Assembly: GCA_913051775.1 (NCBI GenBank) | Contig: CAJXCL010000005.1 | Location: forward strand, 5,499-69,498 | Length of the DNA stretch: 64,000 nucleotides | DNA from: an uncultured Nitrospirota bacterium | GTDB lineage: Bacteria > Nitrospinota > Nitrospinia > CAJXCL01 | Direction: 5' to 3' | Part shown: positions 1 through 64,000 of the stretch, piece by piece | Layout: the number at the start of each line of letters is the position of its first letter | Position numbering within the stretch: the stretch's first letter is position 1 | Notes under the pieces: model-generated | What the model saw: the letters and a program-made list of their open reading frames with translations, nothing else | Databases searched by the model: none | What the model was told of the DNA's origin: nothing | Made by a program: the position numbers and the translations under genes

Positions 1-352
1 CCAATTCCACGAATGTTTCATGGGCCTTTTTTTCCATACCAATAGCGAGTTCCAAAACCGCTTTCATGTCTCCGTTTTGTAATATTTCCGTCTCATCCGC
101 TGAAATAATGCTTTGCGGAATATGCGATTCCAATAGTTTCACGTATCTCTCGGGATTAAATTCCTCCGGCCAAGGGGTACTTTTGGTTTTGTTGATAAGA
201 TGCCGGATGTGGCCTTCTTCCATATCAGCAAGTTCCAGAAAAAGCATACGGGATTCATCGTTTTTCGTAATTTCCGCTGCCTGGTTGAAAAAAACTTCGG
301 ACTTTACTTCATGCTCCAACGCTGATTTAAAAAGTTCAGCTGTTACCTGCAT
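1..352 (-). CDS. Ferritin-like/rubrerythrin-like diiron protein, 3' end outside window
   Basis: Reverse-strand translation from ATG (rc of 350-352) gives MQVTAELFKSALEHEV...LELADMEEGHIRH...LELAIGMEKKAHETF with ExxH-type diiron motifs. GGAGGAG Shine-Dalgarno sits 5 nt upstream. The listed + ORF 66..404 is Cys/Ser-rich and implausible. Confidence 0.55.
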   Translation of the reverse strand, partial: MQVTAELFKSALEHEVKSEVFFNQAAEITKNDESRMLFLELADMEEGHIRHLINKTKSTPWPEEFNPERYVKLLESHIPQSIISADETEILQNGDMKAVLELAIGMEKKAHETFVEL

Positions 353-484
353 AAACTCCTCCTTCAAATTTAAGTATAAGTTCTTTGAAATGAAGAATCA
401 ATAATTATTTGAAAAATAATTTATTAATATGAACAGCCAACTAAAAGGTCCCTTTATATTAATACGGATTTTTGGAGTATCATT

Positions 485-1072
485 ATGAATATGAAATTAG
501 TTTATTTATTGCGTCACAGCCAGACAGAGGATAATAACAACAGAATTATACAGGGACAAAGTGATTCCCCTTTAACTCCTGAGGGCATGAATTCTATAAA
601 AAAAAGAACTAAAAAACTCAACGATATAACTTTTAACGTAATCTACTGTAGTCCTTTAGGAAGAGCAAGGTCTTCTCTGGATATATTATTAAAAGAACTC
701 AAATAAAATACAAATGTCGCTTAGCTGGATGAATTAATGGAAATAGACTTTGGAAAATATACCAAAAAAAACATTAATGAAATCATAGATATCATTAAAG
801 TTCACAAAAAAAATACGTCAAAACCTTATCCCGATGGTGAAAGCGGGGATATGTTCAAGGAAAGAGTGATACGTTTTATGAGTAAGTTTATTCTAAAAAG
901 TGATGGAAAATGTTTTCTTGTAATGACACATTACGGGGTAATAGAAACAATACTACAACATTATAATAACCTTTCCTATGAAGAAATTCGTTCAAAGAAA
1001 GACGCCATTATACGTCTTTCTTTGAATCGGAATAATGCGGACGTTTCTTTTGAAGGAGATAAGGGGCTTTAA
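485..1072 (+). pseudogene. Histidine phosphatase (phosphoglycerate mutase family) gene interrupted by two in-frame stops (TAA 704-706, TAG 722-724)
   Basis: ORFs 485..706 (LLRHSQTEDN...SPLTPEG, the RHG-type N-terminal motif) and 737..1072 (VMTHYGVIETIL, C-terminal His motif) are in the same frame. Combined length of about 196 aa fits the family. Confidence 0.6.
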
Positions 1073-1083
1073 TGAGAGATCCC

Positions 1084-1740
1084 TTATAACACCCCTTTCG
1101 TGGAAGGAATATCTTTAATCCTTTTATCTATTCTGGTTCCCTGGTCCATTGCCTTTGCAAAAGCCTTGAAAATCGCTTCAACTATATGATGTAAATTGTT
1201 TCCTGAAATCATTCTAACATGAAGCGTAGCTCCGCAATTATTGGCAAAGGCCTGAAAAAAATCCTCAACCAATTCCACATCAAACTCACCGACTTTTTCT
1301 TTAGGAAGGTCCACATCATAAACAAAATAAGGCCTGCCGGCAATGTCCACTACTACTAACGCAAGTGCTTCATCAAGAGGGGTATAAGCAGAGCCAAATC
1401 TCCGAATTCCCTTTTTATCTTTCAGCGCTTTTTTGAAAGCCTCTCCCACTACAATGCCGACATCTTCCACCGTATGATGAAAATCAATCTCTACATCTCC
1501 TTTTGCCTTGATTTTCAGATCAAATAAACCGTGTTTAGCTAATTGAGCTAGCATGTGATCAAGAAAGGGGATATTAGTTGAAAGATCATATTTCCCCTCA
1601 CCATCAAGGTTTAAATCCATTTCAATTTCTGTCTCACTGGTTTTACGTTTTACAACAGCAGTTCTTTCCACAAAAATTTCCTTAAAATTTTCATAATTAG
1701 AAATTGAATCTCCCCGTGTTTCCGCACGGAGCTTCTTCAC
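1084..1740 (-). CDS. hisB: Imidazoleglycerol-phosphate dehydratase
   Basis: RKTSETEI...FLDHML...[16 protein letters not shown]...SGRPYF motifs typical of IGPD. Start may be downstream of the listed Met. Confidence 0.9.
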
Positions 1741-1777
1741 ACTTGGAAAATGAAAACCAATTTAATAATTTAAAAAC

Positions 1778-1800
1778 CGCAGGGGGCATACCCCTGCAAC
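1778..1800 (-). terminator. GC-rich hairpin GCAGGGG-gcata-CCCCTGC downstream of the cupin gene
   Basis: Perfect 7-bp stem in an AT-rich spacer between convergent/tandem minus-strand genes. The T-run is only partial. Confidence 0.3.
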
Positions 1801-1917
1801 CCCCACAAAAACTTTGCGCTCTCCACCCTTCCGTGAGGGGTATTCTGTCACAGTTTTTATAAAGATTAACACAAAGATAAGAAATTATAAAGTAAGAAGA
1901 TATTTTTAGATCCCAAA

Positions 1918-2244
1918 TTATTTCTTTGAAGCACAAAGGTAAACAACAGGCACGCGGCTTACTACTACGGCCCAATGCTCCGTATTAGCAGGCAGGTCCA
2001 AACGATCTCCAGGGTTCAATATAACTTCTTTATCGTTTCTCAGGCCCATTTTAATTGATCCTGAAATAATCCACCTGACTTCCAGATCAGGATGTGTATG
2101 CCACGGATATGAAACTCCCGGGTTGTCACTCCAGCGATAAAAATCAAGCCCCTCCTGCCTGAGAGAGTTCTCCAGTTCCTTAGCTGAAGGAGGAATATTT
2201 TTATCCCATCTTTGTAATTTCATAAAGCGTCCATGGGACCGCAA
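1918..2244 (-). CDS. Cupin domain protein
   Basis: WHTHPDLEVRWIISGSIKMG...LNPGDRLDLPANTEHW cupin two-motif pattern. Confidence 0.7.
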   Translation of the reverse strand: MRSHGRFMKLQRWDKNIPPSAKELENSLRQEGLDFYRWSDNPGVSYPWHTHPDLEVRWIISGSIKMGLRNDKEVILNPGDRLDLPANTEHWAVVVSRVPVVYLCASKK

Positions 2245-2366
2245 CTTATGACAACCCCATGTATCAGGGTGTCCGAAAACTAATTTAATAAAACGAGTGA
2301 AGTTTTAATCTGAGTTACTAGAACAGTACATAAAGAGGAAAACGTAAATATGATGTGGAACCCACC

Positions 2367-2522
2367 TTAGGAGATATTAAACAAAATATGGGATTTCGAA
2401 AGCTTCTCTTAAGGACAAAACCCAAGGTGAATATCGAAGTCGGTTTAGTAGCTATCGCTCACAATATTAAAAAGATAAAATCCTTCTTGCAGGTCAATCA
2501 GATGGCTTTCCAGTTAGCATAA
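2367..2522 (+). mobile_element. C-terminal remnant of an IS1182/IS5-like DDE transposase
   Basis: Translation GDIKQNMGFRKLLLRTKPKVNIEVGLVAIAHNIKKI resembles the conserved C-terminal tail of IS1182-type transposases (..NRGFRRFLLRGLEKV..EWGLVAIAHNLKK). It starts right after a stop, so it is a fragment. Confidence 0.5.
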
Positions 2523-2755
2523 TTGGAAAGATTAATAGATCCGAGCCGTTCCCAAAGGAAAATAACAAAAAAATAACCCTTTGTGCGTACCTTTTAGGGT
2601 TTTAGCCAATATAGAAATTTTTTTCGGACACCCTAGGACTCAGGGGGTGTTAATTTATTTTTGTTGCGGCTATCGATCGTTATGTCATTCCCGACTTGAT
2701 CTGGAATCCATGATTAAGGATACGAATTTCCGTTATGAAACAGTGCTTCTTTCTG

Positions 2756-3847
2756 TTAGCTTGTTAACGCACTCAAACTTTTAAGTATTATTTCATCCGG
2801 AATATCATCTCTGATTACGACAGATCCAGGCTGTTTCATTAAAACAAGTTTGATCTTATCATTTCTTACTTTTTTATCATAGTATAAAGCCGACAGGATT
2901 TTCTCCGGGCTGATATTTGGCAGTTGCGTGGCTAAATTAAAAGATTCTATAAGTTTCTTTACTCTTTCAACATCTTTTTTATCGCATAGTTCCGCTTCAT
3001 GAGAGATAAAAGCCGCAGCGATCATTCCAATAGCCACGGCCTCTCCATGCTTATACTTCTCATACCCGGTCAGACTTTCCAAGGCGTGACCGATAGTATG
3101 TCCGTAGTTTAAGACCGAGCGAAGCCCTTTTTCCCGCTCGTCTTTTGAAACAATGGAAGCCTTGATTTTGCACGAGGCTTCAATAATATACTGCAATGCA
3201 TTGAAGTCCAGGTTTTTAATATCCTCGACGCGGCTTTCTAAAAAGTTAAACAGCATTTCATCGGCAATTATCCCATATTTTATTATTTCCGCCATTCCAC
3301 AGCGAAATTCAATTTTTGGCAATGTTTTCAGGGCATTCAGGTCTACAAAAACCCCTGCAGGTTGATAAAAAGCGCCGATCATATTTTTCCCCAGGGGGTG
3401 ATTGACAGCGGTTTTCCCGCCGACGCTGCTGTCTACCTGGGCGAGCAAAGAAGTCGGTATCTGAATATAAGGGACTCCTCTTCTATATGTTGCCGCGACA
3501 AAACCCGTAAGGTCACCAAGAACTCCACCACCCATGGCTATTAAAGGTGAATATCGGTCATGTTTGCCGTCAAGCAGGCGGTCATAGATTTTTTCCGCTT
3601 CCCGCATATTTTTGTATTTTTCCCCGTCTGGGACTTCTATAACTTCCATCTCAAATCCATTCTTTTTTAGATTTAAAATGATTCTTTCACCATAAAGCTT
3701 TATGAGGTGTGAATTAGAAATAAGTACTGCTTTATGAGAAAAATGAAACTGTTGAATTCGCTCACCTATTGTGTTCAGTGTATTCAAGCCGATATGGATA
3801 TAATAGCTTCGTTCACCTAATTCTACTTTGACGACTTTTTCATTCAC
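2756..3847 (-). CDS. aroB: 3-dehydroquinate synthase
   Basis: GGGVLGDLTGFVAATYRRGVPYIQIPTSLLAQVDSSVGGKTAVNHPLGKNMIGAFYQP motifs. Confidence 0.9.
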   Translation of the reverse strand: MNEKVVKVELGERSYYIHIGLNTLNTIGERIQQFHFSHKAVLISNSHLIKLYGERIILNLKKNGFEMEVIEVPDGEKYKNMREAEKIYDRLLDGKHDRYSPLIAMGGGVLGDLTGFVAATYRRGVPYIQIPTSLLAQVDSSVGGKTAVNHPLGKNMIGAFYQPAGVFVDLNALKTLPKIEFRCGMAEIIKYGIIADEMLFNFLESRVEDIKNLDFNALQYIIEASCKIKASIVSKDEREKGLRSVLNYGHTIGHALESLTGYEKYKHGEAVAIGMIAAAFISHEAELCDKKDVERVKKLIESFNLATQLPNISPEKILSALYYDKKVRNDKIKLVLMKQPGSVVIRDDIPDEIILKSLSALTS

Positions 3848-4025
3848 ACTGGTTGCTCACTGTTCGTTTCTGGTTGTGACCTGCCCTACTATTTGTACCA
3901 CTCGTAGAGTCAGTCCTATTTCATCATTCCTTTATTTAATGCGTAGCATAATATGAAGGAATCAACTCAATAAATTCCGGTGCTGCTGGCCTATAACTTA
4001 AAGAGCTATGAGGTCGAAAAGTATT

Positions 4026-4226
4026 CTATCCTTTTCTCCACACCTCAATCAATACTTTTGCTTCCAATAAGGTTTCAAATATTTCACCATTAAGCAGTTC
4101 ATCCCTTAGTTTACCATTAAAACTTTTAATATAGCCGTTCTCCCAAGGACTTCCAGGTTCAATGTAAAGCGTCCTGACGCCAACACTACCTAACCAATCT
4201 CTAACTGCTGTCGCTGTATATTCTGC
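4026..4226 (-). mobile_element. Internal/C-terminal fragment of an IS3-family transposase (rve integrase core)
   Basis: Reverse-strand translation AEYTATAVRDWLGSVGVRTLYIEPGSPWENGYIKSFNGKLRDELLNGEIFETLLEAKVLIEVWRKG* matches the conserved SPWENGYIESFNGKLRDE motif of IS3 OrfB. It has no start codon and is preceded by a stop. Confidence 0.6.
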
Positions 4227-4255
4227 TTAGTTTTCTATAATCGAGCAGATTTAAT

Positions 4256-5338
4256 TTAGTCACTATCATCAAACCTTCTAATAGCAAGCCCTGTCGCTAT
4301 TGCTATCATGGGACTGATATAATCTATGTACTCCGGATCAAATATTTTTTTATTGACAGAAACTTTTTTCAAAGGATCAAGTGTTTCGACGCTAACCCCC
4401 AACTTTTCACTTAAAAGCTGGTTTATGCCTGATATCTTTGAACTGCCTCCGCTTAAAAATATTTTTTCAACATTACGGTTGGCTGCAGTACTGTAAAACT
4501 CAATAGATTTTTGAATTTCAGAAGCAATAACATCCGTATCCTCCATGATAATAGAAACGATTTTATCTTTATTATCTTCAGTAACATTCAACCCTAATTT
4601 CATTTTTTCGGCATCTTCGTAATCAACTTTCAACTGTTTTTGGATGGTTTCCGTAAATTTGTTTCCTCCCAGAAGAATGTCTCGGGTAAATCCCGCAGAA
4701 CCACCCTCGATAATACCAATATTGGTTACAGAAGCTCCTATGTTTACAATAGAAACCACCTCATCCATTTTCTCATCGTAATTAAGGCTGAAGTTGTTTT
4801 TTGCTGCGAAAACATCGAGGTCAAAAACCACCGGTTTTAAGCCGGCGTTTAAGAGAATGCTCTCTCGCTGTTCAATAATATCTTTTTTGGCTGCAACCAA
4901 CAAAACTTCCATTTGCTCATCTGTATCTTCGCTTTCCGCATCCGGTTCTTTTACTACTGTGCCTAAAATAGTAAAATCTATATTGACATCCTTGATGTCA
5001 AACGGAATATATTGCTCCGCTTCCATTTTGATGGATTCAGCTAATTCTTGTTCGCTCATTTTAGGTATATTAATTTTTTTTATGACCACTGATTCTCCGG
5101 AAATAGATATTACGGCAAATTTTGTTTTTATTTTTTCAGAGGAAATTAGCTGCTTTACAGCTTCTGAAACAAGGTTGGGATTTTTAGTCATTCCATCTTC
5201 AAATGTATTTTCAGGAAGAGGAACAAGCCCAGCATTCAAAAGTTCAAACTGTTTCTTTTTTTGAAGTAGCTGAACAATTTTAATGGAATGAGATCCAATA
5301 TCAATCCCTACTAATTGTGACTTTTTTGAGAGCCCCAT
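4256..5338 (-). CDS. pilM: Type IV pilus assembly protein PilM
   Basis: GIDIGSHSIKIVQL N-terminus and actin-like ATPase fold motifs. Confidence 0.85.
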   Translation of the reverse strand: MGLSKKSQLVGIDIGSHSIKIVQLLQKKKQFELLNAGLVPLPENTFEDGMTKNPNLVSEAVKQLISSEKIKTKFAVISISGESVVIKKINIPKMSEQELAESIKMEAEQYIPFDIKDVNIDFTILGTVVKEPDAESEDTDEQMEVLLVAAKKDIIEQRESILLNAGLKPVVFDLDVFAAKNNFSLNYDEKMDEVVSIVNIGASVTNIGIIEGGSAGFTRDILLGGNKFTETIQKQLKVDYEDAEKMKLGLNVTEDNKDKIVSIIMEDTDVIASEIQKSIEFYSTAANRNVEKIFLSGGSSKISGINQLLSEKLGVSVETLDPLKKVSVNKKIFDPEYIDYISPMIAIATGLAIRRFDDSD

Positions 5339-5339
5339 A

Positions 5340-5540
5340 TTAATCCTCAGGGAAAATTTTCTCTTTTTGATCCAGTTTATATCCCAAAGCTATAATTATT
5401 TTTCTTCGTGTATCCAGACGGCATTGATGTCCTTTTTCAATTCGGTCAATGGTTTGGACTGAAACATTTGCCTGACGTACCAGCTCAGCTTTACTCATCA
5501 TTCGTAACTCTCTAATTTTTTTTACATGGTTATCGAGCAT
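5340..5540 (-). CDS. XRE-family helix-turn-helix transcriptional regulator
   Basis: IRELRMMSKAELVRQANVSVQTIDRIEKG is an HTH_3 motif. Confidence 0.6.
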   Translation of the reverse strand: MLDNHVKKIRELRMMSKAELVRQANVSVQTIDRIEKGHQCRLDTRRKIIIALGYKLDQKEKIFPED

Positions 5541-5643
5541 AATTTCCTTCTAGTTAAAAAGTTAATTTATGCCAAATTAAACACTTTTTATGATCAAAGG
5601 GGTATAACTCTATAATAAATATAATATTAGTCAATACTGTTCT

Positions 5644-7206
5644 TTAGTTACATTTAATTAGATTAAATTTAGTATAATTATATTCTGTTTTTTTGGATGA
5701 ATTCCTCATGTTTTGAATAGCAGTTTGCATAGCTTTGGCTTTGTTAAAAGTTTCGTAAAACTCTAGTTCAGGTTCTGAATCTGCAACAATTCCCGCTCCA
5801 ACCTGAAAGTAGGTCTTGCCGTTATTTATCAATACGGTTCTGATAATTATATTTAAATCCATCTCTCCAGAAAAACCAATATAGCCTAAAGAACCCGTAT
5901 AAAGACCACGGCTAATATTCTCAATTTCGTTAATTATTTCCATGCTTCTAATTTTGGGGCAACCAGTAATGGTGCCTCCTGGAAAGCAGGCATTCAAAAT
6001 CGCTTTCAAATTAATATTATTTTTTAAAATGCCTTTAATATTAGAGACAATATGCCAGACATGGGAGTATCTTTCAAGAATCATAAATTCATTGACCTTC
6101 ACACTTCCATATTTACACAATCTGCCTAAATCATTTCTCTCTAAATCAACAAGCATAAGATGTTCGGCTTTCTCTTTTTCGCTTAAAAGCAGTTCATTGG
6201 AAAGTGATTTGTCCTGATTCAATGTAATTCCTCTTGGTCTGGTTCCAGCTATAGGTCTTGTTTCAATTCTGTTTTTATAAACTTTAACCAATCGTTCGGG
6301 AGAAGAACTCACGATAAAAAAATCATCCAATTTTAAAAAAGCTGAAAAAGGAGAAGGGTTTATATTTTGTAAGCATTTGAAAAGAATAAATGGGTCCCCA
6401 TCAAATTCTGCTTCAAACCGCTGGGATAAATTGGCCTGATAAATCTCCCCTTCTTTAAGATATGTTTTGACCTTTCTCACCATATCTTCGAATTCCTTTT
6501 TAGTAACATTAGACTGAAAAGCTTCCTTTGCTATTACTATTTTTTTCTTGTTGTTGAAGCTTTTTTCTTTAGAAGGGGATAAATGATACTGATTAATTCT
6601 ATCTGTCAGTCTAAGAATTAAATTGGAATAAATTTGATCGACTTGTTTTACATTGGTTTTGGCTAAACAAATGAATTTGATCTTTTTTTCAAGATGATCG
6701 ATAGCAACAATCTCATCGACAAAGATAAAATGGATATCCGGAAGATTGAGGCCGTCTTTTTTTATCCCAAAAGATGGTTCTAAGTAATGAACCAGGTCAT
6801 AACTGAAATAGCCGATACCACCGCCAAAAAAATGCGGTAAATAAGAAAAGTAAGAACTCTTGTATTCTTCAAGTATTGCTGTAAAGGATTTAATTGGATC
6901 TGATTTTTCTGAAAAGGTTTTTCCCTTTTTCCAGATTGTTGCATTTCCGTCCTGGTATTTAAAACGAAGAAAAGGATCTCCTCCTAAAAAAGAATACCTG
7001 GCGTTTATTTTTTTACCTTTGCCGCTATTTAATAAAAAAGCGTATTTGCATTGATAAAACAGGTCTTCAAAAATTCCGATAACGGATTTTCTTCCGTCTA
7101 ATGGAAGTTCTGCAACAACAGGAACCAAAGAATGATTTTGAGAAAGGTCAGCAAACTTATCTTCATCGGGATAAAAATTTGCCATAAGCTCTTTTAAATG
7201 TTTCAT
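5644..7206 (-). CDS. Chorismate-binding enzyme (aminodeoxychorismate/anthranilate synthase component I-like)
   Basis: SSSPERLVKV, PIAGTRPRG, AEHLMLVDLERNDLGR, YSHVWHIVSN, GGTITGCPKIRSMEII motifs. No adjacent glutamine amidotransferase. Confidence 0.8.
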   Translation of the reverse strand: MKHLKELMANFYPDEDKFADLSQNHSLVPVVAELPLDGRKSVIGIFEDLFYQCKYAFLLNSGKGKKINARYSFLGGDPFLRFKYQDGNATIWKKGKTFSEKSDPIKSFTAILEEYKSSYFSYLPHFFGGGIGYFSYDLVHYLEPSFGIKKDGLNLPDIHFIFVDEIVAIDHLEKKIKFICLAKTNVKQVDQIYSNLILRLTDRINQYHLSPSKEKSFNNKKKIVIAKEAFQSNVTKKEFEDMVRKVKTYLKEGEIYQANLSQRFEAEFDGDPFILFKCLQNINPSPFSAFLKLDDFFIVSSSPERLVKVYKNRIETRPIAGTRPRGITLNQDKSLSNELLLSEKEKAEHLMLVDLERNDLGRLCKYGSVKVNEFMILERYSHVWHIVSNIKGILKNNINLKAILNACFPGGTITGCPKIRSMEIINEIENISRGLYTGSLGYIGFSGEMDLNIIIRTVLINNGKTYFQVGAGIVADSEPELEFYETFNKAKAMQTAIQNMRNSSKKTEYNYTKFNLIKCN

Positions 7207-7325
7207 GGTTTATATTGTTACAGTTAAGGGCAAACGGACGGATGTAAAGCTGAAGCTTTACCCTGCAAATGATTTCTAATCAATTAGGTATGCAGGGCAA
7301 ACCTTTATGTTTGCTTTGACAAACA

Positions 7326-8486
7326 TTAAAACTCCTGCTTGATCACTTTGATGTTTTCGGGAGAAGAAAAAAGATCATAAACCGTCATCGCAAGGGCTTT
7401 TGCTCCGGAGACCATTCTTTCAATTCCTTTATCGGACCTGGCTGCTCTTGTAAATTCAGGGGAATGGGCCACTGTTTTTAAGCCGCATATTCCAATATCT
7501 ATGTGTATAGTAGGCAACATCTGGCTTAAATTTCCAATATCTGAAGACCCTTTCCCACCCTCTTTCTTTGTTGAATCCTCTTTAATTCCAAGGAGGGTTA
7601 AGTTTTTTCTAAACAGGTCTGCAAGGGAATAGTTAGGTTTAAAAGGGTGATATGCCAAATCTTTTTTTTCTTTAGTAAGAGTGCAGCCGGTTGATAGTGC
7701 AGCTCCCTCAGCGCATTTTATAACTTTTTCGATGACTTTCTTAAAATAAGGGATATCCAGGGCTCTAATATAGAAAATAGCTGATGCGTTATCCGGGATT
7801 ATATTCGGGGCTGTTCCGCCTTTGATAATAATGCCATGGACACGGGCATCATCCCTTAGCTGTTGACGCAGAGCATTAATGTTGTTGAATGTCTGAATAA
7901 CCCCGTCCAGAGCATTAATTCCTTCATAGGGAAATGCTGCTGCATGAGCCGATTTCCCATGAAAGGTAAACTTTATTTCCTGAAGGGCAAGCATCAAGGA
8001 TACACATCTGGTCTGATTGGAAGGATGCATCATCATAGCCACATCGACATTATTAAAAATTCCGTTTTTCATCATTGATATTTTTCCACCACCGCCCTCC
8101 TCTGCCGGAGTTCCGATAACCAGTAGTTGTCCATTCATTTTAAAATTTAAATGGTGCATTGCTGCAGCAGCTCCAATACTTGCCGCCCCGATTAAATTAT
8201 GCCCACAAGCATGGCCCAATTCCGGTAAAGCATCATATTCTGCCAAAAGCGCTACTGTTGGATGTCCACTATAATTGCTGGAAGAAGCTCTAAAAGAAGT
8301 GGGCAGCCCTGACAAACCTTTTTCAACGAACAAACCATTCTGAGCCAAAAAGGAGGTTAAGATTTCCATTGAACGGTATTCTTGAAAAGGCATCTCCGGA
8401 TTATCGTGCATTTCAAGAGCAATATCGGCCAGTGTTTGCTTAATCGTATCGATAAAATTTATAATTGCTTTTTTGTCTTTATCCAT
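7326..8486 (-). CDS. M20D-family amidohydrolase (AbgB/hippurate hydrolase-like)
   Basis: GHACGHNLIGAASIGAA, GTPAEEGGGGK motifs. It sits 8 nt after the upstream gene and 120 nt before the downstream gene, so an operon is probable. Confidence 0.85.
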   Translation of the reverse strand: MDKDKKAIINFIDTIKQTLADIALEMHDNPEMPFQEYRSMEILTSFLAQNGLFVEKGLSGLPTSFRASSSNYSGHPTVALLAEYDALPELGHACGHNLIGAASIGAAAAMHHLNFKMNGQLLVIGTPAEEGGGGKISMMKNGIFNNVDVAMMMHPSNQTRCVSLMLALQEIKFTFHGKSAHAAAFPYEGINALDGVIQTFNNINALRQQLRDDARVHGIIIKGGTAPNIIPDNASAIFYIRALDIPYFKKVIEKVIKCAEGAALSTGCTLTKEKKDLAYHPFKPNYSLADLFRKNLTLLGIKEDSTKKEGGKGSSDIGNLSQMLPTIHIDIGICGLKTVAHSPEFTRAARSDKGIERMVSGAKALAMTVYDLFSSPENIKVIKQEF

Positions 8487-8493
8487 GAACGTA

Positions 8494-9834
8494 TCAGACG
8501 CGGGGCATATTCCGAAGTATTCTAAGGTAGTTTAGTTTCTCAGGAATTTTATCATCTTCACAATAATTATTTTCCGCCAAAATTTTAAGATCGTCTAAAA
8601 CCTGCCTATCCCCCTCAAAAATTACTTTTTCATAACCTTTGTCCGAGATAAGACCTGCTGCCATCAAAAGATTGATCACTGATTTGGCATTAAAACGCTG
8701 ACTCTCCACAATCATCTCCACATCAGTTCCGTGTTCATTAACAATCAATGAAACGTAAGTTGAAGGTTTCGCGTGAAATCCCAGAGGTTTGGGAACAGGA
8801 AGTTCATACTGGACTTTTTCAACGTAGGCAGTCATGATGTCTTCTGCCAGTGCGTTTCCTTTTTGCATATAGTAATTGCTGTAATAAAAACAAAAATTTA
8901 TAATCTTGTCCAATACCTCTTTTCTATCAACTACCGCTGCTATCTTTTCAGAAGCGCTGTTAGGATTAGTATCGCTCTCATGGCGTTCATAAAAATGAGA
9001 TAGCCATCTCGCAGCTTCTAATAAGTGAAGGGGAATAGATGTAGCCCTTCTGAGGTCACTGAGTTTGGAATTTTCACGTTCCATAACCGTATTTTTTACA
9101 TAAGTATCGTAATCGGACTGTACGCCATGAATAATTGTTTTTAGTTTTCTTGCCTTTTTTTCATTTATCTTTAAAGGCACAAGTTCGAATAATTCCTCGG
9201 AAGAAAATTTACACCCCAGATTTTCTTCTCGACACATTTTAGCTACCTTCCTTACTTTCCGGGCTAACGATAATATCCTTTCTTTTTCTCCATCTACTTT
9301 TTTAAACTCAAAATCAACTGGAAGTGGTTGAGTAGCTTCAATATCACTATATTCTTTTTCAGGAGGGACAATTTCTTTTACAGGGATCCTGAGCTCTTTT
9401 GCTTCTTCAAGACAAGCGATGAAAAGCTTTTTTATAAACTCATTTACAAACTCCAATGTTTGGCCGGTATCCACAATAAAATCAGAAGAATCCTTTTCAA
9501 TTTCCTCAATTTTATAATGTTCATAGCGATAAAAGATGTGATGTAATAGGTAGGCTACAATTCCCAGGTTTCTCATGGACGCAATAAGTTCCGAAAAATA
9601 AAACCATTTTTTATTTAGCCGCGCACCATGGTCATCTAAAAAACTTTCAAAAGATTGAAGCTGTTGAATGAATATCCCGAATAATTTCTTGCTTGAACGA
9701 AAACATTCTCCAGTCCAGTAGTAATAAAGAGGGAATAAATCTTCACCTGCTATTCCCACTAATTCTGTAAAGTTGACGCTATTGTCCTGGTTATTATTTT
9801 TTTTTTTGGAATTCATAATAGTAAAAACTTGCAA
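8494..9834 (-). CDS. Hypothetical protein: uncharacterised ~350-aa N-terminal region fused to a C-terminal HPr-like (PTS phosphocarrier) domain
   Basis: C-terminal 85 aa, LGFHAKPSTYVSLIV...RFNAKSVINLLMAAGLISDKGYEKVIFEGDRQVLDDLKILAE, aligns with HPr: GLH(T/A)RPA with His15, AKS with Ser46, and EGEDE...L.KLMAE. I recognise no family for the N-terminal part. Confidence 0.7.
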   Translation of the reverse strand: MQVFTIMNSKKKNNNQDNSVNFTELVGIAGEDLFPLYYYWTGECFRSSKKLFGIFIQQLQSFESFLDDHGARLNKKWFYFSELIASMRNLGIVAYLLHHIFYRYEHYKIEEIEKDSSDFIVDTGQTLEFVNEFIKKLFIACLEEAKELRIPVKEIVPPEKEYSDIEATQPLPVDFEFKKVDGEKERILSLARKVRKVAKMCREENLGCKFSSEELFELVPLKINEKKARKLKTIIHGVQSDYDTYVKNTVMERENSKLSDLRRATSIPLHLLEAARWLSHFYERHESDTNPNSASEKIAAVVDRKEVLDKIINFCFYYSNYYMQKGNALAEDIMTAYVEKVQYELPVPKPLGFHAKPSTYVSLIVNEHGTDVEMIVESQRFNAKSVINLLMAAGLISDKGYEKVIFEGDRQVLDDLKILAENNYCEDDKIPEKLNYLRILRNMPRV

Positions 9835-10031
9835 CAGTTTACAGGAGACAGGTAGCGTGACAAATTATGCATTACGGATTACATATTTTTAATTTTTAAT
9901 CAGGCTAAACCCTAATCCCCTGGCATCTGAGGATTTACTTTCACTCTACCCAACTGAAATTACGTTGTCAAGACGCTGTATTTGAGCTAACCCACAGCAA
10001 GACATGTAGGAATCTTTGCAATTTGACATTA

Positions 10032-11267
10032 TTAGATGAGATTATCAGCAACTAACAAAAAGAAGAAAAGCGATTTTTTTAACCTAATATCGGAAATCAA
10101 AAAACGTTTTACGTAATAGTACGAATCTACGAATTTATCTAAAGCATATTGCCAATACTTGAATGGAAATTCATTAGCGGTTTTGTAAACCAGGTATCCT
10201 GCAATTATTATAACAACAAAATTGGGAAGCCACATCGCTAAAAAGGGATGTAGGTTCCCAGTATCGCCTAAACTCTCTCCGAATAATAACAATATGTAAT
10301 AAAACACTATTACAAACAGGCTGATTGTAAAACTTCCTGATTTTCCGGAGCGGCTGCACTTCACTCCTAAAGGCGCTCCAATTAAACCAAAGATCAAGGC
10401 GGCAAAGGGGATAGAAAATTTTTTATGGAGTTCAACTAACTCACTGTAAAAGGTGATGCCGTCTTTTTTATGTCTTTCAATTTTCTCTTTTAGTTTTGCA
10501 ATAGAGAGCTCTCTATTACCTCTTAACAGCTTGCCTCCGATTTCTTCAGGCTTGGGAATTTCCATTTCAAGGATATATCGTTCAAATTTCAATGTATGAT
10601 AATTATTTTTATCTTTCCCAAGTCGGTGAATTGTTCCATTCGTTAAATTCATTTGAACAACAAATGCATTTTTGTCGGAAATAAACGAGCCTTTTTCAGC
10701 GTTAATAATTCTGTATTCGTTGTCTTTCGTGGTCTCTGATATAAAAATTCCTTTCATCAGAGGACTGTTCTCATCTTTTTTGTCTACATAAATGACCATA
10801 TTTTTAAAATCATTATTGAATAGTTTAGATTTAATTTCATAATTTGCTTGTGTTCGTAAAATCCGAAACAGCAATTCTCGAAATGCCTGATTCCCATTTG
10901 GCATACCATAGATCATCATAAATTCTGTCAGGATAAAAGCTAAAAGCGATAAAGCCATAACAGGAACCAGGAGTTGGTATAAACTAATCCCCCCTGCTTT
11001 TAAGGCCGTCATTTCAGAATCAGCGGAAATGCGGCTGAAAGTCACAACAGACGCTATTAAAACTCCTATGGGAATAGTTAAAACTAAAAAAGCTGGAGCA
11101 ATATAAATCACCATTTTAGTTACATTATAAAATGAAACCCCTTTGTTAATTATTACCTCTGTTAAGTAAAGCAGCTTATCGAGAAAAAGAGCGCCTGTCG
11201 TTGCCAGTATTGCAATGACAAAAACAAGAAACAACTCATAAAAAATATATCTGTTAATTTTGTTCAT
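10032..11267 (-). CDS. LptF/LptG-family LPS export permease
   Basis: YjgP/YjgQ topology and motifs (IYIAPAFLVLTIPIGVLIASVVTFSRISADSEMTALKAGGIS). Confidence 0.8.
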   Translation of the reverse strand: MNKINRYIFYELFLVFVIAILATTGALFLDKLLYLTEVIINKGVSFYNVTKMVIYIAPAFLVLTIPIGVLIASVVTFSRISADSEMTALKAGGISLYQLLVPVMALSLLAFILTEFMMIYGMPNGNQAFRELLFRILRTQANYEIKSKLFNNDFKNMVIYVDKKDENSPLMKGIFISETTKDNEYRIINAEKGSFISDKNAFVVQMNLTNGTIHRLGKDKNNYHTLKFERYILEMEIPKPEEIGGKLLRGNRELSIAKLKEKIERHKKDGITFYSELVELHKKFSIPFAALIFGLIGAPLGVKCSRSGKSGSFTISLFVIVFYYILLLFGESLGDTGNLHPFLAMWLPNFVVIIIAGYLVYKTANEFPFKYWQYALDKFVDSYYYVKRFLISDIRLKKSLFFFLLVADNLI

Positions 11268-13417
11268 AAAATTTTAAGGTCGGCGTACTTGGATTTAAGT
11301 TTTTTCTTTCCTGCTCCTTTAAAAAATACACTAAGTATCTCCTCATCATTACTGCCATTTACGTCCAAAATAATCCCGTTCCCAAAGGTCGAATGAGCCA
11401 CCTTGGTTCCAATGGAAAACTTACTGCCATCTATTTGTTGTCTAATTTTCCGAGGAAAGCGGTTATAAGTTAAAGATGAATGGTTGTATTGAGAGGGTGA
11501 TATTGTTTCTATAAGTTCGGCAGGGATATCTTCAATAAACTCGGAAGGCGGATTTGTCAGTTCCATGCCATAAATTTTTCTCGTCACCGCGTTCAGAAAA
11601 AAAAGCCGGTTTTTAGTACGCGTCATCCCCACGTAACAAAGCCTCCTTTCCTCTTCCATTTCCTCTTCGCAGCTCATGGACCTGATGTGTGGAAATATCC
11701 TTTCTTCCATGCCGGTGATAAACACAACAGGAAATTCAAGCCCTTTTGAATTATGCAAAGTCATCAGGGCTACCGAACCATGTTTATCATCAAAGCTATC
11801 TATGTCTGATACCAGTGCCGCCTGATCAAGAAAATTGCTGACAGAAACCCCGTCATTATTTTCTTCAAAACTTTTGGCAGCTGTAATTAATTCCTTCAAA
11901 TTTTCGATTCTGTTTCTTGCTTCAAAAGAATTTTCGTTCATTAATTTATCAACATAACCTGTTTCCGCCTGTATATACTTGATTACCTCGGAAACGCTAT
12001 TTCCTCCGGCAAATTCCCTCAACCTGCCTAAAAGACTGCAAAACTTTTCAACCCTATTTTTAACAGCGCCTGCAAAGGCTTTCGATTGTACCATCTCTCT
12101 CATGCCCTGGAACCGGGTGAGCTTTCTTTCACCGGCAAAATTATTTATCTTGTTCAAAGTGACCTTCCCGATACCATGGTTATTCGTATTAAAAATCCTG
12201 TTAAGGCCTACCGAATCGTCAGGATTAACAATAACGCGGCAATAAGCAATAACATCCTTAATTTCTTTCCGATCATAAAACTTAAGTCCGCCGATAACTT
12301 GATAAGGAATGCCTGATTTTCTTAAAGACTCTTCAATGACCCGTGATTGAGCATTTGTTCTGTAAAACACCGCGATATCGCTAAAGTTCGCTTTCCCCTT
12401 TCTTTGAAATTCCAGAGTCGTTCGGCTGATATAATCCCCCTCTTCTATTTCATTAAAAGCCCGGTAGTACGTGATCTTCTCTCCTGCACCATTATTCGTA
12501 AAGAGAATTTTCCCTTTTCTCTTCCTGTTTTTGCTTATTACATAGTTGGATGCTTCTAAAATAATTTTTGTGGATCTATAGTTTTCTTCCAGTTTAATAA
12601 TTTTTGTATTTTTAAAATTTTTTTCAAAGCTCAGGATATTTTCAATATCGGCTCCCCGCCACCGGTAAATTGACTGGTCTTCATCCCCCACCACACAGAT
12701 ATTCTGGTATTTTTTGGCCAGGAGGGAAATAAACAAGTACTGCAAATAATTAGTATCCTGATATTCATCGACTAAAATATATTGAAAACGATCTTGATAA
12801 TCCTCCAGCACATCAGGTTCAGACTTGAACAGTTTTACGGTTTTCAACAAGAGGTCGTCAAAATCCAGAGCGTTGTTTGCCTTCAATTTTTTCTGATAAA
12901 GAGGGAAAATTTTCCGAATTACATCATCATAGTCACTGGTTTCATCAATGGAATTATTATTGTCAGGTTCTATTTTCTCATTTTTTATCAGGCTGATTTT
13001 GTTGGCAATCCCCATTGGGGAATACTTTTCATCGCTTAAACCGGTTTCTCCAAGGCATTCTTTGATCAAGGCATTCTGGTCAATAGAATCATAAATAATA
13101 AAATCCTTTGAATAACCTAACCGGTCAATTTCCGTTCTTAAAATACGCACGCATGCGGAATGGAAAGTGGAAACCCAGGCATCAAGACTCTTATTACCAA
13201 GCAGGGATTCCATCCGCTGTTTCATTTCAGAAGAGGCTTTGTTGGTAAAGGTTAGGGCAAGGATGTTATGAGGGCTGACTTCACCTTCATTAATCAACCT
13301 GGCAACCCGGTAGGTGATCACCCTAGTTTTTCCGGAACCTGCTCCGGCAATAACCAAAAGCGGACCATTTTTATGCATTACAGCTTTTTGCTGTACCGGA
13401 TTTAAATTTTCAAGCAT
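11264..13417 (-). CDS. uvrD: ATP-dependent DNA helicase UvrD/PcrA family
   Basis: Helicase motifs I GAGSGKTRV, TFTNKAS, ILVDEYQDTN, and C-terminal UvrD domain. Confidence 0.9.
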   Translation of the reverse strand: MLENLNPVQQKAVMHKNGPLLVIAGAGSGKTRVITYRVARLINEGEVSPHNILALTFTNKASSEMKQRMESLLGNKSLDAWVSTFHSACVRILRTEIDRLGYSKDFIIYDSIDQNALIKECLGETGLSDEKYSPMGIANKISLIKNEKIEPDNNNSIDETSDYDDVIRKIFPLYQKKLKANNALDFDDLLLKTVKLFKSEPDVLEDYQDRFQYILVDEYQDTNYLQYLFISLLAKKYQNICVVGDEDQSIYRWRGADIENILSFEKNFKNTKIIKLEENYRSTKIILEASNYVISKNRKRKGKILFTNNGAGEKITYYRAFNEIEEGDYISRTTLEFQRKGKANFSDIAVFYRTNAQSRVIEESLRKSGIPYQVIGGLKFYDRKEIKDVIAYCRVIVNPDDSVGLNRIFNTNNHGIGKVTLNKINNFAGERKLTRFQGMREMVQSKAFAGAVKNRVEKFCSLLGRLREFAGGNSVSEVIKYIQAETGYVDKLMNENSFEARNRIENLKELITAAKSFEENNDGVSVSNFLDQAALVSDIDSFDDKHGSVALMTLHNSKGLEFPVVFITGMEERIFPHIRSMSCEEEMEEERRLCYVGMTRTKNRLFFLNAVTRKIYGMELTNPPSEFIEDIPAELIETISPSQYNHSSLTYNRFPRKIRQQIDGSKFSIGTKVAHSTFGNGIILDVNGSNDEEILSVFFKGAGKKKLKSKYADLKIL

Positions 13418-13478
13418 GATAAAATAAGAAAAGCATTTAGCAGTCAGTTATCAGCCTTCAGTCTCTTTCTTTCCTATC

Positions 13479-14276
13479 TTAAAATATAATAGGAGCCGGG
13501 ATAAAAGTTACCACAAAAATAGCAATTGAGATCAATCCTACTTTTTTATCTTGGCTGGTCAACGGGATTGATTCGTCTATTAACGGGGGGTGTCGAAACC
13601 CAAACACAGCTACAATAGCTGCCCAAATAAACCACCCTGGCCAGCTGAAATAACCTAACGGTATTAAAATAATAAAGGTGATTTTAGAAATAATTTGATA
13701 GTTTTTTTCAAACAGGGCATAAATAATATGCCCACCGTCCAATTGTCCGATAGGAAGCAGGTTTAAGGCCGTAATAAATAAACCAAACCAGCCAGCCATA
13801 GCAATAGGGTGCAAAACAATGTGCGCATTCTCCGGTGAAACGCCCAATACCATTTTTGTTAGAAAAGAAAGTGCTATTGAAGAACCATATGAGAATCCAT
13901 GTAGAAAATTGGGTTCTCCTATCTTAGATAATGTCAAACCTATGATGAGAGCGGGGATGCAAACCACAAACCCTGCGATGGGGCCGGCAGCGCCTATCTC
14001 CAGTAAAACACGACGGTTTGGAATAGGAGATCTCATTTTAATAAATGCTCCAAAGGTTCCGGCAATAAACGGGGGAGGTGCGGGTATGAAATAAGGCAGC
14101 GTGGCAGACACACCCCATTTCCGGGTCATTAGATAATGTCCCATTTCATGGGCGCCTAAAATTAAAATAAGGGTTACGCCAAAGGCCAGGCCACCAGCCC
14201 AAAAAGTAGTGATCAGGGTGGCTATAAGTAAAAAGAAATGGAGCAGCAATTGACGGCGAGGTATATGGCTAAACAT
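13479..14276 (-). CDS. Site-2 protease (peptidase M50) family membrane metalloprotease
   Basis: HEMGHYL zinc motif within multiple TM helices. Confidence 0.8.
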   Translation of the reverse strand: MFSHIPRRQLLLHFFLLIATLITTFWAGGLAFGVTLILILGAHEMGHYLMTRKWGVSATLPYFIPAPPPFIAGTFGAFIKMRSPIPNRRVLLEIGAAGPIAGFVVCIPALIIGLTLSKIGEPNFLHGFSYGSSIALSFLTKMVLGVSPENAHIVLHPIAMAGWFGLFITALNLLPIGQLDGGHIIYALFEKNYQIISKITFIILIPLGYFSWPGWFIWAAIVAVFGFRHPPLIDESIPLTSQDKKVGLISIAIFVVTFIPAPIIF

Positions 14277-14598
14277 TTAGGGTAAATTTAAGAGTGGTAA
14301 AACTTAAGTTATAAAAATTTAAATTAAGAAGGCTAAGTAGAAACTTTGTCAATTAGTGCATTGATTTTATTAAGTAATTTTGGATTTAAAAAAAATATAA
14401 TTGCTATACACGACTTATGATAACTAGAATAAGCTCTTTAAAGCAAGAGAAAAAACAGATAACTTTTCACCTTTTTGCTGCCAGAGTAATTTTTAAATAG
14501 AAGTTCCAGTCTGTTCTTGATTTTATCAATATCTCTGCTATTTTATCATTAGCTTATTTCATTTCTTTTAAAAAATTGGTCGTCCAATCCGGTAATTT

Positions 14599-16176
14599 AT
14601 GAATGATAACGAGCATGTGGCCCGTGCGACAGGTGCTGTAGGGGGGGCAACTTTTATCAGCCGAATCCTTGGATTTGTACGGGATATGATCATTGCCAAC
14701 CTCTTTGGAACGAAAATGGCGGCTGATGCTTTTTTTGTTGCCTTTAGAATTCCCAATCTCCTCCGTAGACTTTTAGGTGAAGGATCCTTAGGCGCGGCTG
14801 TTGTCCCAGTCTTTACTGAATACCTGACTACAAAAGGCAAAGATGAGGCATGGAAGTTAGCAAATATTTTATTAAACACTTTTTTGTTAATTTTGTTTGT
14901 TACGATAATTTTAGGAATAATTTTATCTCCGGCCATCGTACGAGTTATTGCGCCCGGATTTCATGCTTCTGCTGAAAAGTTTAACCTGACAGTCAAACTT
15001 ACCCAACTCATGTTCCCTTATCTCTTGTTTGTAGGGATGGCGGCGTTAACAATGGGGATGCTGAATTCTCTCCGTGTTTTTTTTATTCCAGCAATTGGCC
15101 CTGTTTTTTTGAATATCAGCATGATTCTTGCCGCTATCTTCTTAGCTCCTCGCTTGGAACAACCCATTTTAGCCCTTACCGCTGGAGTTATCGCCGGAGG
15201 GTTACTGCAATTTTTTATCCAGGTACCCACGTTAATTAAAAAAGGGCTTCAATATAAGGCTACACTAAATTTTCATCACCCCGGACTTATAAAGATCGGA
15301 AAACTCATGCTTCCATCGCTTGTGGGATTGGCTGTTATGGAGATTAATATCTTTGTCGATACGCTGCTCGCATCGCTTCTGCCTGAAGGTTCTGTATCTT
15401 ATCTTTATTACGGCAACCGATTGGTCCAGTTTCCCCAGGGAATTTTTGCTGTAGCCTTGGGCGTGGCCATACTCCCGACCCTTTCACAGCAGGCAGCCCA
15501 AAATCAGATGGACAAGTTAAAAGATACCTTATCCTTTGGCATAAGGTTAGTGCTTTTCATAGCCATTCCGGCAACAGTTGGTTTAATTATTTTAAAAGAA
15601 TCCATTATCAATCTGCTTTTTGAGAGAGGAGAGTTTTCGCATCAATCCACTGTGGCTACAGCCCATGCTCTTTTTTATTATGCTGTAGGGTTGTGCGCTT
15701 TTTCAGGCGTTAAAGTAATTGTTCCTGCTTTCTATTCATTAAAAGACACCGTCACACCGGTTAAGGTAGCCGTCTATGCCATGATTACTAATATTCTCCT
15801 TAACCTCTTATTAATGGGTCCACTGCAACATGGTGGGTTAGCTCTGGCTACCTCTTTATCCTCTTTATTAAACGTTATGCTGCTGATTTTTATCCTTCGA
15901 AAAAAGATTGGTGGCATCAAGGGGAGAACAATACTCGTCTCCACAATCAAATTAGCCGTTACATCAATAATGATGGGTTTTATAATTTACTGGATTAATG
16001 CTGAATTTTATGACACGGGAGCGAATATTTTATTAAAGGCCGGAGTGCTTTTTGGAAACATTGTATTAGGAATGATTTTTTATTTTATCGTATCTTTTTT
16101 CTTAAAAGTAGAAGAAATGAAGTTTTTAATAAATCTTGTTAGAAATAGTTGCAATTCAAAGTCTCTCTCTTTATGA
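14599..16176 (+). CDS. murJ: Lipid II flippase MurJ
   Basis: SRILGFVRDMIIANLFG...AFRIPNLLRRL MurJ N-terminal signature; 525-aa polytopic protein. Confidence 0.9.
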   Translation: MNDNEHVARATGAVGGATFISRILGFVRDMIIANLFGTKMAADAFFVAFRIPNLLRRLLGEGSLGAAVVPVFTEYLTTKGKDEAWKLANILLNTFLLILFVTIILGIILSPAIVRVIAPGFHASAEKFNLTVKLTQLMFPYLLFVGMAALTMGMLNSLRVFFIPAIGPVFLNISMILAAIFLAPRLEQPILALTAGVIAGGLLQFFIQVPTLIKKGLQYKATLNFHHPGLIKIGKLMLPSLVGLAVMEINIFVDTLLASLLPEGSVSYLYYGNRLVQFPQGIFAVALGVAILPTLSQQAAQNQMDKLKDTLSFGIRLVLFIAIPATVGLIILKESIINLLFERGEFSHQSTVATAHALFYYAVGLCAFSGVKVIVPAFYSLKDTVTPVKVAVYAMITNILLNLLLMGPLQHGGLALATSLSSLLNVMLLIFILRKKIGGIKGRTILVSTIKLAVTSIMMGFIIYWINAEFYDTGANILLKAGVLFGNIVLGMIFYFIVSFFLKVEEMKFLINLVRNSCNSKSLSL

Positions 16177-16281
16177 TGGCTGAAAATGTTTTGTGAGCAC
16201 ATTCCCCATAGTTTGCTGCTGAGATTGCAAGTGAACTTAAAATAAAATTAAATTGAAATAATTTTCATCAAAGGAGAGAAC

Positions 16282-16710
16282 ATGTCGAAGGCAAAGGAAG
16301 GCGATAAAGTAAAGGTGCATTATAAAGGTTCTTTTAAGGATGGGAAAGTTTTTGACTCATCGGAAGGAAAGGACCCTCTTGAGTTCACTATTGGGCAGAA
16401 AATGGTTGTTCCGGGGTTTGAAAACGCAGTGGTTGGAATGGCTTCAGGAGAGAAAAAAAAAATCTCTATTCAGCCGAAAGAGGCTTATGGTGAATACAAG
16501 GAAGATCTTGTTGCGACTGTTGACAGGTCGGAAATACCAGACGATATAAAGCCGGAATTGGGTATGATGCTTAAAGTTAAGCCAGAACCGGGAAGACCAA
16601 CTGCTGTTACTGTAAAAGAACTTAATGAAAAAACCTTAACCCTTGACGGCAACCATCCGTTTGCCGGAAAAGAACTTACCTTTGAGCTTAATCTAGTATC
16701 CATAGGTTAA
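16282..16710 (+). CDS. FKBP-type peptidyl-prolyl cis-trans isomerase (SlyD/FkpB-like)
   Basis: KVKVHYKGSFKDGKVFDSS...PLEFTIGQ..VPGFENAVVGM motifs. AAAGGAGAG RBS upstream. Confidence 0.85.
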   Translation: MSKAKEGDKVKVHYKGSFKDGKVFDSSEGKDPLEFTIGQKMVVPGFENAVVGMASGEKKKISIQPKEAYGEYKEDLVATVDRSEIPDDIKPELGMMLKVKPEPGRPTAVTVKELNEKTLTLDGNHPFAGKELTFELNLVSIG

Positions 16711-16806
16711 AATAGCTTCAGCATTGTTTCTGCCTGCTTTTATGTCTTTCCTTCCGATGCGCGTAAAAGCATTTCAATTTCAGAGCGGCTGCCCATTTGA
16801 TTGTTA

Positions 16807-16903
16807 GCCATCCATGGCCTCAACCCTTCGGGCGGCTTTCCTTCGGAGATTGCTCATTTCGCTTTTCTTTGCCTAACCGTGGTTGCGGCCCTGCCGCGCT
16901 GCG
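16807..16903 (+). repeat. Dispersed structured repeat family 1, copy A
   Basis: GCCATCCATGGCCTCAACCCTTCGGGCGGCTTTCCTTCGGAG...GTGGTTGCGGCCCTGCCGCGCTGCG shares 70-85% identity, in blocks, with copies at 26237, 26650(rc), 29797(rc), 42510 and 46005(rc). Confidence 0.7.
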
Positions 16904-16920
16904 ATAAATAATTATCTGTT

Positions 16921-17244
16921 TTATCTTATTAAATAATATGGTTCTTTAATGGATTCACCTTTGCATAGGGGGCATTTCCCGGGTTTACTTATTCTTTCCC
17001 TCTTTTTGAAGATAAAGCTGCATTTCTTGCAAGTGGCAGGGTCAACGACCATCTTAAGATTATCCCTTAATATTGATTTCTTAATATGTTCGAGGTGCGC
17101 GGAAACTTCTTTCTCAGAAATCCGGACATAGCCGGATATTTCCTTCACGGTCAGAGTCTGTTCCTTGAGAAAGGAAACAATTTCCTTTCTTGCGGTCTCA
17201 TGCCTTTCCGGGGGAATAAACGGTTTTTTCGGTTTCTGATTCAT
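16921..17244 (-). CDS. Small transcriptional regulator with HTH and C-terminal CxxC..CxxC zinc ribbon (COG3357-like)
   Basis: TARKEIVSFLKEQTLTVKEISGYVRISEKEVSAHLEHI followed by CKKC...CPLC. Flanked by related 25-bp direct repeats (16880-16905 and 17321-17347). Confidence 0.6.
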   Translation of the reverse strand: MNQKPKKPFIPPERHETARKEIVSFLKEQTLTVKEISGYVRISEKEVSAHLEHIKKSILRDNLKMVVDPATCKKCSFIFKKRERISKPGKCPLCKGESIKEPYYLIR

Positions 17245-17320
17245 CCATCATCTATATTCGTTCTCTTTGTGACTTCAGAGTTTTCTGTAACACAAAACTG
17301 ATCGGAGCGATAGCTCCATT

Positions 17321-17347
17321 TGGTTGCGGCCCCTGACCACGCTGCTG
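17321..17347 (+). repeat. Partial copy of family-1 repeat terminus (GGTTGCGGCCCCTGACCACGCTGCTG)
   Basis: Matches the 3' end of copy A (GGTTGCGGCCCTGCCGCGCTGCG) on the other side of the regulator gene. Confidence 0.5.
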
Positions 17348-17403
17348 TTAAATAGAAGCCATTGAAAGATCACAAAAAATCTGATAGCTGAATGCTGTTT
17401 CCT

Positions 17404-17865
17404 TTACTTCTTTTCCTCAAGCCAAACTCTCCATTCATTAATCAATCTTTTATCAAAACCTTTTGATTCAGCTAAATTAAAGAGTTTTAATGCTTCTTCA
17501 AAATTTTTCAAAAGCGCAATGGAGCTAGCTAAATTATATATGATTTTCGGGTCATTTTTATTAAGTTGATGAGCAATCGAGAAATATTTATTTGCATTCA
17601 GATTATCCTGCTTATTAAAGTATGCCGTCCCCAATTCATTAAAAAAATAGGCGCTTTTATTTTTTTTATCTTCCACGTAAGGGTTTAGAAGGTCTATAAC
17701 CTGTTGATGTTTTTGTTGAGCATTTAAATTTTCCGCTTTCCATGACAGGGCATTATAATCCACATCTGAATTATCAGCATACACATTTTGAGGTACCCCG
17801 GCTATTATAAAAAATAATCCCGTTACAAGTATGACGGTAGATATAGTATTAAATTTCCATTGCAT
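17404..17865 (-). CDS. Secreted TPR-repeat protein
   Basis: N-terminal signal peptide plus TPR-like helices (ELGTAYFNKQDNLNANKYFSIAHQL). Confidence 0.5.
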   Translation of the reverse strand: MQWKFNTISTVILVTGLFFIIAGVPQNVYADNSDVDYNALSWKAENLNAQQKHQQVIDLLNPYVEDKKNKSAYFFNELGTAYFNKQDNLNANKYFSIAHQLNKNDPKIIYNLASSIALLKNFEEALKLFNLAESKGFDKRLINEWRVWLEEKK

Positions 17866-17884
17866 AGATTTTTATTCTTAGTTG

Positions 17885-18175
17885 TTAGCAGTTCTCGACA
17901 ACTGATTTTGTTCCCTTAATTTGCATCTTCTTTACCAGCGCTTCTTTTTCTGTTCTGCTTAACCCTTTTATTTTGTTCTCTCTCCTGGTTGCTTCTGACC
18001 GGGAGCACAGGGATTCCTGATAGACCAAGTTCACCGGGCATCGGGTTCGGGTATATCGTGCGCCGAGCAGACCACTGTTGTTATGTTCATCAATGCGCCG
18101 CTCAACATCATTGGTGATACCGGTGTAAAAACTTTGATCGGAACATCTGACAATGTAAACATACCAGTTACTCAT
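17885..18175 (-). CDS. GIY-YIG nuclease family protein (UPF0213)
   Basis: WYVYIVRCSDQSFYTGITNDVERRIDEHN...ARYT motif. Confidence 0.8.
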   Translation of the reverse strand: MSNWYVYIVRCSDQSFYTGITNDVERRIDEHNNSGLLGARYTRTRCPVNLVYQESLCSRSEATRRENKIKGLSRTEKEALVKKMQIKGTKSVVENC

Positions 18176-18366
18176 AGTTTCTCAAGACGCGAACCACGCA
18201 TTACGCTTCTCGTACTTTAACGATTTAAAGACTATAGCTAAGTTTAAATAATCAACAATAATTGTCAATTATAAACTGTCTATTACCCAAATCCAAAAAA
18301 TTTTTAGTTTTGACAGTGTTTTAATTTTATGTTAGAAATTGGACACACATTTGCGGAGAGGAATTA

Positions 18367-19491
18367 GTGGAATTTAAAATTGCACGTGAAGAATTTTTAA
18401 AAGGGCTTCAGAAAGTACAGGGCATTGTAGACACTAAAGGCGTAATGCCTATCCTGTCTAATATCTTAATTAAAACCCAACCAAGCGGCATTGATATCTT
18501 TGCTACAGATCTTGATATTGGCATTAGGGGGTCTTACGGGGCAAAGATAATCTCAAAGGGCAGCGCTACTGTTAATGGCCGGAAACTTCATGAAATTGTC
18601 AGGGAACTTCCTGATGAAGAAATTCACTTAAAGAGCGATAAAGAAAATAACTGGATAAACATAACATGTAAAAAATCGACTTTTAAAATTGCCTGCCTTC
18701 CGGCTGAGGAATACCCTGCATTTCCCGCTTACAAAGAGGAAAAAGACCTGTGTATTGAGATTAACCTTTTGAAAGAAATGCTCAGAAAAACTAATTTTTC
18801 CATTTCAACGGACGAAACCCGCTATACATTAAACGGTGTTTTGCTTGAGTCTGAAGGGAAAGACATTTCCATGGTAGGAACCGATGGACATCGCTTGGCT
18901 TGTATTAAAAAATCAAATGGGTTTGATAAAAAGGATAAGGTAGAAATAATTATTCCAAAAAAAGCGCAGGCGGAATTGTTAAAAATATTAGAGGCCGGCG
19001 ATTCTGATCAAGGTAACGGAAAAAAGACCATCAACATTTCTGTTGAAAAAAACCATGCGGCATTTAAAGTGGATAAAATGATTTTAGTAACCCGGCTGAT
19101 CGATGGTCGTTTCCCTAATTACCGCCAGGTAATTCCGGAGGATAATAACAACAATGTTGTTATTGATTCTGAACTTTTTCTTCATGCCCTGAGGCGAGTC
19201 GCGATTTTGGCGGATGAGAAATCCAGGATGGTAAAGTTTGGGGTGCAAAAAAACCTAATGACACTTGTTTCGGATAATTCAGAACTCGGAGAAGCCAGAG
19301 AAGAGATTGATGTTGAGTATAAAGGAAATGACATAACTATCGGCCTTAATGCCAAGTATGTCATGGATATTTTAAATGTCATTAACGTAGAAAAGATCGT
19401 CTTTAAATTAAAAGACGCTGATAGTTCATGCCTGATAACTCCCACCGATAATGAAAATTACAGATGTATCGTAATGCCAATGAGAATATGA
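18367..19491 (+). CDS. dnaN: DNA polymerase III beta sliding clamp
   Basis: Three-domain beta clamp, 374 aa, GTG start. No dnaA upstream. Confidence 0.9.
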   Translation: MEFKIAREEFLKGLQKVQGIVDTKGVMPILSNILIKTQPSGIDIFATDLDIGIRGSYGAKIISKGSATVNGRKLHEIVRELPDEEIHLKSDKENNWINITCKKSTFKIACLPAEEYPAFPAYKEEKDLCIEINLLKEMLRKTNFSISTDETRYTLNGVLLESEGKDISMVGTDGHRLACIKKSNGFDKKDKVEIIIPKKAQAELLKILEAGDSDQGNGKKTINISVEKNHAAFKVDKMILVTRLIDGRFPNYRQVIPEDNNNNVVIDSELFLHALRRVAILADEKSRMVKFGVQKNLMTLVSDNSELGEAREEIDVEYKGNDITIGLNAKYVMDILNVINVEKIVFKLKDADSSCLITPTDNENYRCIVMPMRI

Positions 19492-19539
19492 CATATTTGC
19501 GGCGTTTCCGAAAAAAGCGTCTCCACAAAAAAAGATAAC

Positions 19540-20393
19540 CGTTATTCTTCTTTATTTTCTCATCCTTCAAGCTTCTGTTTTCCTGTCTCAAACACAAATC
19601 GACAAAACAAGAACCCGTTACAGCAAAATTGAAGATATGAAGTATCTTCCATCCGGACAATTTTTAAAGGGAGCTGCTTTAGCATACGATGAACTTTTGC
19701 CGATTATTTATGGATCAAAGCAATAGTTTATTTTGGTGAGCATTTCAAGACCGATAAATCTTGCCGATGGTTTTATCATCTTCTGGATGTTGTTTCAACG
19801 CTGGATCCTTACTTTGAATCTGCTTATGAAATTGGAGGCGTGACCCTTGCCTATTGAGAAAAAGATGAAAACCTGAGCATTAAACTTCTTAAAAAAGGAA
19901 TGACCAATGTTCCTAAAACTCATGAACGTGATTGGAGAATTCTTTTTTTCTTGGCTATAATTACATGGATAATAAAAAAGATTTTGCCACTGCCACGTAT
20001 TACCTGGAAGAAGCCATCAAATAACCGGGATACCCGCGATATCTTCCGTTTCTGGTTGCTCGCCTTCATTCCAATACCAAAGATCCTGAAATTGCCATTA
20101 AATTCTTAAAGGAGATTTATCGTTCAACAAAAAATGAAGAAGCAAAGAAATATATAATAAAAAGAATCAATGAAATAGTAGTGGAGAGAGATATTCTCAT
20201 TCTCGAAGATATGCGGAATCAATATCACAAAAAAATCGGTTCATACCCATCGAATATTGGAGAGTTAATTTCAGCGGGATTCTTAAAAGAAATACCCCGA
20301 GAACCATTCGGAAAAAAATATTTTATCAAAGAAGATCATTCCATTCACAGTTCTGTTGTTAAAAAAAGAATGGAATTATTTATTGATTAAAAT
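19540..20393 (+). pseudogene. Degraded gene of unknown function (possibly TPR-like), with multiple frameshifts
   Basis: Protein-like reading segments switch between all three + frames: TRTRYSKIEDMKYLPSGQFLKGAALAYDELLPIIYGSKQ*, LDPYFESAYEIGGVTLAY*, GYNYMDNKKDFATATYYLEEAIK*, EIAIKFLKEIYRSTKNEEAKKYIIKRINEIVVERDILILEDMRNQ.... Confidence 0.4.
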
Positions 20394-20442
20394 CATAAAA
20401 GGGCAAGGAATATCTATCACTGCCAATAAACGGTGAACTTTT

Positions 20443-21126
20443 TAATCGCCTGTCGGAACAATGCTAAATTCGCGCACACAATCCATTTTATTCAAAGTTT
20501 CGGCCAGTTTCTGAAACTTATCTGTTTTTTTCGACCAGATAGTCATCTGGTATTGAAAGGATTTCCCTTTCCCCTCAAGATGATAGCTAAAATTGCTACA
20601 GGTAACATTGTGATTATTTATTACTTCATATAATTCTTATGCTGATATGGATTCATTACGCAAAAAGCGTATTGAGAGCCTTCCAAAGTAAAGAGATGGA
20701 ATCAAATCCTCAATCCATCGAAACAAAGACAGTATTCCTAATGTCATCAAAAAAGCTACTGCGGCCGGGAAGTAAAAACCTATTCCAATAATGATACCGA
20801 TTGAAGCTGTCATCCAAGTAGAAGCGGCAGTCGTCAAACCGCGTATAGCTAAATTTTCTTTTATTATCGCGCCGGCGCCAAGAAAACCAATACCTGCCAT
20901 AATGCCCTGCGCCATACGCGTCAGATCAATCCTTATTGTCTCCATGTGCTCATCAGTCACAAACTCCCATTGATTCACAGAAAATAACATCAAAAGGGTA
21001 GAAGAGACAAGTGTGTGTTCGAAAGCCGGCCGGACGCCCATGGTAGGAACGCTCAAGGCCAATAAGCCACCCGGCAAATAGAGCAAAAATCAGTCGAAGA
21101 ATCGTTTCTAAATATTCGGTTCCCAT
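20443..21126 (-). pseudogene. mgtC: MgtC/SapB-family membrane protein gene with at least 2 frameshifts
   Basis: The true N-terminus MGTEYLETILRLIFALFAGWLIGLERSYHGRPAGFRTH is in one frame. A 1-nt shift in an ACACACAC run leads to LVSSTLLM...GIGFLGAG (ORF 20637..21086). The C-terminal ACT-like part YHLEGKGKSFQYQMTIWSK...VREFSIVPTGD lies in a third frame. Confidence 0.6.
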
Positions 21127-21216
21127 GAAGATACAAGTTCCCTAAATTACCTATTGATGCTGAGGCACATTAATTACACCGGAAATGTAGATATCTACTA
21201 GTTATATCAGGATGGG

Positions 21217-22161
21217 CTAACGATTTCGAGGCTTTACACTATGAGTTGTGGATTCGTCAGCATTTCTGGCACATCGAAAACCAATGTTTGGAAGTTTCGT
21301 GTCTGGAGATAAAGGATGGCGAAATGTGGTTCGTGCATTTTCAAGGATATTTTTCCATGAGCCCCCGCGAAGAACTCTATATTGTTTTTGAAACCGAACA
21401 TCAAGGTCCAAATTGTTTTTATAAGGCAAATACAGGCTGTCGGTCCATTCCCAAACATTTCCCGCCATGTCAAAAACTCCAAAAACACTTGCCCCCTGTG
21501 GAAAACTTCCTACCGGAACAAGACCGGCAGGGTTCTCCGCATTTGATTGAGATTCTTCATTTTCAAGGATACTTGCCGCGTTTTTTCTTGAAGAATCGCC
21601 CCATGGCCATTTTACTGGCTGTGTACCCCGGGCGGCTTTTTCCCATTCAGTCTCTGTTGGAAGTCGTTTCCCTGCCCATTTACAGTATTTTTTTGCTTCT
21701 TGCCATGTAATGCCAGTAACAGGACAAAGATCGCACTCTGAGGCAGGATAGCTTTCATACTGATTGTCAAATAGTTTGTACTGAGCATTTGTTATTTCGT
21801 ATATATCAATAAAAAACGCCGGTACAAATACCCTTGCGGCAGGTCTTTCATTTTTTTCCCCGAGGTTATCACCCATAGTAAAATTACCGCCTTGCAAGTA
21901 AGCCATATCAGAACCATCTTTTTTATTAAAATAAGTTGGCAATATAGCTGGTAATCCGGGAATAATTTTTTTAACTTTTTTCTTTCTTGGTTCAGGTTCC
22001 TTGATGATTTCTTCTTTTGATGGTTTCTTTATTATTACTTTAGGGGGTTTTTTGCGCTTTTTTGTCGGAACTATTTTGGCGCAGGAGATTGGAAAAACTA
22101 ATATCATTATTAAAGCAAAATATTTAATATATTTTTTATTCATGAAGACTTCTCTAAACAA
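21217..22161 (-). CDS. Formylglycine-generating enzyme (FGE/SUMF1) family lipoprotein
   Basis: GNVWEWT, RGGSW, GFRCAR motifs. N-terminal lipoprotein signal (LVFPISCAK). Confidence 0.8.
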   Translation of the reverse strand: MFREVFMNKKYIKYFALIMILVFPISCAKIVPTKKRKKPPKVIIKKPSKEEIIKEPEPRKKKVKKIIPGLPAILPTYFNKKDGSDMAYLQGGNFTMGDNLGEKNERPAARVFVPAFFIDIYEITNAQYKLFDNQYESYPASECDLCPVTGITWQEAKKYCKWAGKRLPTETEWEKAARGTQPVKWPWGDSSRKNAASILENEESQSNAENPAGLVPVGSFPQGASVFGVFDMAGNVWEWTDSLYLPYKNNLDLDVRFQKQYRVLRGGSWKNILENARTTFRHPLSPDTKLPNIGFRCARNADESTTHSVKPRNR

Positions 22162-23008
22162 GAGTACAATCTATAATAGTTAATACCATCAAAAGAACAC
22201 TTATTTGTCCGTTAACGTTAAAAAATGCCACATTAATCTTTGATAAGTCATTGGGCCTTACAATTGAATGTTCATACAATAAAAGAGCAGAAACAATAAT
22301 TATACCCGATAAATACACCCAGCCAAGCTGTTTTGTAAGTAATAACAGCATCAGAAAAGTAACCATAATCAAATGAAATAAAGATGACAATTTTAATGCT
22401 TTTTCTACCCCAAATTTTTCAGGAATGGATAAAAGACCGGCTTGTTTATCAAACTCAATATCCTGGCACGCGTAAATAATATCAAAACCAGCCAACCAGA
22501 ATATTACTGCCGCACCTAATATTAGAGGCGTTATTGTTATGTCTTCCCTGACGGCAACCCACGCGCCAATAGGGGCAAGGCTTAATGCCAACCCCAAATA
22601 AAAATGGGAATACACAGTAAAACGCTTTGTCCATGAATAAAAGAACACAATGCTTAAAGCAACGGGTGATAGAAAAAAGGCAAGGCTGTTTAATTGATAA
22701 GCGGAAAAAACAAAAAGAGCTATAGAGCCTAATAAAAAAAACAGATAACTCTGACGGTTGATTTTTTTGGAAGGCAGAGCACGGTTTTTTGTTCTGGGAT
22801 TCAACGCGTCATATTTTGCGTCTACAATCCTGTTACAAGCCATGGCAGCGCTTCTTGCACCAACCATTGCCAGTAAAACCCAGATAATTTTATTCATTGA
22901 AGGGAGACCTTCTGAAGCAATGAACGCGCTCATTAAAGCAAATGGAAGCGCAAAAACAGTATGACTGAATTTTATATCTTCAAAGAGAATTTTAATTTTA
23001 GAAAACAT
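22154..23008 (-). CDS. UbiA-family aromatic prenyltransferase
   Basis: NRIVDAKYDALNPRTKNRALPS Asp-rich motif and 8-9 TM helices. Confidence 0.85.
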   Translation of the reverse strand: MFSKIKILFEDIKFSHTVFALPFALMSAFIASEGLPSMNKIIWVLLAMVGARSAAMACNRIVDAKYDALNPRTKNRALPSKKINRQSYLFFLLGSIALFVFSAYQLNSLAFFLSPVALSIVFFYSWTKRFTVYSHFYLGLALSLAPIGAWVAVREDITITPLILGAAVIFWLAGFDIIYACQDIEFDKQAGLLSIPEKFGVEKALKLSSLFHLIMVTFLMLLLLTKQLGWVYLSGIIIVSALLLYEHSIVRPNDLSKINVAFFNVNGQISVLLMVLTIIDCTLV

Positions 23009-23262
23009 GGGATGTGTTAAAAGTTCGTCTTAAAATATTTTAGCGGCTTTGGCTGCTCGACGAATTAATATATAACATAACGCAACGAAGCTGCAATAAA
23101 AGGATTTGCCTTTGAAATAAACTGAGGGGGAAGAGTGGCCAACGAAAACCCCGGGAGAGGTGAAACGCTAATAGCCAGGGGTATAAACCCCTGGGACAAA
23201 GGTTAAAAACAAATCATAGTCCTTAAAGGGCAAAGCAAATAGCTAACATCTAATCTAAAACC

Positions 23263-23295
23263 TATATTTTTCTTTTGCAGTCAAAAGGAGACCTG
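23263..23295 (+). terminator. Hairpin AAAGG-agacctga-CCTTT followed by T8
   Basis: Stem-loop plus T-run on the + strand in a 430-bp spacer with no annotated + gene upstream. A CCAGGGG-tataaa-CCCCTGG hairpin lies at 23192-23211. Confidence 0.3.
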
Positions 23296-23444
23296 ACCTT
23301 TTTTTTGGTGTCGTTTCTCGATTCCAAGTTGAAAATAATTTTTCGTGTCTTTCGTGATTTTCGTGGTTTGAAGGAACCACTGCGTTTGAAGCTCCCTTCA
23401 GCAAAGCTGAGCTTATCTCTGCAAGACCACAGGGAATGAGCTCA

Positions 23445-24260
23445 CTAAACACTCTGAAGATAATCTTTTATGGAAGTTTCGAGTACCTCAATGTTGATAT
23501 AGGTGTTTTTACACGGTCCTTCCGGGCGCTTATTGGGAATGGCAAGGACGGGAATTTTCGGAGCAACATCCTGTAAACCGATAACCAGGTCTCTTTCACA
23601 GGCTACGGCGATAATGGCCTGCGGCTTCATTTCTTTAATTTTCAGTCGAGCCGCGCTTCCCCCGGCTACGGTAAAAGAAATAAGTTTGTTTTTTTCCACT
23701 ATCTCTATAATGGTTTTTCTGTTCTCTTTCGAAAGACATCGGGGCAAAAGAACAAGGAGTCTGTTAGGATCAACCTTCCCATATTTGGGACGGCTCTTTG
23801 ATTTTGCATGAACAATAATATTGCTGACTTTGATTAAAGAATTCCCCATCCGATCACGGGAAACACCAAACCTTTTACCTAATCGAACGGCAACGGGAAC
23901 CAGGTAGGAAAAAAAGAAATTTTCTTTGATGCAGGAAAGCAGATAGCCTTTTTCCGTAAGAGCTGTAATCGCAACACTTCCCAACATTAGAAAGATCAGG
24001 ATTGCAAAAACAACAACCCCAATGCCGATTATTATTGTTAAAACCGGGGCGAACTGTTCCAAGCGGGGAATGATCATGTACCAGATAAATATAAGCCCTG
24101 TTACTATCAGGGCTGTACCAACGGAGGCGTATTTCAAAAAAGTAGATTTGCTTTCTTCTATCTCGCCTTTTTGCTCTTCAGTTTCTCCGCTCCAATCTGC
24201 CCACTCATCTCCCAATTTTCTGTCTTGTGCTGGTGCCACTTGATTTTTTACTTGGCTCAT
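23445..24260 (-). CDS. DUF116-family membrane protein
   Basis: LLVLLPRCL...FTVAGGSAARL...AIIAVACERDLVIGL...RPEGPCKNT conserved Cys pattern of DUF116, with N-terminal TM helices. Confidence 0.65.
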   Translation of the reverse strand: MSQVKNQVAPAQDRKLGDEWADWSGETEEQKGEIEESKSTFLKYASVGTALIVTGLIFIWYMIIPRLEQFAPVLTIIIGIGVVVFAILIFLMLGSVAITALTEKGYLLSCIKENFFFSYLVPVAVRLGKRFGVSRDRMGNSLIKVSNIIVHAKSKSRPKYGKVDPNRLLVLLPRCLSKENRKTIIEIVEKNKLISFTVAGGSAARLKIKEMKPQAIIAVACERDLVIGLQDVAPKIPVLAIPNKRPEGPCKNTYINIEVLETSIKDYLQSV

Positions 24261-24352
24261 AATTTAAAATAGGCGCTCAGGTGTCAGCTCTCAGCAGTCA
24301 TTTTTTAAATTTGCTAATCGCTGATAACTAACTGCTGAAAGCTTAAACATTA

Positions 24353-25450
24353 TTATACCCTGTAGAACAGTTCATTTTCCATGTTTTTATAATCGGGTAA
24401 ACCTGAAAACAACTCCCTCCACATATCCTGATCTTCCATACAGAAGTACAGGTTTAGGTTTTTATCATATTTTCTTAACCAGCCAATTATAAGCTCGTAC
24501 ATTTTTTTTCTCTGAGGACGAAAGTATCTTGCCTTGCCGTCTTCACAGGGAAGGAGCTCTCCAGTCATTAATTTGTTTGTTGGGAATCTTGTTTTTACGA
24601 TTGGTTTCATGGACGGGCGATAACGCAGTCCGCCAAGGCTGATCCACGGAATGTTTTCAGGAGAAATATGATGAAACAGCTTTTTGATTAATGCTTTGTA
24701 ATCCTTTTCCCATCCTTTATATAAAACTATCGGATCAAAATGAAAGGCTGTTTTAAATCCTTGTTGTTGGCATTGCGACGCAGCCTCTAATCTTTCTTTT
24801 AATGATGCTGAATAAAATTCTTCTTCATTTATGATGCTTTGCGGATTGAGCGACCAGGCAATAATTGTATTATTAATTCCGCGATATTTTAAAAGGTTCT
24901 CGATGCGATTGGTTTTAGTTTTTAACTCAAGAAAGAGATTTTTTTTTTCTTCAAAAAACGGGATAAGTATTTCTGAAAATCCTGTTATATGATCCAACGC
25001 AAGGCTGTCTGTTAATTCCCCTGTCCCTATTCTAATAAGAGCATTCTTGTTTTCCCGATAAATTTTTTCAACCTGCTTTAAAGCATCTTTTACATTGACA
25101 TATATTTTCAGAACCGGGTTGTTTTTAAGATATTCCTGAAGAATACAGTAAGTGCAATCCAGAGGGCAGTTCGTTGTCAGGTTTAAAACATAATAATTAC
25201 AGCAGATAAACCCTTTAGTCCCGGGACATTTTTTTAGAAAATCTCCTTTGAAACCAGATAAAACAAGGACTTTTTTCCCTTCTAGAAAAGGATCTACGTG
25301 TTTTTCAACAAGATCATTATAAATGGGGCTTGGAGCATTGAAGGTTTCAGCAGGGATACCTGGAAACCGGCCGAGTATAACTTTCGTCAGTCTTTTATTT
25401 CTTACTTCCTTGTCTATATAAATTTTTTTTATAATCAGATCTTGCATCAA
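24353..25450 (-). CDS. Spore-photoproduct-lyase-family radical SAM protein
   Basis: CPLDCTYCIL radical-SAM CxxxCxxC motif in an SplB-like scaffold. Confidence 0.7.
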   Translation of the reverse strand: MMQDLIIKKIYIDKEVRNKRLTKVILGRFPGIPAETFNAPSPIYNDLVEKHVDPFLEGKKVLVLSGFKGDFLKKCPGTKGFICCNYYVLNLTTNCPLDCTYCILQEYLKNNPVLKIYVNVKDALKQVEKIYRENKNALIRIGTGELTDSLALDHITGFSEILIPFFEEKKNLFLELKTKTNRIENLLKYRGINNTIIAWSLNPQSIINEEEFYSASLKERLEAASQCQQQGFKTAFHFDPIVLYKGWEKDYKALIKKLFHHISPENIPWISLGGLRYRPSMKPIVKTRFPTNKLMTGELLPCEDGKARYFRPQRKKMYELIIGWLRKYDKNLNLYFCMEDQDMWRELFSGLPDYKNMENELFYRV

Positions 25451-25537
25451 GGAGCTCTAAAGTCTTTAATTTTCGGTAGAATCATGCTATATTCAATAAT
25501 TTCAATATGTTATACGATTATTTGCTTGTTTGTTCAA

Positions 25538-25559
25538 TAAATGTTTCACGTGAAACATT
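25538..25559. terminator. Perfect 22-bp palindrome AAATGTTTCACGTGAAACATTT followed by T-run; bidirectional terminator or operator
   Basis: Perfect inverted repeat around a CACGTG core, immediately 3' of the uppP remnant. A second copy of the core palindrome is at 26519-26536. Confidence 0.45.
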
Positions 25560-26110
25560 TATTTTTTAACTCCACAAAATTAAGAGCAGCCCATCCGATG
25601 ATCCAGCAATAAGGCGCAAAAATGTGCAATTGTCCTTTTTTGACAATAAACAGAAGCAACTTCAAGGAGAAGTATCCTACTGCAAATGCTAAAACAGTGC
25701 CCATAATCGTTGCTGGAAAGAAAATCATCGGATCAGATAAATCTTTCAAAACAAGCATCTCGGCCCCAAAAATGGCCGAGATTGATAGCAGAAAAGAGTA
25801 GCGTGCTGCCATTTCACGGTTTAGTCCCAAAAATATTCCTCTACAGCAATGGTTGCGCCGGATTTTGATATTCCGGGCATAACAGCAAGTCCCTAACTAT
25901 TCCAATCAACAAAGCCTTTTTCATTGGGATATCAGTAGTTCCGTCTTTTTTGATCCGATGCGTGCTCACAGCAGCAGCCCGGTAATTAGCAGCATGGCAC
26001 CAATAATTGCAGATGAAAATATTTTGTCTGCTCCTTTACTCAACAGAAGCCCGATAATTGCGGTAGGAATCGACCCTATAACGATCATCTGAGCAATTTT
26101 TTTCGGCATT
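25546..26110 (-). pseudogene. uppP: Undecaprenyl-diphosphatase remnant: N-terminally truncated and with at least 3 frameshifts
   Basis: Reverse-strand segments IGSIPTAIIGLLL...AMLLITGLLL*, ALLIGIVQ, GLAVMPGISKSGATIA and GIFLGLNREMAARYSFLLSISAIFGAEML lie in different frames. The first ~80 aa are absent. Confidence 0.65.
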
Positions 26111-26236
26111 TACATAGATATTGGCAAAAGAGACCTCTTTTTTTGATAATGATTTGAAAAAGTGAAAAAGAGAGACGGTAATAGAGCGAATTTCCTTCTA
26201 AAAAAAATGACAACTGCCGCTAACGTTCCTATGTGA

Positions 26237-26352
26237 GCGCTGGAGTGGAAGCCCCTTTTGATTTCTGTCATCCCTGGACTCAACCCTTTGGGCAGCTCAT
26301 GCCTCGTTATCCAATTTGGTTTTCCTTACCAAATTGTGGTTGCGCAGCCTTT
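26237..26352 (+). repeat. Dispersed structured repeat family 1, copy B (left arm of an inverted pair)
   Basis: GCGCTGGAGTGGAAGCCCCTTTTGATTTCTGTCATCCCTGGACTCAACCCTTTGGGC...CCAATTTGGttttccttaCCAAATTG (internal hairpin)...GGTTGCGCAGCC. Confidence 0.7.
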
Positions 26353-26518
26353 CCGTTTTATGAGATTATAAGCTTTAGCAAATTTTTTATATTCAAACAT
26401 AGCAAACCTGATAAGTCAAATGAATTGCAAGTGCTTTGCTCTACCAAGGAACCCTTTTCAATCAAATAACATCCATAATATCATAGTATTAATTCAGGAT
26501 TAGTTGCTTTAATCATCG

Positions 26519-26536
26519 AATGTTTCACGTGAAACA
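26519..26536. promoter_or_regulatory. Second copy of the ATGTTTCACGTGAAACAT palindrome
   Basis: Identical 18-bp core to 25540-25557, with similar 5' flank (TTGCTT..), located between repeat copies B and C. Confidence 0.4.
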
Positions 26537-26649
26537 TCATTATAGAAATATCTATGCTTCTTTTATCTGCATTGTAAGAAATTAAGTTCTCAAAAAAATT
26601 GCAAAAAAATCTCTTGCAATAGCAAAATTTTTAGTATAATTTCATAGGA

Positions 26650-26775
26650 ACGACCGGCGGAGTTGGAACAACCATTCGGCGTGAAAAGCCGGATTGGAAG
26701 GATTCCGAAGGAAAGCCACCCAGAGTGTTGAGTCCAGGGATGACAGAAATCAAAGGGAGCTTCCGCTGCGGCTAG
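26650..26775 (-). repeat. Dispersed structured repeat family 1, copy C (right arm, inverted relative to B)
   Basis: The reverse complement reads GCCGCAGCGGAAGCTCCCTTTGATTTCTGTCATCCCTGGACTCAACACTCTGGGTGGCTTTCCTTCGGAATCC..CAATCCGGCttttcacGCCGAATGG.., collinear with copy B. Confidence 0.7.
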
Positions 26776-26859
26776 TAACAAAAAATCTTTCTGAAATGAG
26801 ACCCCCGTGAGGTATCCCACTGTGGAAAGAAGCTTTTGTAGTGTAAAAGTATAAAGATC

Positions 26860-27675
26860 ATGGGAAAGATAATTTGTATAGCTAACCAAAAAGGGGGCGT
26901 TGGGAAAACCACCACCGCCGTCAATCTTGCCGCTTCTCTTTCTATAGCAGATTTAAAGATATTGCTTGTTGATTCTGATCCACAGGGAAATGCCACCAGT
27001 GGAATGGGAATTTCAATCAATGGAAGCCCTACAATTTACAGCTCTTTAGTCGGCGATGAACCCCTTAGTAATATCATTATGGATACGGAACTGGACAATC
27101 TTTTTATCTGCCCGTCAAATATGGACTTAAGCGGGGCTGAAATTGAGCTGGTTGGAATGGAAAAAAGAGAATTCAGGCTAAAAAATTCCATTTCCTTTGT
27201 GAAGAATAATTATGATTTCATTATAATTGATTGTCCGCCTTCATTAGGTTTACTAACTTTAAATTCCCTGGTTGCGGCTGATTCTATAATCATTCCACTT
27301 CAAAGCGAATATTATGCGCTCGAAGGACTGGGGCACCTTTTAAAAACCGTTCAATTGGTGAAAAACAGTTTGAATCGTAATTTGTCTATAGAAGGGATTC
27401 TTTTGACTATGTTTGATTCCCGAACCGCTCTTTCATCAGATATATATGATGAAGCGAAAAAGCATTTTTGTAATATTTTGTTAAAGACTGTCATCCCTCG
27501 CAATGTCCGGCTCAGTGAAGCCCCAAGCTATGGTAAACCGATAATTTTTTATGACAATACCTCAAAAGGCGCTCATGCCTATTTAGATCTGGCAAAGGAA
27601 ATTATTTTCAATGCAAAGAAAAGCTTTAGGGAGAGGGCTGGAAGCGCTCATTCCCAAAACGAAAAATTTAACTGA
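26860..27675 (+). CDS. parA: Chromosome partitioning ATPase ParA/Soj
   Basis: KGGVGKTTTAVNLAASL deviant Walker A. Confidence 0.9.
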   Translation: MGKIICIANQKGGVGKTTTAVNLAASLSIADLKILLVDSDPQGNATSGMGISINGSPTIYSSLVGDEPLSNIIMDTELDNLFICPSNMDLSGAEIELVGMEKREFRLKNSISFVKNNYDFIIIDCPPSLGLLTLNSLVAADSIIIPLQSEYYALEGLGHLLKTVQLVKNSLNRNLSIEGILLTMFDSRTALSSDIYDEAKKHFCNILLKTVIPRNVRLSEAPSYGKPIIFYDNTSKGAHAYLDLAKEIIFNAKKSFRERAGSAHSQNEKFN

Positions 27676-28447
27676 TTCTTCAGGGATCATGCAGGTTCCT
27701 ATCGAAGACATTTTTCCGGGAAAAATGCAGCCCCGGAAAGACTTCGATGAAAAAAGCCTGAAAGATCTGGCTTCATCAATAAAAGAAAAGGGCATTTTAC
27801 AACCTCCAATTGTGCAGAGCAAAAATGACGGATATGAGCTGATAGCCGGGGAAAGGCGATGGAGAGCAGCGCAAATAGCCGGACTCAGTAAAATCCCTGT
27901 AATAATTAAAGATCTATCGGGTTCAGAAGCTCTGGAAGTAGCTTTAATAGAAAATATTCAGAGAAAAGATCTGAATCCCATAGAGGAGGCCTCGGTATAT
28001 AAAAGATTAATTGATGATTTTAATCTCACCCAGGAAACTCTTTCGAAAAGGGTTGGAAAAGACCGCTCATCTTTAGCCAACTACCTCCGTTTATTAAAGC
28101 TTCCTCGACTTATTAAGCAGGATTTAGTTAATGGTGCTCTTTCGATGGGACATGCAAGGGCTTTGCTGGCTCTATTCTTGCCCGGGAAACTCTTTGAGGT
28201 CAGAGATTCTGTGGTTAAAAAGGGGCTGTCTGTCCGTGCAACTGAAGCTTTAATAAAAAGAATGAATAATCCCCAAAAGAAACCTGACAAAAAATCAAAA
28301 AATGTTTTTATCGTGGATTTAGAAAATAAACTTCAGAAATCTTTTGGAACTCGTGTTAAAATAAAAACATCTAATAAAGGCGGAAAAATTGAAATTTCTT
28401 TTTTTTCCAATAATGACCTTAATAGAATTATAAAAATAATAAGCTAA
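27611..28447 (+). CDS. parB: Chromosome partitioning protein ParB/Spo0J
   Basis: ALGRGLEALIP, LIAGERRWRAAQIAG, HTH. Overlaps the parA 3' end by 65 nt. Confidence 0.9.
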   Translation: MQRKALGRGLEALIPKTKNLTDSSGIMQVPIEDIFPGKMQPRKDFDEKSLKDLASSIKEKGILQPPIVQSKNDGYELIAGERRWRAAQIAGLSKIPVIIKDLSGSEALEVALIENIQRKDLNPIEEASVYKRLIDDFNLTQETLSKRVGKDRSSLANYLRLLKLPRLIKQDLVNGALSMGHARALLALFLPGKLFEVRDSVVKKGLSVRATEALIKRMNNPQKKPDKKSKNVFIVDLENKLQKSFGTRVKIKTSNKGGKIEISFFSNNDLNRIIKIIS

Positions 28448-28472
28448 ATAACCCTGCTTGGGAGAGTAGATT

Positions 28473-28901
28473 ATGGGGAAAAGTGAGTTTGAAGGAAAAG
28501 AAGTAAAGGCTTTTTTAGGAGAAGGCACAAAATTTAAGGGAGTATTAAAATTTGACGGCACTGTCAGGTTAGATGGATTTCTCGAAGGTGAAATTATTAC
28601 GAATGATACTTTGATCATCGGTGAGAAGGCGCACATTCTCGCAGAATTATCCACCGGCACTATAATAATCCTGGGAAAAATTGAAGGGAATATCTCTGCG
28701 TCAAAAAAAATAGAAATCAGAGCAAAAAGTCAACTTATTGGAAATATAAAAACCCCTGTTCTTTTTATTGAGGAAGGCGCGTCTTTCGAAGGCCAGTGCG
28801 AGATGTTGGGCAAAGAAAATAAAAAAGTTATGAGTATTGCAAGTAAAGAACTTCCTGAACCTGAAGAAGATAACTTTCCCGAAGAAACTGTTACTGCCTG
28901 A
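28473..28901 (+). CDS. Bactofilin (CcmA/DUF583) cytoskeletal protein
   Basis: Beta-helical repeat pattern FKGVLKFDGTVRLDGFLEGEIITNDTLIIGEKAHILAEL...IEGNISAS. Confidence 0.8.
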   Translation: MGKSEFEGKEVKAFLGEGTKFKGVLKFDGTVRLDGFLEGEIITNDTLIIGEKAHILAELSTGTIIILGKIEGNISASKKIEIRAKSQLIGNIKTPVLFIEEGASFEGQCEMLGKENKKVMSIASKELPEPEEDNFPEETVTA

Positions 28902-29046
28902 CATTATCTTAAAGGTTTCAGATTATTACACAAGACAAATGCATATTCTGAATAATTTTTTTTAATATCTATTTTCCTTGCAAAATATAAGTCTTGATGC
29001 ATTTATAGCAAATAGACTAATCTCGCCTGCGTTCCAATCTATTCCC

Positions 29047-29784
29047 ATGGTTTCGTTTTTTTGGAATTTAACAAAAAGCTTGTTCAGCGTTTTTTTAAAT
29101 GTCCTTCCTATTCTTATCGTTGTTACTTTCTTTCAACTATTTGTAATCAAACAGCCCTTCCCTAACTTGACCGCGACTATTTCGGGATTGTTTTTTCTAC
29201 TAGCAGGGCTATTTCTTTTTATCCAGGGTTTGGAAATTGGCTTGTTTCCTCTCGGTGAAAAAATGGCTTTCCAATTTTCTGCTAAAGGAAATCTATGGGG
29301 GATTCTTATTTTTGGGTTTGCCATTGGATTTTCTACTACCATAGCTGAACCGGCATTAATCGCTATTGCAGCGAAAGCCGGAGAAATAGCAGCTCACGGA
29401 AGCGCCATTCCTAATTCTAAAGAATCAATTGAAAGTTTTACATTTGGGCTCCGAATAACTGTGGCTTTATCAGTGGGAATAGCTATTTCCGTTGGAGTTC
29501 TCCGTATAATCAAGGGCTGGCCGATTCACTGGTTTATTATTATCGGATATTTTTTCATTACCGTGATTACCGCTTACGCGCCAAAAGAAATTATTGGAAT
29601 AGCTTATGACTCAGGCGGCATCACAACATCAACTATCACCGTGCCTTTAGTAGCAACCTTGGGCGTTGGATTGGCTGCCAGCATAAGAGGAAGAAGTCCG
29701 ATAGCCGATGGGTTTGGACTGATTGCCCTTGCAAGCTTAACGCCCATACTTTTTGTAATGGTATACGGGATGATTATTTATTAG
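29047..29784 (+). CDS. DUF1538-family membrane protein (paralog 1)
   Basis: Aligns along its length with the paralog at 30070 (GLEIGLFPLGE, GFSTTIAEPALIAIA, AYDSGGITTSTITVPLV, GLIALASL). The listed TTG start at 28978 is probably too far upstream. Confidence 0.75.
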   Translation: MVSFFWNLTKSLFSVFLNVLPILIVVTFFQLFVIKQPFPNLTATISGLFFLLAGLFLFIQGLEIGLFPLGEKMAFQFSAKGNLWGILIFGFAIGFSTTIAEPALIAIAAKAGEIAAHGSAIPNSKESIESFTFGLRITVALSVGIAISVGVLRIIKGWPIHWFIIIGYFFITVITAYAPKEIIGIAYDSGGITTSTITVPLVATLGVGLAASIRGRSPIADGFGLIALASLTPILFVMVYGMIIY

Positions 29785-29796
29785 CCACATCATAAT

Positions 29797-29865
29797 GCAG
29801 CGTAGACGCAACCACAATTCGGTAAGGAAAGCCACCCGAAGGGTTGAGGCCATGGATGGCAGAGC
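29797..29865 (-). repeat. Dispersed structured repeat family 1, short copy D
   Basis: The reverse complement GCCATCCATGGCCTCAACCCTTCGGGTGGCTTTCCTTACCGAATTGTGGTTGCG is a short version lacking one hairpin arm. It lies between the two DUF1538 paralogs. Confidence 0.65.
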
Positions 29866-30069
29866 TAAGCTCAGCTTTACCGATAATCAAAAATGATTTG
29901 CTGAGCTAAACTTTGTCACTAAGACACAAAGAGAATGATGACAAAGGCGTTGATGAAATACTGTTTTTTCTTGATCCTTGATTCAGAAGTTAGCGGTTAA
30001 TAAACTAATAGATAGTTAAAAATTTTTTCTGAGAAACAACGATTTTACATAGTAATAATATATAAAAAA

Positions 30070-30873
30070 ATGGACCTAATTTATCATTCATCAAATGTAG
30101 TACTTAGTACAATAAAGGATATTTTACCGATTTTCGGTGTTGTTATTTTTTTTCAATTGCTGGTTATAAAGAAAAAAATTGAAAACCTGGGCAGGTTAAT
30201 ATATGGGTTTGTGCTGGTGATCATTGGTTTAGCTGTTTTTTTAGTCGGACTGGAAGAAGGGTTATTTCCTCTTGGAGAATCTATGTCTAAACAATTAACA
30301 AACTTTCATTTTTTAGCAAAAGGAAATGCGCTACTTATAGAACATATTGAAAAAAAAGGAATTATATATCCTTCTTTGTATTATTGGACATATATCTTTG
30401 CTTTTTTTATAGGCTTTTCTACCACGATAGCGGAGCCCGCCCTAATCGCAGTAGCGTTAAAAGCGAAAGAAGTCTCGACTGGAGCTATCTCATCCTGGGG
30501 GCTGCGCATTACTGTGGCTTTCGGGGTAGCAATCGGAATTTCTCTCGGCTGTTACAGAATAATTATTGGAGCTCCTCTTCACTGGTATATTGTTTTTGGA
30601 TATATTTTAGTCATTTGCCAGACATTCTATGCCCCAAAGATGATTATTCCTTTAGCTTATGATTCAGGAGGGGTCACTACGTCCACTGTTACTGTTCCAT
30701 TAGTTACCGCATTAGGAATAGGACTGGCATCCAATATACCGGGACGATCTGTTCTTATAGATGCTTTTGGTCTTATAGCATTTGCCTCTTTATTCCCTAT
30801 TATTACGGTACTTTTCTTTGGAACAGTGGCGGAATGGCTGGCAAAAAGGAGGAAAAGAGAAAAGGCATTATGA
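30070..30873 (+). CDS. DUF1538-family membrane protein (paralog 2)
   Basis: Same conserved blocks as paralog 1. Confidence 0.75.
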   Translation: MDLIYHSSNVVLSTIKDILPIFGVVIFFQLLVIKKKIENLGRLIYGFVLVIIGLAVFLVGLEEGLFPLGESMSKQLTNFHFLAKGNALLIEHIEKKGIIYPSLYYWTYIFAFFIGFSTTIAEPALIAVALKAKEVSTGAISSWGLRITVAFGVAIGISLGCYRIIIGAPLHWYIVFGYILVICQTFYAPKMIIPLAYDSGGVTTSTVTVPLVTALGIGLASNIPGRSVLIDAFGLIAFASLFPIITVLFFGTVAEWLAKRRKREKAL

Positions 30874-31172
30874 TTTAGTGAAGTTTTTATATCATTGTAA
30901 TTTATGCATGACGACATAAATAATTGCGAATATTTAAAAGGCTCTGAATGCTGTCATTTCCTCCAAAGGGAGAAAATCTTGTTTCGACGACAGGAGATAT
31001 CTTTAAGATTTCTCGCTTTGCTCTAAATGACATGGCAGTGATATTTTTTTTAATGCTTCGCTACATACGCAAATATATTTGACGTTGTACATATGTGGGC
31101 AAACATAAAAAAAGTCCATAATTTATTTTATGTTTGGTGTAAAATATTAATGTTTATTTTGGGAGGGGTTTT

Positions 31173-31520
31173 ATGCGATTTAAAGTAATAATAGCAATGG
31201 TAGAGGAAGACCACCAGGAAGATGTTATTGCAGCGGCAAAATCTGCTGGTGCTACCGGAGTTACAATCCTTAATGCCAGGGGAGAAGGCTTACATAAACA
31301 CAAATCTTTTTTTGGGTTACAGATGGAGCAACAGCGGGATGCTCTCCTGTTTATAGTAGAGGATTTTCACGCCAACGAGATCCTGGACGCCATTTATAAA
31401 GCAGGTGATTTTCATGAAAAAGGGCATGGCATAGCATTTTCATGGTCGGTCGATCGGGTTGTCGGCACAGAAAGCCAGATGAGGGTTCTAGAAGGAAAAG
31501 CTGAAAAAAAGTATATTTAA
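31173..31520 (+). CDS. P-II (GlnB)-like signal transduction protein
   Basis: 115 aa with beta-alpha-beta ferredoxin-like PII pattern (MRFKVIIAMVEEDHQEDVIAAAKSAGATGVTILNARGEG...). Confidence 0.7.
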   Translation: MRFKVIIAMVEEDHQEDVIAAAKSAGATGVTILNARGEGLHKHKSFFGLQMEQQRDALLFIVEDFHANEILDAIYKAGDFHEKGHGIAFSWSVDRVVGTESQMRVLEGKAEKKYI

Positions 31521-31559
31521 TTTAGCGGAGCGGAGCCGCAACTAAAAAATCCACCCGCC

Positions 31560-31616
31560 CTTTTTAATCATTCCTTCTTAGGAGTGATTAAAAAGGGTGG
31601 ATAAAGAACTTTAAAG
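31560..31616 (+). promoter_or_regulatory. Long imperfect inverted repeat between the PII-like and CBS genes
   Basis: TCCACCCGCCCTTTTTAATCATTCC-ttcttag-GGAGTGATTAAAAAGGGTGGA: ~21-bp arms. Intra-operon stem-loop, possibly an attenuator or protein-binding site. Confidence 0.3.
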
Positions 31617-31665
31617 AAGAAAGATTTTGCAAAGCGAGTATTTATTTTAGGAGGGGAAAAAAATT

Positions 31666-32052
31666 ATGCAACAAGTAAAAGATGTTATGCTGAGAGATAC
31701 CATTACGGTTCAAGGGCTTACTAAGGTATCAGAAATATTAGAAATTTTTAAAAAGCAAACCGAGCTTCAGACTGTTCTGGTAAAACCACGAAATGATGAA
31801 GATGTCTATGGCCTAGTAACATTAAGAGACATCGCACGAAAGGTTATCGCATTAGGCAAAAAATCGAATGAAGTCCATGCCTATGAAATTATGTCTAAAC
31901 CTGTCTTAACTGTTAACGCAAACATGTCTGTAATGTACGCCGCCCGTTTTCTCACAAACTTTGATATTTCCCGAGCAATAGTTATGGAAAATGATAAATT
32001 AGTCGGCATCATTTCCTTAAACCACATCGTTTTAAAATGCAAACTGGATTAA
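31666..32052 (+). CDS. CBS-domain pair protein
   Basis: Two CBS motifs (VMLRDTITV...; IMSKPVLTVNANMSV...LVGIISLNHIV). Confidence 0.75.
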   Translation: MQQVKDVMLRDTITVQGLTKVSEILEIFKKQTELQTVLVKPRNDEDVYGLVTLRDIARKVIALGKKSNEVHAYEIMSKPVLTVNANMSVMYAARFLTNFDISRAIVMENDKLVGIISLNHIVLKCKLD

Positions 32053-32165
32053 ACTCTTAAAAAGATTGGGTCGTTTACATAACTCTCTAAAAAACGCTTT
32101 ACTAGCTATCTTGACAAAGATACTATAAAAGTGATACAAAAAATCTTTTATAAGAAGGAATCTAA

Positions 32166-34244
32166 GTGAAACAATATGATATTGATCAATTAAGAAATGT
32201 CGGGTTAGTGGCTCACGGGGACGCAGGCAAAACCTCTCTGGCAGAAGCAATGCTCTATACATCCGGAGCCTCAGACAGGCTGGGAAAAGTGGGAGATGTG
32301 TCCTGCGTAATGGACTTTGACCCCGATGAAGTCAAGCGCGGCATTACTATTAATGCATCTCTTGCCTTTTGTGAGTGGGATAGTTATAAAATTAATATAG
32401 TCGATACACCGGGTTATGTAAATTTTATAGCAGAAACCCAGGGTTCTATGCGCGTTTTAGATACCGCTATCGTAGTAATTTCTGCTAATGAAGGAGTTCA
32501 AATCATTACTGAAAAAGTATGGAAATGGGCAGACGAAGAAACCCTTCCCCGTGCTATTTTTATAAATAAAATGGATCATGAGCGGGCCAACTTTGCAAAA
32601 GTAGTTGATGATGTTGAGAAAATTTTAAAAAAGAAACCTGTCAAATTCCAGATTCCTCTCGATACCGGCACAAATCTTAAAGGCGTAGTTGATTTAATAA
32701 AGATGAAAAGCTACTCATTTGCTAGTGACCAAAGCGGAAAAGTAACAGAAGGAGAAATTCCTTCAGATTTAAAGGATGAGGTGGACCAACATCGTGAAGA
32801 ACTTATAGAAGCTGCTGCTGAAGCAATTGACGAGTTGACGGAAAAATATCTGGAGGAAGGCAGCCTGACAGATGATGAGATAAAAAAGGGATTGAAAGCA
32901 GGTATAAATAATGCTTCTGTTATTCCGGTGCTGTGTGGATCAGCGCTTAATAATCAAGGTGTTTCTTTATTAATGGATACTATTGTTGAGTACTTCCCTT
33001 CGCCGGATACCAGGCCGCCAATCAAAGGGAAAGATAATTCACAAAAAGAGGTCGACCGGAAAAATTCTCCCGATGAACCTTTGTCCGCTCTGGTTTTCAA
33101 GACTATTGCTGATCCTTATGCAGGTCAATTGACTCTATTTAGAACTTATTCCGGAGTCTTAAAATCAGACAGTGTTGCTCTGAACAGCACAACAAAATCA
33201 AAAGAGAAATTGGGCAGTCTTTTTTGCATTCAGGGGAAAAAACAAACTTCGGTACCAGGTATTTCAGCCGGTGATTTTGGTGTCGTAGCGAAACTTAAAA
33301 AGACTATGACAGGAGATACTCTTTCAGATGATAAAAAAGTAATCATTTTTGAGCCTATCAAGTTCCCCCGTCCTGTTCTTTCTCTTTCGGTTGTCCCAAA
33401 AAAAAAGCAGGATGAAGAAAAACTGAGTTCTTCTTTGCAACGGCTTGCAGTTGAGGATCCTACTCTTCAAGTAAGCCGTGATCCCCAGACAAATGAATTA
33501 ATTATTTCCGGAATGGGACAACTCCATTTAGAGATTATTGTAACCAGGCTTCAAAGAAAATTTGGGGTTGAGGTAGAAGTCAAAACCCCTAAGGTTCCGT
33601 ACAAGGAAACAATTCGTGGAAAAACAAAAGTTCAGGGGAAGTACAAAAAACAATCGGGCGGCCGTGGACAATTTGGCGATACCTGGCTTGAACTGGCGCC
33701 ACTACCTCATGGTGATGGGTTTAAATTTATTAATAAAATCGTTGGAGGAGCTATTCCAAGGCAGTACATCCCCGCAGTTGAAAAAGGTATAATTGAAGCT
33801 ATGAATGGTGGCGTTTTAGCAGGCTATCCCATAGTTGATTTTCAGGCTACTCTTTACGACGGATCATTCCATGAAGTTGATTCATCTGAAATGGCTTTTA
33901 AAATCGCAGCTTCTATGGGATTCAAGAAGGGGGTTGCAGAATGTAAGCCGGTACTGTTGGAACCAATCGTGAGTATGGAAATAACTGTGCCGGGCGATAT
34001 GATGGGAGAGGTAATAGGCGACGTAAACTCCAGAAGAGGCAAAGTGCTGGGAGTGGACCCGGCTGGGAGCAATCAGGTAATCAAGGCAAACGTACCTACG
34101 GCAGAGGTCTTAAAATATGCTCCAGACCTGAGGGCTTTAACCGGAGGCAGAGGAAGTTTTTCGATGGAGTTCTCTCATTATGAAGAAGTGCCGAAGCATT
34201 TAACGGACAAAGTAATCGAACAATCCAAGAAAGAAAAAGAATAA
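32166..34244 (+). CDS. Elongation factor G family GTPase (EF-G paralog with deviant G1 motif AHGDAGKTS)
   Basis: G domain motifs (DTPGYVNF, NKMD), domains II-V conserved. GTG start. G1 reads AHGDAGKT rather than canonical AHIDAGKT. Confidence 0.85.
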   Translation: MKQYDIDQLRNVGLVAHGDAGKTSLAEAMLYTSGASDRLGKVGDVSCVMDFDPDEVKRGITINASLAFCEWDSYKINIVDTPGYVNFIAETQGSMRVLDTAIVVISANEGVQIITEKVWKWADEETLPRAIFINKMDHERANFAKVVDDVEKILKKKPVKFQIPLDTGTNLKGVVDLIKMKSYSFASDQSGKVTEGEIPSDLKDEVDQHREELIEAAAEAIDELTEKYLEEGSLTDDEIKKGLKAGINNASVIPVLCGSALNNQGVSLLMDTIVEYFPSPDTRPPIKGKDNSQKEVDRKNSPDEPLSALVFKTIADPYAGQLTLFRTYSGVLKSDSVALNSTTKSKEKLGSLFCIQGKKQTSVPGISAGDFGVVAKLKKTMTGDTLSDDKKVIIFEPIKFPRPVLSLSVVPKKKQDEEKLSSSLQRLAVEDPTLQVSRDPQTNELIISGMGQLHLEIIVTRLQRKFGVEVEVKTPKVPYKETIRGKTKVQGKYKKQSGGRGQFGDTWLELAPLPHGDGFKFINKIVGGAIPRQYIPAVEKGIIEAMNGGVLAGYPIVDFQATLYDGSFHEVDSSEMAFKIAASMGFKKGVAECKPVLLEPIVSMEITVPGDMMGEVIGDVNSRRGKVLGVDPAGSNQVIKANVPTAEVLKYAPDLRALTGGRGSFSMEFSHYEEVPKHLTDKVIEQSKKEKE

Positions 34245-34290
34245 TCAGTTGTTCCAATGACTATTGACTGGGACTACCTACTAATGATAT

Positions 34291-34772
34291 ATGATTGAAA
34301 TAAATTTATTGAAACAAGGGCATGGTATACTTTACAGACAAAAATATATTAGAACAAACGTTGCACATCGACGTACAAAGATTTTCTTGCTTTTGATTCT
34401 CTTGCTGTCATCCCTTGCCGTGTATTTTACGCCGGCAAAAATATCAAATATTAACAAATTTATAGCAGCCAAACTCAAAAAAGTGTTGATAGCGTACTAG
34501 GTGCAATTACTGCTCCTAATGCAGCCTGAGAAATACAAGTATCAGAAAATAAAGAAACTGAGCTTATTAGCCAATCATTTTTTTTCATGAAAAAGCTGAA
34601 CAAATAAAAAAACGGATTCTGAAAAAAGGTTTAAAAGGAAAGATAATTAAAAAAAATCACCAACTATATTTCATGAGGTTCGAGCTGGTAAATTTAAAGA
34701 TAGGGAGCATGCGATACATCTGCTAAACCAACTTCAAAAAGCAGGTATGGAGGGAACTATCGTAAGAAGATA
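34291..34772 (+). pseudogene. SPOR-domain membrane protein with frameshift in an A8 run
   Basis: ORF 34291..34500 gives an N-terminal TM segment. Downstream KAEQIKKRILKKGLKGKIIKK (one frame) joins IFHEVRAGKFKDREHAIHLLNQLQKAGMEGTIVRR* (another frame), together a SPOR fold. The break is at AAAAAAAA (approx. 34655-34662). Confidence 0.45.
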
Positions 34773-34856
34773 ATGAGCCTTTTATTTCTTGACATGAACA
34801 GCAGATTGTATGTAATAATTGCGCTACTGATTAGAATGACATTTTAATATTTCCAA

Positions 34857-35876
34857 ATGCAAACTTGCCAACCAACAATAAAATCAACTATAGCTTCAAT
34901 GACTTTTGATGAAATTTATGACCTTGTTCGCGAGGACATGAAAAAAGTGGAAGAGGGTCTCTATAGGAATTTTCAATCGGATGTTCCATTGATTCCTACA
35001 ATTACCAGTTACTTAAACGATGCAGGCGGCAAAAGACTCCGCCCCATGTTTCTTGTTTTAAGTTCTAAAATAAGCGGTTATTCCGATGGTAACCGTCATA
35101 TTCTAAACTCCTGTATAGTTGAATTAATTCATGCCGCTACTCTATTGCATGATGATGTTGTGGATGAAGCGTTTATACGTCGTGGAAATCCCTCTGCAAA
35201 CAGAAAATGGGGAAACGAAGCCTCTGTTCTTGTCGGTGATTTTCTTTTCTCAAAATCCTTTTTACTCTTAGCGTCAGAGGATGATTCAAAAATTAACAAA
35301 TCAGTATCCGCGGCTTCCAAGGAGGTGGCAGAGGGAGAAGTGTTAGGACTGGCTACCAAAGGTAATTTCGATATATCAGAAGATGAATACATGGATATTA
35401 TTTATAAAAAAACAGCGTCTCTTATTTCAGTAAGCTGCAGGATTGGCGCTATTATAGGGAATGCTTCACAGGAAAAAGAAAAAGCTCTTGCCGATTTTGG
35501 TTTAAAAGCTGGAATTGCCTTTCAATTAGTAGACGATATCCTGGACTATACCGGCAATCCAGAAAAATTCGGGAAAACCATAGGATTAGATTTCCAAAAA
35601 AAAAAAATGACCCTGCCTCTTATAAATCTTTTCCAAAAGGCTCCAGCAAAAGAAAAAAAGAAAATACAAGAGCTGGTTCGATCCAATGATAACTTGTCCT
35701 GCAGATTGAAAACTTTAGTGGGTATGATGAAACACTATGATTCCATTAACTATGCTTTAGATAAAGCTAGAAATTATGTAACAGAAGCTAAAAAAGAAAT
35801 TGTGGCTTTTGATGAATCTCCTTCCTTGACCGCCATTTTATCTCTGGCGGACTATGTTGTAAGCCGGGATATCTGA
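34857..35876 (+). CDS. ispB: Polyprenyl diphosphate synthase
   Basis: LLHDDVVDEAFIRRG (FARM) and DDILD (SARM) motifs. Confidence 0.85.
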   Translation: MQTCQPTIKSTIASMTFDEIYDLVREDMKKVEEGLYRNFQSDVPLIPTITSYLNDAGGKRLRPMFLVLSSKISGYSDGNRHILNSCIVELIHAATLLHDDVVDEAFIRRGNPSANRKWGNEASVLVGDFLFSKSFLLLASEDDSKINKSVSAASKEVAEGEVLGLATKGNFDISEDEYMDIIYKKTASLISVSCRIGAIIGNASQEKEKALADFGLKAGIAFQLVDDILDYTGNPEKFGKTIGLDFQKKKMTLPLINLFQKAPAKEKKKIQELVRSNDNLSCRLKTLVGMMKHYDSINYALDKARNYVTEAKKEIVAFDESPSLTAILSLADYVVSRDI

Positions 35877-35947
35877 AATTAAGATATTTGTTTGTCAATG
35901 GTCATTTGTTAACAGTAAATACAATATTCATTGAAAACCAATGACAA

Positions 35948-36466
35948 ATGTCTAATAATCCATTTATAAGATTAGCAAAGGAAACTATCCGGAGTTATCT
36001 GACTAATGGAGTTATACCTCAACCTCCCAAGGATTTAGCAGAAGAGTTTATGGAAAAAAGAGGGGTATTTGTTTCAATAAAAAAACATGGACAGCTAAGA
36101 GGCTGCATTGGAACGGTTGAACCGACAAAAAACAATGCAGCAGAAGAACTTATTCACAACGCAGTCAGTGCTTCCACACAGGATCCACGCTTTCCTTCTG
36201 TAACACTTGATGAGTTGGAAGATCTTACAATTTCTGTCGACCTGTTATCCCCTCTTGAAAAAGTAACCGATCCAAGTCAGTTGAATCCAAAAAAATATGG
36301 GATTTTAGTAAGCAGCAAATCTAAAAAAGGGGTATTGTTACCCGATCTTGAGGGAGTTGATACGATCGACGAACAACTCAGAATCTCTAAAAGCAAAGGA
36401 GGCATTGCTCACCGGGAGAAATTTGAAATACAACGGTTTGAGGTAAAACGTTTTTATGGCCAATAG
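35948..36466 (+). CDS. AMMECR1-domain protein
   Basis: GVFVSIKKHGQLRGCIGT motif. Confidence 0.8.
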   Translation: MSNNPFIRLAKETIRSYLTNGVIPQPPKDLAEEFMEKRGVFVSIKKHGQLRGCIGTVEPTKNNAAEELIHNAVSASTQDPRFPSVTLDELEDLTISVDLLSPLEKVTDPSQLNPKKYGILVSSKSKKGVLLPDLEGVDTIDEQLRISKSKGGIAHREKFEIQRFEVKRFYGQ

Positions 36467-36725
36467 TAAAATAATAAAAGAATTAAAAAAAGAAGTTAAA
36501 AAGATTGAAAAAATGATTCATGAGCTGAAAACTAAAATACAGAAAATAGAGAAGGAAGGATGTCTTTCAGATCAAGAATTAAATGAAAAAGATAAAAAAA
36601 TAGGCACAATTAACAACGAGATCATTTATCTCAATAAAGAAAAATTTTTTCTATCACAAAGTATAGTTAGCATAGAAGGAACAAAGTGGATAAAAAAAAG
36701 TAGCTTCAATAACAGACAAATATAA
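36456..36725 (+). CDS. Hypothetical coiled-coil protein
   Basis: Lys/Glu-rich heptad-like sequence. No homology recognised. Confidence 0.3.
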   Translation: MANSKIIKELKKEVKKIEKMIHELKTKIQKIEKEGCLSDQELNEKDKKIGTINNEIIYLNKEKFFLSQSIVSIEGTKWIKKSSFNNRQI

Positions 36726-36822
36726 AGAGTGGACCGTTTAAAGCAAAAAGACCTGTTTTCTTAATTCTTACTCCCTGTCTTATCGTTTTTCATTGAAAAA
36801 AATCCCCCATTGTTCCACGAGG

Positions 36823-37593
36823 TTAAAGACACAGGACGTTAACCATATCTCTGTGTATCCCTCTGTTACTGGCAAGGATATTATTTGAATATATAGAATA
36901 ACTTTCTCCTGCCATGTTGGTCACCCTTCCGCCTGCTTCCTGAATTAAAAGAACTCCGGCTGCAACATCCCATGGGTGGAGGTTGAATTCCCAGAATCCG
37001 TCAAACCGTCCTGCAGCAACATAGCATAAATCAATTGCCGCAGAACCGGGGCGACGAACAGCCCGGGCTTGTTTGAGAAAATTTTTAAAATTATTCACAT
37101 TATCCATATCCGTTTCATGGACGTCATAAGCAAAACCGGTAGCAAGCATACTTGTCTTTAACATATTGCATTTTGAAACTTGAATTTTTTTATCATTTAA
37201 AAAAGCTCCATTTCCCTTTTGTACGGCAAAAAGTTCATCCAAAACCGGAACATAAACTACTCCTATTTGTATAGTGCCTTTAATTTCAAGAGCAATAGAA
37301 GAACAATAAAAGGGGAAATCATGGGCAAAGTTAGTAGTACCGTCAATAGGATCAATAATCCATTTATAATCGGAATCTGTCGCGATCTCGCCTCTCTCCT
37401 CCGCAAGAATTGAATGATCAGGATAATTATTTTTTATAACTTCAATGATCTTTTTCTCGCACAGAAGATCGACTTCGGTAACGAGATTTATACGACCTTT
37501 ATAATCGATTTTTCCCGGATAGCCACGGCGTTTAAGCATAATCTGTCCAGCTTGTTTTGCCGCTATTACCGCTGTTTTTAAGAAATGATCCAT
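36823..37593 (-). CDS. suhB: Inositol monophosphatase family protein
   Basis: WIIDPIDGTTNFAHDFPFY, and metal-binding EERGE motifs. Confidence 0.85.
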   Translation of the reverse strand: MDHFLKTAVIAAKQAGQIMLKRRGYPGKIDYKGRINLVTEVDLLCEKKIIEVIKNNYPDHSILAEERGEIATDSDYKWIIDPIDGTTNFAHDFPFYCSSIALEIKGTIQIGVVYVPVLDELFAVQKGNGAFLNDKKIQVSKCNMLKTSMLATGFAYDVHETDMDNVNNFKNFLKQARAVRRPGSAAIDLCYVAAGRFDGFWEFNLHPWDVAAGVLLIQEAGGRVTNMAGESYSIYSNNILASNRGIHRDMVNVLCL

Positions 37594-38202
37594 TTAAAGG
37601 GGTTTTCTGGCATAGATGGTTTTTACAATATCCTGAAAGATATAATTGACTGATAATACCTCAAAACCTGAGTTATGGACATTTAATGTTGTTTTCCTGG
37701 TTAAATCCGGCCCGGGTAAAAAGTTCATTAATTTCAGGGTAAAATGAAAGAACGGATTTTTACTGTCCGTATGTTCAAACATGGCAAGGTTTCCTCCCGG
37801 CTTTAAAACCCTGAAAACCTCTTTTAACCCTTTTACCGGGTCAGGCACAGAGCAGAATACACACGAGGTAATTGCTGAATCAAAAACCTCATCTCCATAT
37901 GAAAGAGATTGCACATCCTCCAGTTTGAGTTCCAAGGGGGATGGAGAGTCATCGCGTTTGTTTTTTGCGATATCCAGCATTTTTTGTGAAAAATCTATAG
38001 CTGTTATTTTTACGTCAGAAGGAAAAAGCTTAAAATCATTCCCTGTACCGGCTCCGATCATAATGACATTGCCAGAAGCTTTTGAGAAAATCTCTCTTTT
38101 GAGCTCATGCCAACGCCATTCACTGTACCTGGTCAACAGGTTAAACTTGCCGGCAAAATCATCCCAGAACTTCGCACTTTTTTTATTATCTAATGTTTTC
38201 AT
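37594..38202 (-). CDS. Class I SAM-dependent methyltransferase
   Basis: VIMIGAGTGNDF motif I, LKPGGNLAMFE post-II. Confidence 0.75.
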   Translation of the reverse strand: MKTLDNKKSAKFWDDFAGKFNLLTRYSEWRWHELKREIFSKASGNVIMIGAGTGNDFKLFPSDVKITAIDFSQKMLDIAKNKRDDSPSPLELKLEDVQSLSYGDEVFDSAITSCVFCSVPDPVKGLKEVFRVLKPGGNLAMFEHTDSKNPFFHFTLKLMNFLPGPDLTRKTTLNVHNSGFEVLSVNYIFQDIVKTIYARKPL

Positions 38203-38309
38203 ACTTTCGAATTAAATAGAACGCTGATTTTCGCTGATACACGCAGATAGAAATTTTATTTATCCTTGAAAATCTGCGTTCATCTGCGTCCAAAATTCCA
38301 ACTCATATA

Positions 38310-38678
38310 CTATTCAGTCAATTCATACTTTACTTTGTTTGTAATCCGCAGATAATATTCATCTGATACAACTAAAACAAGCCATACAAAAAAGGTTAAA
38401 AATACCGATGTTGTATAACTTGCCTGTGAAAAAGCCATCATGCCTGAAAGCATTCCTATGGTCATCGTATGCATCATTAAATTAAACATTATATTTATAA
38501 GACTTAATATAAGACCACATATCATTCCAATGATTCCTCCTAACGTCATTCCCAGGGGCATTGAAAAATAAAAGGGAACCGTCTCAGGCAATATCAAAGG
38601 AGTGAGAAACGAAACTACAATAGCTGTCAGTAGAGTAGCGATGAGATCAAAAAGTCTTCCGAGTAACAATATTTTCAT
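38310..38678 (-). CDS. Small hypothetical membrane protein (4 TM)
   Basis: Hydrophobic segments only. No family recognised. Confidence 0.4.
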   Translation of the reverse strand: MKILLLGRLFDLIATLLTAIVVSFLTPLILPETVPFYFSMPLGMTLGGIIGMICGLILSLINIMFNLMMHTMTIGMLSGMMAFSQASYTTSVFLTFFVWLVLVVSDEYYLRITNKVKYELTE

Positions 38679-38754
38679 TGTTGATTAAATGATAAAAAAT
38701 TATTAGACAAGATTACAGGATAAACAAATCGTTTAGTTATTCAAATTGCTGACC

Positions 38755-39741
38755 TTAAGTTCTGATTATGCTTCTTTGATTGGAAACAATAGACTTTTCT
38801 ATTTTTGAGTTTTCTGTAATTGTAATATTATCCCACAGGATAGAATTATTTAATATACATCCGTTATGGATAATACAATTGTTGCCAATGGAAATATAAG
38901 GTCCAATGATCGAATCTTTACCTATTTTTACATTTTCTCCAATACTCACCGGCGGAACTACCCTGGAGCCACTAAATCCACTTTGAAGATTCGTGCCCTG
39001 TACATCTCGTACAGTATTTTGAAAAATCTTCTTTGATAATATTTCTTTTTGAAGAAAAAGATATTTTTGTGGGTTTCCCATATCTACCCAATATTTATTA
39101 GTAACGTACCCAAAGAGTGGCAAATCATCTGTTAAAAGCTTTGGGTAAATCTCTTTAGAAATATCACAATACCCTTTGTCAGGAAATTCCTTTAAAACAT
39201 CAGGGTCGAAAAGAGCAATACCGGAAAACATTGTTTTTTTAAGCGTTCCGGTCTGCAGTGTATCACAGAAATCCAGAAACCGCCTGACCCGGCATGATGA
39301 ATCTATTCCTATAACACCAAATTTTTCAACGTCTTTATCTTCTCTTACTACCATAGTTATTAAAGCATTATTTTTTTTGTGAAATTGAATAACATCAGCA
39401 AAATCCAGTTCAAAAGCTATATCGCTGTTTATCACGAAAAAAAGATCGCCCTTTAAAAACGATTCTGCCGCTTTTATTCCTCCTGCTGTCCCTAATATTT
39501 CCTTTTCTATGGAATAATTAATTCTTACACCAAAAGCTCTCCCATCCTTAAAATAATCTTTAATTATATTCGGACGATGATGCAGATTAATCACAAGTTC
39601 TTCAAATCCAGCCTGTTTCAAATAGTCTATGAGGTATTCTAGAAGCGGTTTGTTGGAAATCGGAACCATGGACTTGGGTATTAAATCGGTTAGCGGACGA
39701 AGACGAAGTCCAAGACCAGCAGCTAAAATCATTGCTTTCAT
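38755..39741 (-). CDS. Sugar-phosphate nucleotidyltransferase with C-terminal left-handed beta-helix
   Basis: MKAMILAAGLGLRLRPLTDLIPKSMVPI N-terminus, hexapeptide repeats at the C-terminus. Confidence 0.8.
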   Translation of the reverse strand: MKAMILAAGLGLRLRPLTDLIPKSMVPISNKPLLEYLIDYLKQAGFEELVINLHHRPNIIKDYFKDGRAFGVRINYSIEKEILGTAGGIKAAESFLKGDLFFVINSDIAFELDFADVIQFHKKNNALITMVVREDKDVEKFGVIGIDSSCRVRRFLDFCDTLQTGTLKKTMFSGIALFDPDVLKEFPDKGYCDISKEIYPKLLTDDLPLFGYVTNKYWVDMGNPQKYLFLQKEILSKKIFQNTVRDVQGTNLQSGFSGSRVVPPVSIGENVKIGKDSIIGPYISIGNNCIIHNGCILNNSILWDNITITENSKIEKSIVSNQRSIIRT

Positions 39742-39785
39742 TTGTGATAACTCCCAAGAAATTAGTTGAAATACGAAAAGATCAG

Positions 39786-39811
39786 GGACTCCATAATACT
39801 GTCCCCTGACA
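39786..39811 (-). terminator. Hairpin CAGGGAC-N11-GTCCCCTG downstream of the hydrolase gene
   Basis: GC-rich stem in an AT-rich spacer, followed (minus sense) by T-rich sequence. Confidence 0.3.
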
Positions 39812-39834
39812 CCCAGTCCCCTGCCCCTTGACCC

Positions 39835-40647
39835 CTATTTTTTCCTAAGAAATTGGTTGATAACTTTAAAATACTCGCTTCCGCCAATAATATAAGTATC
39901 ATTATGATCAGCACCGTCAACTTCATAAAACTCTTTAGGTTCCGGTGCCGCTTCAAACAGCTTTTTCCCCAGTTTAAAAGGGACAACATTATCTTTGTTC
40001 CCATGAATGAAAAGCTTGGGACAGGCTATATTCTTGATTTTTTCAATCGAATTAAACTTTGTCTTGATAAAATACTTCACCGGCAAAAAAGGGAACATTC
40101 TGCCTGCCATATCTTCCGCGGATGTAAAAACCGATTCTAAAATTAATGCTCTGCAACCAAGCTCTCTGGCCATCTCCACGGCAATTGCGCCACCCAGAGA
40201 CCTGCCGAAAAAAATGATTTTCCCCTTTGGTATTTTTTTTTGTTGAATTAAATATTCATACGCGGCTCTTGAATCAAGATAGATTGTTTTTTCCGATGGA
40301 AGTTTCCCTTCACTTCTTCCATAGCCACGGTAATCGAAAATAAAAACATTAATATTAAGTTCATGTAGTAATTTAATATTTTCAAGTCGATGAGAAAGAT
40401 TTCCCGCATTTCCATGAAACCATAACAGAGTAATTTTATTCTCATTAGAGGGCACAAACCACCCATGAAGCATCAGTCCATCGTCTGTTTTAAAATAGGC
40501 ATCTTCTGTAATTACTCCATAATCTCCCGGGTTCCAAATACCTTCAGGATATTTTTTCGGGAAGTATATCATTTTATCCTCTATCATAAGAAGGACCACG
40601 CAGAACAACAGGATAAAAATAATTATTAATATAATTGAAGACTTCAT
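39835..40647 (-). CDS. Alpha/beta hydrolase (S9/S33-like)
   Basis: HGNAGN and GRSLGG nucleophile-elbow motifs. Confidence 0.8.
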   Translation of the reverse strand: MKSSIILIIIFILLFCVVLLMIEDKMIYFPKKYPEGIWNPGDYGVITEDAYFKTDDGLMLHGWFVPSNENKITLLWFHGNAGNLSHRLENIKLLHELNINVFIFDYRGYGRSEGKLPSEKTIYLDSRAAYEYLIQQKKIPKGKIIFFGRSLGGAIAVEMARELGCRALILESVFTSAEDMAGRMFPFLPVKYFIKTKFNSIEKIKNIACPKLFIHGNKDNVVPFKLGKKLFEAAPEPKEFYEVDGADHNDTYIIGGSEYFKVINQFLRKK

Positions 40648-40730
40648 TTATCAAATAATTAATCTAACTTTCAGCGAAAATAGCATTTAGAGAATATGAA
40701 CAGATTAAAAGGATGAATATGGAAAATTGA

Positions 40731-42227
40731 TCAATCCATTAAGCTTTTTGTTGCCGGAAGGTATTGGCTAAAAGATTTTCGCCCTTTATCTTTTAGAAAG
40801 GATTCCAGAAATACCAGAGAAGCGCCGCCTCCTGTGGAAATAAAAAAATTTGTTACAAAATAGTTCACAAGCGTGTAAAGGTCATGATCAGAAAATTTAA
40901 TCTCAAAGAGTTTGTGATTAATATTGTTTCCTATTACTTTATTTAATTCTTTTAAGAACTCTTTCTCAATACTGGAAAGATTGAACTGTTGAACAATGGC
41001 GGCAGTATCCCCTCCCCCTATTACAACCAAAGAATCTTTGTCCCGTATGCATTTATTAAAAAGAGATTGGGCTATCCCAACAGAACCCTTCGCATACCCT
41101 TTATTGGTAGGATGATCAAAAGCTCCTAGAGGGCCGTTCCAGAAGATATTTTTTACATTATTATTAAGCAGGATTTCTGAAAATTTCTTTATGGAGTTTG
41201 GCCCGATATCTAATTGCAGCTCTTTGTTAAAATCAGGGGCCTCTGATATTGAAAACTTTGGAGAATCGAAATCCGATGAAACTTTATAGTCCACAGGGAA
41301 GATGATCTCAACTCCCTTATCCTCGGCCATTTTAATGATTTTACCGGCCAGCATGACCTCTTCATGGATGTTATTCTCCTTCCCCGCTTTTGCTTTCAAC
41401 TTAGCCGGGATTTTTATTTGATCTTTTTTCAAGTCCCTGTCTAAAAGAAAGGCATTCACCATTTTTCCACCAAGTATAATACGGCCAATACCGGATTGAA
41501 CAAACTGCTTTATTATACTTATTTTATCTGACACTTTTGCTCCGCCGACTATAAAAACGGTATGTTCAGGTTCTTTAATAATCCTTTGCGCCAGTTCACC
41601 AAGTCGTAAAATCTCTTCGTTTAGGAGCATGCCCGCTACAGCAAGCTTGTTCCTTTTTTTCATAAGATTGGGAAGCTTTATGATGCTCCTGGTCTCTCTA
41701 TGGCTGGTTCCAAAAGCACAGTTAATATATACATCACATATATTGGCCAAATCCTTTATAAATTCATCCCTGTATGAAGTTTCTCTTTTCAGAAGATAAC
41801 GCAAGTTCGGCAGGAACTTAATTCCGCCAAGAGGCAACTGGTTCTTTTTAACCATCTCGATTGAATGCTTCAATTGGGAATCCATAGATTCCGGAGGGAA
41901 AACGATATAAGAATCCTCATATTCTTTTTTTAAAAGGGTTTCGAAATGAGAGCAAACAAACTGCAGATTAAATATTCCGTCCCAACTGTTATCACTCAGA
42001 TGTTTATGAGGTCTGCCAAGGTGAGATCCGATAATGATCCTACAGTTTCCCTGTGTGAGTTCATGTATTCTTTTAAAGCATCTATCCAAAAACCTCCTGA
42101 TGCGCTCATCGTCCGTGACCAGAAATCTACCCGGTGTATCTTTTTTGAGCGGTACATTGAAATCCGTGCGTATAAATATGGTTTTGTGTAAAAGGTCTTT
42201 GGCTTTTAACTTTTCAAGCAGCTTCAT
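40731..42227 (-). CDS. pgk: Phosphoglycerate kinase (long form, 498 aa with insertions)
   Basis: RTDFNVPL, IIGSHLGRP, WNGPLGAFD, GGGDTAAIV, STGGGASLVFLE. Confidence 0.85.
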   Translation of the reverse strand: MKLLEKLKAKDLLHKTIFIRTDFNVPLKKDTPGRFLVTDDERIRRFLDRCFKRIHELTQGNCRIIIGSHLGRPHKHLSDNSWDGIFNLQFVCSHFETLLKKEYEDSYIVFPPESMDSQLKHSIEMVKKNQLPLGGIKFLPNLRYLLKRETSYRDEFIKDLANICDVYINCAFGTSHRETRSIIKLPNLMKKRNKLAVAGMLLNEEILRLGELAQRIIKEPEHTVFIVGGAKVSDKISIIKQFVQSGIGRIILGGKMVNAFLLDRDLKKDQIKIPAKLKAKAGKENNIHEEVMLAGKIIKMAEDKGVEIIFPVDYKVSSDFDSPKFSISEAPDFNKELQLDIGPNSIKKFSEILLNNNVKNIFWNGPLGAFDHPTNKGYAKGSVGIAQSLFNKCIRDKDSLVVIGGGDTAAIVQQFNLSSIEKEFLKELNKVIGNNINHKLFEIKFSDHDLYTLVNYFVTNFFISTGGGASLVFLESFLKDKGRKSFSQYLPATKSLMD

Positions 42228-42407
42228 TGTTATTTTTTGTGAATTTTATGCAATATTATTAATACCCTTTTGCTAGATAGATTAGCCCTCGCTATTATAT
42301 TAAAGCATTATGCTTTTGTAAAATATTTAACCGATAATTTGAAGTTTCCCGTAGCAAAGCTGAGGCTCAAAGCCAAGCTTAACTTCGTAGCTTTGCAAAG
42401 TTTTTGA

Positions 42408-42492
42408 CACACACTCCATCCCAAATAGAAACCCCTCTTGTCAGAAGGGAATTCTCTCCCTAAACTCCCCCTTAAAAAAGGGGGATGCAGGG
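42408..42492 (-). repeat. Dispersed repeat family 2 (contains CCCCCTTAAAAAAGGGGG hairpin)
   Basis: The reverse complement TGCATCCCCCTTTTTTTAAGGGGGAGTTTAGGGAGAGAATTCCCTTCTGACAAGAGGGG matches 63826-63925 at about 80% (CCCCCTTTTTTAAGGGGGAGTTTGGAGTGAGTATTTCCCTCTATCAAGAAGGGTG). Confidence 0.6.
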
Positions 42493-42509
42493 GGTTGTAA
42501 TTGGTTTTT

Positions 42510-42605
42510 GTCCATCCCTGGACCCAACCCTTCGAGCGGTCTTCCTTCTGGATTCGTCCAATTCGGCTTTCCATGCCGAATTGTGATTGCGGCAACTTGC
42601 CGCTT
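42510..42605 (+). repeat. Dispersed structured repeat family 1, copy E
   Basis: GTCCATCCCTGGACCCAACCCTTCGAGCGGTCTTCCTTCTGGATTCGTCCAATTCGGCtttccatGCCGAATTGTGATTGCGGCAACTTGCCGC; ~85% identical to the reverse complement of copy F. Confidence 0.75.
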
Positions 42606-42614
42606 TATGTTCTA

Positions 42615-44168
42615 ATGATAAAAAAAATGGAAATCCTTACTGCAAAAGAAATGAGAGAAGTCGACAGGAAATCCATAGAGGACTACGGCATCCCCGGGCC
42701 TGTCCTTATGGAAAACGCAGGAATTCAGACGGTTATTGCCCTTGAAGATAAGTTTAATAGCTTAACTCAAAAGAATGTCTCTGTTTTCGCCGGCAAGGGA
42801 AATAATGGTGGAGACGGGGCTGTAGTTGCAAGACATCTTTTTAATAAAAAAGTAAAGGTTGAAATATTTCTTTTTGCTAAAAAAGATGACACATCCCATG
42901 ATGCAAAAATCAATTTAGATTTAGCCCAGAAGATGGGGATTCCTATTCATGAAGTCGAGAGCCTCGACAAACTTAAAACCTTTAAAAGCCACCTGGCTCA
43001 TGCCCATATTTTTATCGACGCCCTCTTGGGAACCGGGATAACCCCGCCGGTAAAAGGAGTTTTGCAGTCTGTTATTTCATTTTTAAATGATCTCAATAAA
43101 TTTACTTTAGCAATCGACATTCCGTCCGGTTTGAGTTCTGATCATGGAAATGTGGAAGGAAAGACTTTTAAGGCTGATATGACTGTCACATTCTGCCGTC
43201 CTAAAAGATGCCATTTCTTGTATCCTGCGGCAGATCTGGTTGGCGAATTAAAAGTCGTTGATATCAGCATTCCCGATAAAATTGTTAGAAATGAAAAGAT
43301 AAAAGTTCATACGATCGATCGAAATGATATTTGTTTTTTATTTCAAGAAAGAAAACGGTCTTCCCATAAGGGTACATACGGTCACTTGCTCGTTATTGGC
43401 GGATCTGCTGGGAAGGGGGGGGCAGCGGCCATAGCAGGTCTATCCGCTTTGAGGATAGGAACAGGTTTGGTCACCTTAGCGGTTCCGCAATCAGTCAATT
43501 CGTCCATTGAAATGAGCCCCATTGAAGTAATGAGCATCCCTCTTCCTGAGACCCAAGAGGGAAGTATTGATATTGCGGCAAAAGATAAACTTCTTGAGTC
43601 AATAAATGGCAAATCATCCGTATTAATAGGGCCTGGATTATCTACTCAACAGGAAACCATTGAGCTATTGCTTATGATTATTCCTGAAATTAAAGTACCG
43701 CTTTTAATAGACGCGGATGGCTTGAACTGTTTAGCAGATCATTTAGAAATTTTAAAAAAAGTAAAAGGCCAGGTCATTATTACTCCCCATCCGGGAGAAA
43801 TGTCGAGGCTGACACGAAAAACGGTCAAAGACGTGCAGGCAGATAGAATCGGAATAGCTCAAAAATTTGCAGTGGATTATAACCTTATTGTTGTTTTAAA
43901 AGGAGCCGGTACAATTATCGCTTTACCTGATGGCAGCACTTTTATAAATACAACAGGAAATCCGGGTATGGCTTCAGCAGGAACAGGGGATGTCCTGGCG
44001 GGCATGGCAGCAGGGTTATTAGCTCAAAATATTACTCCTGCCGACGCATCAACAAAAGCAGCGGTCTATCTTCATGGCTTTGCCGGCGACAGGATTTCAC
44101 AAGAGAAAGGCCAGGTTTCCCTTATTGCAAGCGATCTGATTGAAGTTATTCCTTCAATTTTGAAATAG
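42615..44168 (+). CDS. nnr: Bifunctional NAD(P)H-hydrate repair enzyme (epimerase + ADP-dependent dehydratase)
   Basis: YjeF-N (GKGNNGGDG) and YjeF-C (GPGL, GTGDVLAG) domains. The listed ORF start at 42501 lies inside the repeat. The first plausible ATG is at 42615. Confidence 0.85.
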   Translation: MIKKMEILTAKEMREVDRKSIEDYGIPGPVLMENAGIQTVIALEDKFNSLTQKNVSVFAGKGNNGGDGAVVARHLFNKKVKVEIFLFAKKDDTSHDAKINLDLAQKMGIPIHEVESLDKLKTFKSHLAHAHIFIDALLGTGITPPVKGVLQSVISFLNDLNKFTLAIDIPSGLSSDHGNVEGKTFKADMTVTFCRPKRCHFLYPAADLVGELKVVDISIPDKIVRNEKIKVHTIDRNDICFLFQERKRSSHKGTYGHLLVIGGSAGKGGAAAIAGLSALRIGTGLVTLAVPQSVNSSIEMSPIEVMSIPLPETQEGSIDIAAKDKLLESINGKSSVLIGPGLSTQQETIELLLMIIPEIKVPLLIDADGLNCLADHLEILKKVKGQVIITPHPGEMSRLTRKTVKDVQADRIGIAQKFAVDYNLIVVLKGAGTIIALPDGSTFINTTGNPGMASAGTGDVLAGMAAGLLAQNITPADASTKAAVYLHGFAGDRISQEKGQVSLIASDLIEVIPSILK

Positions 44169-44289
44169 AAACTATCGTTTCTCCGAAGAGGACACTGGGA
44201 AAATAACTCCCGGAGAAAGAACTTAAATCTGCTCCTTAACGGTGAAAAAGGACTGGTGTATTTCTCTCACCTTGCGAGTTTGGCGAGCA

Positions 44290-44520
44290 TAATCATTTAG
44301 AAAACCTTCCCTGTTTTTTTCCCATCTTCACTTGAGTGCCCCATTCTGAATGCCAGTTTGGACAATTTCTCGTTCGTCTCCGGGAGTTTGCTTTCAGAAC
44401 GTTCGTGTACAATTCTGATACCATTAATTACACGGCGTAAAAAATCATAGGATTCTTTGAGTTTGTTATAGCGTTCCAGAGATAGAAGACCGATACGTAC
44501 TGCTTCTTTATTGATAGACG
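44290..44520 (-). pseudogene. Orphan C-terminal fragment of a GlnE/GlnD-like nucleotidyltransferase
   Basis: Reverse-strand SDTSINKEAVRIGLLSLERYNKLKESYDFLRRVINGIRIVHERSESKLPETNEKLSKLAFRMG resembles the Y.FLRRVENRLR..H.LP..LA.RLG motif of GlnE/GlnD regulatory domains. There is no start; a stop precedes it. Confidence 0.35.
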
Positions 44521-44730
44521 TATCTGATTAACTGGATTTATATCATGTTAATCCTGTAATCCTGTCTAATATTTTTTAATGGGTTACAAAAACTTTGCTC
44601 AAAAAATATTCCGCAGATTAGTAATACAACACAACGAAGGCGCAGTCCCAAAACGACCATAAAAGTACAAAGGTCACCAAGAAAAATCTTTGAATATTCC
44701 AAGAAATATGATAGTTTCTAAGATTTGTTC

Positions 44731-44759
44731 TTGACAATTGCATGGTGTCAGTTATAAAT
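44731..44759 (+). promoter_or_regulatory. Sigma70-like promoter upstream of pntAA
   Basis: TTGACA (44731-44736), 17-bp spacer, TATAAA (44754-44759), 90 nt upstream of the start. Confidence 0.4.
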
Positions 44760-44848
44760 TGCTTTTTCCTTCTTTCTTTAGAACTAACAGTATTAGTGTA
44801 TTTAGCATAGGGTTTCTAATCTGAAACAATTATTAGGATAGCAAAGTT

Positions 44849-46000
44849 ATGATTGTTGGTGTACCAAAAGAAACATTTCCAGGCGAGCAGCGAGTTGCCT
44901 TAATTCCACAAAACATATCAAATCTCACAAAGACCGGTTTCGAGGTTTTAGTAGAATCAAAAGCAGGAGGAAGTTCTGGTTTTAGCGACTCTGAATACAC
45001 CGATAAGGGCGCAAAGATTACAGGGAACAGAAAAGAACTTTTTTCTAAAGCTGATGTAATCCTGCAGGTTCGTGGGTTCGGCACTAATCCCGATAAAGGA
45101 AAATCCGATCTTGTACTGATGAAAGCTGGTCAAATTGTCGTTGGTCTTCATGAACCACTTGCCGCGATTGATGCCATAAAAATATTAGCAAATCGCAAAG
45201 TTACCGCGTTTGCTATGGAACTTATACCGCGAATTACTCGTGCCCAGAGCATGGATGTCCTTTCTTCTATGGCTACAATAGCAGGTTATAAATCTGTTAT
45301 GATAGCCGCGGAATCACTCCCCAAGATGTTCCCCATGTTAATGACTGCTGCCGGAACAACAGCGCCTGCCCAGGTGTTTGTGGTCGGGGCTGGAGTTGCG
45401 GGACTTCAGGCGATTGCAACAGCGAAACGTCTTGGATCTGTGGTGAAAGCCTACGATGTGCGCCCTGCGGTTAAAGAACAGATTGAAAGCCTGGGCGCCA
45501 AGTTCGTGGAACTGCCTGTTGACGCCAAGGAATCTGAAGACAGCGGGGGATACGCGATAGAAATGGATGAATCCTTTTATAAACGGCAGCGCGAGATGAT
45601 GACCAAAATCGTAGAGGAAAGCGATGTTGTGATCACTACCGCCATGATACCGGGCAAAAAAGCTCCGGTATTAATTGCAGCAGGTATGGTCAAAAAAATG
45701 CATCATGGTTCGATAATAGTAGATCTTGCAGCCGAATCGGGAGGAAATTGTGAACTAACAAAATCAGGAAAAACAGTGGTGACAACCGGGGTAACTATTA
45801 TTGGTCCCGTAAATATTGCTTCTACCATACCGTATCATGCAAGCCAGATGTATTCAAAAAACATTACAACGTTCCTTCTACACATTATAAAAGAGGGAAA
45901 GTTGAGTGATGATGCTGATGATGAAATCTTAACTAATACGATGGTGACAAAAGACGGAACAATCGTGAATAAACTTGTAAAAGAACTTGCCGGCGCTTGA
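44849..46000 (+). CDS. pntA: NAD(P) transhydrogenase subunit alpha part 1 (dI)
   Basis: Alanine dehydrogenase/PNT fold, GAGVAGLQAI NAD-binding motif. Confidence 0.9.
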   Translation: MIVGVPKETFPGEQRVALIPQNISNLTKTGFEVLVESKAGGSSGFSDSEYTDKGAKITGNRKELFSKADVILQVRGFGTNPDKGKSDLVLMKAGQIVVGLHEPLAAIDAIKILANRKVTAFAMELIPRITRAQSMDVLSSMATIAGYKSVMIAAESLPKMFPMLMTAAGTTAPAQVFVVGAGVAGLQAIATAKRLGSVVKAYDVRPAVKEQIESLGAKFVELPVDAKESEDSGGYAIEMDESFYKRQREMMTKIVEESDVVITTAMIPGKKAPVLIAAGMVKKMHHGSIIVDLAAESGGNCELTKSGKTVVTTGVTIIGPVNIASTIPYHASQMYSKNITTFLLHIIKEGKLSDDADDEILTNTMVTKDGTIVNKLVKELAGA

Positions 46001-46004
46001 TATT

Positions 46005-46112
46005 TAACCGTAGAGCGGCAGGGCCACATCCACAATTCGGCAGGAAAGCCGAATTGGACGGATTCCAAAGGAAGGCCGTCCGAAGGGTTGAGGCCGGGGA
46101 TGGCCGAAATCG
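46005..46112 (-). repeat. Dispersed structured repeat family 1, copy F, inside the pntAA-pntAB spacer
   Basis: The reverse complement reads CGATTTCGGCCATCCCCGGCCTCAACCCTTCGGACGGCCTTCCTTTGGAATCCGTCCAATTCGGCtttcctGCCGAATTGTGGATGTGGCCCTGCCGCTCTAC. Confidence 0.75.
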
Positions 46113-46253
46113 AATGGAGCTACCGCCCTGATGCTGCTAAAAAAAAATTGTGCTAAAATAACACAATTTTATAAATTTGCAGTGCAGAGAAAGGACTCGC
46201 CACGAAAACACAAAATTAAAGAATATTTTTTTCTTTGTGACATTGTGTCTTAA

Positions 46254-46562
46254 GTGGCTAAAACTGAAGGGGAAAAACAAATGACAATTTTTGTAACAGC
46301 ATTAACGATTTTTATATTAGCAGTCTTTGTTGGGTTTGAGATCATTACAAAGATCCCTCCGACTCTTCACACACCCCTTATGTCTGGTTCCAACGCAATT
46401 TCGGGAATCACGCTTGTTGGAGCAATATTATCTGCCGGTTCTCAACATACTGTTTTTACAACTGTTCTAGGCTTTATCGCTTTGGTTTTGGCTACTATTA
46501 ACGTGGTTGGCGGGTTTCTTGTAACAAACCGTATGCTGGCAATGTTTAAGAAAAAGAAATAA
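46254..46562 (+). CDS. pntA: NAD(P) transhydrogenase subunit alpha part 2 (membrane dII-a)
   Basis: Three TM helices, typical of split PntAB. Confidence 0.85.
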   Translation: MAKTEGEKQMTIFVTALTIFILAVFVGFEIITKIPPTLHTPLMSGSNAISGITLVGAILSAGSQHTVFTTVLGFIALVLATINVVGGFLVTNRMLAMFKKKK

Positions 46563-46580
46563 CATTACACGAGAGAGGTT

Positions 46581-47972
46581 ATGCAACAAGCTACAATTAT
46601 AAACTTATCTTATCTTATAGCGTCAGTTCTTTTTATTTTCGGATTGAAAGGTCTTACCCACCCCCGAACCGCGGTAAAAGGCAACCTTACAGCGGCAATT
46701 GCTATGCTGATTGCTGTAGTCGTAACACTGCTAGATCAAAATATTGTCGGCTTTGGAGTTATCATAGCCGGCATTATCATAGGCGGCGCGATAGGCATGC
46801 TCCTGGCTATAAAAATTAAGATGACAGACATACCGCAGCTAGTGGCGCTTTTTAACGGTTTTGGCGGCGGAGCTTCAGTTTTTGTCGCGGGCGCCGCGCT
46901 TATCGAAGTAAGCGTAAAGACAAAAAACCCTGAGCTGCATTTAACAGTTGCTACGGTAGTATCGGGTCTGGTAGGCGCGGTAACTTTCTGGGGAAGTCTT
47001 ATCGCCTTCGGAAAATTGCAGGGACTTAAGTTCGCTAATGATGTAAGGTTCCCGGGCCAGCAGCTTGTCAACTCCTTATGCGCACTTAGTGCAATCGGAG
47101 CGGGTATTCTTGTAGTTTTAAATCCTACGAGCATAATTTTTTACTGGCTGTTGGTAATTGTGGCGTCTGTCCTTGGAGTCCTTACTGTAATTCCTATTGG
47201 CGGGGCGGATATGCCGGTAGTTATCGCTCTTTTAAACTCCTATTCAGGGCTTGCAGCAGCCGCAACCGGATTTGTCTTAGGTAATAATATATTAATTATT
47301 GCCGGTTCACTGGTAGGCGCGTCCGGAATGATTTTATCATCTATTATGTGTAAGGCCATGAACCGGTCTCTCGGAAATGTTCTGTTCGGTGTGCTTGAGC
47401 CCACAGCAGATACGGCATCTGCCGATGAGGTATATGCCGGAAAAGTAAAATCCACTTCCGCGGATGAAGCTGCCATGCTTTTTGACGACGCAAGACGCGT
47501 TGTTTTTGTGCCTGGTTATGGAATGGCGGTTGCGCAGGCACAGCACGCAGTAAGAGACCTGGCAACCCTCCTTGAATCAAAAGATGTTGAAGTAGATTTT
47601 GCTATTCATCCGGTAGCAGGGCGAATGCCGGGACACATGAACGTGCTCTTAGCAGAAGCGGATATATCTTATGACAAGTTAAAAGAAATGGATGATGTCA
47701 ATCCTACTTTTCAACAGACAGATGTTGCAATTGTGTTAGGAGCTAATGATGTGGTCAATCCGGTAGCGCGTACTGATCCAAAAAGTGCTATTGCCGGCAT
47801 GCCGATTCTGGATGTTGATAAATCCCGCACAGTTATTGTAATTAAAAGGAGTTTAAGCCCCGGATTCGCCGGAATTCCCAATCCTCTTTTTGCCATGGAT
47901 AATACCCTGATGTTATTTGGTGACGCCAAAAAGGCAATCCTCGATCTGATTACAGCAATCAAAGAATCATAA
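46581..47972 (+). CDS. pntB: NAD(P) transhydrogenase subunit beta
   Basis: dII TM domain plus dIII NADP(H)-binding domain (GYGMAVAQAQH). Confidence 0.9.
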   Translation: MQQATIINLSYLIASVLFIFGLKGLTHPRTAVKGNLTAAIAMLIAVVVTLLDQNIVGFGVIIAGIIIGGAIGMLLAIKIKMTDIPQLVALFNGFGGGASVFVAGAALIEVSVKTKNPELHLTVATVVSGLVGAVTFWGSLIAFGKLQGLKFANDVRFPGQQLVNSLCALSAIGAGILVVLNPTSIIFYWLLVIVASVLGVLTVIPIGGADMPVVIALLNSYSGLAAAATGFVLGNNILIIAGSLVGASGMILSSIMCKAMNRSLGNVLFGVLEPTADTASADEVYAGKVKSTSADEAAMLFDDARRVVFVPGYGMAVAQAQHAVRDLATLLESKDVEVDFAIHPVAGRMPGHMNVLLAEADISYDKLKEMDDVNPTFQQTDVAIVLGANDVVNPVARTDPKSAIAGMPILDVDKSRTVIVIKRSLSPGFAGIPNPLFAMDNTLMLFGDAKKAILDLITAIKES

Positions 47973-48340
47973 AAAAATCGTTTCATTTTTTGGTTCAACC
48001 AGCAGAGCCTTCTTATATTCAACAATCGCCTTCACCCACTTCTTTTGCCTTCTAAGAGCAATACCCATGCGGTTATACACATGAACGTCCTCTTTTTGGG
48101 CCAATGACGTACGGAAAAACATTTCAGCCTCTTCGACCTTATCATTTTTCAAATATATTTCTGCAATGCCTTCGCCCAACCACCAGTTTCAAAAATATGG
48201 TTTTCTTCAATCCCTATATGTTTAAGCATTTTTTTTATGGCTCTTCTCATATTCGGCATATCATCGACAATAAAAACATTTCTTTCTTTAAAATACTCAA
48301 GAAGAGATTTTTTTCTGTATTTCCATTGTTATCAGAAGTT
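47967..48340 (-). pseudogene. Degraded gene: receiver-domain-like N-terminus (IVDDMPNMRRAIKKMLKHIGIEE) and TPR-like C-terminus in different frames
   Basis: Reverse-strand segments KKSLLEYFKERNVFIVDDMPNMRRAIKKMLKHIGIEENHIFETGG and WLGEGIAEIYLKNDKVEEAEMFFRTSLAQKED... (ORF 47967..48179) are in different frames. Confidence 0.3.
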
Positions 48341-48614
48341 CTTCGTTCATATATTTCATAAACCATTATGAAGGGTTAATCTTTTGTTTTACATATAGAT
48401 AGCTTATTCTATAATATTAACTTTAAAGTGATTAAATCAGCAAAAAGATTTTATTTAATAGTACACCTAAAATTCTGACATAAATAAATTGGAAACCGAA
48501 AGAAACAGATATATTTAAAAATTTTTTATCTTGTTGGTTCTTTCATAATTGCTTTATATGTTAAAATAGAATTTATTTTAAAAATATCTATACGGTAGAT
48601 ATTGGGATTTTATT

Positions 48615-51260
48615 ATGGCGTCTAAAGAAAAAACCCCCATGATGAAGCAGTATTTAGATGTTAAGTCCAAACATCCAGATTCTATTCTCTTTTTCCGGAT
48701 GGGGGATTTTTATGAGATGTTCTATGAGGACGCAAAAAAAGCCTCCCGGATTTTAGATATTGCCCTGACATCGAGGAATAAAAACGCCGCAGACCCTGTG
48801 CCTATGTGTGGAATTCCCTATCACGCTGCCGACAATTATATCGCCCGTATTATAAAAGAAGGACTTAAAGTAGCAATTTGCGAACAGGTGGAAGACCCGA
48901 AGTTAGCATCAGGAGTTGTCCGCAGGGAAGTTATCAGAATTGTGACTCCGGGAACAGTTATCGACTCATCCCTCCTTGACTCCAAAAGAAACAATTATTT
49001 AGGAGCGGTTTATCCTTTTAAAAATGCTTACGGCCTTGCTGTATTGGACATCTCCACAGGTGAATTCAAAATTACGGAATTTGCAGGTACTAACGCCTTT
49101 GAAGCCCTCTCTAATGAAATTGATACCCTTGACTTGGAAGAAATACTTTTCCCGGGAAATACCGCTGAAAAGGATTCTGGTTTAAATAGCATAAAAGCGC
49201 TAAATAATAAAATATATAACTCTTATGAAGAATGGGTCTTTGAATATGATATTGCGTATAGTGCACTTAAAAATCAGTTCCATACTATTTCTCTCGACGG
49301 ATTTGGATGTGAAGGATTGAAGTTGGCTATTCCAGCAGCCGGCGCAATTATCCATTATATAAATGAAACTCAAAAGTCCGTTCTGGAGCACATCAACCGC
49401 CTTTCTTACTATGACAAAAAGAATTATTTGGGACTTGATAGTTCCACAATCCAGAGTTTAGACCTGACTCACGAAAAAGGAAATATCAAAAAAGATTCTC
49501 TTTTGAGCCTCTTTGATAAAACAATTACTCCCATGGGAGCAAGAAAGCTAAAAGGTTGGATTTTAAAGCCTTTGATTGATTTAGAGCAGATAACTCTCCG
49601 CCAGAAGGTCGTAGAAGAGTTTGTAAAAAACATCTTTCTCAGGAGCGACATCAGGGACCTGTTAAAGGAAATCCATGATTTGGAACGGATTATCGGTCGA
49701 ATATCCTTCTCCCTATTTGGAGCAAGAGATATGATCGCATTAAAAAAGTCAGCCCTGATTTTGCCTAAGCTCTGGAGAAAATTAGAAGAGACATCATCAC
49801 ACCTCATACAGAAAATACTAATGGATTGGGACAACCTACTTGACTTGATCGATCTAATTGACAAAGCTGTTGTGGAAAATCCTCCCGCTGTAATGAAAGA
49901 CGGCGGGGTAATAAAAGATGGATTTAATAAAGAACTGGATGAACTGAGATCCATTCTGCGGGATGGAAAATCATGGATTAGCCGGCTGGAAGAACAGGAA
50001 AAGAAAAAGACAGGTATTACCACCTTGAAAGTTCGTTATAACAAGATTTACGGCTACTACATTGAAGTAACTAAGAAAAATCTGGATGCTGTACCGGAAA
50101 ATTACATCCGGAAACAATCGTTGGTTAATTGCGAGCGGTTTGTATCACAGGAATTGAAGAAATATGAAGAAAAAATCATGGGGGCGGAAGAAAAAATAAT
50201 CGCTCTGGAGAACAAAATCCTACAAATATTACGAGAAAAGGTAGCGAAAGAAGGAAAAAGAGTACAAAAAATGGCAGCTAAAATAGCGGAGATCGATGTT
50301 CTGCTGACCTTCTCGGAAGTTTCCTCAAAATATAATTACTCAAAACCGGAAATGAATAATGGGTTTGAACTAGTAATTACTGACGGCAGGCATCCTATTA
50401 TGGAAAGGATGGATCTGGAAACCAGGTTTATTCCTAATGATACTAATATGGATTGTGATCAAAACCGGATTATGATTATCACGGGTCCGAATATGGCAGG
50501 GAAGTCTACTTACCTGAGACAGGTAGCGCTGATTGTGCTAATGGCTCAGATGGGCTGCTTTGTGCCGGTAAAAGAAGCAAAGATAGGGATAGTGGACAAG
50601 ATATTCAGCAGAGTGGGAGCACAGGATAATATCCTGAAAGGACAGAGCACTTTTATGGTGGAGATGAATGAAACTGCTAATATCCTGAACAACGCCACTA
50701 ACAGAAGTCTTATTATTCTGGATGAAATCGGAAGGGGCACTTCTACCTTCGACGGGATTAGTATTGCCTGGTCTGTTGTCGAATACCTGCATGATAAATC
50801 AAAAGCAGGAGCAAAAACCCTTTTTGCGACTCATTACCATGAACTGACGGAATTATCTATGATTTTAGATGGGGTGAAAAATTATAACGTCCTGGTTCGT
50901 GAATGGAATGATAAAATCATTTTTCTCAGAAAAATCACGGAAGGGGGATCGGATAAAAGTTATGGAATTCAGGTAGCTCGGTTAGCGGGACTGCCGGACG
51001 AGGTTTTAAGCAGGGCTAAAGAGGTATTATCCAACTTAGAAAAAAAAGAATTCAATGAAGTAGGTATCCCAACACTTGGACAAAAGCAGGAATCCCCAGA
51101 TAATGAAGAGAAACAACCAGATCAACTCCAACTTTTCAGGGAAAAGCAAAATGATTTACTACTACAGGAATTAGAAAAAATTGACATTAACAGCACGTCA
51201 CCCATCAAAGCATTGAATATGTTGAATGAGCTGAAGAAGAAAATAAAGCAGGAGGAATAG
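48615..51260 (+). CDS. mutS: DNA mismatch repair protein MutS
   Basis: 881 aa, Walker A GPNMAGKST, intact across many homopolymer runs. TAG stop. Confidence 0.9.
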   Translation: MASKEKTPMMKQYLDVKSKHPDSILFFRMGDFYEMFYEDAKKASRILDIALTSRNKNAADPVPMCGIPYHAADNYIARIIKEGLKVAICEQVEDPKLASGVVRREVIRIVTPGTVIDSSLLDSKRNNYLGAVYPFKNAYGLAVLDISTGEFKITEFAGTNAFEALSNEIDTLDLEEILFPGNTAEKDSGLNSIKALNNKIYNSYEEWVFEYDIAYSALKNQFHTISLDGFGCEGLKLAIPAAGAIIHYINETQKSVLEHINRLSYYDKKNYLGLDSSTIQSLDLTHEKGNIKKDSLLSLFDKTITPMGARKLKGWILKPLIDLEQITLRQKVVEEFVKNIFLRSDIRDLLKEIHDLERIIGRISFSLFGARDMIALKKSALILPKLWRKLEETSSHLIQKILMDWDNLLDLIDLIDKAVVENPPAVMKDGGVIKDGFNKELDELRSILRDGKSWISRLEEQEKKKTGITTLKVRYNKIYGYYIEVTKKNLDAVPENYIRKQSLVNCERFVSQELKKYEEKIMGAEEKIIALENKILQILREKVAKEGKRVQKMAAKIAEIDVLLTFSEVSSKYNYSKPEMNNGFELVITDGRHPIMERMDLETRFIPNDTNMDCDQNRIMIITGPNMAGKSTYLRQVALIVLMAQMGCFVPVKEAKIGIVDKIFSRVGAQDNILKGQSTFMVEMNETANILNNATNRSLIILDEIGRGTSTFDGISIAWSVVEYLHDKSKAGAKTLFATHYHELTELSMILDGVKNYNVLVREWNDKIIFLRKITEGGSDKSYGIQVARLAGLPDEVLSRAKEVLSNLEKKEFNEVGIPTLGQKQESPDNEEKQPDQLQLFREKQNDLLLQELEKIDINSTSPIKALNMLNELKKKIKQEE

Positions 51261-51529
51261 AACGCAGATGACTTATATCGCAAGTTATTATAACAATGTT
51301 TTTTAGGGTCAAAGCTGAACTTTTTCCTGCCAACGGACCTTCATACATCAAGCCTCCTTTAGCAATAGTGAATATAGCAACACCATTATCATAGCCTGCG
51401 TCAGCGGAAACTCCAGAAATCAGTAACCGATTGCTGAAGGGTTTCTTTACGTCTTTTACGGTTTAACGATTTAAAAATGTCCTTCCTTATATCTTGGTGG
51501 TTAAACCTCCGGTGTGATAACATTTTAAT

Positions 51530-52201
51530 GTGAAATCGCAAGGCCAAAAAAGATTATTAAAGATATATAATCGGCTTTTTAAGCATTTTGGTCCACAGTC
51601 CTGGTGGCCGGGTGAGACTCAGTTGGAAATCTGCGTAGGGGCGATTTTGACTCAAAATACCGCCTGGTCTAATGTGGAAAAAGCGATCTCAAACCTGAAA
51701 AAAGAAAATTGTATGGAGCTGGGCCGATTAAAAGAGATAAAAATCAAAAAGCTCGCTTCTCTTATCAAATCTTCCGGTTATTTTAATGTTAAAGCAGAGC
51801 GATTAAAGTCGTTTATCGATTATTTTGCTAACCACCACAGGGGAAATTTTAAAAATCTCTTTAAAGAGAAACCTGAGGATGTCCGTCACTCCTTGTTATC
51901 CGTCAAAGGAATCGGACCGGAAACAGCCGATTCAATTCTTCTTTACGCGGGAGGAGTTCCAATCTTTGTTGTGGATACCTATACAAAAAGGATATTTTAC
52001 CGGCTAAGCTTAATCGTCAAAACCGCAACTTATGATGAAGTACAGTCTTTTTTTATGAAAAACCTGCCGCGTAAGACCAACCTATACAATGAATATCATG
52101 CGTTAATAGTGATGCTTGGCAAACATTACTGCAAACCAAACCCTGTTTGCAGCCCATGCCCTTTAAAAAAATGTCCGGCAAGAAAGAACAAAAAATTTTA
52201 G
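51530..52201 (+). CDS. HhH-GPD base-excision DNA glycosylase (endonuclease III-related) with 4Fe-4S loop
   Basis: ILTQNTAWSNV, GIGPETAD (HhH-GPD), CKPNPVCSPCPLKKC cluster. Confidence 0.75.
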   Translation: MKSQGQKRLLKIYNRLFKHFGPQSWWPGETQLEICVGAILTQNTAWSNVEKAISNLKKENCMELGRLKEIKIKKLASLIKSSGYFNVKAERLKSFIDYFANHHRGNFKNLFKEKPEDVRHSLLSVKGIGPETADSILLYAGGVPIFVVDTYTKRIFYRLSLIVKTATYDEVQSFFMKNLPRKTNLYNEYHALIVMLGKHYCKPNPVCSPCPLKKCPARKNKKF

Positions 52202-52698
52202 CAGACCCGTCGCTCGGAAGACTGTCCAAATGGCTCCGGATACTTGGTTTTGATACTGTTTATTTTTCCAACCCTTTAGATGAGCAGCAGTTTTTTGAAA
52301 AAGCAAGATATGAAAACCGTCTGATTCTTACCCGTAGTGGGAAAATAATAAGGCAGCTTAATAAAATAAATATTGAAACTGCCCAACCATCAGAAAGTTC
52401 CGATCTGTTAATAAATTATTATTTTATTACTCACAATCATATTTATGAACAATTAGAAGATCTAATAGGCAAAGAACTTATTCTTCAGCCAAAACATTTG
52501 TTTGCCCGCTGTTCGGAATGTAATGAAATTTTAAAGGAGATTAACAGGGAAGAAGTCCACGGTAAAGTTCCCGATTACATTCGGGAGACACAAGAGAGTT
52601 TTCGGCAATGCCCTCATTGCAAAAAAATCTTCTGGGAGGGGACACATTGTAAGAGAATGAAAGAGAAAATAAATAGATTGTATGGCAAAGAAATATAA
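52171..52698 (+). CDS. Mut7-C RNase domain (DUF82) protein
   Basis: LGRLSKWLRILGFDTVY...LILTRS...CSECN...CPHCKKIFWEGTHCKRM. The first Met may be 52147 or 52171. Confidence 0.7.
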   Translation: MSGKKEQKILADPSLGRLSKWLRILGFDTVYFSNPLDEQQFFEKARYENRLILTRSGKIIRQLNKINIETAQPSESSDLLINYYFITHNHIYEQLEDLIGKELILQPKHLFARCSECNEILKEINREEVHGKVPDYIRETQESFRQCPHCKKIFWEGTHCKRMKEKINRLYGKEI

Positions 52699-53193
52699 TC
52701 CTGAAACACATCATCGACGCTCCATTCGTCTTAAAGGATATGATTACCGACAGGCTGGGGTATATTTTATAACAATTTGTTCATGGGACAGGCAATGTAT
52801 GTTTGGCAATATTTTAAATAAAAAAATGCCGTTGAATAAATTCGGGCAGATTGTGGAAAAGGAATGGTTGCAAACAGGTGTCGTCCGGACGAATATAAAA
52901 TTGGATGTATTTATTGTAATGCCCAATCATATCCATGACATTACAATGTGATCAATAATGTTGTAGGAGCGATTATCGGACAATTTAAATCTATCGTTAC
53001 AAAACGAATCAATAAAATGCGTAACACCCGTGGTATTCCTGTCTGGCAACGCAATTATTATGGACATATTATCCGCAATAATGACAAACTGGATCGTATG
53101 CGTGAATACATCATTAATAACCCTGCAAAATGGGCAGAAGATGAAAATAATCCATTAATATTTGAGAAAACAGGAAAAGACATGCCAGGTTAA
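52682..53193 (+). mobile_element. REP-associated tyrosine transposase (RAYT)/IS200-like Y1 transposase, split by a 1-nt frameshift near 52945
   Basis: HRRSIRLKGYDYRQAGVYFITICS..R...FG...LNKFGQIVEKEW...LDVFIVMPNHIHDI (frame 2) then VGAIIGQFKSIVTKRINKMR...VWQRNYYGHIIRNNDKLDRMREYIINNP (frame 1). Confidence 0.65.
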
Positions 53194-53203
53194 CCATCAT
53201 TAA

Positions 53204-55153
53204 TTACAGAAACTGCTCATTAATGGTAATATTCGCGTTTTTTCTTAAATTTTCCAGCCATGCTGACAGCACTTCGTTCTGCTTATTCTCAAGAAAAGAT
53301 TTTAAAAAATCATCCCTTTCTTTTTTGTACATCTCCTCGTCAAATCCAGATCTTTCAATCATCAAAATGACGTAGTATTTCCCTGAAACAGGGACCACAG
53401 CAGATTCTTTCACCTTTAACTTAAAGGCAGCGTCTAACAAAGACCTGTTCATCCCGAACTTATTAATTGCTTGCTCCCGGTCAAAATAGAGCGTGTGTGA
53501 TACTTCAACCTCTGCCTGCGCTGCCAAAGCGTCTATAGGCTTACCTTCATCAAGTTCTTTCTTAAGACGATACGCTTCCTCTTTTGCAATTTTTTCTCTC
53601 TCAAACTGTGATAAAGATTTTTTTACCTCATCTTTAACTTCATCCAGTTCAGGTATATAAGACGCTTTTTTCTCTTTAAGCATGAGTAAATAGTATCCTT
53701 TTGCCGTTTCCACAAGGCGGCTAAGCTCATTATCCTTCAATAAAAAAGCTTCTGACTTGAATTGAGAAGATGTTCCGATCGTAGGAATTTCATGATCTTG
53801 CATACTAAAAAAATCTGTAGAATTTTTAATTAAAGAATCCTGAGAACCGGATTTTTTAAACTCATTAACAGGACTCGGATTTTTCAAAATTTGTAATAGG
53901 GATCGTTTCGAAAGTTTTTTGCTTTTTCTATCAATTAATTTCCCCTTGATTTCATCTTCCACATCACTTAGTGGCTTTGTGCCGGCCTCTTTTTTATCAG
54001 TTATTTTTATAATATGGTACCCGTGCTTTGATTCCACAACATCGCTTATTTCACCAACGTTAAGTGAAAAGGCAACATCTTCAAATTCTTTGATCATTCC
54101 CCCTCTGGAGAAATAGCCAAGATCTCCCCCTATACCCGCGTTCGAATGATCTTCTGAGTATTTTTTTGCCAATTCTTCAAAGTTTCCATTTTCCTTTACC
54201 TCTGTTAATATATCTTCCGCTTTTTTTCTTGCTTCCTCTTTTTGTTTCTCAAGATCCTCTTCAATTTTCTTTTTCATTTTTTCACTGTCTTCTAAATCAA
54301 CATTTACCGGTAAATTTTTAGTCAAAATATGACTGGCGCGCACTGACTCAGCAACAATAAACTCGTCCATGTGATCCGTGTAATAATTTTCAATACTCTG
54401 CTTACCTATTTTTATCTCTTTTCCAAATAAAACAGGATCAGCGAAAAGATATTCGACTTTAATCTGATCCGATTTTTTAAAACTTTCTTTTTCTTTTTTA
54501 AAATATTCGGAAACTTTTTCATCTGTTATTTTTTCTTTGCCCATAAAAAGATCGGGCGAAAGCACAAGATAATCCATATTTATTTTTTCATGCTTCCACT
54601 CATAGGCTTCTCGCATCTCCAGTTCTGAGACTTTAACGCTATTCCTTATTAAGCTTTCTGTTTTTTCCGTAAGCATAGCTGTTCGTTGATTGTTTTCAAA
54701 ATTTTTCGCTCCAATTCGATTATATTGCAGAAAATTATGGTAATAGCTTTTATCAAACTTCCCATCATTTTGAAACGCAGGTATACTTTTGATTCTTTCA
54801 ATCACTTCCTCATTGGATACTTCTATACCCATTTTTTTTGCTTCATTTAAAAGCAACTTCCTCTGGATTACAGAATTGAGCGCCGCTTTTTTCAATTGTG
54901 ACTGGGGTATTACATCTTCCACATTTCTGTCTTTCATAGCGTTTCTATAAATATTATATAAATTGTCAAGGGCCTCCCTGTATTCATCATAAGAAATTTT
55001 CTCATCAAGGACTTCCGCAACCATTCCCTGTCGCTCGGCAACCCGCCCCATACCCCACGAATAAAATATTGTCCCGACAAAAGCCGCCACAACCAACCAC
55101 AAAACCGATTTTATCAGCCAGGAGTGGGCATGTTCTCTCATTAACTTAAGCAT
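53204..55153 (-). CDS. ppiD: Periplasmic chaperone PpiD-like (SurA-N + parvulin PPIase domain)
   Basis: N-terminal TM anchor. VRASHIL parvulin motif. Confidence 0.8.
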   Translation of the reverse strand: MLKLMREHAHSWLIKSVLWLVVAAFVGTIFYSWGMGRVAERQGMVAEVLDEKISYDEYREALDNLYNIYRNAMKDRNVEDVIPQSQLKKAALNSVIQRKLLLNEAKKMGIEVSNEEVIERIKSIPAFQNDGKFDKSYYHNFLQYNRIGAKNFENNQRTAMLTEKTESLIRNSVKVSELEMREAYEWKHEKINMDYLVLSPDLFMGKEKITDEKVSEYFKKEKESFKKSDQIKVEYLFADPVLFGKEIKIGKQSIENYYTDHMDEFIVAESVRASHILTKNLPVNVDLEDSEKMKKKIEEDLEKQKEEARKKAEDILTEVKENGNFEELAKKYSEDHSNAGIGGDLGYFSRGGMIKEFEDVAFSLNVGEISDVVESKHGYHIIKITDKKEAGTKPLSDVEDEIKGKLIDRKSKKLSKRSLLQILKNPSPVNEFKKSGSQDSLIKNSTDFFSMQDHEIPTIGTSSQFKSEAFLLKDNELSRLVETAKGYYLLMLKEKKASYIPELDEVKDEVKKSLSQFEREKIAKEEAYRLKKELDEGKPIDALAAQAEVEVSHTLYFDREQAINKFGMNRSLLDAAFKLKVKESAVVPVSGKYYVILMIERSGFDEEMYKKERDDFLKSFLENKQNEVLSAWLENLRKNANITINEQFL

Positions 55154-55320
55154 AAAAAAATTCTCCTAAAAAAAATCCCAAACATATACAAAACAACCAC
55201 AAATTATATTTTACCTAATTAGTTAAATTAGCACTATTTATGGTCGCAGAGATTGATAAAACTATTCCAAAACATTAGCAAAACTCATGTAGAAAATCAA
55301 AAAAATTCCGGCTCATTCCA

Positions 55321-55976
55321 CTAAAGACAATAAAACAAGGTTATATATGCAACGATCTCATCGCTGATATCCACGTTAGGCATTTTCGAATCTTTTTTAA
55401 ATGCTGAGGAATCTTTGATTACTTTAAAAATTTCCTGTGGCTTCATTTTAAATTTTATATTGTCCAGTTGTGGTCTTGATTGATCACCAAGCATATATTT
55501 TTTTGTGACAGCTATTGCAACTGTATTTTTTGAAATAATTTTTCCCAATTTTGATTTCTCTTTCCTCTTTCGGAATTTCTATCTCTACTTCTTTTAAGCA
55601 GAGTAGTCTATCGGCTCTCCCTCGTTAGGGTGAAGGGTTCGCACATAACCGGCTAACACTCCAGCTTCATACTCAGAAAGGGTCTTTCTTCCCCACGAAG
55701 GCATAGCAATCGCTTTGTCCATCCCAGCGCCTCCTTTTGTAATAACGTTACCAATGCTTGATTGGATAATTTTGCCAAATATCTTTCTTCACTGTCATTC
55801 AAATCTCTCGGTTTGGGATTAAGGAATTCCGAGTTGACCCCATCACCCTTTCCTTTCTAACCATGACACTGAGTACAAAAATGAATAAAGAGTTTCTTTC
55901 CAATATCTTGCGGTTCTTCTATACCAGCGGAAACAAATGGGAAAAGTATAGATTGGCTCAACAGGCATATCAGCAA
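55321..55976 (-). pseudogene. Diheme cytochrome c4-like gene carrying an in-frame TAG and at least 3 frameshifts
   Basis: Domain 1: signal-like LLICLLSQSILFPFVSAG, then GKKLFIHFCTQCHG*KGKGDGVNSEFLNPKPRDLNDSEERYLAK, then a -1 shift in an A-run to IIQSSIGNVITKGGAGMDKAIAMPSWGRKTLSEYEAGVLAGYVRTL. Domain 2: IGKNYFKKYSCNSCHKK, then a shift in an A7 run to YMLGDQSRPQL...KMPNVDISDEIVAYITLF. Two CxxCH motifs. Confidence 0.5.
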
Positions 55977-56049
55977 AGCATCGCAAAGAAGCCGCTAACT
56001 ATTTGCAGTGAACCGTGGAAAGGACACTGAAGAAAATGAATTCATGGGG

Positions 56050-56895
56050 TCAATTGCCCATAGCACTATGAGCCAGGCGAAATCCGATGGAGTAGGATTG
56101 ATCACGCGGGGCATATTCGAGGCGCATGGTTGACCGGAGATGTTTCGGCAAATCCCCCCAGGAACCGCCCCGCAACACACGGTAAGACCCTTTCAAAGAT
56201 CCTTGAGGATTATCACGAGGACTTTTTTCATAATATTTTCTCCCATACCAATCAGATACCCATTCCCAAACATTACCCGACATATCATACAAACCAAGAG
56301 AATTCGGTTTTTTTGTTTTTACAGCATGGGTTTTCATTCCTGAATTATGCTCATGCCAGGCATGATCTTCCAATTCCTTAAAAATGCTTGTCCCTGACCA
56401 TACTACCCTTTTCCCTCTTCCCCGTGCCGAATATTCCCATTCCGCTTCTGTGGGAAGTCTATAATTCATACCGGTATTGCTGTTTAGCTTTTTAATAAAC
56501 TTCTCAATATCATTCCAGGATACTTTCTCAACGGGGCAGTCTTTCCCGCATTTATTAAAATTAGATGGATTATTTCCCATTATTTCCTGCCATTTCTCCT
56601 GTGTTACCTCATGCTCTCCAAGATAAAAATTACCCACACATACCTTATGGACAGGTCTTTCATCCGAATTTCCAACCTCATATGTGTCTCCCATATTAAA
56701 ACAATCTCCTTTGATAAAAATCATTCCTTCAATGGGCCTGTCATTGTTATGGGAAACGCCACTTACTTCAGGATCTGTCTTAATGACTTGAGAGTCTTCG
56801 GCAAAGGCACGCGATAAAGGCGCATGAATTAACAACATAACATTCATGTAAAAAATTATTCTAAATATGATTTTATTTATTATAAATCTTCGCAA
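56050..56895 (-). CDS. Formylglycine-generating enzyme (FGE/SUMF1) family protein, second copy
   Basis: GNVWEWVSDWY, RGGSWG, GFRLAH. N-terminal signal sequence. Confidence 0.8.
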   Translation of the reverse strand: MRRFIINKIIFRIIFYMNVMLLIHAPLSRAFAEDSQVIKTDPEVSGVSHNNDRPIEGMIFIKGDCFNMGDTYEVGNSDERPVHKVCVGNFYLGEHEVTQEKWQEIMGNNPSNFNKCGKDCPVEKVSWNDIEKFIKKLNSNTGMNYRLPTEAEWEYSARGRGKRVVWSGTSIFKELEDHAWHEHNSGMKTHAVKTKKPNSLGLYDMSGNVWEWVSDWYGRKYYEKSPRDNPQGSLKGSYRVLRGGSWGDLPKHLRSTMRLEYAPRDQSYSIGFRLAHSAMGN

Positions 56896-57032
56896 GAGAA
56901 CTTCCTATTTTCACATTCTCAATAAAAAAACATACAAACATCTCTCAGATATTGCAAATAAAAGTTTCAATAAATGGTTGAAAGAATAATTTTTCTATGA
57001 TAGACTTTAGCTCTTTTTTTTTGTTGAATTAA

Positions 57033-57072
57033 TTACTCTTAATTATATTAATTATATTAATTATATTAATTT
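57033..57072. repeat. Short AT-only tandem repeat (ATTATATTAATT x3)
   Basis: aattatattaattatattaattatattaatt in the spacer upstream of the small Zn-ribbon gene. Confidence 0.4.
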
Positions 57073-57148
57073 TTTTGTCAACTTTCCACTTCGAAACAGT
57101 GAGAAAGATGAGTTTTATAATTTAGTAAACTTTTTTTAAGGAATCCAA

Positions 57149-57340
57149 ATGGGTAATAATGAAAAAACTAATAGATATGACATTGAGCAAATAAATGAAG
57201 CCAGGCGTTTGTCTGGTTTAAAAGAAATACGAACAAAAGGTCGCAGTTGCCTTCGCTGTGGCAGAAAATTTGTTTCAGAAGGGGATCACAATCGTTTGTG
57301 CGATACCTGCCGCAAAGTCAGCGTAAGTGAATTTGTATGA
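57149..57340 (+). CDS. Small zinc-ribbon protein (CxxC...CxxC)
   Basis: 63 aa with CLRCG...CDTC. AAGGAA RBS 8 nt upstream. Confidence 0.4.
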   Translation: MGNNEKTNRYDIEQINEARRLSGLKEIRTKGRSCLRCGRKFVSEGDHNRLCDTCRKVSVSEFV

Positions 57341-57358
57341 TACCTATAGAAGGTTTTC

Positions 57359-58066
57359 TTAACCTCTTGATTCACTTGCATCTTTCACAAAACTTTTACT
57401 ACCATTCCCCTGATAGACATATTGCATAGTGTAGCAACTGCTTATTCTTTTTTCCTCTTTCTTGCAATAAAAATTTATAACCTGCATTTTGGCGTAATTT
57501 CCCTCAGCAGTTTTTATTATAAAAACATTTTTATGTGACTTAAGGTAATGGTCCCAGAAACTATATTTATACCATTTTTCTAAGTTAGCATTATTAGAAT
57601 CTGGTACAGGGGGAGGACTAATATTTTTTATAAATTTCGAATCTTCAGGAACTTGAGTTAAAGAATCAAAATCTGTGGTTCCCAGTTTTGCGACTGAAAC
57701 CTGCCCCTTTTTACTTTTATCTCCCCAATTAGATGCAATATTCGCGCGGCTAAATGCCAGATCCCAACTCTCTGGTGCCGACTGATTTGTAACACCTGGG
57801 ATAACACTTCCCCTGGAAAAATCAAAAAATACCCAATTATCTATATCAGTTGCTTCAAAAGTATATATTACTGTGTCTGTTAATTTTTTGCCTACCTTTA
57901 TTGGATCAATAGATGATACGGTGTATAACTTTTCTGGCTTTTCCTTTAAAAGATCGGGCATTTGAATATTCATTTGACCCATCATAATTCTATAACCGAT
58001 CTCAATTGAAAGAAGCATAAGAAATATATAAACAATATTAGGAAGATATTTCAATAATCTTTTCAT
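57359..58066 (-). CDS. Hypothetical secreted/membrane-anchored protein (possibly HmuY-like)
   Basis: N-terminal TM/signal segment. Weak resemblance to the HmuY-like beta fold. Confidence 0.35.
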   Translation of the reverse strand: MKRLLKYLPNIVYIFLMLLSIEIGYRIMMGQMNIQMPDLLKEKPEKLYTVSSIDPIKVGKKLTDTVIYTFEATDIDNWVFFDFSRGSVIPGVTNQSAPESWDLAFSRANIASNWGDKSKKGQVSVAKLGTTDFDSLTQVPEDSKFIKNISPPPVPDSNNANLEKWYKYSFWDHYLKSHKNVFIIKTAEGNYAKMQVINFYCKKEEKRISSCYTMQYVYQGNGSKSFVKDASESRG

Positions 58067-58197
58067 ATGACTAAAGTTAAGGTATTTAGTAATTCTTGCA
58101 ATCAGTGAGTATAATAATTAAACTACCTTGCATAAGCTATGAAATTTCCGAGACGTGAACATTATTTTGGCTCTATTCTTAATAGTGTAAAATATAT

Positions 58198-58656
58198 ATG
58201 ATTCTATTAAAATATTTTAGCTACTTTAAAAACAATTTTTTTTTAAACTATTTAAGATCTATCGCAATGGTCTTAATTATTTTATTAGTTTTTTTGGAAA
58301 ATAACGTTAGTGGACAGAAAAAGACATTCACCGCAAAAATAAATAAAGATGGTGTTCAAGTAATTGAGATGAAAGCAGGTGACTACTACTTTTCTCCTAA
58401 TTTTATTACTGTAAAAGTTAATGTACCGGTAGAAATTAAGCTTATCAGAAAATCAGAATTCACACCACATAACATAATGCTAAAAGCGCCTGAGGCAGGT
58501 ATTAATATTTCTACGTCTATAATGCGAGAGCCTAAGGTTATAAAATTTACACCTGTCAAAACCGGGAAATATCTTTTTATTTGTGATAGAAAAGTATTCT
58601 TCTTTATAAAACACAAATCAAAAGGCATGCAAGGCATACTTAAAGTAATCGAATAA
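58198..58656 (+). CDS. Cupredoxin-like (type-1 copper) domain protein
   Basis: Signal peptide, then YYFSPNFITVKVNVPVEIKLI...TPHNIM...GKYLFICD...HKSKGMQGILKV, with His, Cys, His, Met ligand spacing as in cupredoxin_1-type proteins. Confidence 0.65.
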   Translation: MILLKYFSYFKNNFFLNYLRSIAMVLIILLVFLENNVSGQKKTFTAKINKDGVQVIEMKAGDYYFSPNFITVKVNVPVEIKLIRKSEFTPHNIMLKAPEAGINISTSIMREPKVIKFTPVKTGKYLFICDRKVFFFIKHKSKGMQGILKVIE

Positions 58657-58679
58657 ATTTTTTAGAAGTTTTTTCCGCA

Positions 58680-59387
58680 TTGTCCGAGATTTTGTCATCC
58701 TTATCCCCTGTAGTGTTTATGGTGCATATGGAAAAACACCAAAAATCTAAAATAAGTTCTTTTGCTTTTTCCAAAACTGACGACCCTTCCACAAAAAAAT
58801 ACTTTTTCATAATCATTTCCGTACTGGTTGTGATATCCATTATATCTTTTACGGCATGGAATAAGGCGAGGGTTGAGCTAACTGAGATACATATTTCTTC
58901 GGAAGATAAACAGAGATTGGGAGAGCTTGTCCTTAAAGTTGCAAGCAATCCCAGAGACCTAAAGAAGGTTTATAATGGTTTTTGGAATGTTTTGGATAAA
59001 TACAACTCATTATCCGCGTATCAGCTCTCTCATTTGAAAGAAAATATGAGAGAGTTATTTTATTTACCAAAACTATTTTTGGAGGATGCCGGGAATACTG
59101 TAAAAAACCAGAGTCCCTTTAAAAGCATTGAGAGAGATAGACTCGAAAAATATTTTCTACAGGAAGGCTTTTTAACTGAACAACAGGTTGAAGATGATAA
59201 AGAGACCATGAAACTTATCGCGCTAAAGAAACCCTTAAAAGCGTCTCATGGTTTGGAAATAATTATTGAAGAAAAGCGTATCGGTGAAATGCTGCAAAAT
59301 TGGAATGATAAAGAGATTGAAAAAATTATAGACAGGCTCTTTACTCCTTTAAAAGATTCCCCTACCGCGGAGGCAGGGGGGAAATAA
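58680..59387 (+). CDS. Hypothetical membrane-anchored protein
   Basis: One TM helix then a charged helical region. No family recognised. Confidence 0.4.
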   Translation: MSEILSSLSPVVFMVHMEKHQKSKISSFAFSKTDDPSTKKYFFIIISVLVVISIISFTAWNKARVELTEIHISSEDKQRLGELVLKVASNPRDLKKVYNGFWNVLDKYNSLSAYQLSHLKENMRELFYLPKLFLEDAGNTVKNQSPFKSIERDRLEKYFLQEGFLTEQQVEDDKETMKLIALKKPLKASHGLEIIIEEKRIGEMLQNWNDKEIEKIIDRLFTPLKDSPTAEAGGK

Positions 59388-59565
59388 ATTTTTGTCACTT
59401 TTATATGGTGTTTACTTGCGGATTGTAATATTCAGCTGACCAATAATTTAACAACCCCCTATATCTCCATTTTCTAAGGGGGGACACCATTGCTTAATTT
59501 ACCCTATTTAATATAGCGCAACTAGGATATAAATGCCATAAAGACATTTGGTTTCTCGTGCCTTT

Positions 59566-60594
59566 TTATCCCCACAAGTCTTCTATTGACTGTAACGGCA
59601 GTGGTGCAGCAAGCTTTTGATTTTCCGGCTTTTTATGAAACTGGCTATCGTAAGTAAGAGCAAGCCAGATGGCCAGAGCGGGATAGTCATCTATCCAGGG
59701 CATCATTGGGGTCTCTTCCACTCCTTCCGAGACGCTTTTGAACCAGTCCGCATGGGTCCAGTCTTTCATTGGTCTGTCGTGGTTTCTTGATTTAGACAGT
59801 GGGTTTCTCAAGTCGCGTGCCCCTTCCATAAGCACAACACCGTCTTTCCCATGGCAAACAGAGCAGTTTAGATCTTCATAAATTTCTCCTTCGAAGACCT
59901 TTTGGCCAAGGGCAACCATTTCAGGATCTTCATCCCATGGGACAAGATTTTTTACATTTCCCCGCACAGGCATCTTTTCACGATTCCAGAGTGTTCCGAG
60001 ATATGCTAATAATGCGTCCATTTCCGGTGGGGAAATTTCTTCCCCGAAATAAGTCGGCATGGCTTTCTTTGATTTCTCATCTTCAAATCCCATTGCCTGC
60101 TTTTTCTTTGGATCCAAAATATGCTCTTTTAAATATTCCGGTGTCTGAAGCCCTATTTGCCATAAATCAAAATCAGGTCCTCTATCGGAAGAACCTTCAC
60201 CGGAAGCTTTATGGCAATTAATACATTTATTGGCAAGAAACACTTCTTTTCCTGCCGCTATGAGTTTCGGGCCGGGTTCAACTCTTACAAAAGGTGGCTT
60301 ATTAATTTTTGCAATCTCAAATTGTGGATCAAACTGGGGTAAAGCAAAGCCAACAACGGTGTAAATAAGCCCGCCTAACAAGAACGTCCCAAGTAACAGA
60401 GCCAATCGTCCGCCAGTACTTTCCGGATTTTTCAAGGGCGGCAAGTCAAGAAGGATGTAAAGTAGAAAGCCGGCAAATACGAAGATATTAAATACAAAAA
60501 CGAAAGGATATGTAAAACCCACATAGCTGGTGCCAACAGAAACAACTACCGCACTAATAACATACCCAATTACATTTTTAAGCCAAATATTCAT
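59566..60594 (-). CDS. Membrane-anchored diheme c-type cytochrome
   Basis: Two CxxCH (CINCH, CSVCH) with downstream Met ligands (MPTYF, MMPW). N-terminal two TM helices. Confidence 0.8.
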   Translation of the reverse strand: MNIWLKNVIGYVISAVVVSVGTSYVGFTYPFVFVFNIFVFAGFLLYILLDLPPLKNPESTGGRLALLLGTFLLGGLIYTVVGFALPQFDPQFEIAKINKPPFVRVEPGPKLIAAGKEVFLANKCINCHKASGEGSSDRGPDFDLWQIGLQTPEYLKEHILDPKKKQAMGFEDEKSKKAMPTYFGEEISPPEMDALLAYLGTLWNREKMPVRGNVKNLVPWDEDPEMVALGQKVFEGEIYEDLNCSVCHGKDGVVLMEGARDLRNPLSKSRNHDRPMKDWTHADWFKSVSEGVEETPMMPWIDDYPALAIWLALTYDSQFHKKPENQKLAAPLPLQSIEDLWG

Positions 60595-60712
60595 TTTTCC
60601 TCCTAGAAGTATAAAACGGAGAGGCTCCGCAACCGAATGGGGCTACCGCTCCAGTAAGCAAATAAAAAAAAATTTCAAAAAGCAAGCTTTTACAGAGTAG
60701 TAATCTAATGGA

Positions 60713-62533
60713 CTAATGTTCACTGCCTGTTTTACCTGCCTTTAATTGGAGCCAGATAACTCCGCTTAGAATCAGAAAATATACCAGAGTTATCTCGGTT
60801 ATTAATAATGATGAGTCTTTTAAAGCAGGCGTATAGGCATCAGGCGTCATATCCTTAAAAACCCTGTAAACATGGAAGTTTCTACGCGCCAGGGACCTGA
60901 TAGCACCCATTAAACTCATCAGCCATATTCCGGAAAATGCTAAAAAGATTAATCCCACTTGGGAGATAGGGTTAATTTTCCCCCATACGACTGTTCCTTT
61001 TCTCATGGCTACCCTGTATAAAACAAAATTGACAAAGGTAATAAAGACCAGACCAAAAGAAGCCTTAATTTTTATTCCCATGACACCCATAAAGGCCAGA
61101 TCACCGGATAATTCCATGATACGCATATACTCGCTTTTTTCCATACCCTCAGGGATCATGCCCGGCTCCGGTACCATGGTGGCAAAGACATGCCTGGGGC
61201 AAAACCAGAGAGCGGCGCAAACAAACATAATCGCAAAGTTTATTTTTACCCATCTTAAATATTTTGGATCCCCTTTAATACGTTGCATACTCACATATAT
61301 ATAATAACTGCTGCCGATAAATAAAAAGCCAACCAGCACCGCCTGAAGTTCCATATACATGGAAAGGCGATCCGACATAATATACATACCGATATTCGGA
61401 TCGTAGGCATATAATTCCCTGGCCAGATAGTATCCCATCAGCGGGAGCGGAAGTAAAAAACCAACACCTAAAGTATTTCCAGTATATCCCTGCCAATCGT
61501 AAAAAGCCCTTTCTTCGTCGTTTTTCGCGAAAAGATACATAATCGCGGCGATCACACCTACAAGATAACCTCCAAAGGTAAGGTTTCCAACCAGCCTGTG
61601 GTAATTGAGGGGCCACCATGAATAATTATTAATCCAGGCCCATTCTCCAAATGTGGCTATCTCCTTAATGGAGCCCTCAACTTTGGGGGGGGTTGTCATC
61701 ATAGCGGCCGGGCCGTCCATAAGCAGAAGGAGCGAAATCCCCGCCACATTTAATAAAATCCCGATAAGAATATGTACGCCCTTTCTGTTGGCTTTGTTGA
61801 GAGGATCCCAAGTATAATAATAAAGATACATAAAACCAGTTTCTACAAGAAACAACATGGGGTACCAGAAGGTTATCAGGTCATTAAAACCTCGAAAGAA
61901 CCAGGTAGTAAAGGTCGGATAATAAACAATGAGGCATAAAGCAAAAAACCCACCGGTTAGGGCAGTAAAGCTGTAACACATTACAAACACTTTTGTTACT
62001 TCATAGGCCAGTCTTTCATATCTTTCATCCCTAGTTTTCAAAAATAGACATTCCGCGATAACAGTATATAGCGGAACGCCAAGAATAAATGACGCGAACA
62101 GGATATGGAGCTGAGCGATAACCCAGATCAGGTTCCGATTTGAAAGGCCGAAATTGAACTTGTTGACCGGAAGATCGTTATAATCTTCTCTCTTAACCAT
62201 ATCTCTGTTTGGGTTGTCCGGATTGGTTTTAAACTCCGGAAACGGCTCAGTACCCATTGGGATTTCTACAGGCTGTATTTCTCCTTCTGCTGTTTCTTCT
62301 TCCTCAGCTTCTTCTTCCTCTTCCTCATCTTCGAGAAACTCGCCCTCAGCTTCTTCTCCCTCAGCTTCTTCTGGCTCCGAGACTTCCTCAGCAGCAGAAA
62401 CTGCCTCAGCTATGGCTATAAAAGGGGATGATGGGGAAATTATATGAGCTCCCATATAACAAAAGGACAAGAAAAATAAAGCGATAAAAATTAGGGTTAA
62501 TTTTTTGTACAAAAAGATTGTTTTAATATTCAC
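60713..62533 (-). CDS. Cytochrome bd ubiquinol oxidase subunit I-like (CydA-like, bd-like) membrane protein with acidic Glu-rich N-terminal extension
   Basis: VIAQLHILFASFILGVPLYTVIAECLFLKTRDERYERLAYEVTKV resembles the CydA N-terminal helices. ~14 predicted TM segments, 606 aa. N-terminal EEEEEEEAEEEE stretch after a signal/TM segment. Confidence 0.75.
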   Translation of the reverse strand: MNIKTIFLYKKLTLIFIALFFLSFCYMGAHIISPSSPFIAIAEAVSAAEEVSEPEEAEGEEAEGEFLEDEEEEEEAEEEETAEGEIQPVEIPMGTEPFPEFKTNPDNPNRDMVKREDYNDLPVNKFNFGLSNRNLIWVIAQLHILFASFILGVPLYTVIAECLFLKTRDERYERLAYEVTKVFVMCYSFTALTGGFFALCLIVYYPTFTTWFFRGFNDLITFWYPMLFLVETGFMYLYYYTWDPLNKANRKGVHILIGILLNVAGISLLLLMDGPAAMMTTPPKVEGSIKEIATFGEWAWINNYSWWPLNYHRLVGNLTFGGYLVGVIAAIMYLFAKNDEERAFYDWQGYTGNTLGVGFLLPLPLMGYYLARELYAYDPNIGMYIMSDRLSMYMELQAVLVGFLFIGSSYYIYVSMQRIKGDPKYLRWVKINFAIMFVCAALWFCPRHVFATMVPEPGMIPEGMEKSEYMRIMELSGDLAFMGVMGIKIKASFGLVFITFVNFVLYRVAMRKGTVVWGKINPISQVGLIFLAFSGIWLMSLMGAIRSLARRNFHVYRVFKDMTPDAYTPALKDSSLLITEITLVYFLILSGVIWLQLKAGKTGSEH

Positions 62534-62652
62534 TAAAAAATACCTCCTTATAATAAGTAAAACTTTTCCCCTGTCAAAGCGCCATGCAGCTACGCCAAAT
62601 AGAAAACAAATTAAAATATAAGACTTTATTAAAATCTGTTAAGGTAAAACTC

Positions 62653-62802
62653 CTATTTCTTCAACCCGATCATTAGTATAAAACCAATAGCAAAAAAACC
62701 GATTACTCCCACATACCAGTCAATAAACAAAATTAAAACTGAGGTAACAAGGCCAATGATGCCAATATACCAGTCAATATGCTTATCAATTAACTCTCTC
62801 AT
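62653..62802 (-). CDS. Small 2-TM membrane protein (49 aa) immediately upstream of the CydA-like gene
   Basis: MRELIDKHIDWYIGIIGLVTSVLILFIDWYVGVIGFFAIGFILMIGLKK, internally repeated (DWYIG/DWYVG). It is below the ORF-track length cutoff. Confidence 0.35.
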   Translation of the reverse strand: MRELIDKHIDWYIGIIGLVTSVLILFIDWYVGVIGFFAIGFILMIGLKK

Positions 62803-62953
62803 CGATTTCACCCCTCAAGTATAAAGTTATATGCATTTTTAAGGTAATAACTTTAACGTAAATAATGAATCGCGATTTTAACTTTATAAAAACTTTGAGT
62901 CAAGGTTTTTACATAGGTACAACAAATCTGTATAATCTAAATTTAAAAAACTG

Positions 62954-63784
62954 TTGCAAAAAAGAACGGTTTTAATTAACGATCATATGGCAAAAAAATC
63001 TTTAATTACTTTAACTTCTGATTTTGGATACCGCGATCCTTTTGTCGGAATCATGCAGGGGGTAATGTTAGGGATAAACCCCTCTCTGCAGTTTATCCAC
63101 TTGACTCATAATATAGAAGCTCATAACATTTTGCAGGCAACTTATGTTTTTGAAACCGCATATTCCTATTTCCCTGCTGGTACTATTCATTTGGTCGTGG
63201 TAGACCCGGGGGTTGGAAGTAAGAGGAAATCTCTTCTCGTAAAATCGGAGAAATATTGTTTTATTGGCCCTGACAACGGTGTTTTATCCGCTGTTTTCCA
63301 GAAAGAAAAGGGACTGGAAGTTTATCAAATAGACCCGGAAAAATTTATTTCTGGAAAAATAAGCTTTACCTTTCATGGAAGGGACGTCTTCGCACCGGCA
63401 GCCGGTTTATTTTCTTTAAACCATGATCCTGCAAAGTTAGCTCATAGAGTGGAGAGTTGTAAAAAAATTGCCCTGCCGTATCCCCAAAAAATTGATACAC
63501 ATAGTTTTTCAGGAGAGGTTATATATATCGACCGCTTCGGTAACCTGATAACCAATTTTTCCGAACGGTTCATGTGTCAACATATTGACCGGAAGCCGAT
63601 AAAAATAAAAATCGGTTCCTGCGTGATCACAGGTTTGAAATCGCACTATTCGGAGGCTAATCCCCGGGAGGTATCCGCTTTGATTAATAGCTGGAATAAT
63701 ATAGAAATATTCCTTTCTTCTGCAAACGCGGCAGATTTTCTAAAAACTCGAGTGGGAGACGTGGTAGAAATAGAGACCGGTTAA
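62954..63784 (+). CDS. SAM hydroxide adenosyltransferase/SAM hydrolase (DUF62) family
   Basis: LTSDFGYRDPFVGIMQGV, FHGRDVFAPAAG motifs. Probable start at Met 62990 (MAKKSLITL). Confidence 0.8.
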   Translation: MQKRTVLINDHMAKKSLITLTSDFGYRDPFVGIMQGVMLGINPSLQFIHLTHNIEAHNILQATYVFETAYSYFPAGTIHLVVVDPGVGSKRKSLLVKSEKYCFIGPDNGVLSAVFQKEKGLEVYQIDPEKFISGKISFTFHGRDVFAPAAGLFSLNHDPAKLAHRVESCKKIALPYPQKIDTHSFSGEVIYIDRFGNLITNFSERFMCQHIDRKPIKIKIGSCVITGLKSHYSEANPREVSALINSWNNIEIFLSSANAADFLKTRVGDVVEIETG

Positions 63785-63825
63785 GGTTAGGCATCGCATC
63801 GAAGCCGCACTGCCAAATGAATTAC

Positions 63826-63925
63826 TATTCCCTCACCCCCTTTTTTAAGGGGGAGTTTGGAGTGAGTATTTCCCTCTATCAAGAAGGGTGTCCCTCCGGG
63901 ACAGGGTGTGTTAAAAAAGTTGCTA
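63826..63925 (+). repeat. Dispersed repeat family 2, second copy
   Basis: CTCACCCCCTTTTTTAAGGGGGAGTTTGGAGTGAGTATTTCCCTCTATCAAGAAGGGTGTCCCTCCGGGACAGGGTG matches the reverse complement of 42408-42492. Followed at 63938-63962 by the family-3 motif GTAGGGTATCTCACTGTGGAAG. Confidence 0.6.
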
Positions 63926-64000
63926 AAATGGGACACCACGTAGGGTATCTCACTGTGGAAGCAACGTATTGCAGATTAGCAATACCAAGAAAAAAATTAT

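Follow-up and report, generated by a model that had tools for sequence, protein, structure and literature searches.

Intergenic gaps of Nitrospinota harbour small, hairpin-rich DNA elements that are non-coding, nest in one another, and make up a family not described before. Analysing a 64,000-nt stretch from an uncultured member of this phylum (hereafter the window) together with further Nitrospinota sequences, we consider these elements to be, probably, a lineage-specific family of non-autonomous mobile repeats that builds mosaics in the intergenic DNA of AT-rich marine Nitrospinota.

A preliminary description of the window had named six copies and a partial one, and all seven sites indeed hold the repeat family. 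A degenerate core pattern matched at 16809, 26269, 26716(-), 29832(-), 42513, and 46076(-), compared to 0.00 matches expected by chance (100 shuffles), and the same six copies were recovered by repeat finding, nhmmer, and a covariance model. Sequence inspection found the previously listed ordered blocks in the copies, which are also GC-richer, as had been claimed (G+C of 0.48-0.58 vs. ~0.38 for the window), and Pfam bore out the reported gene contexts (FKBP/SlyD-like, two DUF1538 genes, Nnr, PntAA/PntAB). The copy list itself was incomplete, having missed an eighth member at 60611-60703(-). Outside the window, ~45 further family loci were found in four or more additional Nitrospinota species, so that, with the host of the window, no fewer than five species carry the family at dispersed, unrelated loci. 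The covariance model gave 52 matches in 327 kb; the 40 genome loci come nearly all from three Nitrospinota MAG species, and the L047 sequence adds one more species carrying the family. The hosts are an AT-rich group of uncultured marine nitrite-oxidising bacteria. No family match was detected in Rfam, phages, plasmids, or viral contigs, and no ORFs were found within the elements. We give practically no credence to the view that there is no real family but only chance similarity or the remnants of one locally confined duplicated gene fragment, an outcome raised in the preliminary description and ruled out here: pattern shuffles, genome loci, and covariance-model matches refute it, the additional loci in other species have unrelated flanking genes, the copies share no coding potential, and no point was found in its favour.

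The unit originally seen is a composite of two separable elements, a core nested in a shell. The core (~95 nt) comprises TGATTNCGG, hairpin P2, UCAACCCUUC, hairpin P3 with an exchangeable tip, hairpin P4, and G-TGRTTNCGG; its place in the shell is the ATTTG^GTTGCGG junction. The shell (~100 nt) starts with (TTTAT)-TTACACTGTAAAAA, an AT-rich hairpin, a T-run, ~12 nt, and hairpin H5, and continues after H5 with ATTTGGTTGCGG, the GC hairpin H3, and TTTAT. Both were also found alone: at least seven shells are coreless (window copies G and H as well as L027, L033, L036, L016, and L014), and cores without a shell are set straight in unique sequence at L010, L022, L033, L041, L042, and L045. Tandem as well as nested arrays occur in the family, with head-to-tail arrays of cores at L013, L033, and L041. 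The previously given size of 70-115 bp for a single element did not hold, as copies including the terminal hairpins H5 and H3 are longer (~130 nt; copy F, ~170 nt). The 5' ends of the long form lie directly after TTTAT (exact in 5/9, one mismatch in the other cases), and the sequence upstream of this TTTAT is unrelated between copies. The sole terminal inverted repeat is 6 bp long (GGGCGG/CCGCTT) and shows no covariation.

The full long form is represented in the window by copy F (46009..46177, minus strand; covariance model, 133.1 bits), which lies antisense in the pntAA-pntAB spacer, is present in all same-species strain contigs, and shows the order AT-rich hairpin TTGTG-N9-CACAA (46148-46166), T-run, H5, core, and H3. 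Three copies are cores in shells. Copy A (16778..16908, plus strand; 101.8 bits; H5 16782-16794, P2 16806-16819, P3 16830-16855, a decayed P4 16856-16878, H3 16885-16897) is located 3' of the FKBP/SlyD-like gene with convergent genes on both sides (Pfam), and is identical in strain contig L126. Copy B (26238..26367, plus strand; 105.3 bits), with a variant P3 and AATTTGG/CCAAATT as P4, is located where a fragmented uppP/bacA pseudogene lacks its N-terminal ~40 codons, and is therefore not simply intergenic, as all copies had been said to be. Copies B and C form an inverted pair with a distance of 416 nt; copy C (26643..26773, minus strand; 98.6 bits) is the most diverged copy (CAACAC for CAACCC), is positioned 85 nt upstream of parA, and faces away from this gene. 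Copy D (29786..29889, minus strand; 42 bits), antisense between the two DUF1538 genes, is an internal-deletion derivative with P3 and P4 fused across a repeated TTTCCTT, likewise in L027, and with the 20-nt module M2 (29860-29879) between TGATTATCGG (29880-29889) and CCATCC. Copy E (42501..42610, plus strand; 121.8 bits) consists of core, H3 (GCGGCAACTTGCCGC), and CTTTATG, its 5' hairpin being replaced by a different repeat (42402-42500). It ends 17 nt before the nnr ATG; a promoter scan gave no support for copy E supplying the nnr promoter. The supposed partial copy at 17321-17347 is a family member, but a complete coreless shell rather than a fragment (copy G, 17296..17350, plus strand; shell profile, E=3e-12), composed of H5 (GGAGC-GATA-GCTCC), the junction ATTTGGTTGCGG, and a decayed H3. 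The additional member, copy H (60611..60703, minus strand; E=5e-15), is also a coreless shell and reads TTACTACTCTGTAAAAGCTTGC..T9..GGAGCGGTAGCCCC ATTCGGTTGCGG AGCCTCTCCG TTTTAT; in sense orientation, it takes up the 118-nt spacer of two co-directional genes. K-mer and M2 censuses revealed a related site at 23386..23440 (plus strand) with an M2-like CAGCAAAGCTGAGCTTATCTCTG and TTGAAGCTCCC, modules that are nested in family copies at other loci.

Loops and stems of the elements are themselves hosts to smaller hairpin modules, namely a 13-nt insert, the 20-nt M2, a 34-nt hairpin, and P4 inserts of ~45-110 nt, and H5 loops differ between copies (GGAA, GGTA, TGAA, GATA, GGCA). One orthologous copy differs by at least four nested modules between L015 and L036. 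Between near-identical strains, the sole structural difference over 29 kb is the 34-nt module at copy G: L126 carries an extra perfect hairpin CTGAAAATTTATGCTATTTTAGCAAAATTTTCAG directly 5' of this copy, after window position ~17300, bordered by a CTGA direct repeat. Flanking direct repeats vary in length (4, 5-8, 7, and 9 bp), which argues against a single cut-and-paste enzyme, and short repeats causing slippage or deletion, or gene conversion from one copy to another, could account for some of the "insertions". Taken further, compensatory changes and nested "insertions" alike would be by-products of palindromic DNA, arising by templated quasipalindrome correction, hairpin-stimulated slippage, and gene conversion among copies, with a mobile-element mechanism needed only for the first spread of a few master copies. 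The varied repeat lengths agree with this, as do the strain indel, whose 4-bp repeat borders make it a classic substrate of slipped-strand deletion, the TTTCCTT deletion common to copy D and L027, and the fact that P3/P4 "covariation" is largely swaps of whole alternative hairpins. However, M2 is nearly invariant in 33 copies and at least six unrelated contexts, and the 13-nt insert has 7-bp direct repeats matching its context (GCAAAGC, GCTCCGC, GCTTCGC) in 17 cases, both of which are hard to obtain without a copy-and-insert process. Moreover, orthologues are closer than paralogues (E vs. L029, 88%; E vs. F, 81%), indicating that concerted evolution is not strong. We regard an origin as by-products as improbable.

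Base pairing in the family covaries well beyond controls. Both covariations quoted in the preliminary description, in the P2 and P4 stems, proved real in 52 copies: P2 occurs as GGCCA/TGGCC, GTCCA/TGGAC, and GACCA/TGGTC, and one P4 pair as CG (23), UA (13), or AU (2). Over the whole structure, 87.5% of cells were paired compared to 74.2% after shuffling (0/500 shuffles reached 87.5%) and 33-50% with partners slid, 24/34 pairs had changed on both sides, and a structure-blind MAFFT alignment agreed (87.9% vs. 82.5% paired, 0/500). While covariation is thus confirmed, the selection on structure that had been read from it is plausible but not secured, because part of the covariation reflects swaps of whole hairpin modules, because both strands fold with the same energy (-44.4 vs. 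-43.8 kcal/mol, p = 0.22), and because templated quasipalindrome correction could mimic compensatory change.

Strong maintenance of pairing through two-sided changes would also be expected if the hairpins were selected at the transcript level, as cis-acting structured modules or independently transcribed small RNAs that would stabilise mRNAs, be processed by RNases, or serve as intrinsic terminators. Consistent with this, a G.U pair in P3 is conserved in 44/48 copies, UUCG- and GNRA-like loops occur, H3 is followed by UUUAU and has a terminator-like score in copy E, and copy F folds at -55 kcal/mol (z = -4.1); bcr-type repeats are often found within UTRs (PMC3446304). On the modelled strand, G.U outnumbers A.C (127 vs. 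53), an excess partly due to the alignment being fitted to that strand. Nevertheless, copy orientation relative to genes is random (12 sense, 12 antisense, 9 divergent, 7 convergent), with no bias relative to the direction of transcription between co-directional genes, and the two strands fold equally well. Among the seven window copies scored, a terminator was called in one and five folded no better than shuffles; promoter enrichment was not seen, the mosaic or decayed copies A, D, and G are tolerated, and Rfam holds no match. A function as RNA therefore appears rather unlikely to us.

Comparison of orthologous sites revealed gain or loss of copies between species. Copy F is missing from the pntAA-pntAB spacer of the relatives L046 and L047 (PntAA 87% identical). 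L047 in turn has a copy just 3' of nnr, flanked by CGCTTTAT...CGCTTTAT, at a site that is empty in both the window and L046, and a copy of L020, with TTTAT on each side, is missing at window position 7206-7313, where the flanks are 92% identical. These filled/empty comparisons are three in number, and none of them contrasts very close genomes with respect to a whole element. No ongoing transposition of whole elements was seen in the nearly clonal population sampled, where every whole copy is fixed. Copy E is kept at the orthologous site of another species (L029, 87.6% identity), and orthologous copies were 0.876 and 0.903 identical compared to ~0.80 at four-fold degenerate sites, a hint of some constraint that would suit a role as RNA and is unexpected for purely selfish elements.

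Such conservation above the neutral rate would equally suit sites needed by the chromosome, bound by nucleoid or topology proteins or acting structurally, and spread by recombination rather than transposition, REP/BIME being sites for gyrase, IHF, and Pol I. Fixation of all copies in the sampled population, the invariant unpaired block CTCAACCCTTCGG, the palindromic P2 (GGCCATCCATGGCC), and the equal stability of both strands, which fits recognition of a cruciform or duplex, point in the same direction. Yet the presence of copies differs between close species, hence none of the sites can be essential; a large number of copies have been truncated, have suffered deletions, or contain other modules as interruptions, one copy coincides with a destroyed gene, no regularity of spacing was seen, and nothing links the elements to any protein. 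We attach a small probability to such host sites.

For the mobile repeats that we favour, movement in trans may be envisaged: an enzyme with its gene at another genomic position would recognise folded hairpins rather than sequence. Insertion would occur next to TTTAT(G), which the 3' end of each element would itself regenerate, and this would account for copies piling up behind one another. Candidate enzymes include a Y1/HUH protein (IS200/IS605 or RAYT-like) or a site-specific recombinase as proposed for bcr1. Host effects such as transcript hairpins, weak terminators, spacing of operon genes, and uppP disruption would be by-products. Counting against mobility, searches of ~1 Mb of sequence recovered no transposase, RAYT, or recombinase, we know of no autonomous parent element, and TTTAT is common in 38% G+C DNA.

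Of the REP/BIME, Correia, or MITE-type class initially proposed, dispersed and structured BIME-like mosaics that are gained and lost were borne out, whereas REP and Correia elements were rejected on their defining features (size, GTAG/CGTC head, 26-bp terminal inverted repeats, TA duplication). Classical MITEs such as Correia/NEMIS (Neisseria), ERIC/IRU (enterobacteria), BOX, and RUP (pneumococcus) are intergenic, ~100-170 bp long, and fold into long RNA hairpins with side-effects on transcripts; ERIC has internal insertion/deletion variants and BOX a modular A-Bn-C layout. Their termini are long inverted repeats, their duplications are fixed (TA in Correia and ERIC), and some have a recognisable parent IS. 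Reviews are available (PMC3184786, PMC10969869). Our family is similar in size, intergenic setting, folding, and modularity, but has only the 6-bp inverted repeat and an array of several hairpins instead of one long one. PATEs, which derive from IS200/IS605, lack terminal inverted repeats, have subterminal hairpins at both ends, and insert 3' of a specific 4-5-nt target with no true duplication by strand-specific recognition of single-stranded DNA. The arrangement 'TTTAT | ~18 nt | hairpin ... hairpin | TTTAT' is in keeping with this design, although no TnpA (Y1) gene was found for the family and Rfam detected no homology to known IS200/IS605 ends or omega/HEARO RNAs. The small dispersed repeats SDR4-6 of cyanobacteria (Elhai et al. 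2008, cited in PMC4390886) are ~21-27-nt modules inserting precisely into other repeats and each other. The 20-nt M2 and the 13-nt insert with its 7-bp repeats behave in the same way, but differ in sequence and lineage and target hairpin loops or junctions of larger elements rather than the HIP1 palindrome targeted by SDR5.

BIME/REP of enterobacteria and pseudomonads (RAYT, REPINs) are intergenic hairpins, G+C-rich relative to the genome, that form mosaics with other short motifs, keep stem pairing by compensatory change, and are recognised as folded single-stranded DNA by an enzyme encoded elsewhere (PMC2817692, PMC3116915, PMC3733652). The Nitrospinota repeats share the intergenic setting, G+C-rich hairpins, mosaicism, and compensatory stem changes. 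In contrast to REPs of 20-40 bp with a conserved GTAG or CGTC head, their units span ~95-170 nt with 3-5 hairpins and no such conserved head, their arrays run head-to-tail rather than in the alternating orientation of BIMEs, and no RAYT was found for them. The bcr1-bcr3 repeats (group A BCRs) of the Bacillus cereus group are intergenic, non-coding, and 100-400 bp long with predicted secondary structure; they resemble MITEs, but no transposase is known for them. Restricted to their lineage, they number tens of copies, along with many partial ones, and frequently lie within UTRs or operon spacers; their mobility is associated with a terminal TTTAT, maybe duplicated on insertion (PMC6542083, PMC6199540, PMC3446304). 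The Nitrospinota long form likewise has TTTAT at both ends, with a possible duplication suggested by a few filled/empty pairs; it belongs to another phylum, has no Rfam match, and consists of a core nested in a shell plus several nested mini-modules, a distinction drawn from descriptions of bcr repeats. The family is thus best read as BIME-like in architecture, with TTTAT ends that appear most like those of bcr1-bcr3, and the Nitrospinota repeats resemble in behaviour the "junk" mobile repeats of E. coli, Neisseria, and Bacillus cereus.

A family of structured repeats is dispersed through the window. When its most conserved block, CATCCNNGGNCYCAACCCTTYGRRYRG, was searched as a degenerate pattern with up to three mismatches, the matches were exactly six full sites, namely copies A (16778-16908, plus strand), B (26238-26367, plus), C (26643-26773, minus), D (29786-29889, minus), E (42501-42610, plus) and F (46009-46177, minus), and 100 dinucleotide-preserving shuffles gave no match. 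Repeat finding, an nhmmer profile and a covariance model recovered the same six sites, whose G+C content is 48-58% compared to ~38% for the window. All ordered blocks listed in the preliminary description were present and were set in register by multiple alignment. It had also named the neighbouring genes correctly: an FKBP/SlyD-like isomerase, two DUF1538 paralogues, Nnr (YjeF_N plus carbohydrate kinase), and PntAA with PntAB (4TM). The identical PntAA protein is encoded on contigs from many marine metagenomes and NCBI MAGs.

A genome-wide search, proposed in that description, was run with the core pattern on 185,579 species-representative genomes, where it picked out 40 loci, almost all of them from three species of uncultured Nitrospinota MAGs. 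One match, evidently due to chance, falls within coding sequence of an unrelated MAG. Locus L038 ('delta proteobacterium') was rejected as a family member, its match being due to chance or to coding sequence. The family also occurs in a further related species (L047; PntAA 87% identical), and the covariance model, likewise proposed earlier, found 52 copies in 327 kb of window and locus sequence. Searches of the copies against Rfam 15 gave no match at gathering score and nothing relevant at E ≤ 1. The sole Rfam match at E ≤ 1 in the window, mir-5681 at 31544-31612 on the minus strand (24.8 bits versus a gathering score of 88), is an unrelated chance match to a long, near-perfect AT-rich hairpin, which is probably a terminator between the P-II and CBS genes. 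IMG/VR viral contigs, phage records and plasmid records held no match to the family, and our literature search found no paper linking Nitrospinota with MITE, REP or dispersed repeats. The repeats thus represent a new family of a known kind, matched by no described family in the searches made.

Comparing many copies side by side revealed that the unit is a composite of 130-170 nt with three to five hairpins, the parts of which are separable and nested. The core (~95 nt) consists, in order, of TGATTNCGG, hairpin P2 (GGCCA-UCCN-UGGCC), CUCAACCCUUC, which is unpaired and hardly varies, P3 (GGGYRG...CYRUCC, its apical hairpin being exchangeable), P4 (AAUUCGG-loop-CCGAAUU) and G-TGRTTNCGG. The surrounding shell (~100 nt) opens with (TTTAT)-A/G-NTA-TTACACTGTAAAAA, an AT-rich hairpin, a T-run and ~12 nt, and closes with H5 (5-bp stem, GNNA-type loop), ATTTGGTTGCGG, H3 (5-7-bp GC stem) and (C)TTTAT(G); the core of 'full' copies occupies the shell position ATTTG^GTTGCGG. 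Coreless shells lie in the window at G (17296-17350, plus strand), described earlier as a partial copy, and at H (60611-60703, minus strand), which had been missed, as well as outside it at loci L027, L033, L036, L016 and L014. Conversely, shell-less cores sit directly in unique sequence at L010, L022, L033, L041, L042 and L045, and cores form head-to-tail arrays at L013, L033 and L041. In copy D, as in L027, everything between the TTTCCTT repeats of P3 and P4 is deleted, and P4 of copy A has decayed. The preliminary description, which likened a series of ordered blocks to REP/BIME, Correia or MITE-type elements, is confirmed and extended in its observation; it had the class right and the anatomy too simple.

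A second, unrelated repeat family consists of C/G-run hairpins with the ends ACAACCCCC...GGGGGTTGT and occurs in the window at 42402-42500, 63836-63918 and 59451-59482. The copy directly 5' of copy E replaces H5 and is absent from the orthologous site in L029; relatives are found in L044 and nested inside L023.

Base pairing is preserved among the copies. When 52 copies were aligned on the model, standard pairs made up 87.5% of cells, compared to 74.2% with shuffled partners (reached in none of 500 shuffles) and 33-50% with partners slid by 1-3 columns, and 24 of 34 pairs had changes on both sides (219 cells). Aligning 19 clean copies with MAFFT, without regard to structure, gave 87.9% versus 82.5% paired (0/500), with 14 pairs changed on both sides where 7.2 were expected. 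Because both alignments exceed shuffled pairing, the covariation reported earlier holds, in its specific examples as well as in its general claim; the conclusion then drawn, that the structure is under selection, was too confident. Alternatively, covariation and indels could be largely mutational in origin, arising from palindromic DNA. The P3 and P4 signal largely reflects replacement of whole hairpins (e.g. AATTCGG/CCGAATT versus AATTTTACC/GGTAAAATT) and not independent point compensation. Two longer-range structures were rejected: a cloverleaf-like fold closed by an 'outer stem' in copy F, since this stem lacks the covariation that the local H5 and H3 hairpins have, and a CAACC/GGTTG pairing, which showed mismatches in copies E and F on inspection. 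The 6-bp outer pairing GGGCGG...CCGCTT, complete in nine of the 52 copies, did no better than shuffled partners, 42 of 500 shuffles reaching its level.

A role at the RNA level would be in line with a G·U pair in P3 kept in 44 of 48 copies (G·U to A·C, 127 to 53 on the modelled strand), with conservation above that of neutral sites and with the terminator-like H3, but is opposed by the random orientation of the copies and by their equal stability on both strands. Minimum free energies were alike (-44.4 vs. -43.8 kcal/mol, p = 0.22), and strand-specific folding was rejected for want of such a difference. RNA folding, suggested as a check in the preliminary description, was clearly better than for shuffles in only two of seven window copies. 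Terminator or promoter activity, which had been considered there as well, was rejected as a general function: scans chose H3 of copy E only, and promoters were not enriched. A further rival reading would have the elements serve as DNA-binding sites of the host. The best-supported interpretation is instead a non-autonomous mobile repeat family that builds intergenic mosaics.

All copies lie outside intact genes and are indifferent to the direction of transcription: in co-directional spacers, 12 are sense and 12 antisense, and nine further copies are in divergent and seven in convergent spacers. Within the window, D and F run antisense within gene pairs that resemble operons, A and H run sense, and E is close upstream of nnr. 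The orientation pattern along the window (+ + + | - - + - -), considered as a replication-strand bias, suggested a replication origin between B and C, beside parAB. A nearby origin was also suggested by origin-proximal-type genes (dnaN, 18367-19491; parA and parB, 26860-28447; bactofilin, 28473-28901) and by the change from minus-strand to plus-strand genes near 26 kb. This origin was dropped, as GC skew follows the gene strand and 25.8-26.9 kb holds no cluster of DnaA boxes.

Elements have been gained and lost at orthologous sites. Copy F is absent from the pntAA-pntAB spacer of the relatives L046 and L047, and L047 carries a copy immediately 3' of nnr, with CGCTTTAT on both sides, where the window and L046 have none. 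In L020, a copy and other modules, with TTTAT on both sides of the filled site, occupy the place where the window is empty (7206-7313; flank identity 92%). Copies shared at orthologous sites are old: E and its counterpart in L029 are 87.6% identical and those of L012 and L031 90.3%, while four-fold degenerate sites of the flanking genes are ~80% identical (p = 0.049 and 0.0005, respectively). Paralogues are less similar than orthologues (E vs. F, 81%), and concerted evolution is therefore weak. In the samples covered, the window's species forms a nearly clonal population (99.9-100% identity); A-F are unchanged in all strain contigs, and no whole-element insertion polymorphism within the species was found among those compared. 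The sole structural difference over ~29 kb is a 34-nt perfect hairpin (CTGAAAATTTATGCTATTTTAGCAAAATTTTCAG), bounded by CTGA, which is present just 5' of shell G in one strain contig and absent from the window.

Copy B occupies the place of the first ~40 codons of uppP/bacA, a remnant of which (25546-26283, minus strand) survives as out-of-frame fragments covering Pfam BacA positions 41-74, 83-127 and 177-256. All three fragments are present in every strain contig, indicating a real pseudogene and not an assembly error. In the same region, a perfect palindrome, ATGTTTCACGTGAAACAT, occurs twice and looks like a transcription-factor operator: at 25541-25578, on the 3' side of the uppP remnant and upstream of a spore-photoproduct-lyase-like gene, and at 26500-26537, upstream of parA, where 270 bp of AT-rich sequence separate copies B and C.

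Other differences between contigs were observed in passing. A ~55-nt hairpin insertion in the window (7240-7300; GCTTTACCCTGCAAATGATTTCTAATCAATTAGGTATGCAGGGCAAACCTTTATGTTT) is absent from the orthologous L020 spacer, the two species being ~92% identical. Strain contig L128 is 96.2% identical to window 44754-47976 (121 mismatches, none within copy F), compared to 99.9-100% for other strain contigs, and recombination within pntB may account for this stretch, the global population being clonal otherwise. The module GC(G/A)CTGAGTTCGCTGAGAAAA recurs at L046 1120-1180 and 6160-6210 and at L047 320-345, in different spacers of related species (3' of nnr; pntAA-pntAB); several further small repeat families are therefore present in these genomes.

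Most full copies end 3' with H3 followed by CTTTATG, or by its transition variants CTCTATG, CTCTGTG and CGCTGCG. In nine long-form copies, TTACACTGTAAAAA starts ~3-4 nt past TTTAT (exact in five, with one mismatch in four), and the sequences upstream of TTTAT are unrelated. TTTAT or CGCTTTAT is found at both ends at L020, L047, L008 and L036; the flanking repeats of other modules measure 4, 7 or 9 bp. These ends are suggestive, though not conclusive, of insertion beside TTTAT(G), as AT-rich DNA often contains TTTAT and the repeats beside other modules differ in length. Many copies lie directly 3' of another small hairpin ending in CTTATG (ACAGCGGCTTATG|CAAAGC...), and the 5' flank of copy B resembles the 3' end of copy C (CGTTCCTATG). 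Such pile-ups would be explained if each element regenerates TTTAT(G) at its own 3' end.

In comparison with known systems, the family resembles BIMEs as mosaics of hairpin motifs and BOX elements in its modular build. With classical MITEs it shares small size, lack of coding capacity, multiple copies and presence/absence at orthologous sites; its terminal inverted repeat is confined to the 6-bp GGGCGG...CCGCTT and no parent IS was found, and a classical TIR-bearing MITE appears unlikely. Nor is it a Correia/NEMIS element: these have 26-bp terminal inverted repeats, a TA duplication and an IHF site and are restricted to Neisseria, whereas the Nitrospinota copies lack long terminal inverted repeats and are not flanked by TA. 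Integron attC sites, built from R''/L''...L'/R' boxes (RYYYAAC...GTTRRRY), follow the ORFs of co-oriented cassettes in arrays on the 3' side. The family does not belong to them, as its copies are found in either orientation among dispersed housekeeping genes, and a GTTAGGC motif is present in just a few 5' flanks, at the wrong position. IS200/IS605-derived PATEs lack terminal inverted repeats, have subterminal hairpins at both ends and insert 3' of a fixed target of 4-5 nt; the layout TTTAT | ~18 nt | AT-rich hairpin ... H3 | TTTAT would be compatible with this plan, with a small number of verified insertion sites. REPs are 20-40-bp imperfect palindromes, smaller than the units described here, with a conserved GTAG or CGTC tetranucleotide at one end (PMC3733652). 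This head is missing: GTAG appears only inside some H5 loops (GGTA-G), others reading GGAA, TGAA, GATA, GGCA or GGTG. Furthermore, REPs cluster in alternating orientation (PMC2817692), whereas arrays here run head-to-tail (L013, L033, L041) and the sole inverted pair, B and C, is 416 nt apart. By their ends, the closest likeness is with bcr1-3 of the B. cereus group, which are structured, MITE-like, 100-400 bp long and TTTAT-associated, with no known transposase (PMC6542083, PMC6199540, PMC3446304), and whose TTTAT may be duplicated on insertion. The Nitrospinota family likewise has TTTAT at its ends. Since the host phylum differs from that of B. cereus, the family may be said to work like bcr, not to belong to it.

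For a non-autonomous mobile family, a trans-acting enzyme would mobilise the elements by recognising their folded hairpins and inserting them beside TTTAT, candidates being a site-specific recombinase, such as has been suggested for bcr1, and an IS200/IS605- or RAYT-type Y1/HUH enzyme. No such enzyme (RAYT, TnpA Y1 or recombinase) was found in ~1 Mb of locus sequence, but repeated IS copies are typically lost from MAGs. A recurrent transposase beside the copies was rejected, as all-against-all BLASTP of flanking ORFs returned orthologues only, and an IS608 TnpA query gave just a spurious 34-aa match.

Smaller modules are nested within the repeats. M2, a 20-nt near-palindrome (CAAAGCTGAGCTTAGCTCTG), occurs 33 times with almost no variation in at least six contexts, among them the stretch between CGG and CCATCC of the core (copy D), the interior of another insert and the AT-rich shell hairpin, where it lies in the loop. 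A 13-nt insert (CCCGCTNAGCGTG) occurs 17 times, each flanked by a context-matching 7-bp direct repeat: GCAAAGC within M2, and GCTCCGC or GCTTCGC within another module. P4 is split at AATT by inserts of ~45-110 nt, and at one orthologous site L015 and L036 differ by at least four nested modules with flanks 89% identical. Such mini-modules would insert specifically into loops or junctions of folded hairpins in a structure-directed manner, for which we know of no enzyme. The 13-nt insert, M2 and the 34-nt strain-variable hairpin recall the cyanobacterial SDRs (Elhai et al. 2008, as cited in PMC4390886) and would provide a second, independent example outside cyanobacteria. The TTTAT-bounded shell and the B. 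cereus bcr elements would share this mechanism; alternatively, a mobile shell would carry, in the invariant CUCAACCCUUCGG core, a functional module selected by the host. The joint reading, with mini-modules as ultra-small (<35 nt) mobile DNA and either of these two views of shell and core, we consider rather improbable.

In the dark ocean, nitrite is oxidised mainly by marine Nitrospinota, which are known almost only through fragmented MAGs and single-cell genomes. The density of the repeat family (eight members in the 64 kb of the window) explains contig breaks, many matches lying at contig ends. It should be masked when small RNAs, terminators or promoters are predicted in these genomes, and it supplies a lineage marker and strain-typing loci. 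In a nearly clonal global population, one hairpin module accounts for all structural variation found over 29 kb. New families of intergenic repeats are nothing unusual; what sets this one apart is how cleanly its core nests in the shell, the ultra-small modules whose flanking repeats match their context, the likeness of its TTTAT ends to those of bcr, and the hairpin polymorphism between strains of an ecologically important lineage that is clonal worldwide. The family thereby offers an independent comparative system for two puzzles: how TTTAT-associated, bcr-type repeats move without a known transposase, and how very small hairpin modules become nested precisely within other repeats.

Follow-up and report, generated by a model that had tools for sequence, protein, structure and literature searches.

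A conserved DUF1538-DUF1538-PII-like-CBS gene module: a candidate UmpAB-type cation/proton antiporter with putative co-encoded small-molecule sensors

Results

Gene content of the locus

We analyzed a 64,000-nucleotide stretch of DNA from an uncultured Nitrospinota lineage (referred to here as the window). A first-pass annotation made from the sequence alone had described four co-directional genes at this locus, and our open reading frame and Pfam analyses confirmed that they encode two DUF1538 proteins (A and B), a PII-like protein, and a CBS-pair protein. The genes and the features between them are as follows.

29047-29784 (alternative start 28978), plus strand: DUF1538-A; open reading frame, Pfam DUF1538
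29785-30069, unstranded: A-B spacer, 285 bp, which holds a partial interspersed repeat
~29791-29863, unstranded: the partial copy of the interspersed repeat, found by BLAST and alignment
30070-30873, plus strand: DUF1538-B, 267 residues; open reading frame, Pfam DUF1538
30874-31172, unstranded: B-PII spacer, 299 bp, aligned with loci L001, L004, L005, and L006
31173-31520, plus strand: PII-like gene, 115 residues; open reading frame, Pfam P-II
31555-31600, unstranded: hairpin whose 21-bp stem includes G-U pairs, with a 4-nt loop, from folding of the PII-CBS spacer
31666-32052, plus strand: CBS-pair gene, 128 residues; open reading frame, Pfam CBS in two stretches

Both DUF1538 proteins matched Pfam DUF1538 (PF07556; gathering cutoff, 22.6 bits) across profile positions 1 to 211, with 219.2 bits for A and 229.4 bits for B. 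The PII-like protein matched P-II (PF00543; gathering cutoff, 25 bits) with 46.2 bits over residues 4 to 97 and no other Pfam domain, and the CBS protein matched two stretches of CBS (PF00571; cutoff, 24 bits) with 73.4 bits. Translation of A can start from the ATG at 29047, giving 245 residues, or from an in-frame upstream TTG at 28978, giving 268 residues. We favor the ATG because alignment with the Scalindua protein and the typical length of A in the family (243 to 246 residues) point to it.

A and B are related to the subunits of the UmpAB antiporter

As the first-pass annotation had proposed, A and B are tandem paralogs (48% identity; E = 5e-70), and the blocks GLEIGLFPLGE, GFSTTIAEPALIA, and AYDSGGITTSTITVPLV occur in A and, with an I/V variant, in B. 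The view that such genes are without an assigned function is outdated, since the family includes UmpAB of Halomonas zhaodongensis, a characterized Na+(Li+, K+)/H+ antiporter with K0.5 values of 0.26 to 0.46 mM (PMC5484666). Both UmpAB subunits are required for activity and coimmunoprecipitate, the transporter is reported to be a heterodimer, and UmpAB is active in E. coli without other partners (PMC5484666).

We found that A scored 307.1 bits against the NCBIfam UmpA model and 192 bits against UmpB, with B scoring 309.4 bits against UmpB and 202 bits against UmpA (model pair NF041627/NF041628). These subtype-specific scores make the A-type and B-type subunits recognizably orthologous to those of UmpAB. 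In alignments, A carries an A-specific longer loop III-IV, and in B, loop II-III is the longer one and the C-terminal tail is basic and hydrophilic, matching the description of the UmpAB subunits (PMC5484666). The scores of A and B lie below the equivalog cutoffs of the two models (490 and 500 bits, respectively), as do those of Vibrio and a Halomonas metagenome-assembled genome (345 to 377 bits), indicating that the models are narrow. Thus, homology to a characterized transporter, which the first-pass annotation had raised as an argument against its own reading, holds for the family, but the UmpAB substrate is not simply transferable to A and B given their scores below the equivalog cutoffs.

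An AlphaFold2 model of B (pLDDT, 82.5; pTM, 0.77) contained helix breaks at GFSTTIAEP and YDSGGVTTSTVTVP. Across 148 aligned DUF1538 domains (146 diverse family domains plus A and B of the window), E122 was conserved in 97% and D198 in 99%, and both residues sit at predicted helix breaks, a pattern that would be compatible with antiport of Na+, Li+, or K+ against H+. A single-chain model was confident (pTM, 0.88), and single-chain A-B fusions occur naturally; together, the model and the fusions lend indirect support to A and B forming one hetero-oligomer. Searches of the PDB with high-confidence AlphaFold models found no fold relative of DUF1538.

A divergent PII-like protein and a stand-alone CBS pair

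A profile of the PII-like family matched NifI, GlnB, and GlnK structures with E values of 6e-9 to 1e-5. Identity as a canonical GlnB or GlnK, for which we looked for a T-loop of ~20 residues, the Tyr51/Ser49 modification site, and the residues for ATP and 2-oxoglutarate (R38, Q39, K58, K90, R101, and R103), was rejected. The T-loop is 5 residues shorter than that of GlnB and has no Tyr51/Ser49 site, and five of the listed positions carry substitutions (R38L, Q39H, K90I, R101G, and R103E), so that canonical residues for phosphate and 2-oxoglutarate are missing from the cleft. What is kept is the framework of the cleft, with glycines G27, G35, G37, G87, and G89 and a basic residue (R/K) equivalent to K58, and the first-pass annotation, which had made its reading depend on a conserved ligand-binding cleft, is upheld to the extent of this nucleotide-cleft glycine frame. 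SbtB was among the PDB matches and was also rejected as an identity, with an E value of 0.01 over 37 N-terminal residues only; the PII-like protein contains no cysteine, and the C-terminal Cys-pair redox R-loop of SbtB is absent. For the PstA/DarA c-di-AMP receptors, likewise rejected, the best match was Lmo2692 (4rww) with an E value of 0.46. The family has a signature of its own (GATGxT..ARGEG, FFGL, Q(R/K)D, GxGIAF, and GxxxQ), and all PII-like homologs that we looked up traced back to a DUF1538 context. Judged by its sequence, the protein represents a PII subfamily that is divergent and specific to DUF1538 loci.

The nearest solved relative of the CBS protein is the CBS pair of CBS-CP12 (5nmu), which matched over the full length with an E value of 1.9e-21 and ~40% identity. 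Identity with CBS-CP12 itself was rejected: the alignment covers residues 6 to 127 of the 208-residue CBS-CP12, and the window protein has no CP12 domain, stopping after its CBS pair with a length of 128 residues. The CBS pair of Microcystis aeruginosa CBS-CP12 binds AMP and not ADP, ATP, or cAMP (PMC6142219). The CBS protein of the window, which has orthologs throughout the 77 loci, would probably sense AMP or an adenylate.

The four-gene order recurs across phyla

We surveyed synteny by open reading frames and HMM searches in 84 loci, of which 80 came from species-level genomes, three were further syntenic loci, and one was the window. The order DUF1538-DUF1538-PII-CBS on one strand was found in 77 of the 84 and spans Nitrospinota, Planctomycetota, Campylobacterota, and Alpha-, Gamma-, Zeta-, and Deltaproteobacteria, bearing out the earlier claim that it recurs across bacteria, and the genes flanking the module vary between loci. 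The PII stop and CBS start codons share a 4-nt overlap in 56 of 74 complete loci other than the window. In distant DUF1538 loci of Alphaproteobacteria and Clostridia (26 to 30% identity), the PII gene is kept and the CBS gene is absent. In one protein (P0354), two DUF1538 domains, a linker of ~50 residues, and a PII domain form a single polypeptide, and its gene sits within its contig. Synteny across phyla, translational coupling, PII retention at 26 to 30% identity, and A-B-PII fusion together support, at the level of gene organization, the four genes acting as a conserved functional unit.

The module carriers that we found are marine or saline taxa, and papers on cable bacteria tie UmpAB homologs to saltwater lineages. 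The carriers include many chemolithoautotrophs (Nitrospinota, Scalindua, Thiomicrorhabdus, Thiodiazotropha, Zetaproteobacteria, and Halothiobacillaceae) and heterotrophic marine bacteria (Vibrio, Enterovibrio, Thalassotalea, Halomonas, and Moritella); distant DUF1538 members also occur in non-marine Clostridia and methanotrophs. A Kef-type antiporter adjoins the module in 6 loci. The co-occurring substrate-related enzyme that the first-pass annotation had hoped a neighborhood survey would reveal did not appear, as no substrate or metabolic enzyme co-occurred with the module in 81 loci.

Discussion

A sensor-controlled cation/proton antiporter as the preferred reading

We propose, with a probability of roughly 60%, that the module encodes an UmpAB-type Na+/K+-H+ antiporter controlled post-translationally by the co-encoded PII-like and CBS sensors. 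A and B together would form one pseudo-symmetric secondary transporter of the DUF1538/UmpAB family, most likely exchanging Na+ and/or K+ for H+ by means of two membrane-embedded carboxylates per subunit, the Glu of AEP and the Asp of YDSGG, both at helix breaks. Two cytoplasmic small-molecule sensors, a dedicated PII-like protein and the CBS pair, would exert the control. By analogy with GlnK-AmtB and SbtB-SbtA, the T-loop of the PII-like protein, short and conserved (RGEG...FFGL), would probably mediate docking at the cytoplasmic face, and a ligand-dependent PII/transporter complex that alters transport is predicted. Because UmpAB alone is active in E. coli, the PII-like and CBS proteins would be modulators and not subunits needed for transport. 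Our analysis shows family membership, the UmpA/UmpB orthology of A and B, the conserved gene linkage with its fusions, the altered PII cleft, and a fold without solved relatives; what is transported in this lineage, a physical association of the proteins, what they bind, and which way they would regulate are inferred. The idea of a PII-regulated transporter put forward in the first-pass annotation is strongly supported by the synteny, the 4-nt overlaps, the PII genes in distant loci, and the fusions, and survives as the best reading of the locus. Several points count against our reading. A and B score below the equivalog cutoffs, functional data on the family come from a single heterologous study, and the PII-like protein lacks the canonical ATP and 2-oxoglutarate residues. 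In addition, PII proteins are trimers, a symmetry mismatch with the reported UmpAB heterodimer, and, given the long spacers, co-transcription in the window is presumed only.

A different transported substrate as a possible rival

The strongest competing explanation, to which we give a clearly smaller share of belief, is that the module encodes a PII-controlled transporter whose physiological substrate differs, for example inorganic carbon, ammonium, or some other ion, with the PII-like protein reporting carbon, nitrogen, or energy status in the way that SbtB does for the bicarbonate transporter SbtA. The best-known PII-transporter pairs, GlnK-AmtB and SbtB-SbtA, serve nitrogen and carbon uptake. 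Many carriers of the module are chemolithoautotrophs, A and B fall below the equivalog cutoffs, and distant DUF1538 members reach into non-marine Clostridia and methanotrophs. Functional data on DUF1538 come from one heterologous study in E. coli KNabc (PMC5484666), and the antiport of UmpAB may be a side activity, since the same type of screen credited MFS, CDF, and RDD proteins with antiport activity. Against another substrate, many carriers are ordinary marine heterotrophs, and across 81 loci the module was not linked to genes for carboxysomes, RuBisCO, or carbonic anhydrase or to glnA or amt. Furthermore, the membrane positions conserved throughout the family hold carboxylates, as would fit cation or proton binding, the K0.5 of UmpAB for Na+ and K+ is sub-millimolar, and the similarity of the PII-like protein to SbtB is marginal, with the Cys loop absent.

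Spacers and hairpin as a less likely regulatory RNA

Less probable still is that the B-PII leader and the PII-CBS hairpin form a cis-regulatory RNA (a riboswitch, an attenuator, or a processing or stability site) that sets the ratio of transporter to regulator. The PII-CBS spacer (31521-31665; 145 nt) folds at -45.9 kcal/mol, which is very stable relative to shuffled sequence (z = -5.0), and a hairpin within an operon can stabilize the upstream mRNA segment. The 95 nt ahead of the PII gene (31078-31172), which include a GGGAGG ribosome-binding site, are conserved among close Nitrospinota relatives. The ~21-bp-arm stem-loop noted in the first-pass annotation is therefore present, but it is weak in L001 and L004 (z = +0.45) and absent in L005, most genomes have overlapping genes, the T-run after the hairpin lies on the minus strand only, and a terminator scan did not call the hairpin on the plus strand.

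The leader of about 300 bp described in the same annotation exists as well, but its suggested role as a riboswitch did not hold up. Rfam returned no match at the gathering threshold and only hairpin noise at E values up to 5, neither leader segment was significantly more stable than its shuffled versions (z = -1.69 and -0.43), and conservation did not extend beyond close relatives. At 299 bp, this spacer is the longest single-spacer case among 75 loci, compared with a median of ~12 nt in the other loci, and ~190 bp of it (~30889-31077) is an insertion found only in the window and unique within it. The repeat element reported between the two paralogs is likewise real, as a partial copy: at least five other copies lie in the window, near 16.8, 26.3, 26.7, 42.6, and 46.1 kb, and other intergenic regions of the genome also carry interspersed repeats. 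A decayed remnant occupies the A-B spacer of L001 and L004, the A-B spacer of L005 is only 29 nt, and the A and B genes overlap in most genomes. In our main reading, the partial repeat copy, the extended B-PII spacer, and the PII-CBS hairpin are insertions specific to the lineage within a loosened operon; they give no indication of a function and lie outside the antiporter mechanism.

Finally, that the PII-like and CBS genes are mere neighbors regulating something else, their synteny inherited without functional coupling, is very improbable and already nearly ruled out by the in-frame A-B-PII fusions: the gaps of 285, 299, and 145 bp and the strong PII-CBS hairpin would permit independent transcription in the window, but the order is kept across phyla while the flanks differ, stop and start codons usually overlap, the PII gene persists in distant loci, and the PII-family homologs looked up all lie in DUF1538 context.

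Implications of the proposed PII control over a cation/proton antiporter

Few signal processors are as widespread as the PII proteins, and to our knowledge, only a few of their transporter targets are understood mechanistically. In many marine bacteria, including nitrite oxidizers, anammox bacteria, sulfur oxidizers, and vibrios, one transporter family is consistently accompanied by a PII subfamily of its own and a putative CBS sensor. The antiport of UmpAB is known; new are the putative PII and CBS partners, which none of the papers found in our literature search linked to UmpAB. Should the coupling hold, it would show how cells link energy status to Na+/K+/H+ exchange, which drains the proton motive force heavily in seawater, and the characterized DUF1538 transporter would gain its missing regulators. 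The broader claim, that DUF1538/UmpAB is a structurally new class of ion-coupled transporter gated by a dedicated PII-like protein and a CBS-pair adenylate sensor, is one that we hold tentatively, at somewhat less than even odds. Were it true, GlnK-AmtB and SbtB-SbtA would be joined by a third PII-transporter paradigm, and the reach of PII control would widen beyond the uptake of nitrogen and carbon to include Na+/K+/pH homeostasis, with a non-canonical ligand site and, from the symmetry of trimer versus heterodimer, a new docking mode. The DUF1538 fold, having no solved relative, is a clear target for cryo-EM, and all four genes are also present in Vibrio or Enterovibrio species that can be cultured, so that the system is directly testable.

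Comparison with known systems

Like umpA and umpB, the A and B genes are adjacent paralogs whose products have ~7 transmembrane segments each. The host of UmpAB is a halophilic gammaproteobacterium, in contrast to the Nitrospinota lineage of the window, and umpA and umpB overlap by one base, whereas the window genes are widely spaced. The UmpAB paper makes no mention of PII or CBS genes; the cloned fragment of H. zhaodongensis stops after umpB (PMC5484666). Our own search gave no protein named UmpB. The CBS pair of the window differs from that of CBS-CP12 in standing alone, without a thioredoxin or Calvin-cycle context.

The genes of a divergent subgroup termed PII-NG lie together with those of CzcABC proton/cation antiporters (Sant'Anna et al. 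2009, cited in PMC7726332). Its partner is an RND-type tripartite efflux pump and its PII gene comes first in the operon, unlike the arrangement here. It resembles our module as a divergent PII subgroup genetically linked to a proton-cation antiporter, with a putative function (PMC7726332).

Relative to GlnK-AmtB and SbtB-SbtA, DUF1538 belongs to a different transporter family with a different predicted fold, and its transporter would be a heterodimer or pseudo-dimer where theirs is a homotrimer. The window PII-like protein, in addition to its shorter T-loop without Tyr51/Ser49, is missing residues for ATP and 2-oxoglutarate, and the module adds a second sensor, the CBS pair. As in those systems, a small PII-fold protein with a T-loop is encoded directly downstream of a membrane transporter and is co-inherited with it, and the conserved, dedicated pairing of transporter and PII genes that marks PII-gated systems was found here in the syntenic loci, the distant loci, and the fusions. 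AmtB and SbtA function without their PII partners in a heterologous host, and UmpAB likewise works there without a PII protein.

Results

Gene content and surroundings of the module

ORF calls bear out the four co-directional genes, DUF1538-DUF1538-PII-like-CBS, that the first-pass annotation had described, and the domain assignments of all four products exceeded Pfam gathering scores. The genes are as follows:

29047-29784, +, DUF1538-A (A), ORF call; alternative in-frame TTG at 28978
30070-30873, +, DUF1538-B (B), ORF call
31173-31520, +, PII-like protein, 115 aa, ORF call
31666-32052, +, CBS-pair protein, 128 aa, ORF call

A and B share 48% identity (E 5e-70), and the motif blocks quoted for the pair are common to both. 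The nearest homologs of the window genes carry the Nitrospinota label. Genes for parA, parB, and bactofilin (26860-28901) lie directly 5' of the module and a GTG-initiated EF-G paralog (32166-34244) lies 3' of it, an order also observed in three Nitrospinota metagenome contigs (L001-L003). Synteny and homolog labels together assign the window to an uncultured representative of Nitrospinota. parA and the longest parB ORF share 65 nt; parB of the relatives is called shorter, at 252 aa.

Linkage of the transporter genes to PII and CBS genes

With each GTDB species represented by a single genome, a scan yielded 80 loci, which belong to Nitrospinota and Scalindua, to a large number of marine Gammaproteobacteria, and to Alpha-, Zeta-, and Deltaproteobacteria. 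An ORF and HMM survey covered these loci, three syntenic contigs, and the window. The DUF-DUF-PII-CBS order occurred on a single strand at 77 of these 84 loci, confirming across several bacterial lineages that this gene order recurs. The CBS start codon overlapped the PII stop codon by 4 nt in 56 of the 74 complete loci, and the A and B genes usually overlapped as well. When PII homologs on megabase contigs served as the starting point, the same four genes were found again, and at a Sulfurovum locus a fused A-B gene is followed by the PII-like and then the CBS gene.

Distant plasmid-borne DUF1538 loci (26-30% identity), including those of Methylocystis and Chelativorans with A, B, and PII and those of Clostridia, kept the PII gene and were missing the CBS gene. 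We also detected fusions: the cluster-representative protein P0354 (L091 3001-4980; 659 aa; contig-internal) carries a PII domain in the same chain as A-B, separated from it by ~50 aa of hydrophilic linker, and seven more cluster representatives are DUF1538-PII fusions. Flanking genes varied between lineages. After clustering of the flanking ORFs of 81 loci, no other gene recurred in more than 13, with AmpD, AmpE, NadC, MetN, SDR, and epimerase genes as the recurrent neighbors; the co-occurring substrate-related enzyme for which the first-pass annotation had suggested a neighborhood survey is thus ruled out in these loci. The fusions, the retention of PII in distant loci, and the varying flanks together mark the DUF1538-PII link as family-wide and probably physical. 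Judging from gene content, the CBS protein is an addition within the UmpAB-like clade, which is marine in the surveyed sample.

Other layouts were also observed. Two clostridial loci (L085 3239-5390 and L087 3998-6149) encode a fused A-B protein (~500 aa) and then a 222-aa protein, which is a tandem PII-PII of the same PII-like subfamily as that of the window; transporter and PII domains are thereby equal in number, two of each, which may be relevant to stoichiometry. In a further variant, the protein P0355, A-B is followed at the C terminus by a cytidylate-kinase-like P-loop domain instead of PII. A MAG labeled Halomonas (L060 6195-8897) carries A, B, two consecutive PII-like genes, and then CBS. 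A locus labeled "uncultured Halobacteria archaeon" (L054) has a module 58% identical to the window B subunit in the typical bacterial A-B-PII-CBS layout, and its archaeal label could reflect a binning error or horizontal transfer. A Kef-type CPA2 Na_H_Exchanger with TrkA-N/C adjoins the module in six gammaproteobacterial loci, one of them L014 (8330-10318).

Relationship of A and B to UmpA and UmpB

The gene order had been described as lacking any assigned function, which does not hold for its DUF1538 proteins, since this family includes the assayed UmpAB and has NCBIfam UmpA and UmpB models. In Halomonas zhaodongensis, umpA and umpB must be coexpressed to rescue E. coli KNabc, UmpA and UmpB co-immunoprecipitate, and UmpAB in everted vesicles performs Na+, Li+, K+/H+ antiport with an optimum at pH 9.0 and K0.5 values of 0.26-0.46 mM (PMC5484666). 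Against the NCBIfam equivalog models ("Na,Li,K/H(+) antiporter" subunits), A scored 307 bits with UmpA versus 192 with UmpB, and B scored 309 bits with UmpB versus 202 with UmpA; both best matches were full length and fell under the curated cut-offs of 490 (UmpA) and 500 bits (UmpB). Because Vibrio and Halomonas-MAG homologs likewise missed these cut-offs, the models appear narrow. The longer loop III-IV described for UmpA (PMC5484666) is also present in window A, and the longer loop II-III and hydrophilic C terminus described there for UmpB are also present in window B. With all of these subtype features in the window pair, the A/B duplication predates the split between Nitrospinota and Gammaproteobacteria. 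Homology to a characterized transporter therefore stands at the level of the UmpA/UmpB subtype match and not at that of the equivalog cut-offs: by sequence comparison, the window pair belongs to the UmpA and UmpB orthologous lines, yet it is no equivalog by the NCBI criterion.

In two papers on cable bacteria, homologs at 56% identity are treated as UmpAB and associated with saltwater lineages, and a 2026 machine-learning study lists DUF1538 as one of its pH-adaptation features. In pursuit of the genuine umpAB locus and any PII or CBS genes 3' of it, we queried with B of the Halomonas MAG, and no named UmpB came back. We consider Na+/K+ in exchange for H+ a somewhat better than even candidate for the physiological substrate.

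Predicted fold and conserved residues of DUF1538

Confident AlphaFold2 models of window B (pLDDT 82.5, pTM 0.77) and of the natural fused A-B protein of Sulfurovum (pLDDT 88.6, pTM 0.88) predict about seven transmembrane helices in each DUF1538 domain, with helix breaks at GFSTTIAEP and YDSGGVTTSTVTVP. We aligned 148 full-length DUF1538 domains, of which 146 stand for clusters at 50% identity and the other two are those of window A and B. Near-universal residues were very few in this alignment and included E122 (97%) and D198 (99%), both positioned at predicted helix breaks. Membrane-embedded carboxylates at discontinuous helices are expected in cation/proton-coupled carriers, and E122 and D198 as modeled would fit a carrier of this kind. 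An internal repeat within the subunit, considered for its similar STTxAEP and TTSTVTVP motifs, was rejected (hhalign of N-half versus C-half, probability 0.3%).

Foldseek comparison of the DUF1538 model with the PDB gave a best match of only E 0.028 and TM 0.23, and sequence and profile searches of the PDB returned no matches; the fold, as predicted, is without a solved relative. DUF1538 is a family of modest size, its members forming 2,522 clusters (50% identity) in a set of 1.84 billion proteins.

Properties of the PII-like and CBS proteins

The PII-like protein is a PII-superfamily member (Pfam) whose closest solved relatives are NifI and archaeal GlnB/K (E ~1e-8). Its subfamily has an invariant signature of its own (GATGxT...ARGEG, FFGL, Q(R/K)D, GxGIAF, GxxxQ), with FFGL located within a T-loop 5 residues shorter than that of GlnB. 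Alignment with GlnB upheld the ligand-binding cleft that the first-pass annotation presupposed: the glycine framework that lines the nucleotide cleft between subunits is kept (G27, T29, G35, G37, G87, G89) and a basic residue is retained at the K58 position, though R38, Q39, K90, R101, and R103 are replaced and Tyr51 is absent. The cleft is thus conserved, but with these replacements its specificity must, on this alignment, differ from ATP/2-oxoglutarate. The same replacements and the missing Tyr51 exclude a canonical GlnB/GlnK, and sequence and profile comparison ruled out SbtB and PstA/DarA. Borrelia BB0017/YitT (DUF2179), which the literature describes as fused to a PII-like domain, was set aside because its membrane family is an unrelated one.

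The CBS protein, a generic Bateman module, comes closest among solved structures to the CBS pair of CBS-CP12 from Microcystis (full length, ~40% identity, E 1.9e-21). In CBS-CP12 this pair binds AMP but neither ADP, ATP, nor cAMP (PMC6142219), which makes an adenylate or energy-charge input the most economical guess. UmpAB works in E. coli without the PII-like or CBS protein (PMC5484666), which fits these two proteins being modulators rather than core subunits.

Spacers of the window operon

The repeat element reported between the paralogs is present, as a partial copy of an interspersed repeat with at least five further copies in the window. The copies (coordinates approximate, all intergenic) are:

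16760-16900, -, interspersed repeat
26230-26390, -, interspersed repeat
26650-26790, +, interspersed repeat
29791-29863, +, interspersed repeat, partial
42520-42660, -, interspersed repeat
46010-46150, +, interspersed repeat

Members are ~110-130 nt long, share the core GAAGGGTTGAGGCCATGGATGGCAGA, contain a AATTCGGCA...GCCGAATT hairpin, and have no Rfam match in the window. In this Nitrospinota lineage the family may be a MITE- or REP-like element. The A-B copy is a decayed remnant in the window's closest relatives, with none in the relative L005.

Of the 75 loci compared, none has a longer B-PII spacer than the 299-bp leader of the window (30874-31172), except for one locus holding an extra PII gene. 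An insertion of ~190 bp (~30889-31077), single copy in the 64 kb and with imperfect inverted ends (GCTGTCATTT...AAATGACATGGCAG), is found only in the window; the relatives L001, L004, and L005 lack it. The remaining 95 nt (31078-31172) immediately precede the PII-like gene. Unlike the flanking spacer, they are conserved in relatives from Nitrospinota, and they are possibly an internal promoter or 5' UTR. The riboswitch scan proposed for the leader came out negative: Rfam, at gathering thresholds on the whole window and at a permissive E-value on the leader region, gave hairpin noise only, and neither part of the leader folds better than shuffled sequence.

The stem-loop noted between the PII and CBS genes was confirmed at 31555-31600 and is very stable (z = -5.0) but not conserved, being weak in L001 and L004 and missing in L005. 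Its 3' T-run is on the minus strand only and a terminator scan does not call it, which excludes a plus-strand intrinsic terminator; it may have a role in mRNA stability. We read the repeat, leader, and hairpin as insertions specific to this lineage, in an operon whose genes are closely packed nearly everywhere else.

Discussion

The linkage at 77/84 loci, the gene overlaps, and the A-B-PII fusions sustain the earlier proposal of a PII-regulated transporter, with the amendment that UmpAB gives this transporter a function. From this genomic evidence, the A-B transporter is very likely a target of PII (and CBS). For the combined claim of a PII- and CBS-modulated A-B transporter that exchanges Na+/K+ for H+, we estimate a probability of roughly 60%.

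The DUF1538 family name and one assay were already known, and the conserved two-sensor module and the fold are unexplored; in the literature, we found no paper tying UmpAB or DUF1538 to PII or CBS proteins. In GlnK-AmtB and SbtB-SbtA, a PII-family protein is co-encoded with a transporter that it gates. With a PII-family gene beside its transporter genes, the module may work like these two systems, and it also resembles the putative PII-NG/CzcABC pairing.

Follow-up and report, generated by a model that had tools for sequence, protein, structure and literature searches.

The closest described systems are the gene clusters around bd-like oxidases of the OR-N type. OR-N enzymes have no quinol site and share operons with alternative electron donors. 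Besides a bd-like oxidase, the clusters of Nitrospina, Nitrospira and Kuenenia contain two cupredoxin-like proteins, a zinc-finger protein and cytochromes c with one or two haems (PMC3578206), and their cytochromes are thought to be electron donors (PMC3578206; bioRxiv 10.1101/2021.01.16.426971).

We analysed a 64-kb portion of the genome of a marine Nitrospinota (hereafter, the window). A block of genes at 55321-59387 adjoins a bd-like CydA of the putative OR-N type and a membrane dihaem cytochrome c. As in the published clusters (Lucker 2013, PMC3578206; Murali 2021, bioRxiv 10.1101/2021.01.16.426971), a CydA without the quinol site lies beside c-type cytochromes and, as in Nitrospina, Nitrospira and Kuenenia, a cupredoxin-like and a small zinc-finger protein are encoded nearby. 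Unlike those clusters, the window has no NXR genes and one cupredoxin instead of two; it carries additional FGE-fold and HmuY-family genes, and one of its dihaem cytochromes is a pseudogene. No counterparts of the zinc-ribbon protein or the cupredoxin were detected by tblastn in the fetched Nitrospira and Kuenenia loci. All elements listed in a preliminary description of the region were found, within 55321-59387 and, for a second FGE-fold gene, at 21217-22161. The features are as follows.

21217..22161 (-), FGE2, FGE-fold paralogue of FGE1 (29% identity), lipoprotein-like
55321..56045 (-), soluble periplasmic dihaem class-I cytochrome c pseudogene (three-frame translations, DNA alignment, lesion table)
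56050..56895 (-), FGE1, secreted FGE-sulfatase-fold (C-type-lectin-like) protein; PF03781, E 5e-50
57149..57340 (+), zinc-ribbon miniprotein, 63 aa, CxxC...CxxC; zf-FPG_IleRS matched weakly (23 bits)
57359..58066 (-), HmuY-family protein, anchored in the membrane by its N-terminus; PF14064, E 3e-20
58198..58656 (+), Cupredoxin_1-family protein, periplasmic or membrane-tethered; PF13473, E 1e-8
58680..59387 (+), single-pass all-alpha membrane protein, 24 nt downstream of the cupredoxin gene
59566..60594 (-), dihaem cytochrome c of 342 aa with a membrane anchor; PF00034 and PF13442; downstream of the bd-like gene
60713..62533 (-), bd-like CydA homologue, 606 aa; PF01654 match limited to residues 138-379

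Signal peptides were called by eye. From the literature (PMC3578206; bioRxiv 10.1101/2021.01.16.426971; PMC10839748), we infer that the CydA homologue belongs to the OR-N family.

Decay of the soluble dihaem cytochrome gene

The start codon (ATG) of the cytochrome pseudogene lies 4 nt past the FGE1 stop codon, and both of its CxxCH motifs remain legible (FCTQCHG and SCNSCHK). Alignment to the intact gene of L009 and the half-decayed genes of L006-L008 identified six lesions.

55997-55995, in-frame TAG
55859-55857, in-frame TAG immediately 3' of the first CxxCH-G
between 55757 and 55756, -1 deletion
55598/55597 junction, deletion of 28-29 nt
A-run at about 55504-55498, +1 insertion past the second CxxCH
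T-run at about 55335-55332, -1 deletion

Both haem domains are lost from the window allele. Both in-frame stops are TAG and two of the frameshifts lie within homopolymer runs, which would suit a sequencing or assembly artefact, or a gene rescued by TAG read-through or programmed frameshifting. That explanation is hardly credible and is effectively refuted by the number of lesions, one of them a 28-29 nt deletion, by the 100% identical sequence of this stretch in an independent assembly (L001), by the differing lesion sets that relatives bear over one common first frameshift, by the relaxed substitution pattern and by the finding that 11 of 50 ordinary genes end in TAG. The broken gene is a real, recently decayed pseudogene. 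Contigs of five assemblies in all match the remainder of the window at 99.9-100% identity.

Intact cytochrome genes of 246-260 aa occupy the same slot between FGE and PpiD in sister species (L009, L016-L020, L104 and L105), and intact homologues (P0001-P0004) share 67-70% identity with the pseudogene. The intact gene is the ancestral state, and the loss of a soluble dihaem carrier proposed in the preliminary description is borne out by this synteny. A frameshift (ins1@ref550) is common to the window, L006-L008, L106 and L107, and private lesions were added to it in each lineage; L006-L008 retain a half-gene of 156 aa (P0005). Omega was 0.13-0.34 for the intact orthologues, and 0.44-0.57 (domain 1) and 0.7-0.96 (domain 2) for the decayed alleles. 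The gene decayed stepwise, and sublineages differ in their lesions. The soluble cytochrome would have become dispensable in this lineage; the +1 frameshift right after the second CxxCH, common to all decayed alleles, was the first lesion, and sublineages collected differing lesions afterwards. The cupredoxin or a cytochrome paralogue may compensate for the loss.

The gene had been described as an inactivated, cytochrome c4-like gene. Its inactivation and dihaem architecture hold, and its assignment to the c4 family does not. Like cytochrome c4 and the Cyc1-cupredoxin chain of A. ferrooxidans, it specifies a soluble periplasmic protein in which class-I haem c domains, each bearing CxxCH and a Met ligand, occur twice, and the Cyc1-like setting of a dihaem cytochrome gene in the vicinity of terminal-oxidase and cupredoxin genes is also present. 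Unlike canonical c4, which was not among its solved-structure matches at E<=0.01, it is inactivated and its nearest solved structure is a Kuenenia protein (6H5L_B).

FGE-fold proteins without the copper-binding cysteines

The FGE-sulfatase-family protein reported beside the bd-like operon is FGE1. The second paralogue was likewise found beside a UbiA-type prenyltransferase gene (22154-23008, (-); subfamily TIGR01475, 317 bits), which lies upstream of FGE2 and overlaps it by 8 nt. FGE1 scored far under the cutoff of every NCBIfam equivalog, and all NCBIfam matches of FGE2 were also under cutoff. The best solved match was Treponema TvpA (2Y3C, 141 bits) for FGE1 and SUMF2/pFGE (1Y4J) for FGE2. 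Both proteins share the fold and core of FGE (SUMF1; S. coelicolor, T. curvata), including the RLPTEAEWE and GNVWEW motifs, and the FGE-like GFR motif near the C-terminus reads GFRL in FGE1 and GFRC in FGE2. Unlike true FGE, neither has the two Cu(I)-binding cysteines: the CxxxxC pair of S. coelicolor FGE falls on a gap in the FGE1 alignment, and FGE2, aligned to human FGE, has no Cys at the CHRSYC positions. The preliminary description had named sulfatase maturation as the finding that would speak against it; this objection falls away because the Cys pair is missing in both proteins and the 64-kb window contains no sulfatase gene. The cysteines conserved in the FGE1 subfamily are C65, C86, C116 and C120.

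The label 'NirV-like' was not upheld. Like NirV of the nirK-nirV pairs in Rhodobacter and Sinorhizobium, the two proteins are periplasmic, consist of a PF03781 domain alone and are encoded near redox genes for copper proteins and cytochromes. Unlike NirV, they have no adjacent nirK, and Pfam and NCBIfam scans of the window ORFs found no nirK in the 64-kb window. Identity to S. meliloti NirV, whose gene lies directly 3' of nirK on pSymA, was 25-26% over about 100-150 residues, a part of the domain. FGE1 instead belongs to a very large CGxxCPVE subfamily, and the nearest relatives of FGE2 are SUMF2/EgtB-type domains. Thousands of unrelated proteins with an FGE domain share 50-60% identity with FGE1. 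We read FGE1 as a binding protein of the FGE/C-type-lectin fold, predicted to be secreted and without catalytic function. It is not a formylglycine-generating enzyme, and it is not orthologous to NirV.

The operon of FGE1 and the cytochrome gene, with its 4-nt spacing, is kept in all species examined from the genus. The two genes are predicted to be co-transcribed in this genus and may be functionally linked. FGE1 had a dN/dS of 0.37 against L019 and, in the comparison of the window with L006, evolved faster than any of its neighbours (dN 0.032, omega 0.54); constraint on it may be disappearing along with its cytochrome partner. The speed of change, the TvpA match and the occurrence across many phyla of thousands of comparable FGE domains, alone or fused, could also point to a protein of the DGR-target (TvpA-like) type, ligand-binding or variable at the surface, that is unrelated to respiration and a chance neighbour of the cytochrome. 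We regard this as improbable: the window has no template repeat, Pfam or NCBIfam scans covering 47 of its ORFs revealed no reverse transcriptase, the 'variable region' at the C-terminus is almost invariant between the window and L006, and the operon is conserved across the genus.

The cupredoxin and other neighbouring genes

The cupredoxin gene has an alternative start codon (ATG 58267). The four ligands (His/Cys/His/Met) noted earlier were confirmed as putative type-1 copper ligands H91, C129, H139 and M144; in an alignment of 27 homologues (A3), H91 was invariant and the other three were conserved at >=90%. The ligand loop, C-x9-H-x4-M, is unusual, and it occurred in 83 of 148 retrieved cupredoxin representatives. 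An AF2 model had a pLDDT of 85 (about 80 in the ligand loop), and its top Foldseek matches were CopA-MBD (4F2F), B. anthracis Cupredoxin_1 (4HCF), CupA and CuA domains. The solved Cupredoxin_1 structures (4HCF; S. pneumoniae CupA and CopA-MBD, 4F2E/4F2F) have the same compact fold (target-normalised TM 0.77-0.84), and Cys and Met align with the copper loop of 4HCF. That loop is C-x2-H-x4-M, whereas the window family has a 7-residue insertion that places His 10 residues past Cys. The sites of CupA and CopA serve a Cu(I) chaperone or sensor function and differ from the His/Cys/His/Met set seen here. The likeliest role of the protein is that of a type-1 copper electron carrier, in an uncharacterised family with a long loop, its copper binding being predicted from these ligands. 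Distant homologues pair with DUF4079 in three of five contexts, suggesting that the family elsewhere usually partners this b561-like membrane protein.

Two proteins had been described as hypothetical membrane proteins. This remains apt for 58680-59387, which matched no Pfam or NCBIfam family and for which a single-sequence AF2 model was uninformative (pLDDT 48). Its gene is conserved in L006 and L016 (dN/dS 0.38) and is probably co-transcribed with the cupredoxin gene. The other, at 57359-58066, belongs to the HmuY family (dN/dS 0.19); it matched P. gingivalis HmuY (3H8T) at E 4e-11, with the segment holding the HmuY haem ligands unaligned. The CxxC zinc-ribbon miniprotein is present as described, had no match in an NCBIfam search, and is 93% identical in sister species (dN/dS 0.34).

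Association with the bd-like oxidase

The bd-like CydA gene had a dN/dS of 0.09-0.10, and the membrane dihaem cytochrome c gene, 99% identical to L006, one of 0.07; dN/dS of the genes neighbouring the pseudogene was 0.10-0.38. Genes other than the soluble cytochrome remain under purifying selection. A bd-like gene lay within 10 kb of a cytochrome homologue in 46 of 75 distant genomes from other phyla, a count in which some matches may be orthologous to other cytochrome domains; FGE was present in one of the 75 and the cupredoxin in none. The soluble cytochrome family is a regular companion of bd-like oxidases, to which it probably delivers electrons. The functional link would comprise the bd-like (OR-N type) oxidase, the membrane dihaem cytochrome c and the soluble dihaem cytochrome c, with electrons presumably flowing from cytochrome to oxidase.

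The preliminary description had proposed a copper/haem respiratory island that has lost its soluble cytochrome c4 carrier. In a fuller form of this model, all genes would make up one integrated island, the FGEs would act like NirV as accessory or maturation factors for copper redox proteins, here the cupredoxin, and copper would have replaced the cytochrome. The complete gene order is indeed kept in L006 and L016-L019, and the 4-nt spacing of FGE1 and the cytochrome gene suits such a unit. Genuine FGE depends on copper as an enzyme, about 61% of genomes with nirK also have NirV, and the chain of dihaem cytochrome and cupredoxin in A. ferrooxidans (PMC5982212) offers a precedent. Fu_MAG_119 shows a mirror image, with the cytochrome intact and the cupredoxin pair missing between cytc342 and HmuY, but it is a fragmented MAG whose contigs have no clean join. 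Against the island stand the low identity to NirV, the missing copper-site cysteines and the absence of nirK from the window. Furthermore, the strands alternate and the genes fall into at least five transcription units, an FGE1 homologue (P0026, 66% identical) sits among unrelated genes, and in the distant contexts and the 75 distant genomes no cupredoxin homologue outside this genus adjoins a bd-like gene. We consider the island unlikely, and the earlier interpretation is only partly supported.

The best explanation, to which we assign a probability of about 0.62, is a genus-level syntenic block in which the oxidase-linked soluble cytochrome is decaying, and FGE1 and the cupredoxin remain constrained. 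The synteny is confined to about one genus, and the region comprises several separate transcription units rather than one co-evolving machine. The finding stands, yet it is a fairly ordinary one, because the intact cupredoxin and FGE1 have no conserved link to the oxidase beyond the genus. The locus represents a known type of neighbourhood for a bd-like oxidase, here with the loss of one redundant electron carrier under way.

Gene content of the block

We mapped the window by ORF listing together with Pfam and NCBIfam scans. Every gene that the preliminary description had listed was found in this map, with one relabelling.

Genes of the bd-like oxidase block and the FGE2 gene (window positions, strand)
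53204-55153, minus: PpiD (ORF listing, Pfam/NCBIfam)
about 55321-56045, minus: broken cytochrome c gene
56050-56895, minus: FGE1, FGE-sulfatase protein (PF03781, E 5e-50)
57149-57340, plus: 63-aa CxxC...CxxC miniprotein (Zn-ribbon)
57359-58066, minus: HmuY-family protein with an N-terminal anchor (PF14064, E 3e-20)
58198-58656, plus: Cupredoxin_1 protein
58680-59387, plus: unknown single-pass membrane protein
59566-60594, minus: membrane-anchored dihaem cytochrome c (cytc342)
60713-62533, minus: bd-like CydA
21217-22161, minus: FGE2, overlapping a UbiA-type prenyltransferase gene by 8 nt

Two proteins had been called hypothetical and membrane-anchored. This holds for 58680-59387, which matched no family, but 57359-58066 is a HmuY homologue that shares both fold and family with the haemophore (P. 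gingivalis HmuY, 3H8T, E 4e-11). Residues 92 to 147 of the 3H8T chain were unaligned with the window protein; the axial haem ligands of P. gingivalis HmuY are presumably H134 and H166. A single-sequence structure model of the 235-aa protein at 58680-59387 was uninformative (pLDDT 48), and in another locus (L099), which encodes a cupredoxin with 60% identity, the ORF ahead of the cupredoxin gene does not resemble this protein.

The second FGE paralogue lies beside the prenyltransferase gene, as previously described. DUF116, UbiA-type prenyltransferase, FGE2 (lipoprotein-like) and MgtC-family genes form a run on the minus strand (20637-24260). The remaining window carries housekeeping genes (dnaN, parAB, mutS, pntAB and pgk). 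Since dnaN and parA/parB are located within it (18367-19491 and 26860-28447), the region is near the chromosomal origin. No NXR, nirK or sulfatase gene, Rfam match or tRNA was found in the window, and its promoter and terminator signals were too near background to define operons.

Contigs of five independent assemblies (ENA, JGI and NCBI) matched the window at 99.9-100% identity, and related sequences were recovered from marine metagenomes, Tara Oceans among them. Between 46050 and 64000, an independent assembly (L001) differed by one 9-nt indel over 17.9 kb, with no mismatches. The whole block was conserved in a close relative (L006, 96% nucleotide identity) and in sister species (L016-L019, 74-93% amino acid identity). 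A frameshift divides the IS200/RAYT-like Y1 transposase gene at 52682-53193 into ORFs of 89 and 81 aa. The 96%-identical contig L006 lacks positions 52700-53181, so the element inserted recently and has already been disrupted. In a fragmented related MAG (Fu_MAG_119), the bd-like, cytc342 and HmuY genes follow one another without an intervening cupredoxin pair, and the Zn-ribbon, FGE, intact cytochrome and PpiD genes are on another contig. The cupredoxin operon is therefore an indel within the block.

Decay of the soluble dihaem cytochrome gene

The gene between FGE1 and PpiD had been described as an inactivated cytochrome c4. DNA alignment identified two nonsense codons and four frame-disrupting indels in the window allele, and L001 was 100% identical over this region. 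Three-frame translation revealed a signal-peptide-like start, a TAG directly after FCTQCHG, a frame change inside ...QK/GGAGMDKAIAMPSWG, a deletion behind the first domain, the second CxxCH (SCNSCHK) followed by a further frame change, and a final -1 near the C-terminus. Both CxxCH motifs are still readable, and the conceptually repaired protein matched intact proteins of 246-260 aa with 67-70% identity. Reassignment of TAG was rejected, as TAG is the normal stop in 11 of 50 genes.

Intact genes occupy exactly the slot between FGE and PpiD in sister-species loci (L009, L016-L020, L104 and L105), so the intact gene is ancestral. One +1 insertion just past the second CxxCH is common to all decayed alleles (the window, L006-L008, L106 and L107), and each sublineage has added private lesions to it. 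Those of the window allele are two TAGs, a -1 and a 28-29 nt deletion. In L006-L008, a stop past domain 1 would yield a 156-aa monohaem product, and the nonsense codon of L106 is a different one. Substitution was relaxed among the decayed alleles: omega was 0.44-0.57 for domain 1 and 0.7-0.96 for domain 2, where the window and L006 differ by seven nonsynonymous and no synonymous changes. The counts behind these values are small; intact orthologues showed omega of 0.13-0.34. Pseudogenisation of this cytochrome is thus real, recent and still in progress.

The name cytochrome c4 fits the architecture and not the family. As in cytochrome c4, the orthologues contain two class-I domains with one CxxCH and one Met ligand apiece (invariant C50, C53, H54, M108 and C179, C182, H183, M224). 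However, a profile search of PDB sequences returned a Kuenenia protein (6H5L_B, E 2e-19) as the best match and CcoP-type domains next; canonical c4 was absent from the matches at E ≤ 0.01, and no NCBIfam equivalog reached its cutoff. By sequence, the gene falls outside the canonical c4 family, and here its ORF is broken.

FGE-domain proteins

The FGE proteins had been called NirV-like, with a check on the catalytic cysteines proposed. FGE1 carries the FGE-sulfatase domain, and FGE2 matched SUMF1 and SUMF2 structures (E 1e-27 to 2e-31), with SUMF2/pFGE the closest; the closest solved structure to FGE1 is Treponema TvpA (2Y3C). The active-site cysteine pair (CxxxxC) of true FGE binds Cu(I). In FGE1, GGSW---GDLPKHLRS aligned with GGSYLCHDSYCNRYR of S. 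coelicolor FGE, leaving a gap at this copper site, and in FGE2, GGSWKN---ILENART aligned with GGSYMCHRSYCYRYR of human FGE, with both cysteines missing. The active-site cysteines were also missing throughout FGE1 orthologues, and sulfatase families were absent among the 47 window ORFs scanned or annotated. Thus, despite the shared domain, both proteins differ from true FGE/SUMF1.

The NCBIfam equivalogs GldK, EgtB, PvdO, SenA and OvoA all scored far under cutoff. For EgtB, OvoA and SenA, the C-terminal FGE domain alone was matched (80-114 bits against cutoffs of 360-420); these enzymes have an N-terminal DinB-type iron-binding domain, which the FGE proteins lack.

As NirV reference we used S. 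meliloti pSymA (L186), on which nirV (17737-18651) lies directly downstream of nirK (18750-19880). It was located by reading the plasmid next to nirK, as tblastn with FGE2 had not returned it directly. FGE1 showed 25% identity to NirV over 105 aa (36 bits) and FGE2 26% over 148 aa (39 bits), in each case over part of the domain. Thousands of non-NirV FGE-domain proteins from many phyla share 50-60% identity with FGE1, and its CGxxCPVE and two other cysteines are conserved among them; NirV is not its nearest kin. Unlike NirV, neither FGE gene adjoins nirK, as the window contains no nirK or multicopper oxidase gene. The NirV-like label should be dropped; an FGE-domain gene near redox genes does not by itself justify it.

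The similarity to TvpA raised the possibility that FGE1 is the variable protein of a diversity-generating retroelement (DGR). This was rejected, as no template repeat of the C-terminal 300 nt of either FGE gene was found within the window; no reverse transcriptase domain was detected among the scanned ORFs. A homologue of FGE1 with 66% identity in another Nitrospinota lineage has unrelated neighbour genes. An exact-match lookup of FGE2 returned nothing, probably due to a different start chosen by gene callers.

FGE1 is best described, from its sequence, as a putatively secreted, non-catalytic protein of the FGE/C-type-lectin fold, because the cysteine pair is missing, NirV is distant, there is no DGR repeat and the homologue occurs in an unrelated context. 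The operon that FGE1 forms with the cytochrome gene, across a 4-nt gap, is conserved within this genus only. In comparison with L006, FGE1 has diverged faster than any other gene of the block (dN 0.032, omega 0.54), which weakly fits a partial loss of constraint after the death of its partner.

The bd-like oxidase and its candidate electron carriers

The match of the CydA homologue to PF01654 was confined to residues 138-379, and the 342-aa cytc342 is encoded 118 nt downstream. As in clusters of the OR-N family of bd-like oxidases, only the N-terminal haem-binding part of CydA was matched and a c-type cytochrome adjoins the gene. Both the oxidase and the membrane cytochrome are under tight constraint (dN/dS 0.07-0.10). 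To our knowledge, no one has demonstrated the electron donor of OR-N oxidases.

GTDB species representatives were scanned with an alignment of the decayed cytochrome family, and the window proteins were searched by tblastn on 80 loci. The window's own species was not among the representatives returned. We counted 75 distant genomes (Nitrospirota, Acidobacteriota, Gallionellaceae, Nitrosomonadales, Acidimicrobiia and others). A bd-like CydA lay within 10 kb of the cytochrome homologue in 46 of them, and this is a minimum, as short contigs are frequent. FGE was near the homologue in one of the 75, and the cupredoxin, HmuY-like protein, Zn-ribbon and unknown protein in none. Therefore, the decayed gene has the strongest cross-phylum tie to the oxidase. 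This linkage agrees with the literature on OR-N operons: the enzymes are without a quinol site, and their operons encode alternative electron donors. Most Nitrospinota have a conserved OR-N oxidase, a putative cytochrome-c-oxidising O2 reductase. In Nitrospina, Nitrospira and Kuenenia, the bd-like oxidase is clustered with two cupredoxin-like proteins, a zinc-finger protein and both mono- and dihaem cytochromes c (PMC3578206; bioRxiv 10.1101/2021.01.16.426971).

Just upstream of the bd-like gene is a 52-aa hydrophobic ORF (62653-62811), called as a 49-aa ORF at the same place in L001, L006 and L016; by analogy with CydX/CydS, it may be a small oxidase subunit. Residues about 45-90 of the bd-like protein (about 62260-62400) form a long glutamate-rich low-complexity N-terminal extension (AEEVSEPEEAEGEEAEGEFLEDEEEEEEAEEEETAEGE). 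The proteins of sister species are 601, 606 and 636 aa long, and the tblastn alignment begins only at residue 88. Sister species also carry three extra genes beside the bd-like gene (L016, 14938-18655; L023, 9144-11644) that the window, L001 and L006 lack at this locus. One is a 255-aa ORF resembling an outer-membrane barrel, one encodes a 265-aa dihaem cytochrome c with 44% identity to the c4-like protein, and one a 425-aa fusion of Cytochrome_C554 with the C-type-lectin-like Lcl_C; the three resemble a porin-cytochrome module. In joining a lectin fold to a cytochrome, the fusion recalls the operon of FGE1 and its cytochrome. These two arrangements could indicate that C-type-lectin-fold modules are dedicated partners of periplasmic cytochromes.

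The cupredoxin had been described as secreted with all four type-1 copper ligands; the ligand set was borne out by conservation. Of the putative copper ligands, H91 is invariant among 27 homologues, and at least 90% of them share each of C129, H139 and M144; the His...Cys...His...Met pattern recurs in a representative set of the family. The AF2 model (pLDDT 85) matched Cupredoxin_1, CuA, plastocyanin and auracyanin with Foldseek probability 1.0; its closest folds were CopA-MBD/CupA, B. anthracis Cupredoxin_1 and CuA domains. Export is predicted from an N-terminal hydrophobic helix followed by VSG|Q, with AxA-type sites in homologues; the start codon is ambiguous (58198 or 58267). The modelled beta-sandwich and putative ligand set resemble type-1 copper proteins, but the short ligand loop (C-x2-4-H-x2-5-M) is replaced by C-x9-H-x4-M, a 7-residue insertion relative to 4HCF (C-x2-H-x4-M). 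An exhaustive HMM search yielded 279 clusters (50% identity) at E ≤ 1e-10; among the best 148 of the 279 representatives, 83 had the exact C-x9-H-x4-M loop and 41, many of them truncated, no readable C...H...M motif.

Distant cupredoxin homologues adjoined a gene for DUF4079, a b561-like four-helix membrane protein, in three of five contexts, and a bd-like gene in none of the five. In unrelated genomes, the long-loop cupredoxin gene adjoins or overlaps a 143-aa DUF4079 gene (L013, 8001-8883; L102, 6001-6842; L015, 1380-2277). This suggests an uncharacterised two-gene transmembrane electron-transfer pair; a full-text literature search found no paper mentioning DUF4079. The long-loop family, usually paired with DUF4079, is a candidate alternative carrier.

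The block had been interpreted as a copper/heme respiratory island that has lost its soluble carrier. The observation is confirmed and the interpretation partly supported: the soluble cytochrome is lost and its family is tied to bd-like genes, but the FGE and cupredoxin genes do not share this tie. The block is a bd-like oxidase neighbourhood of a known kind, with the long-loop cupredoxin family as a side lead. It is conceivable, though unlikely at roughly one chance in seven, that this oceanic Nitrospinota lineage is replacing an iron-costly dihaem cytochrome c by the long-loop cupredoxin as periplasmic donor to the OR-N oxidase, with co-existing populations at differing stages of decay. If true, this would parallel, in bacterial respiration, the switch between plastocyanin and cytochrome c6. 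The proposal of lectin-fold partners is weaker still.

At the population level, the locus offers a well-documented case in which a redundant soluble cytochrome is being lost. The dihaem cytochrome family to which it points follows bd-like genes over many phyla, and in one abundant marine lineage this cytochrome is dispensable, since its gene is decaying while the oxidase stays strongly constrained.
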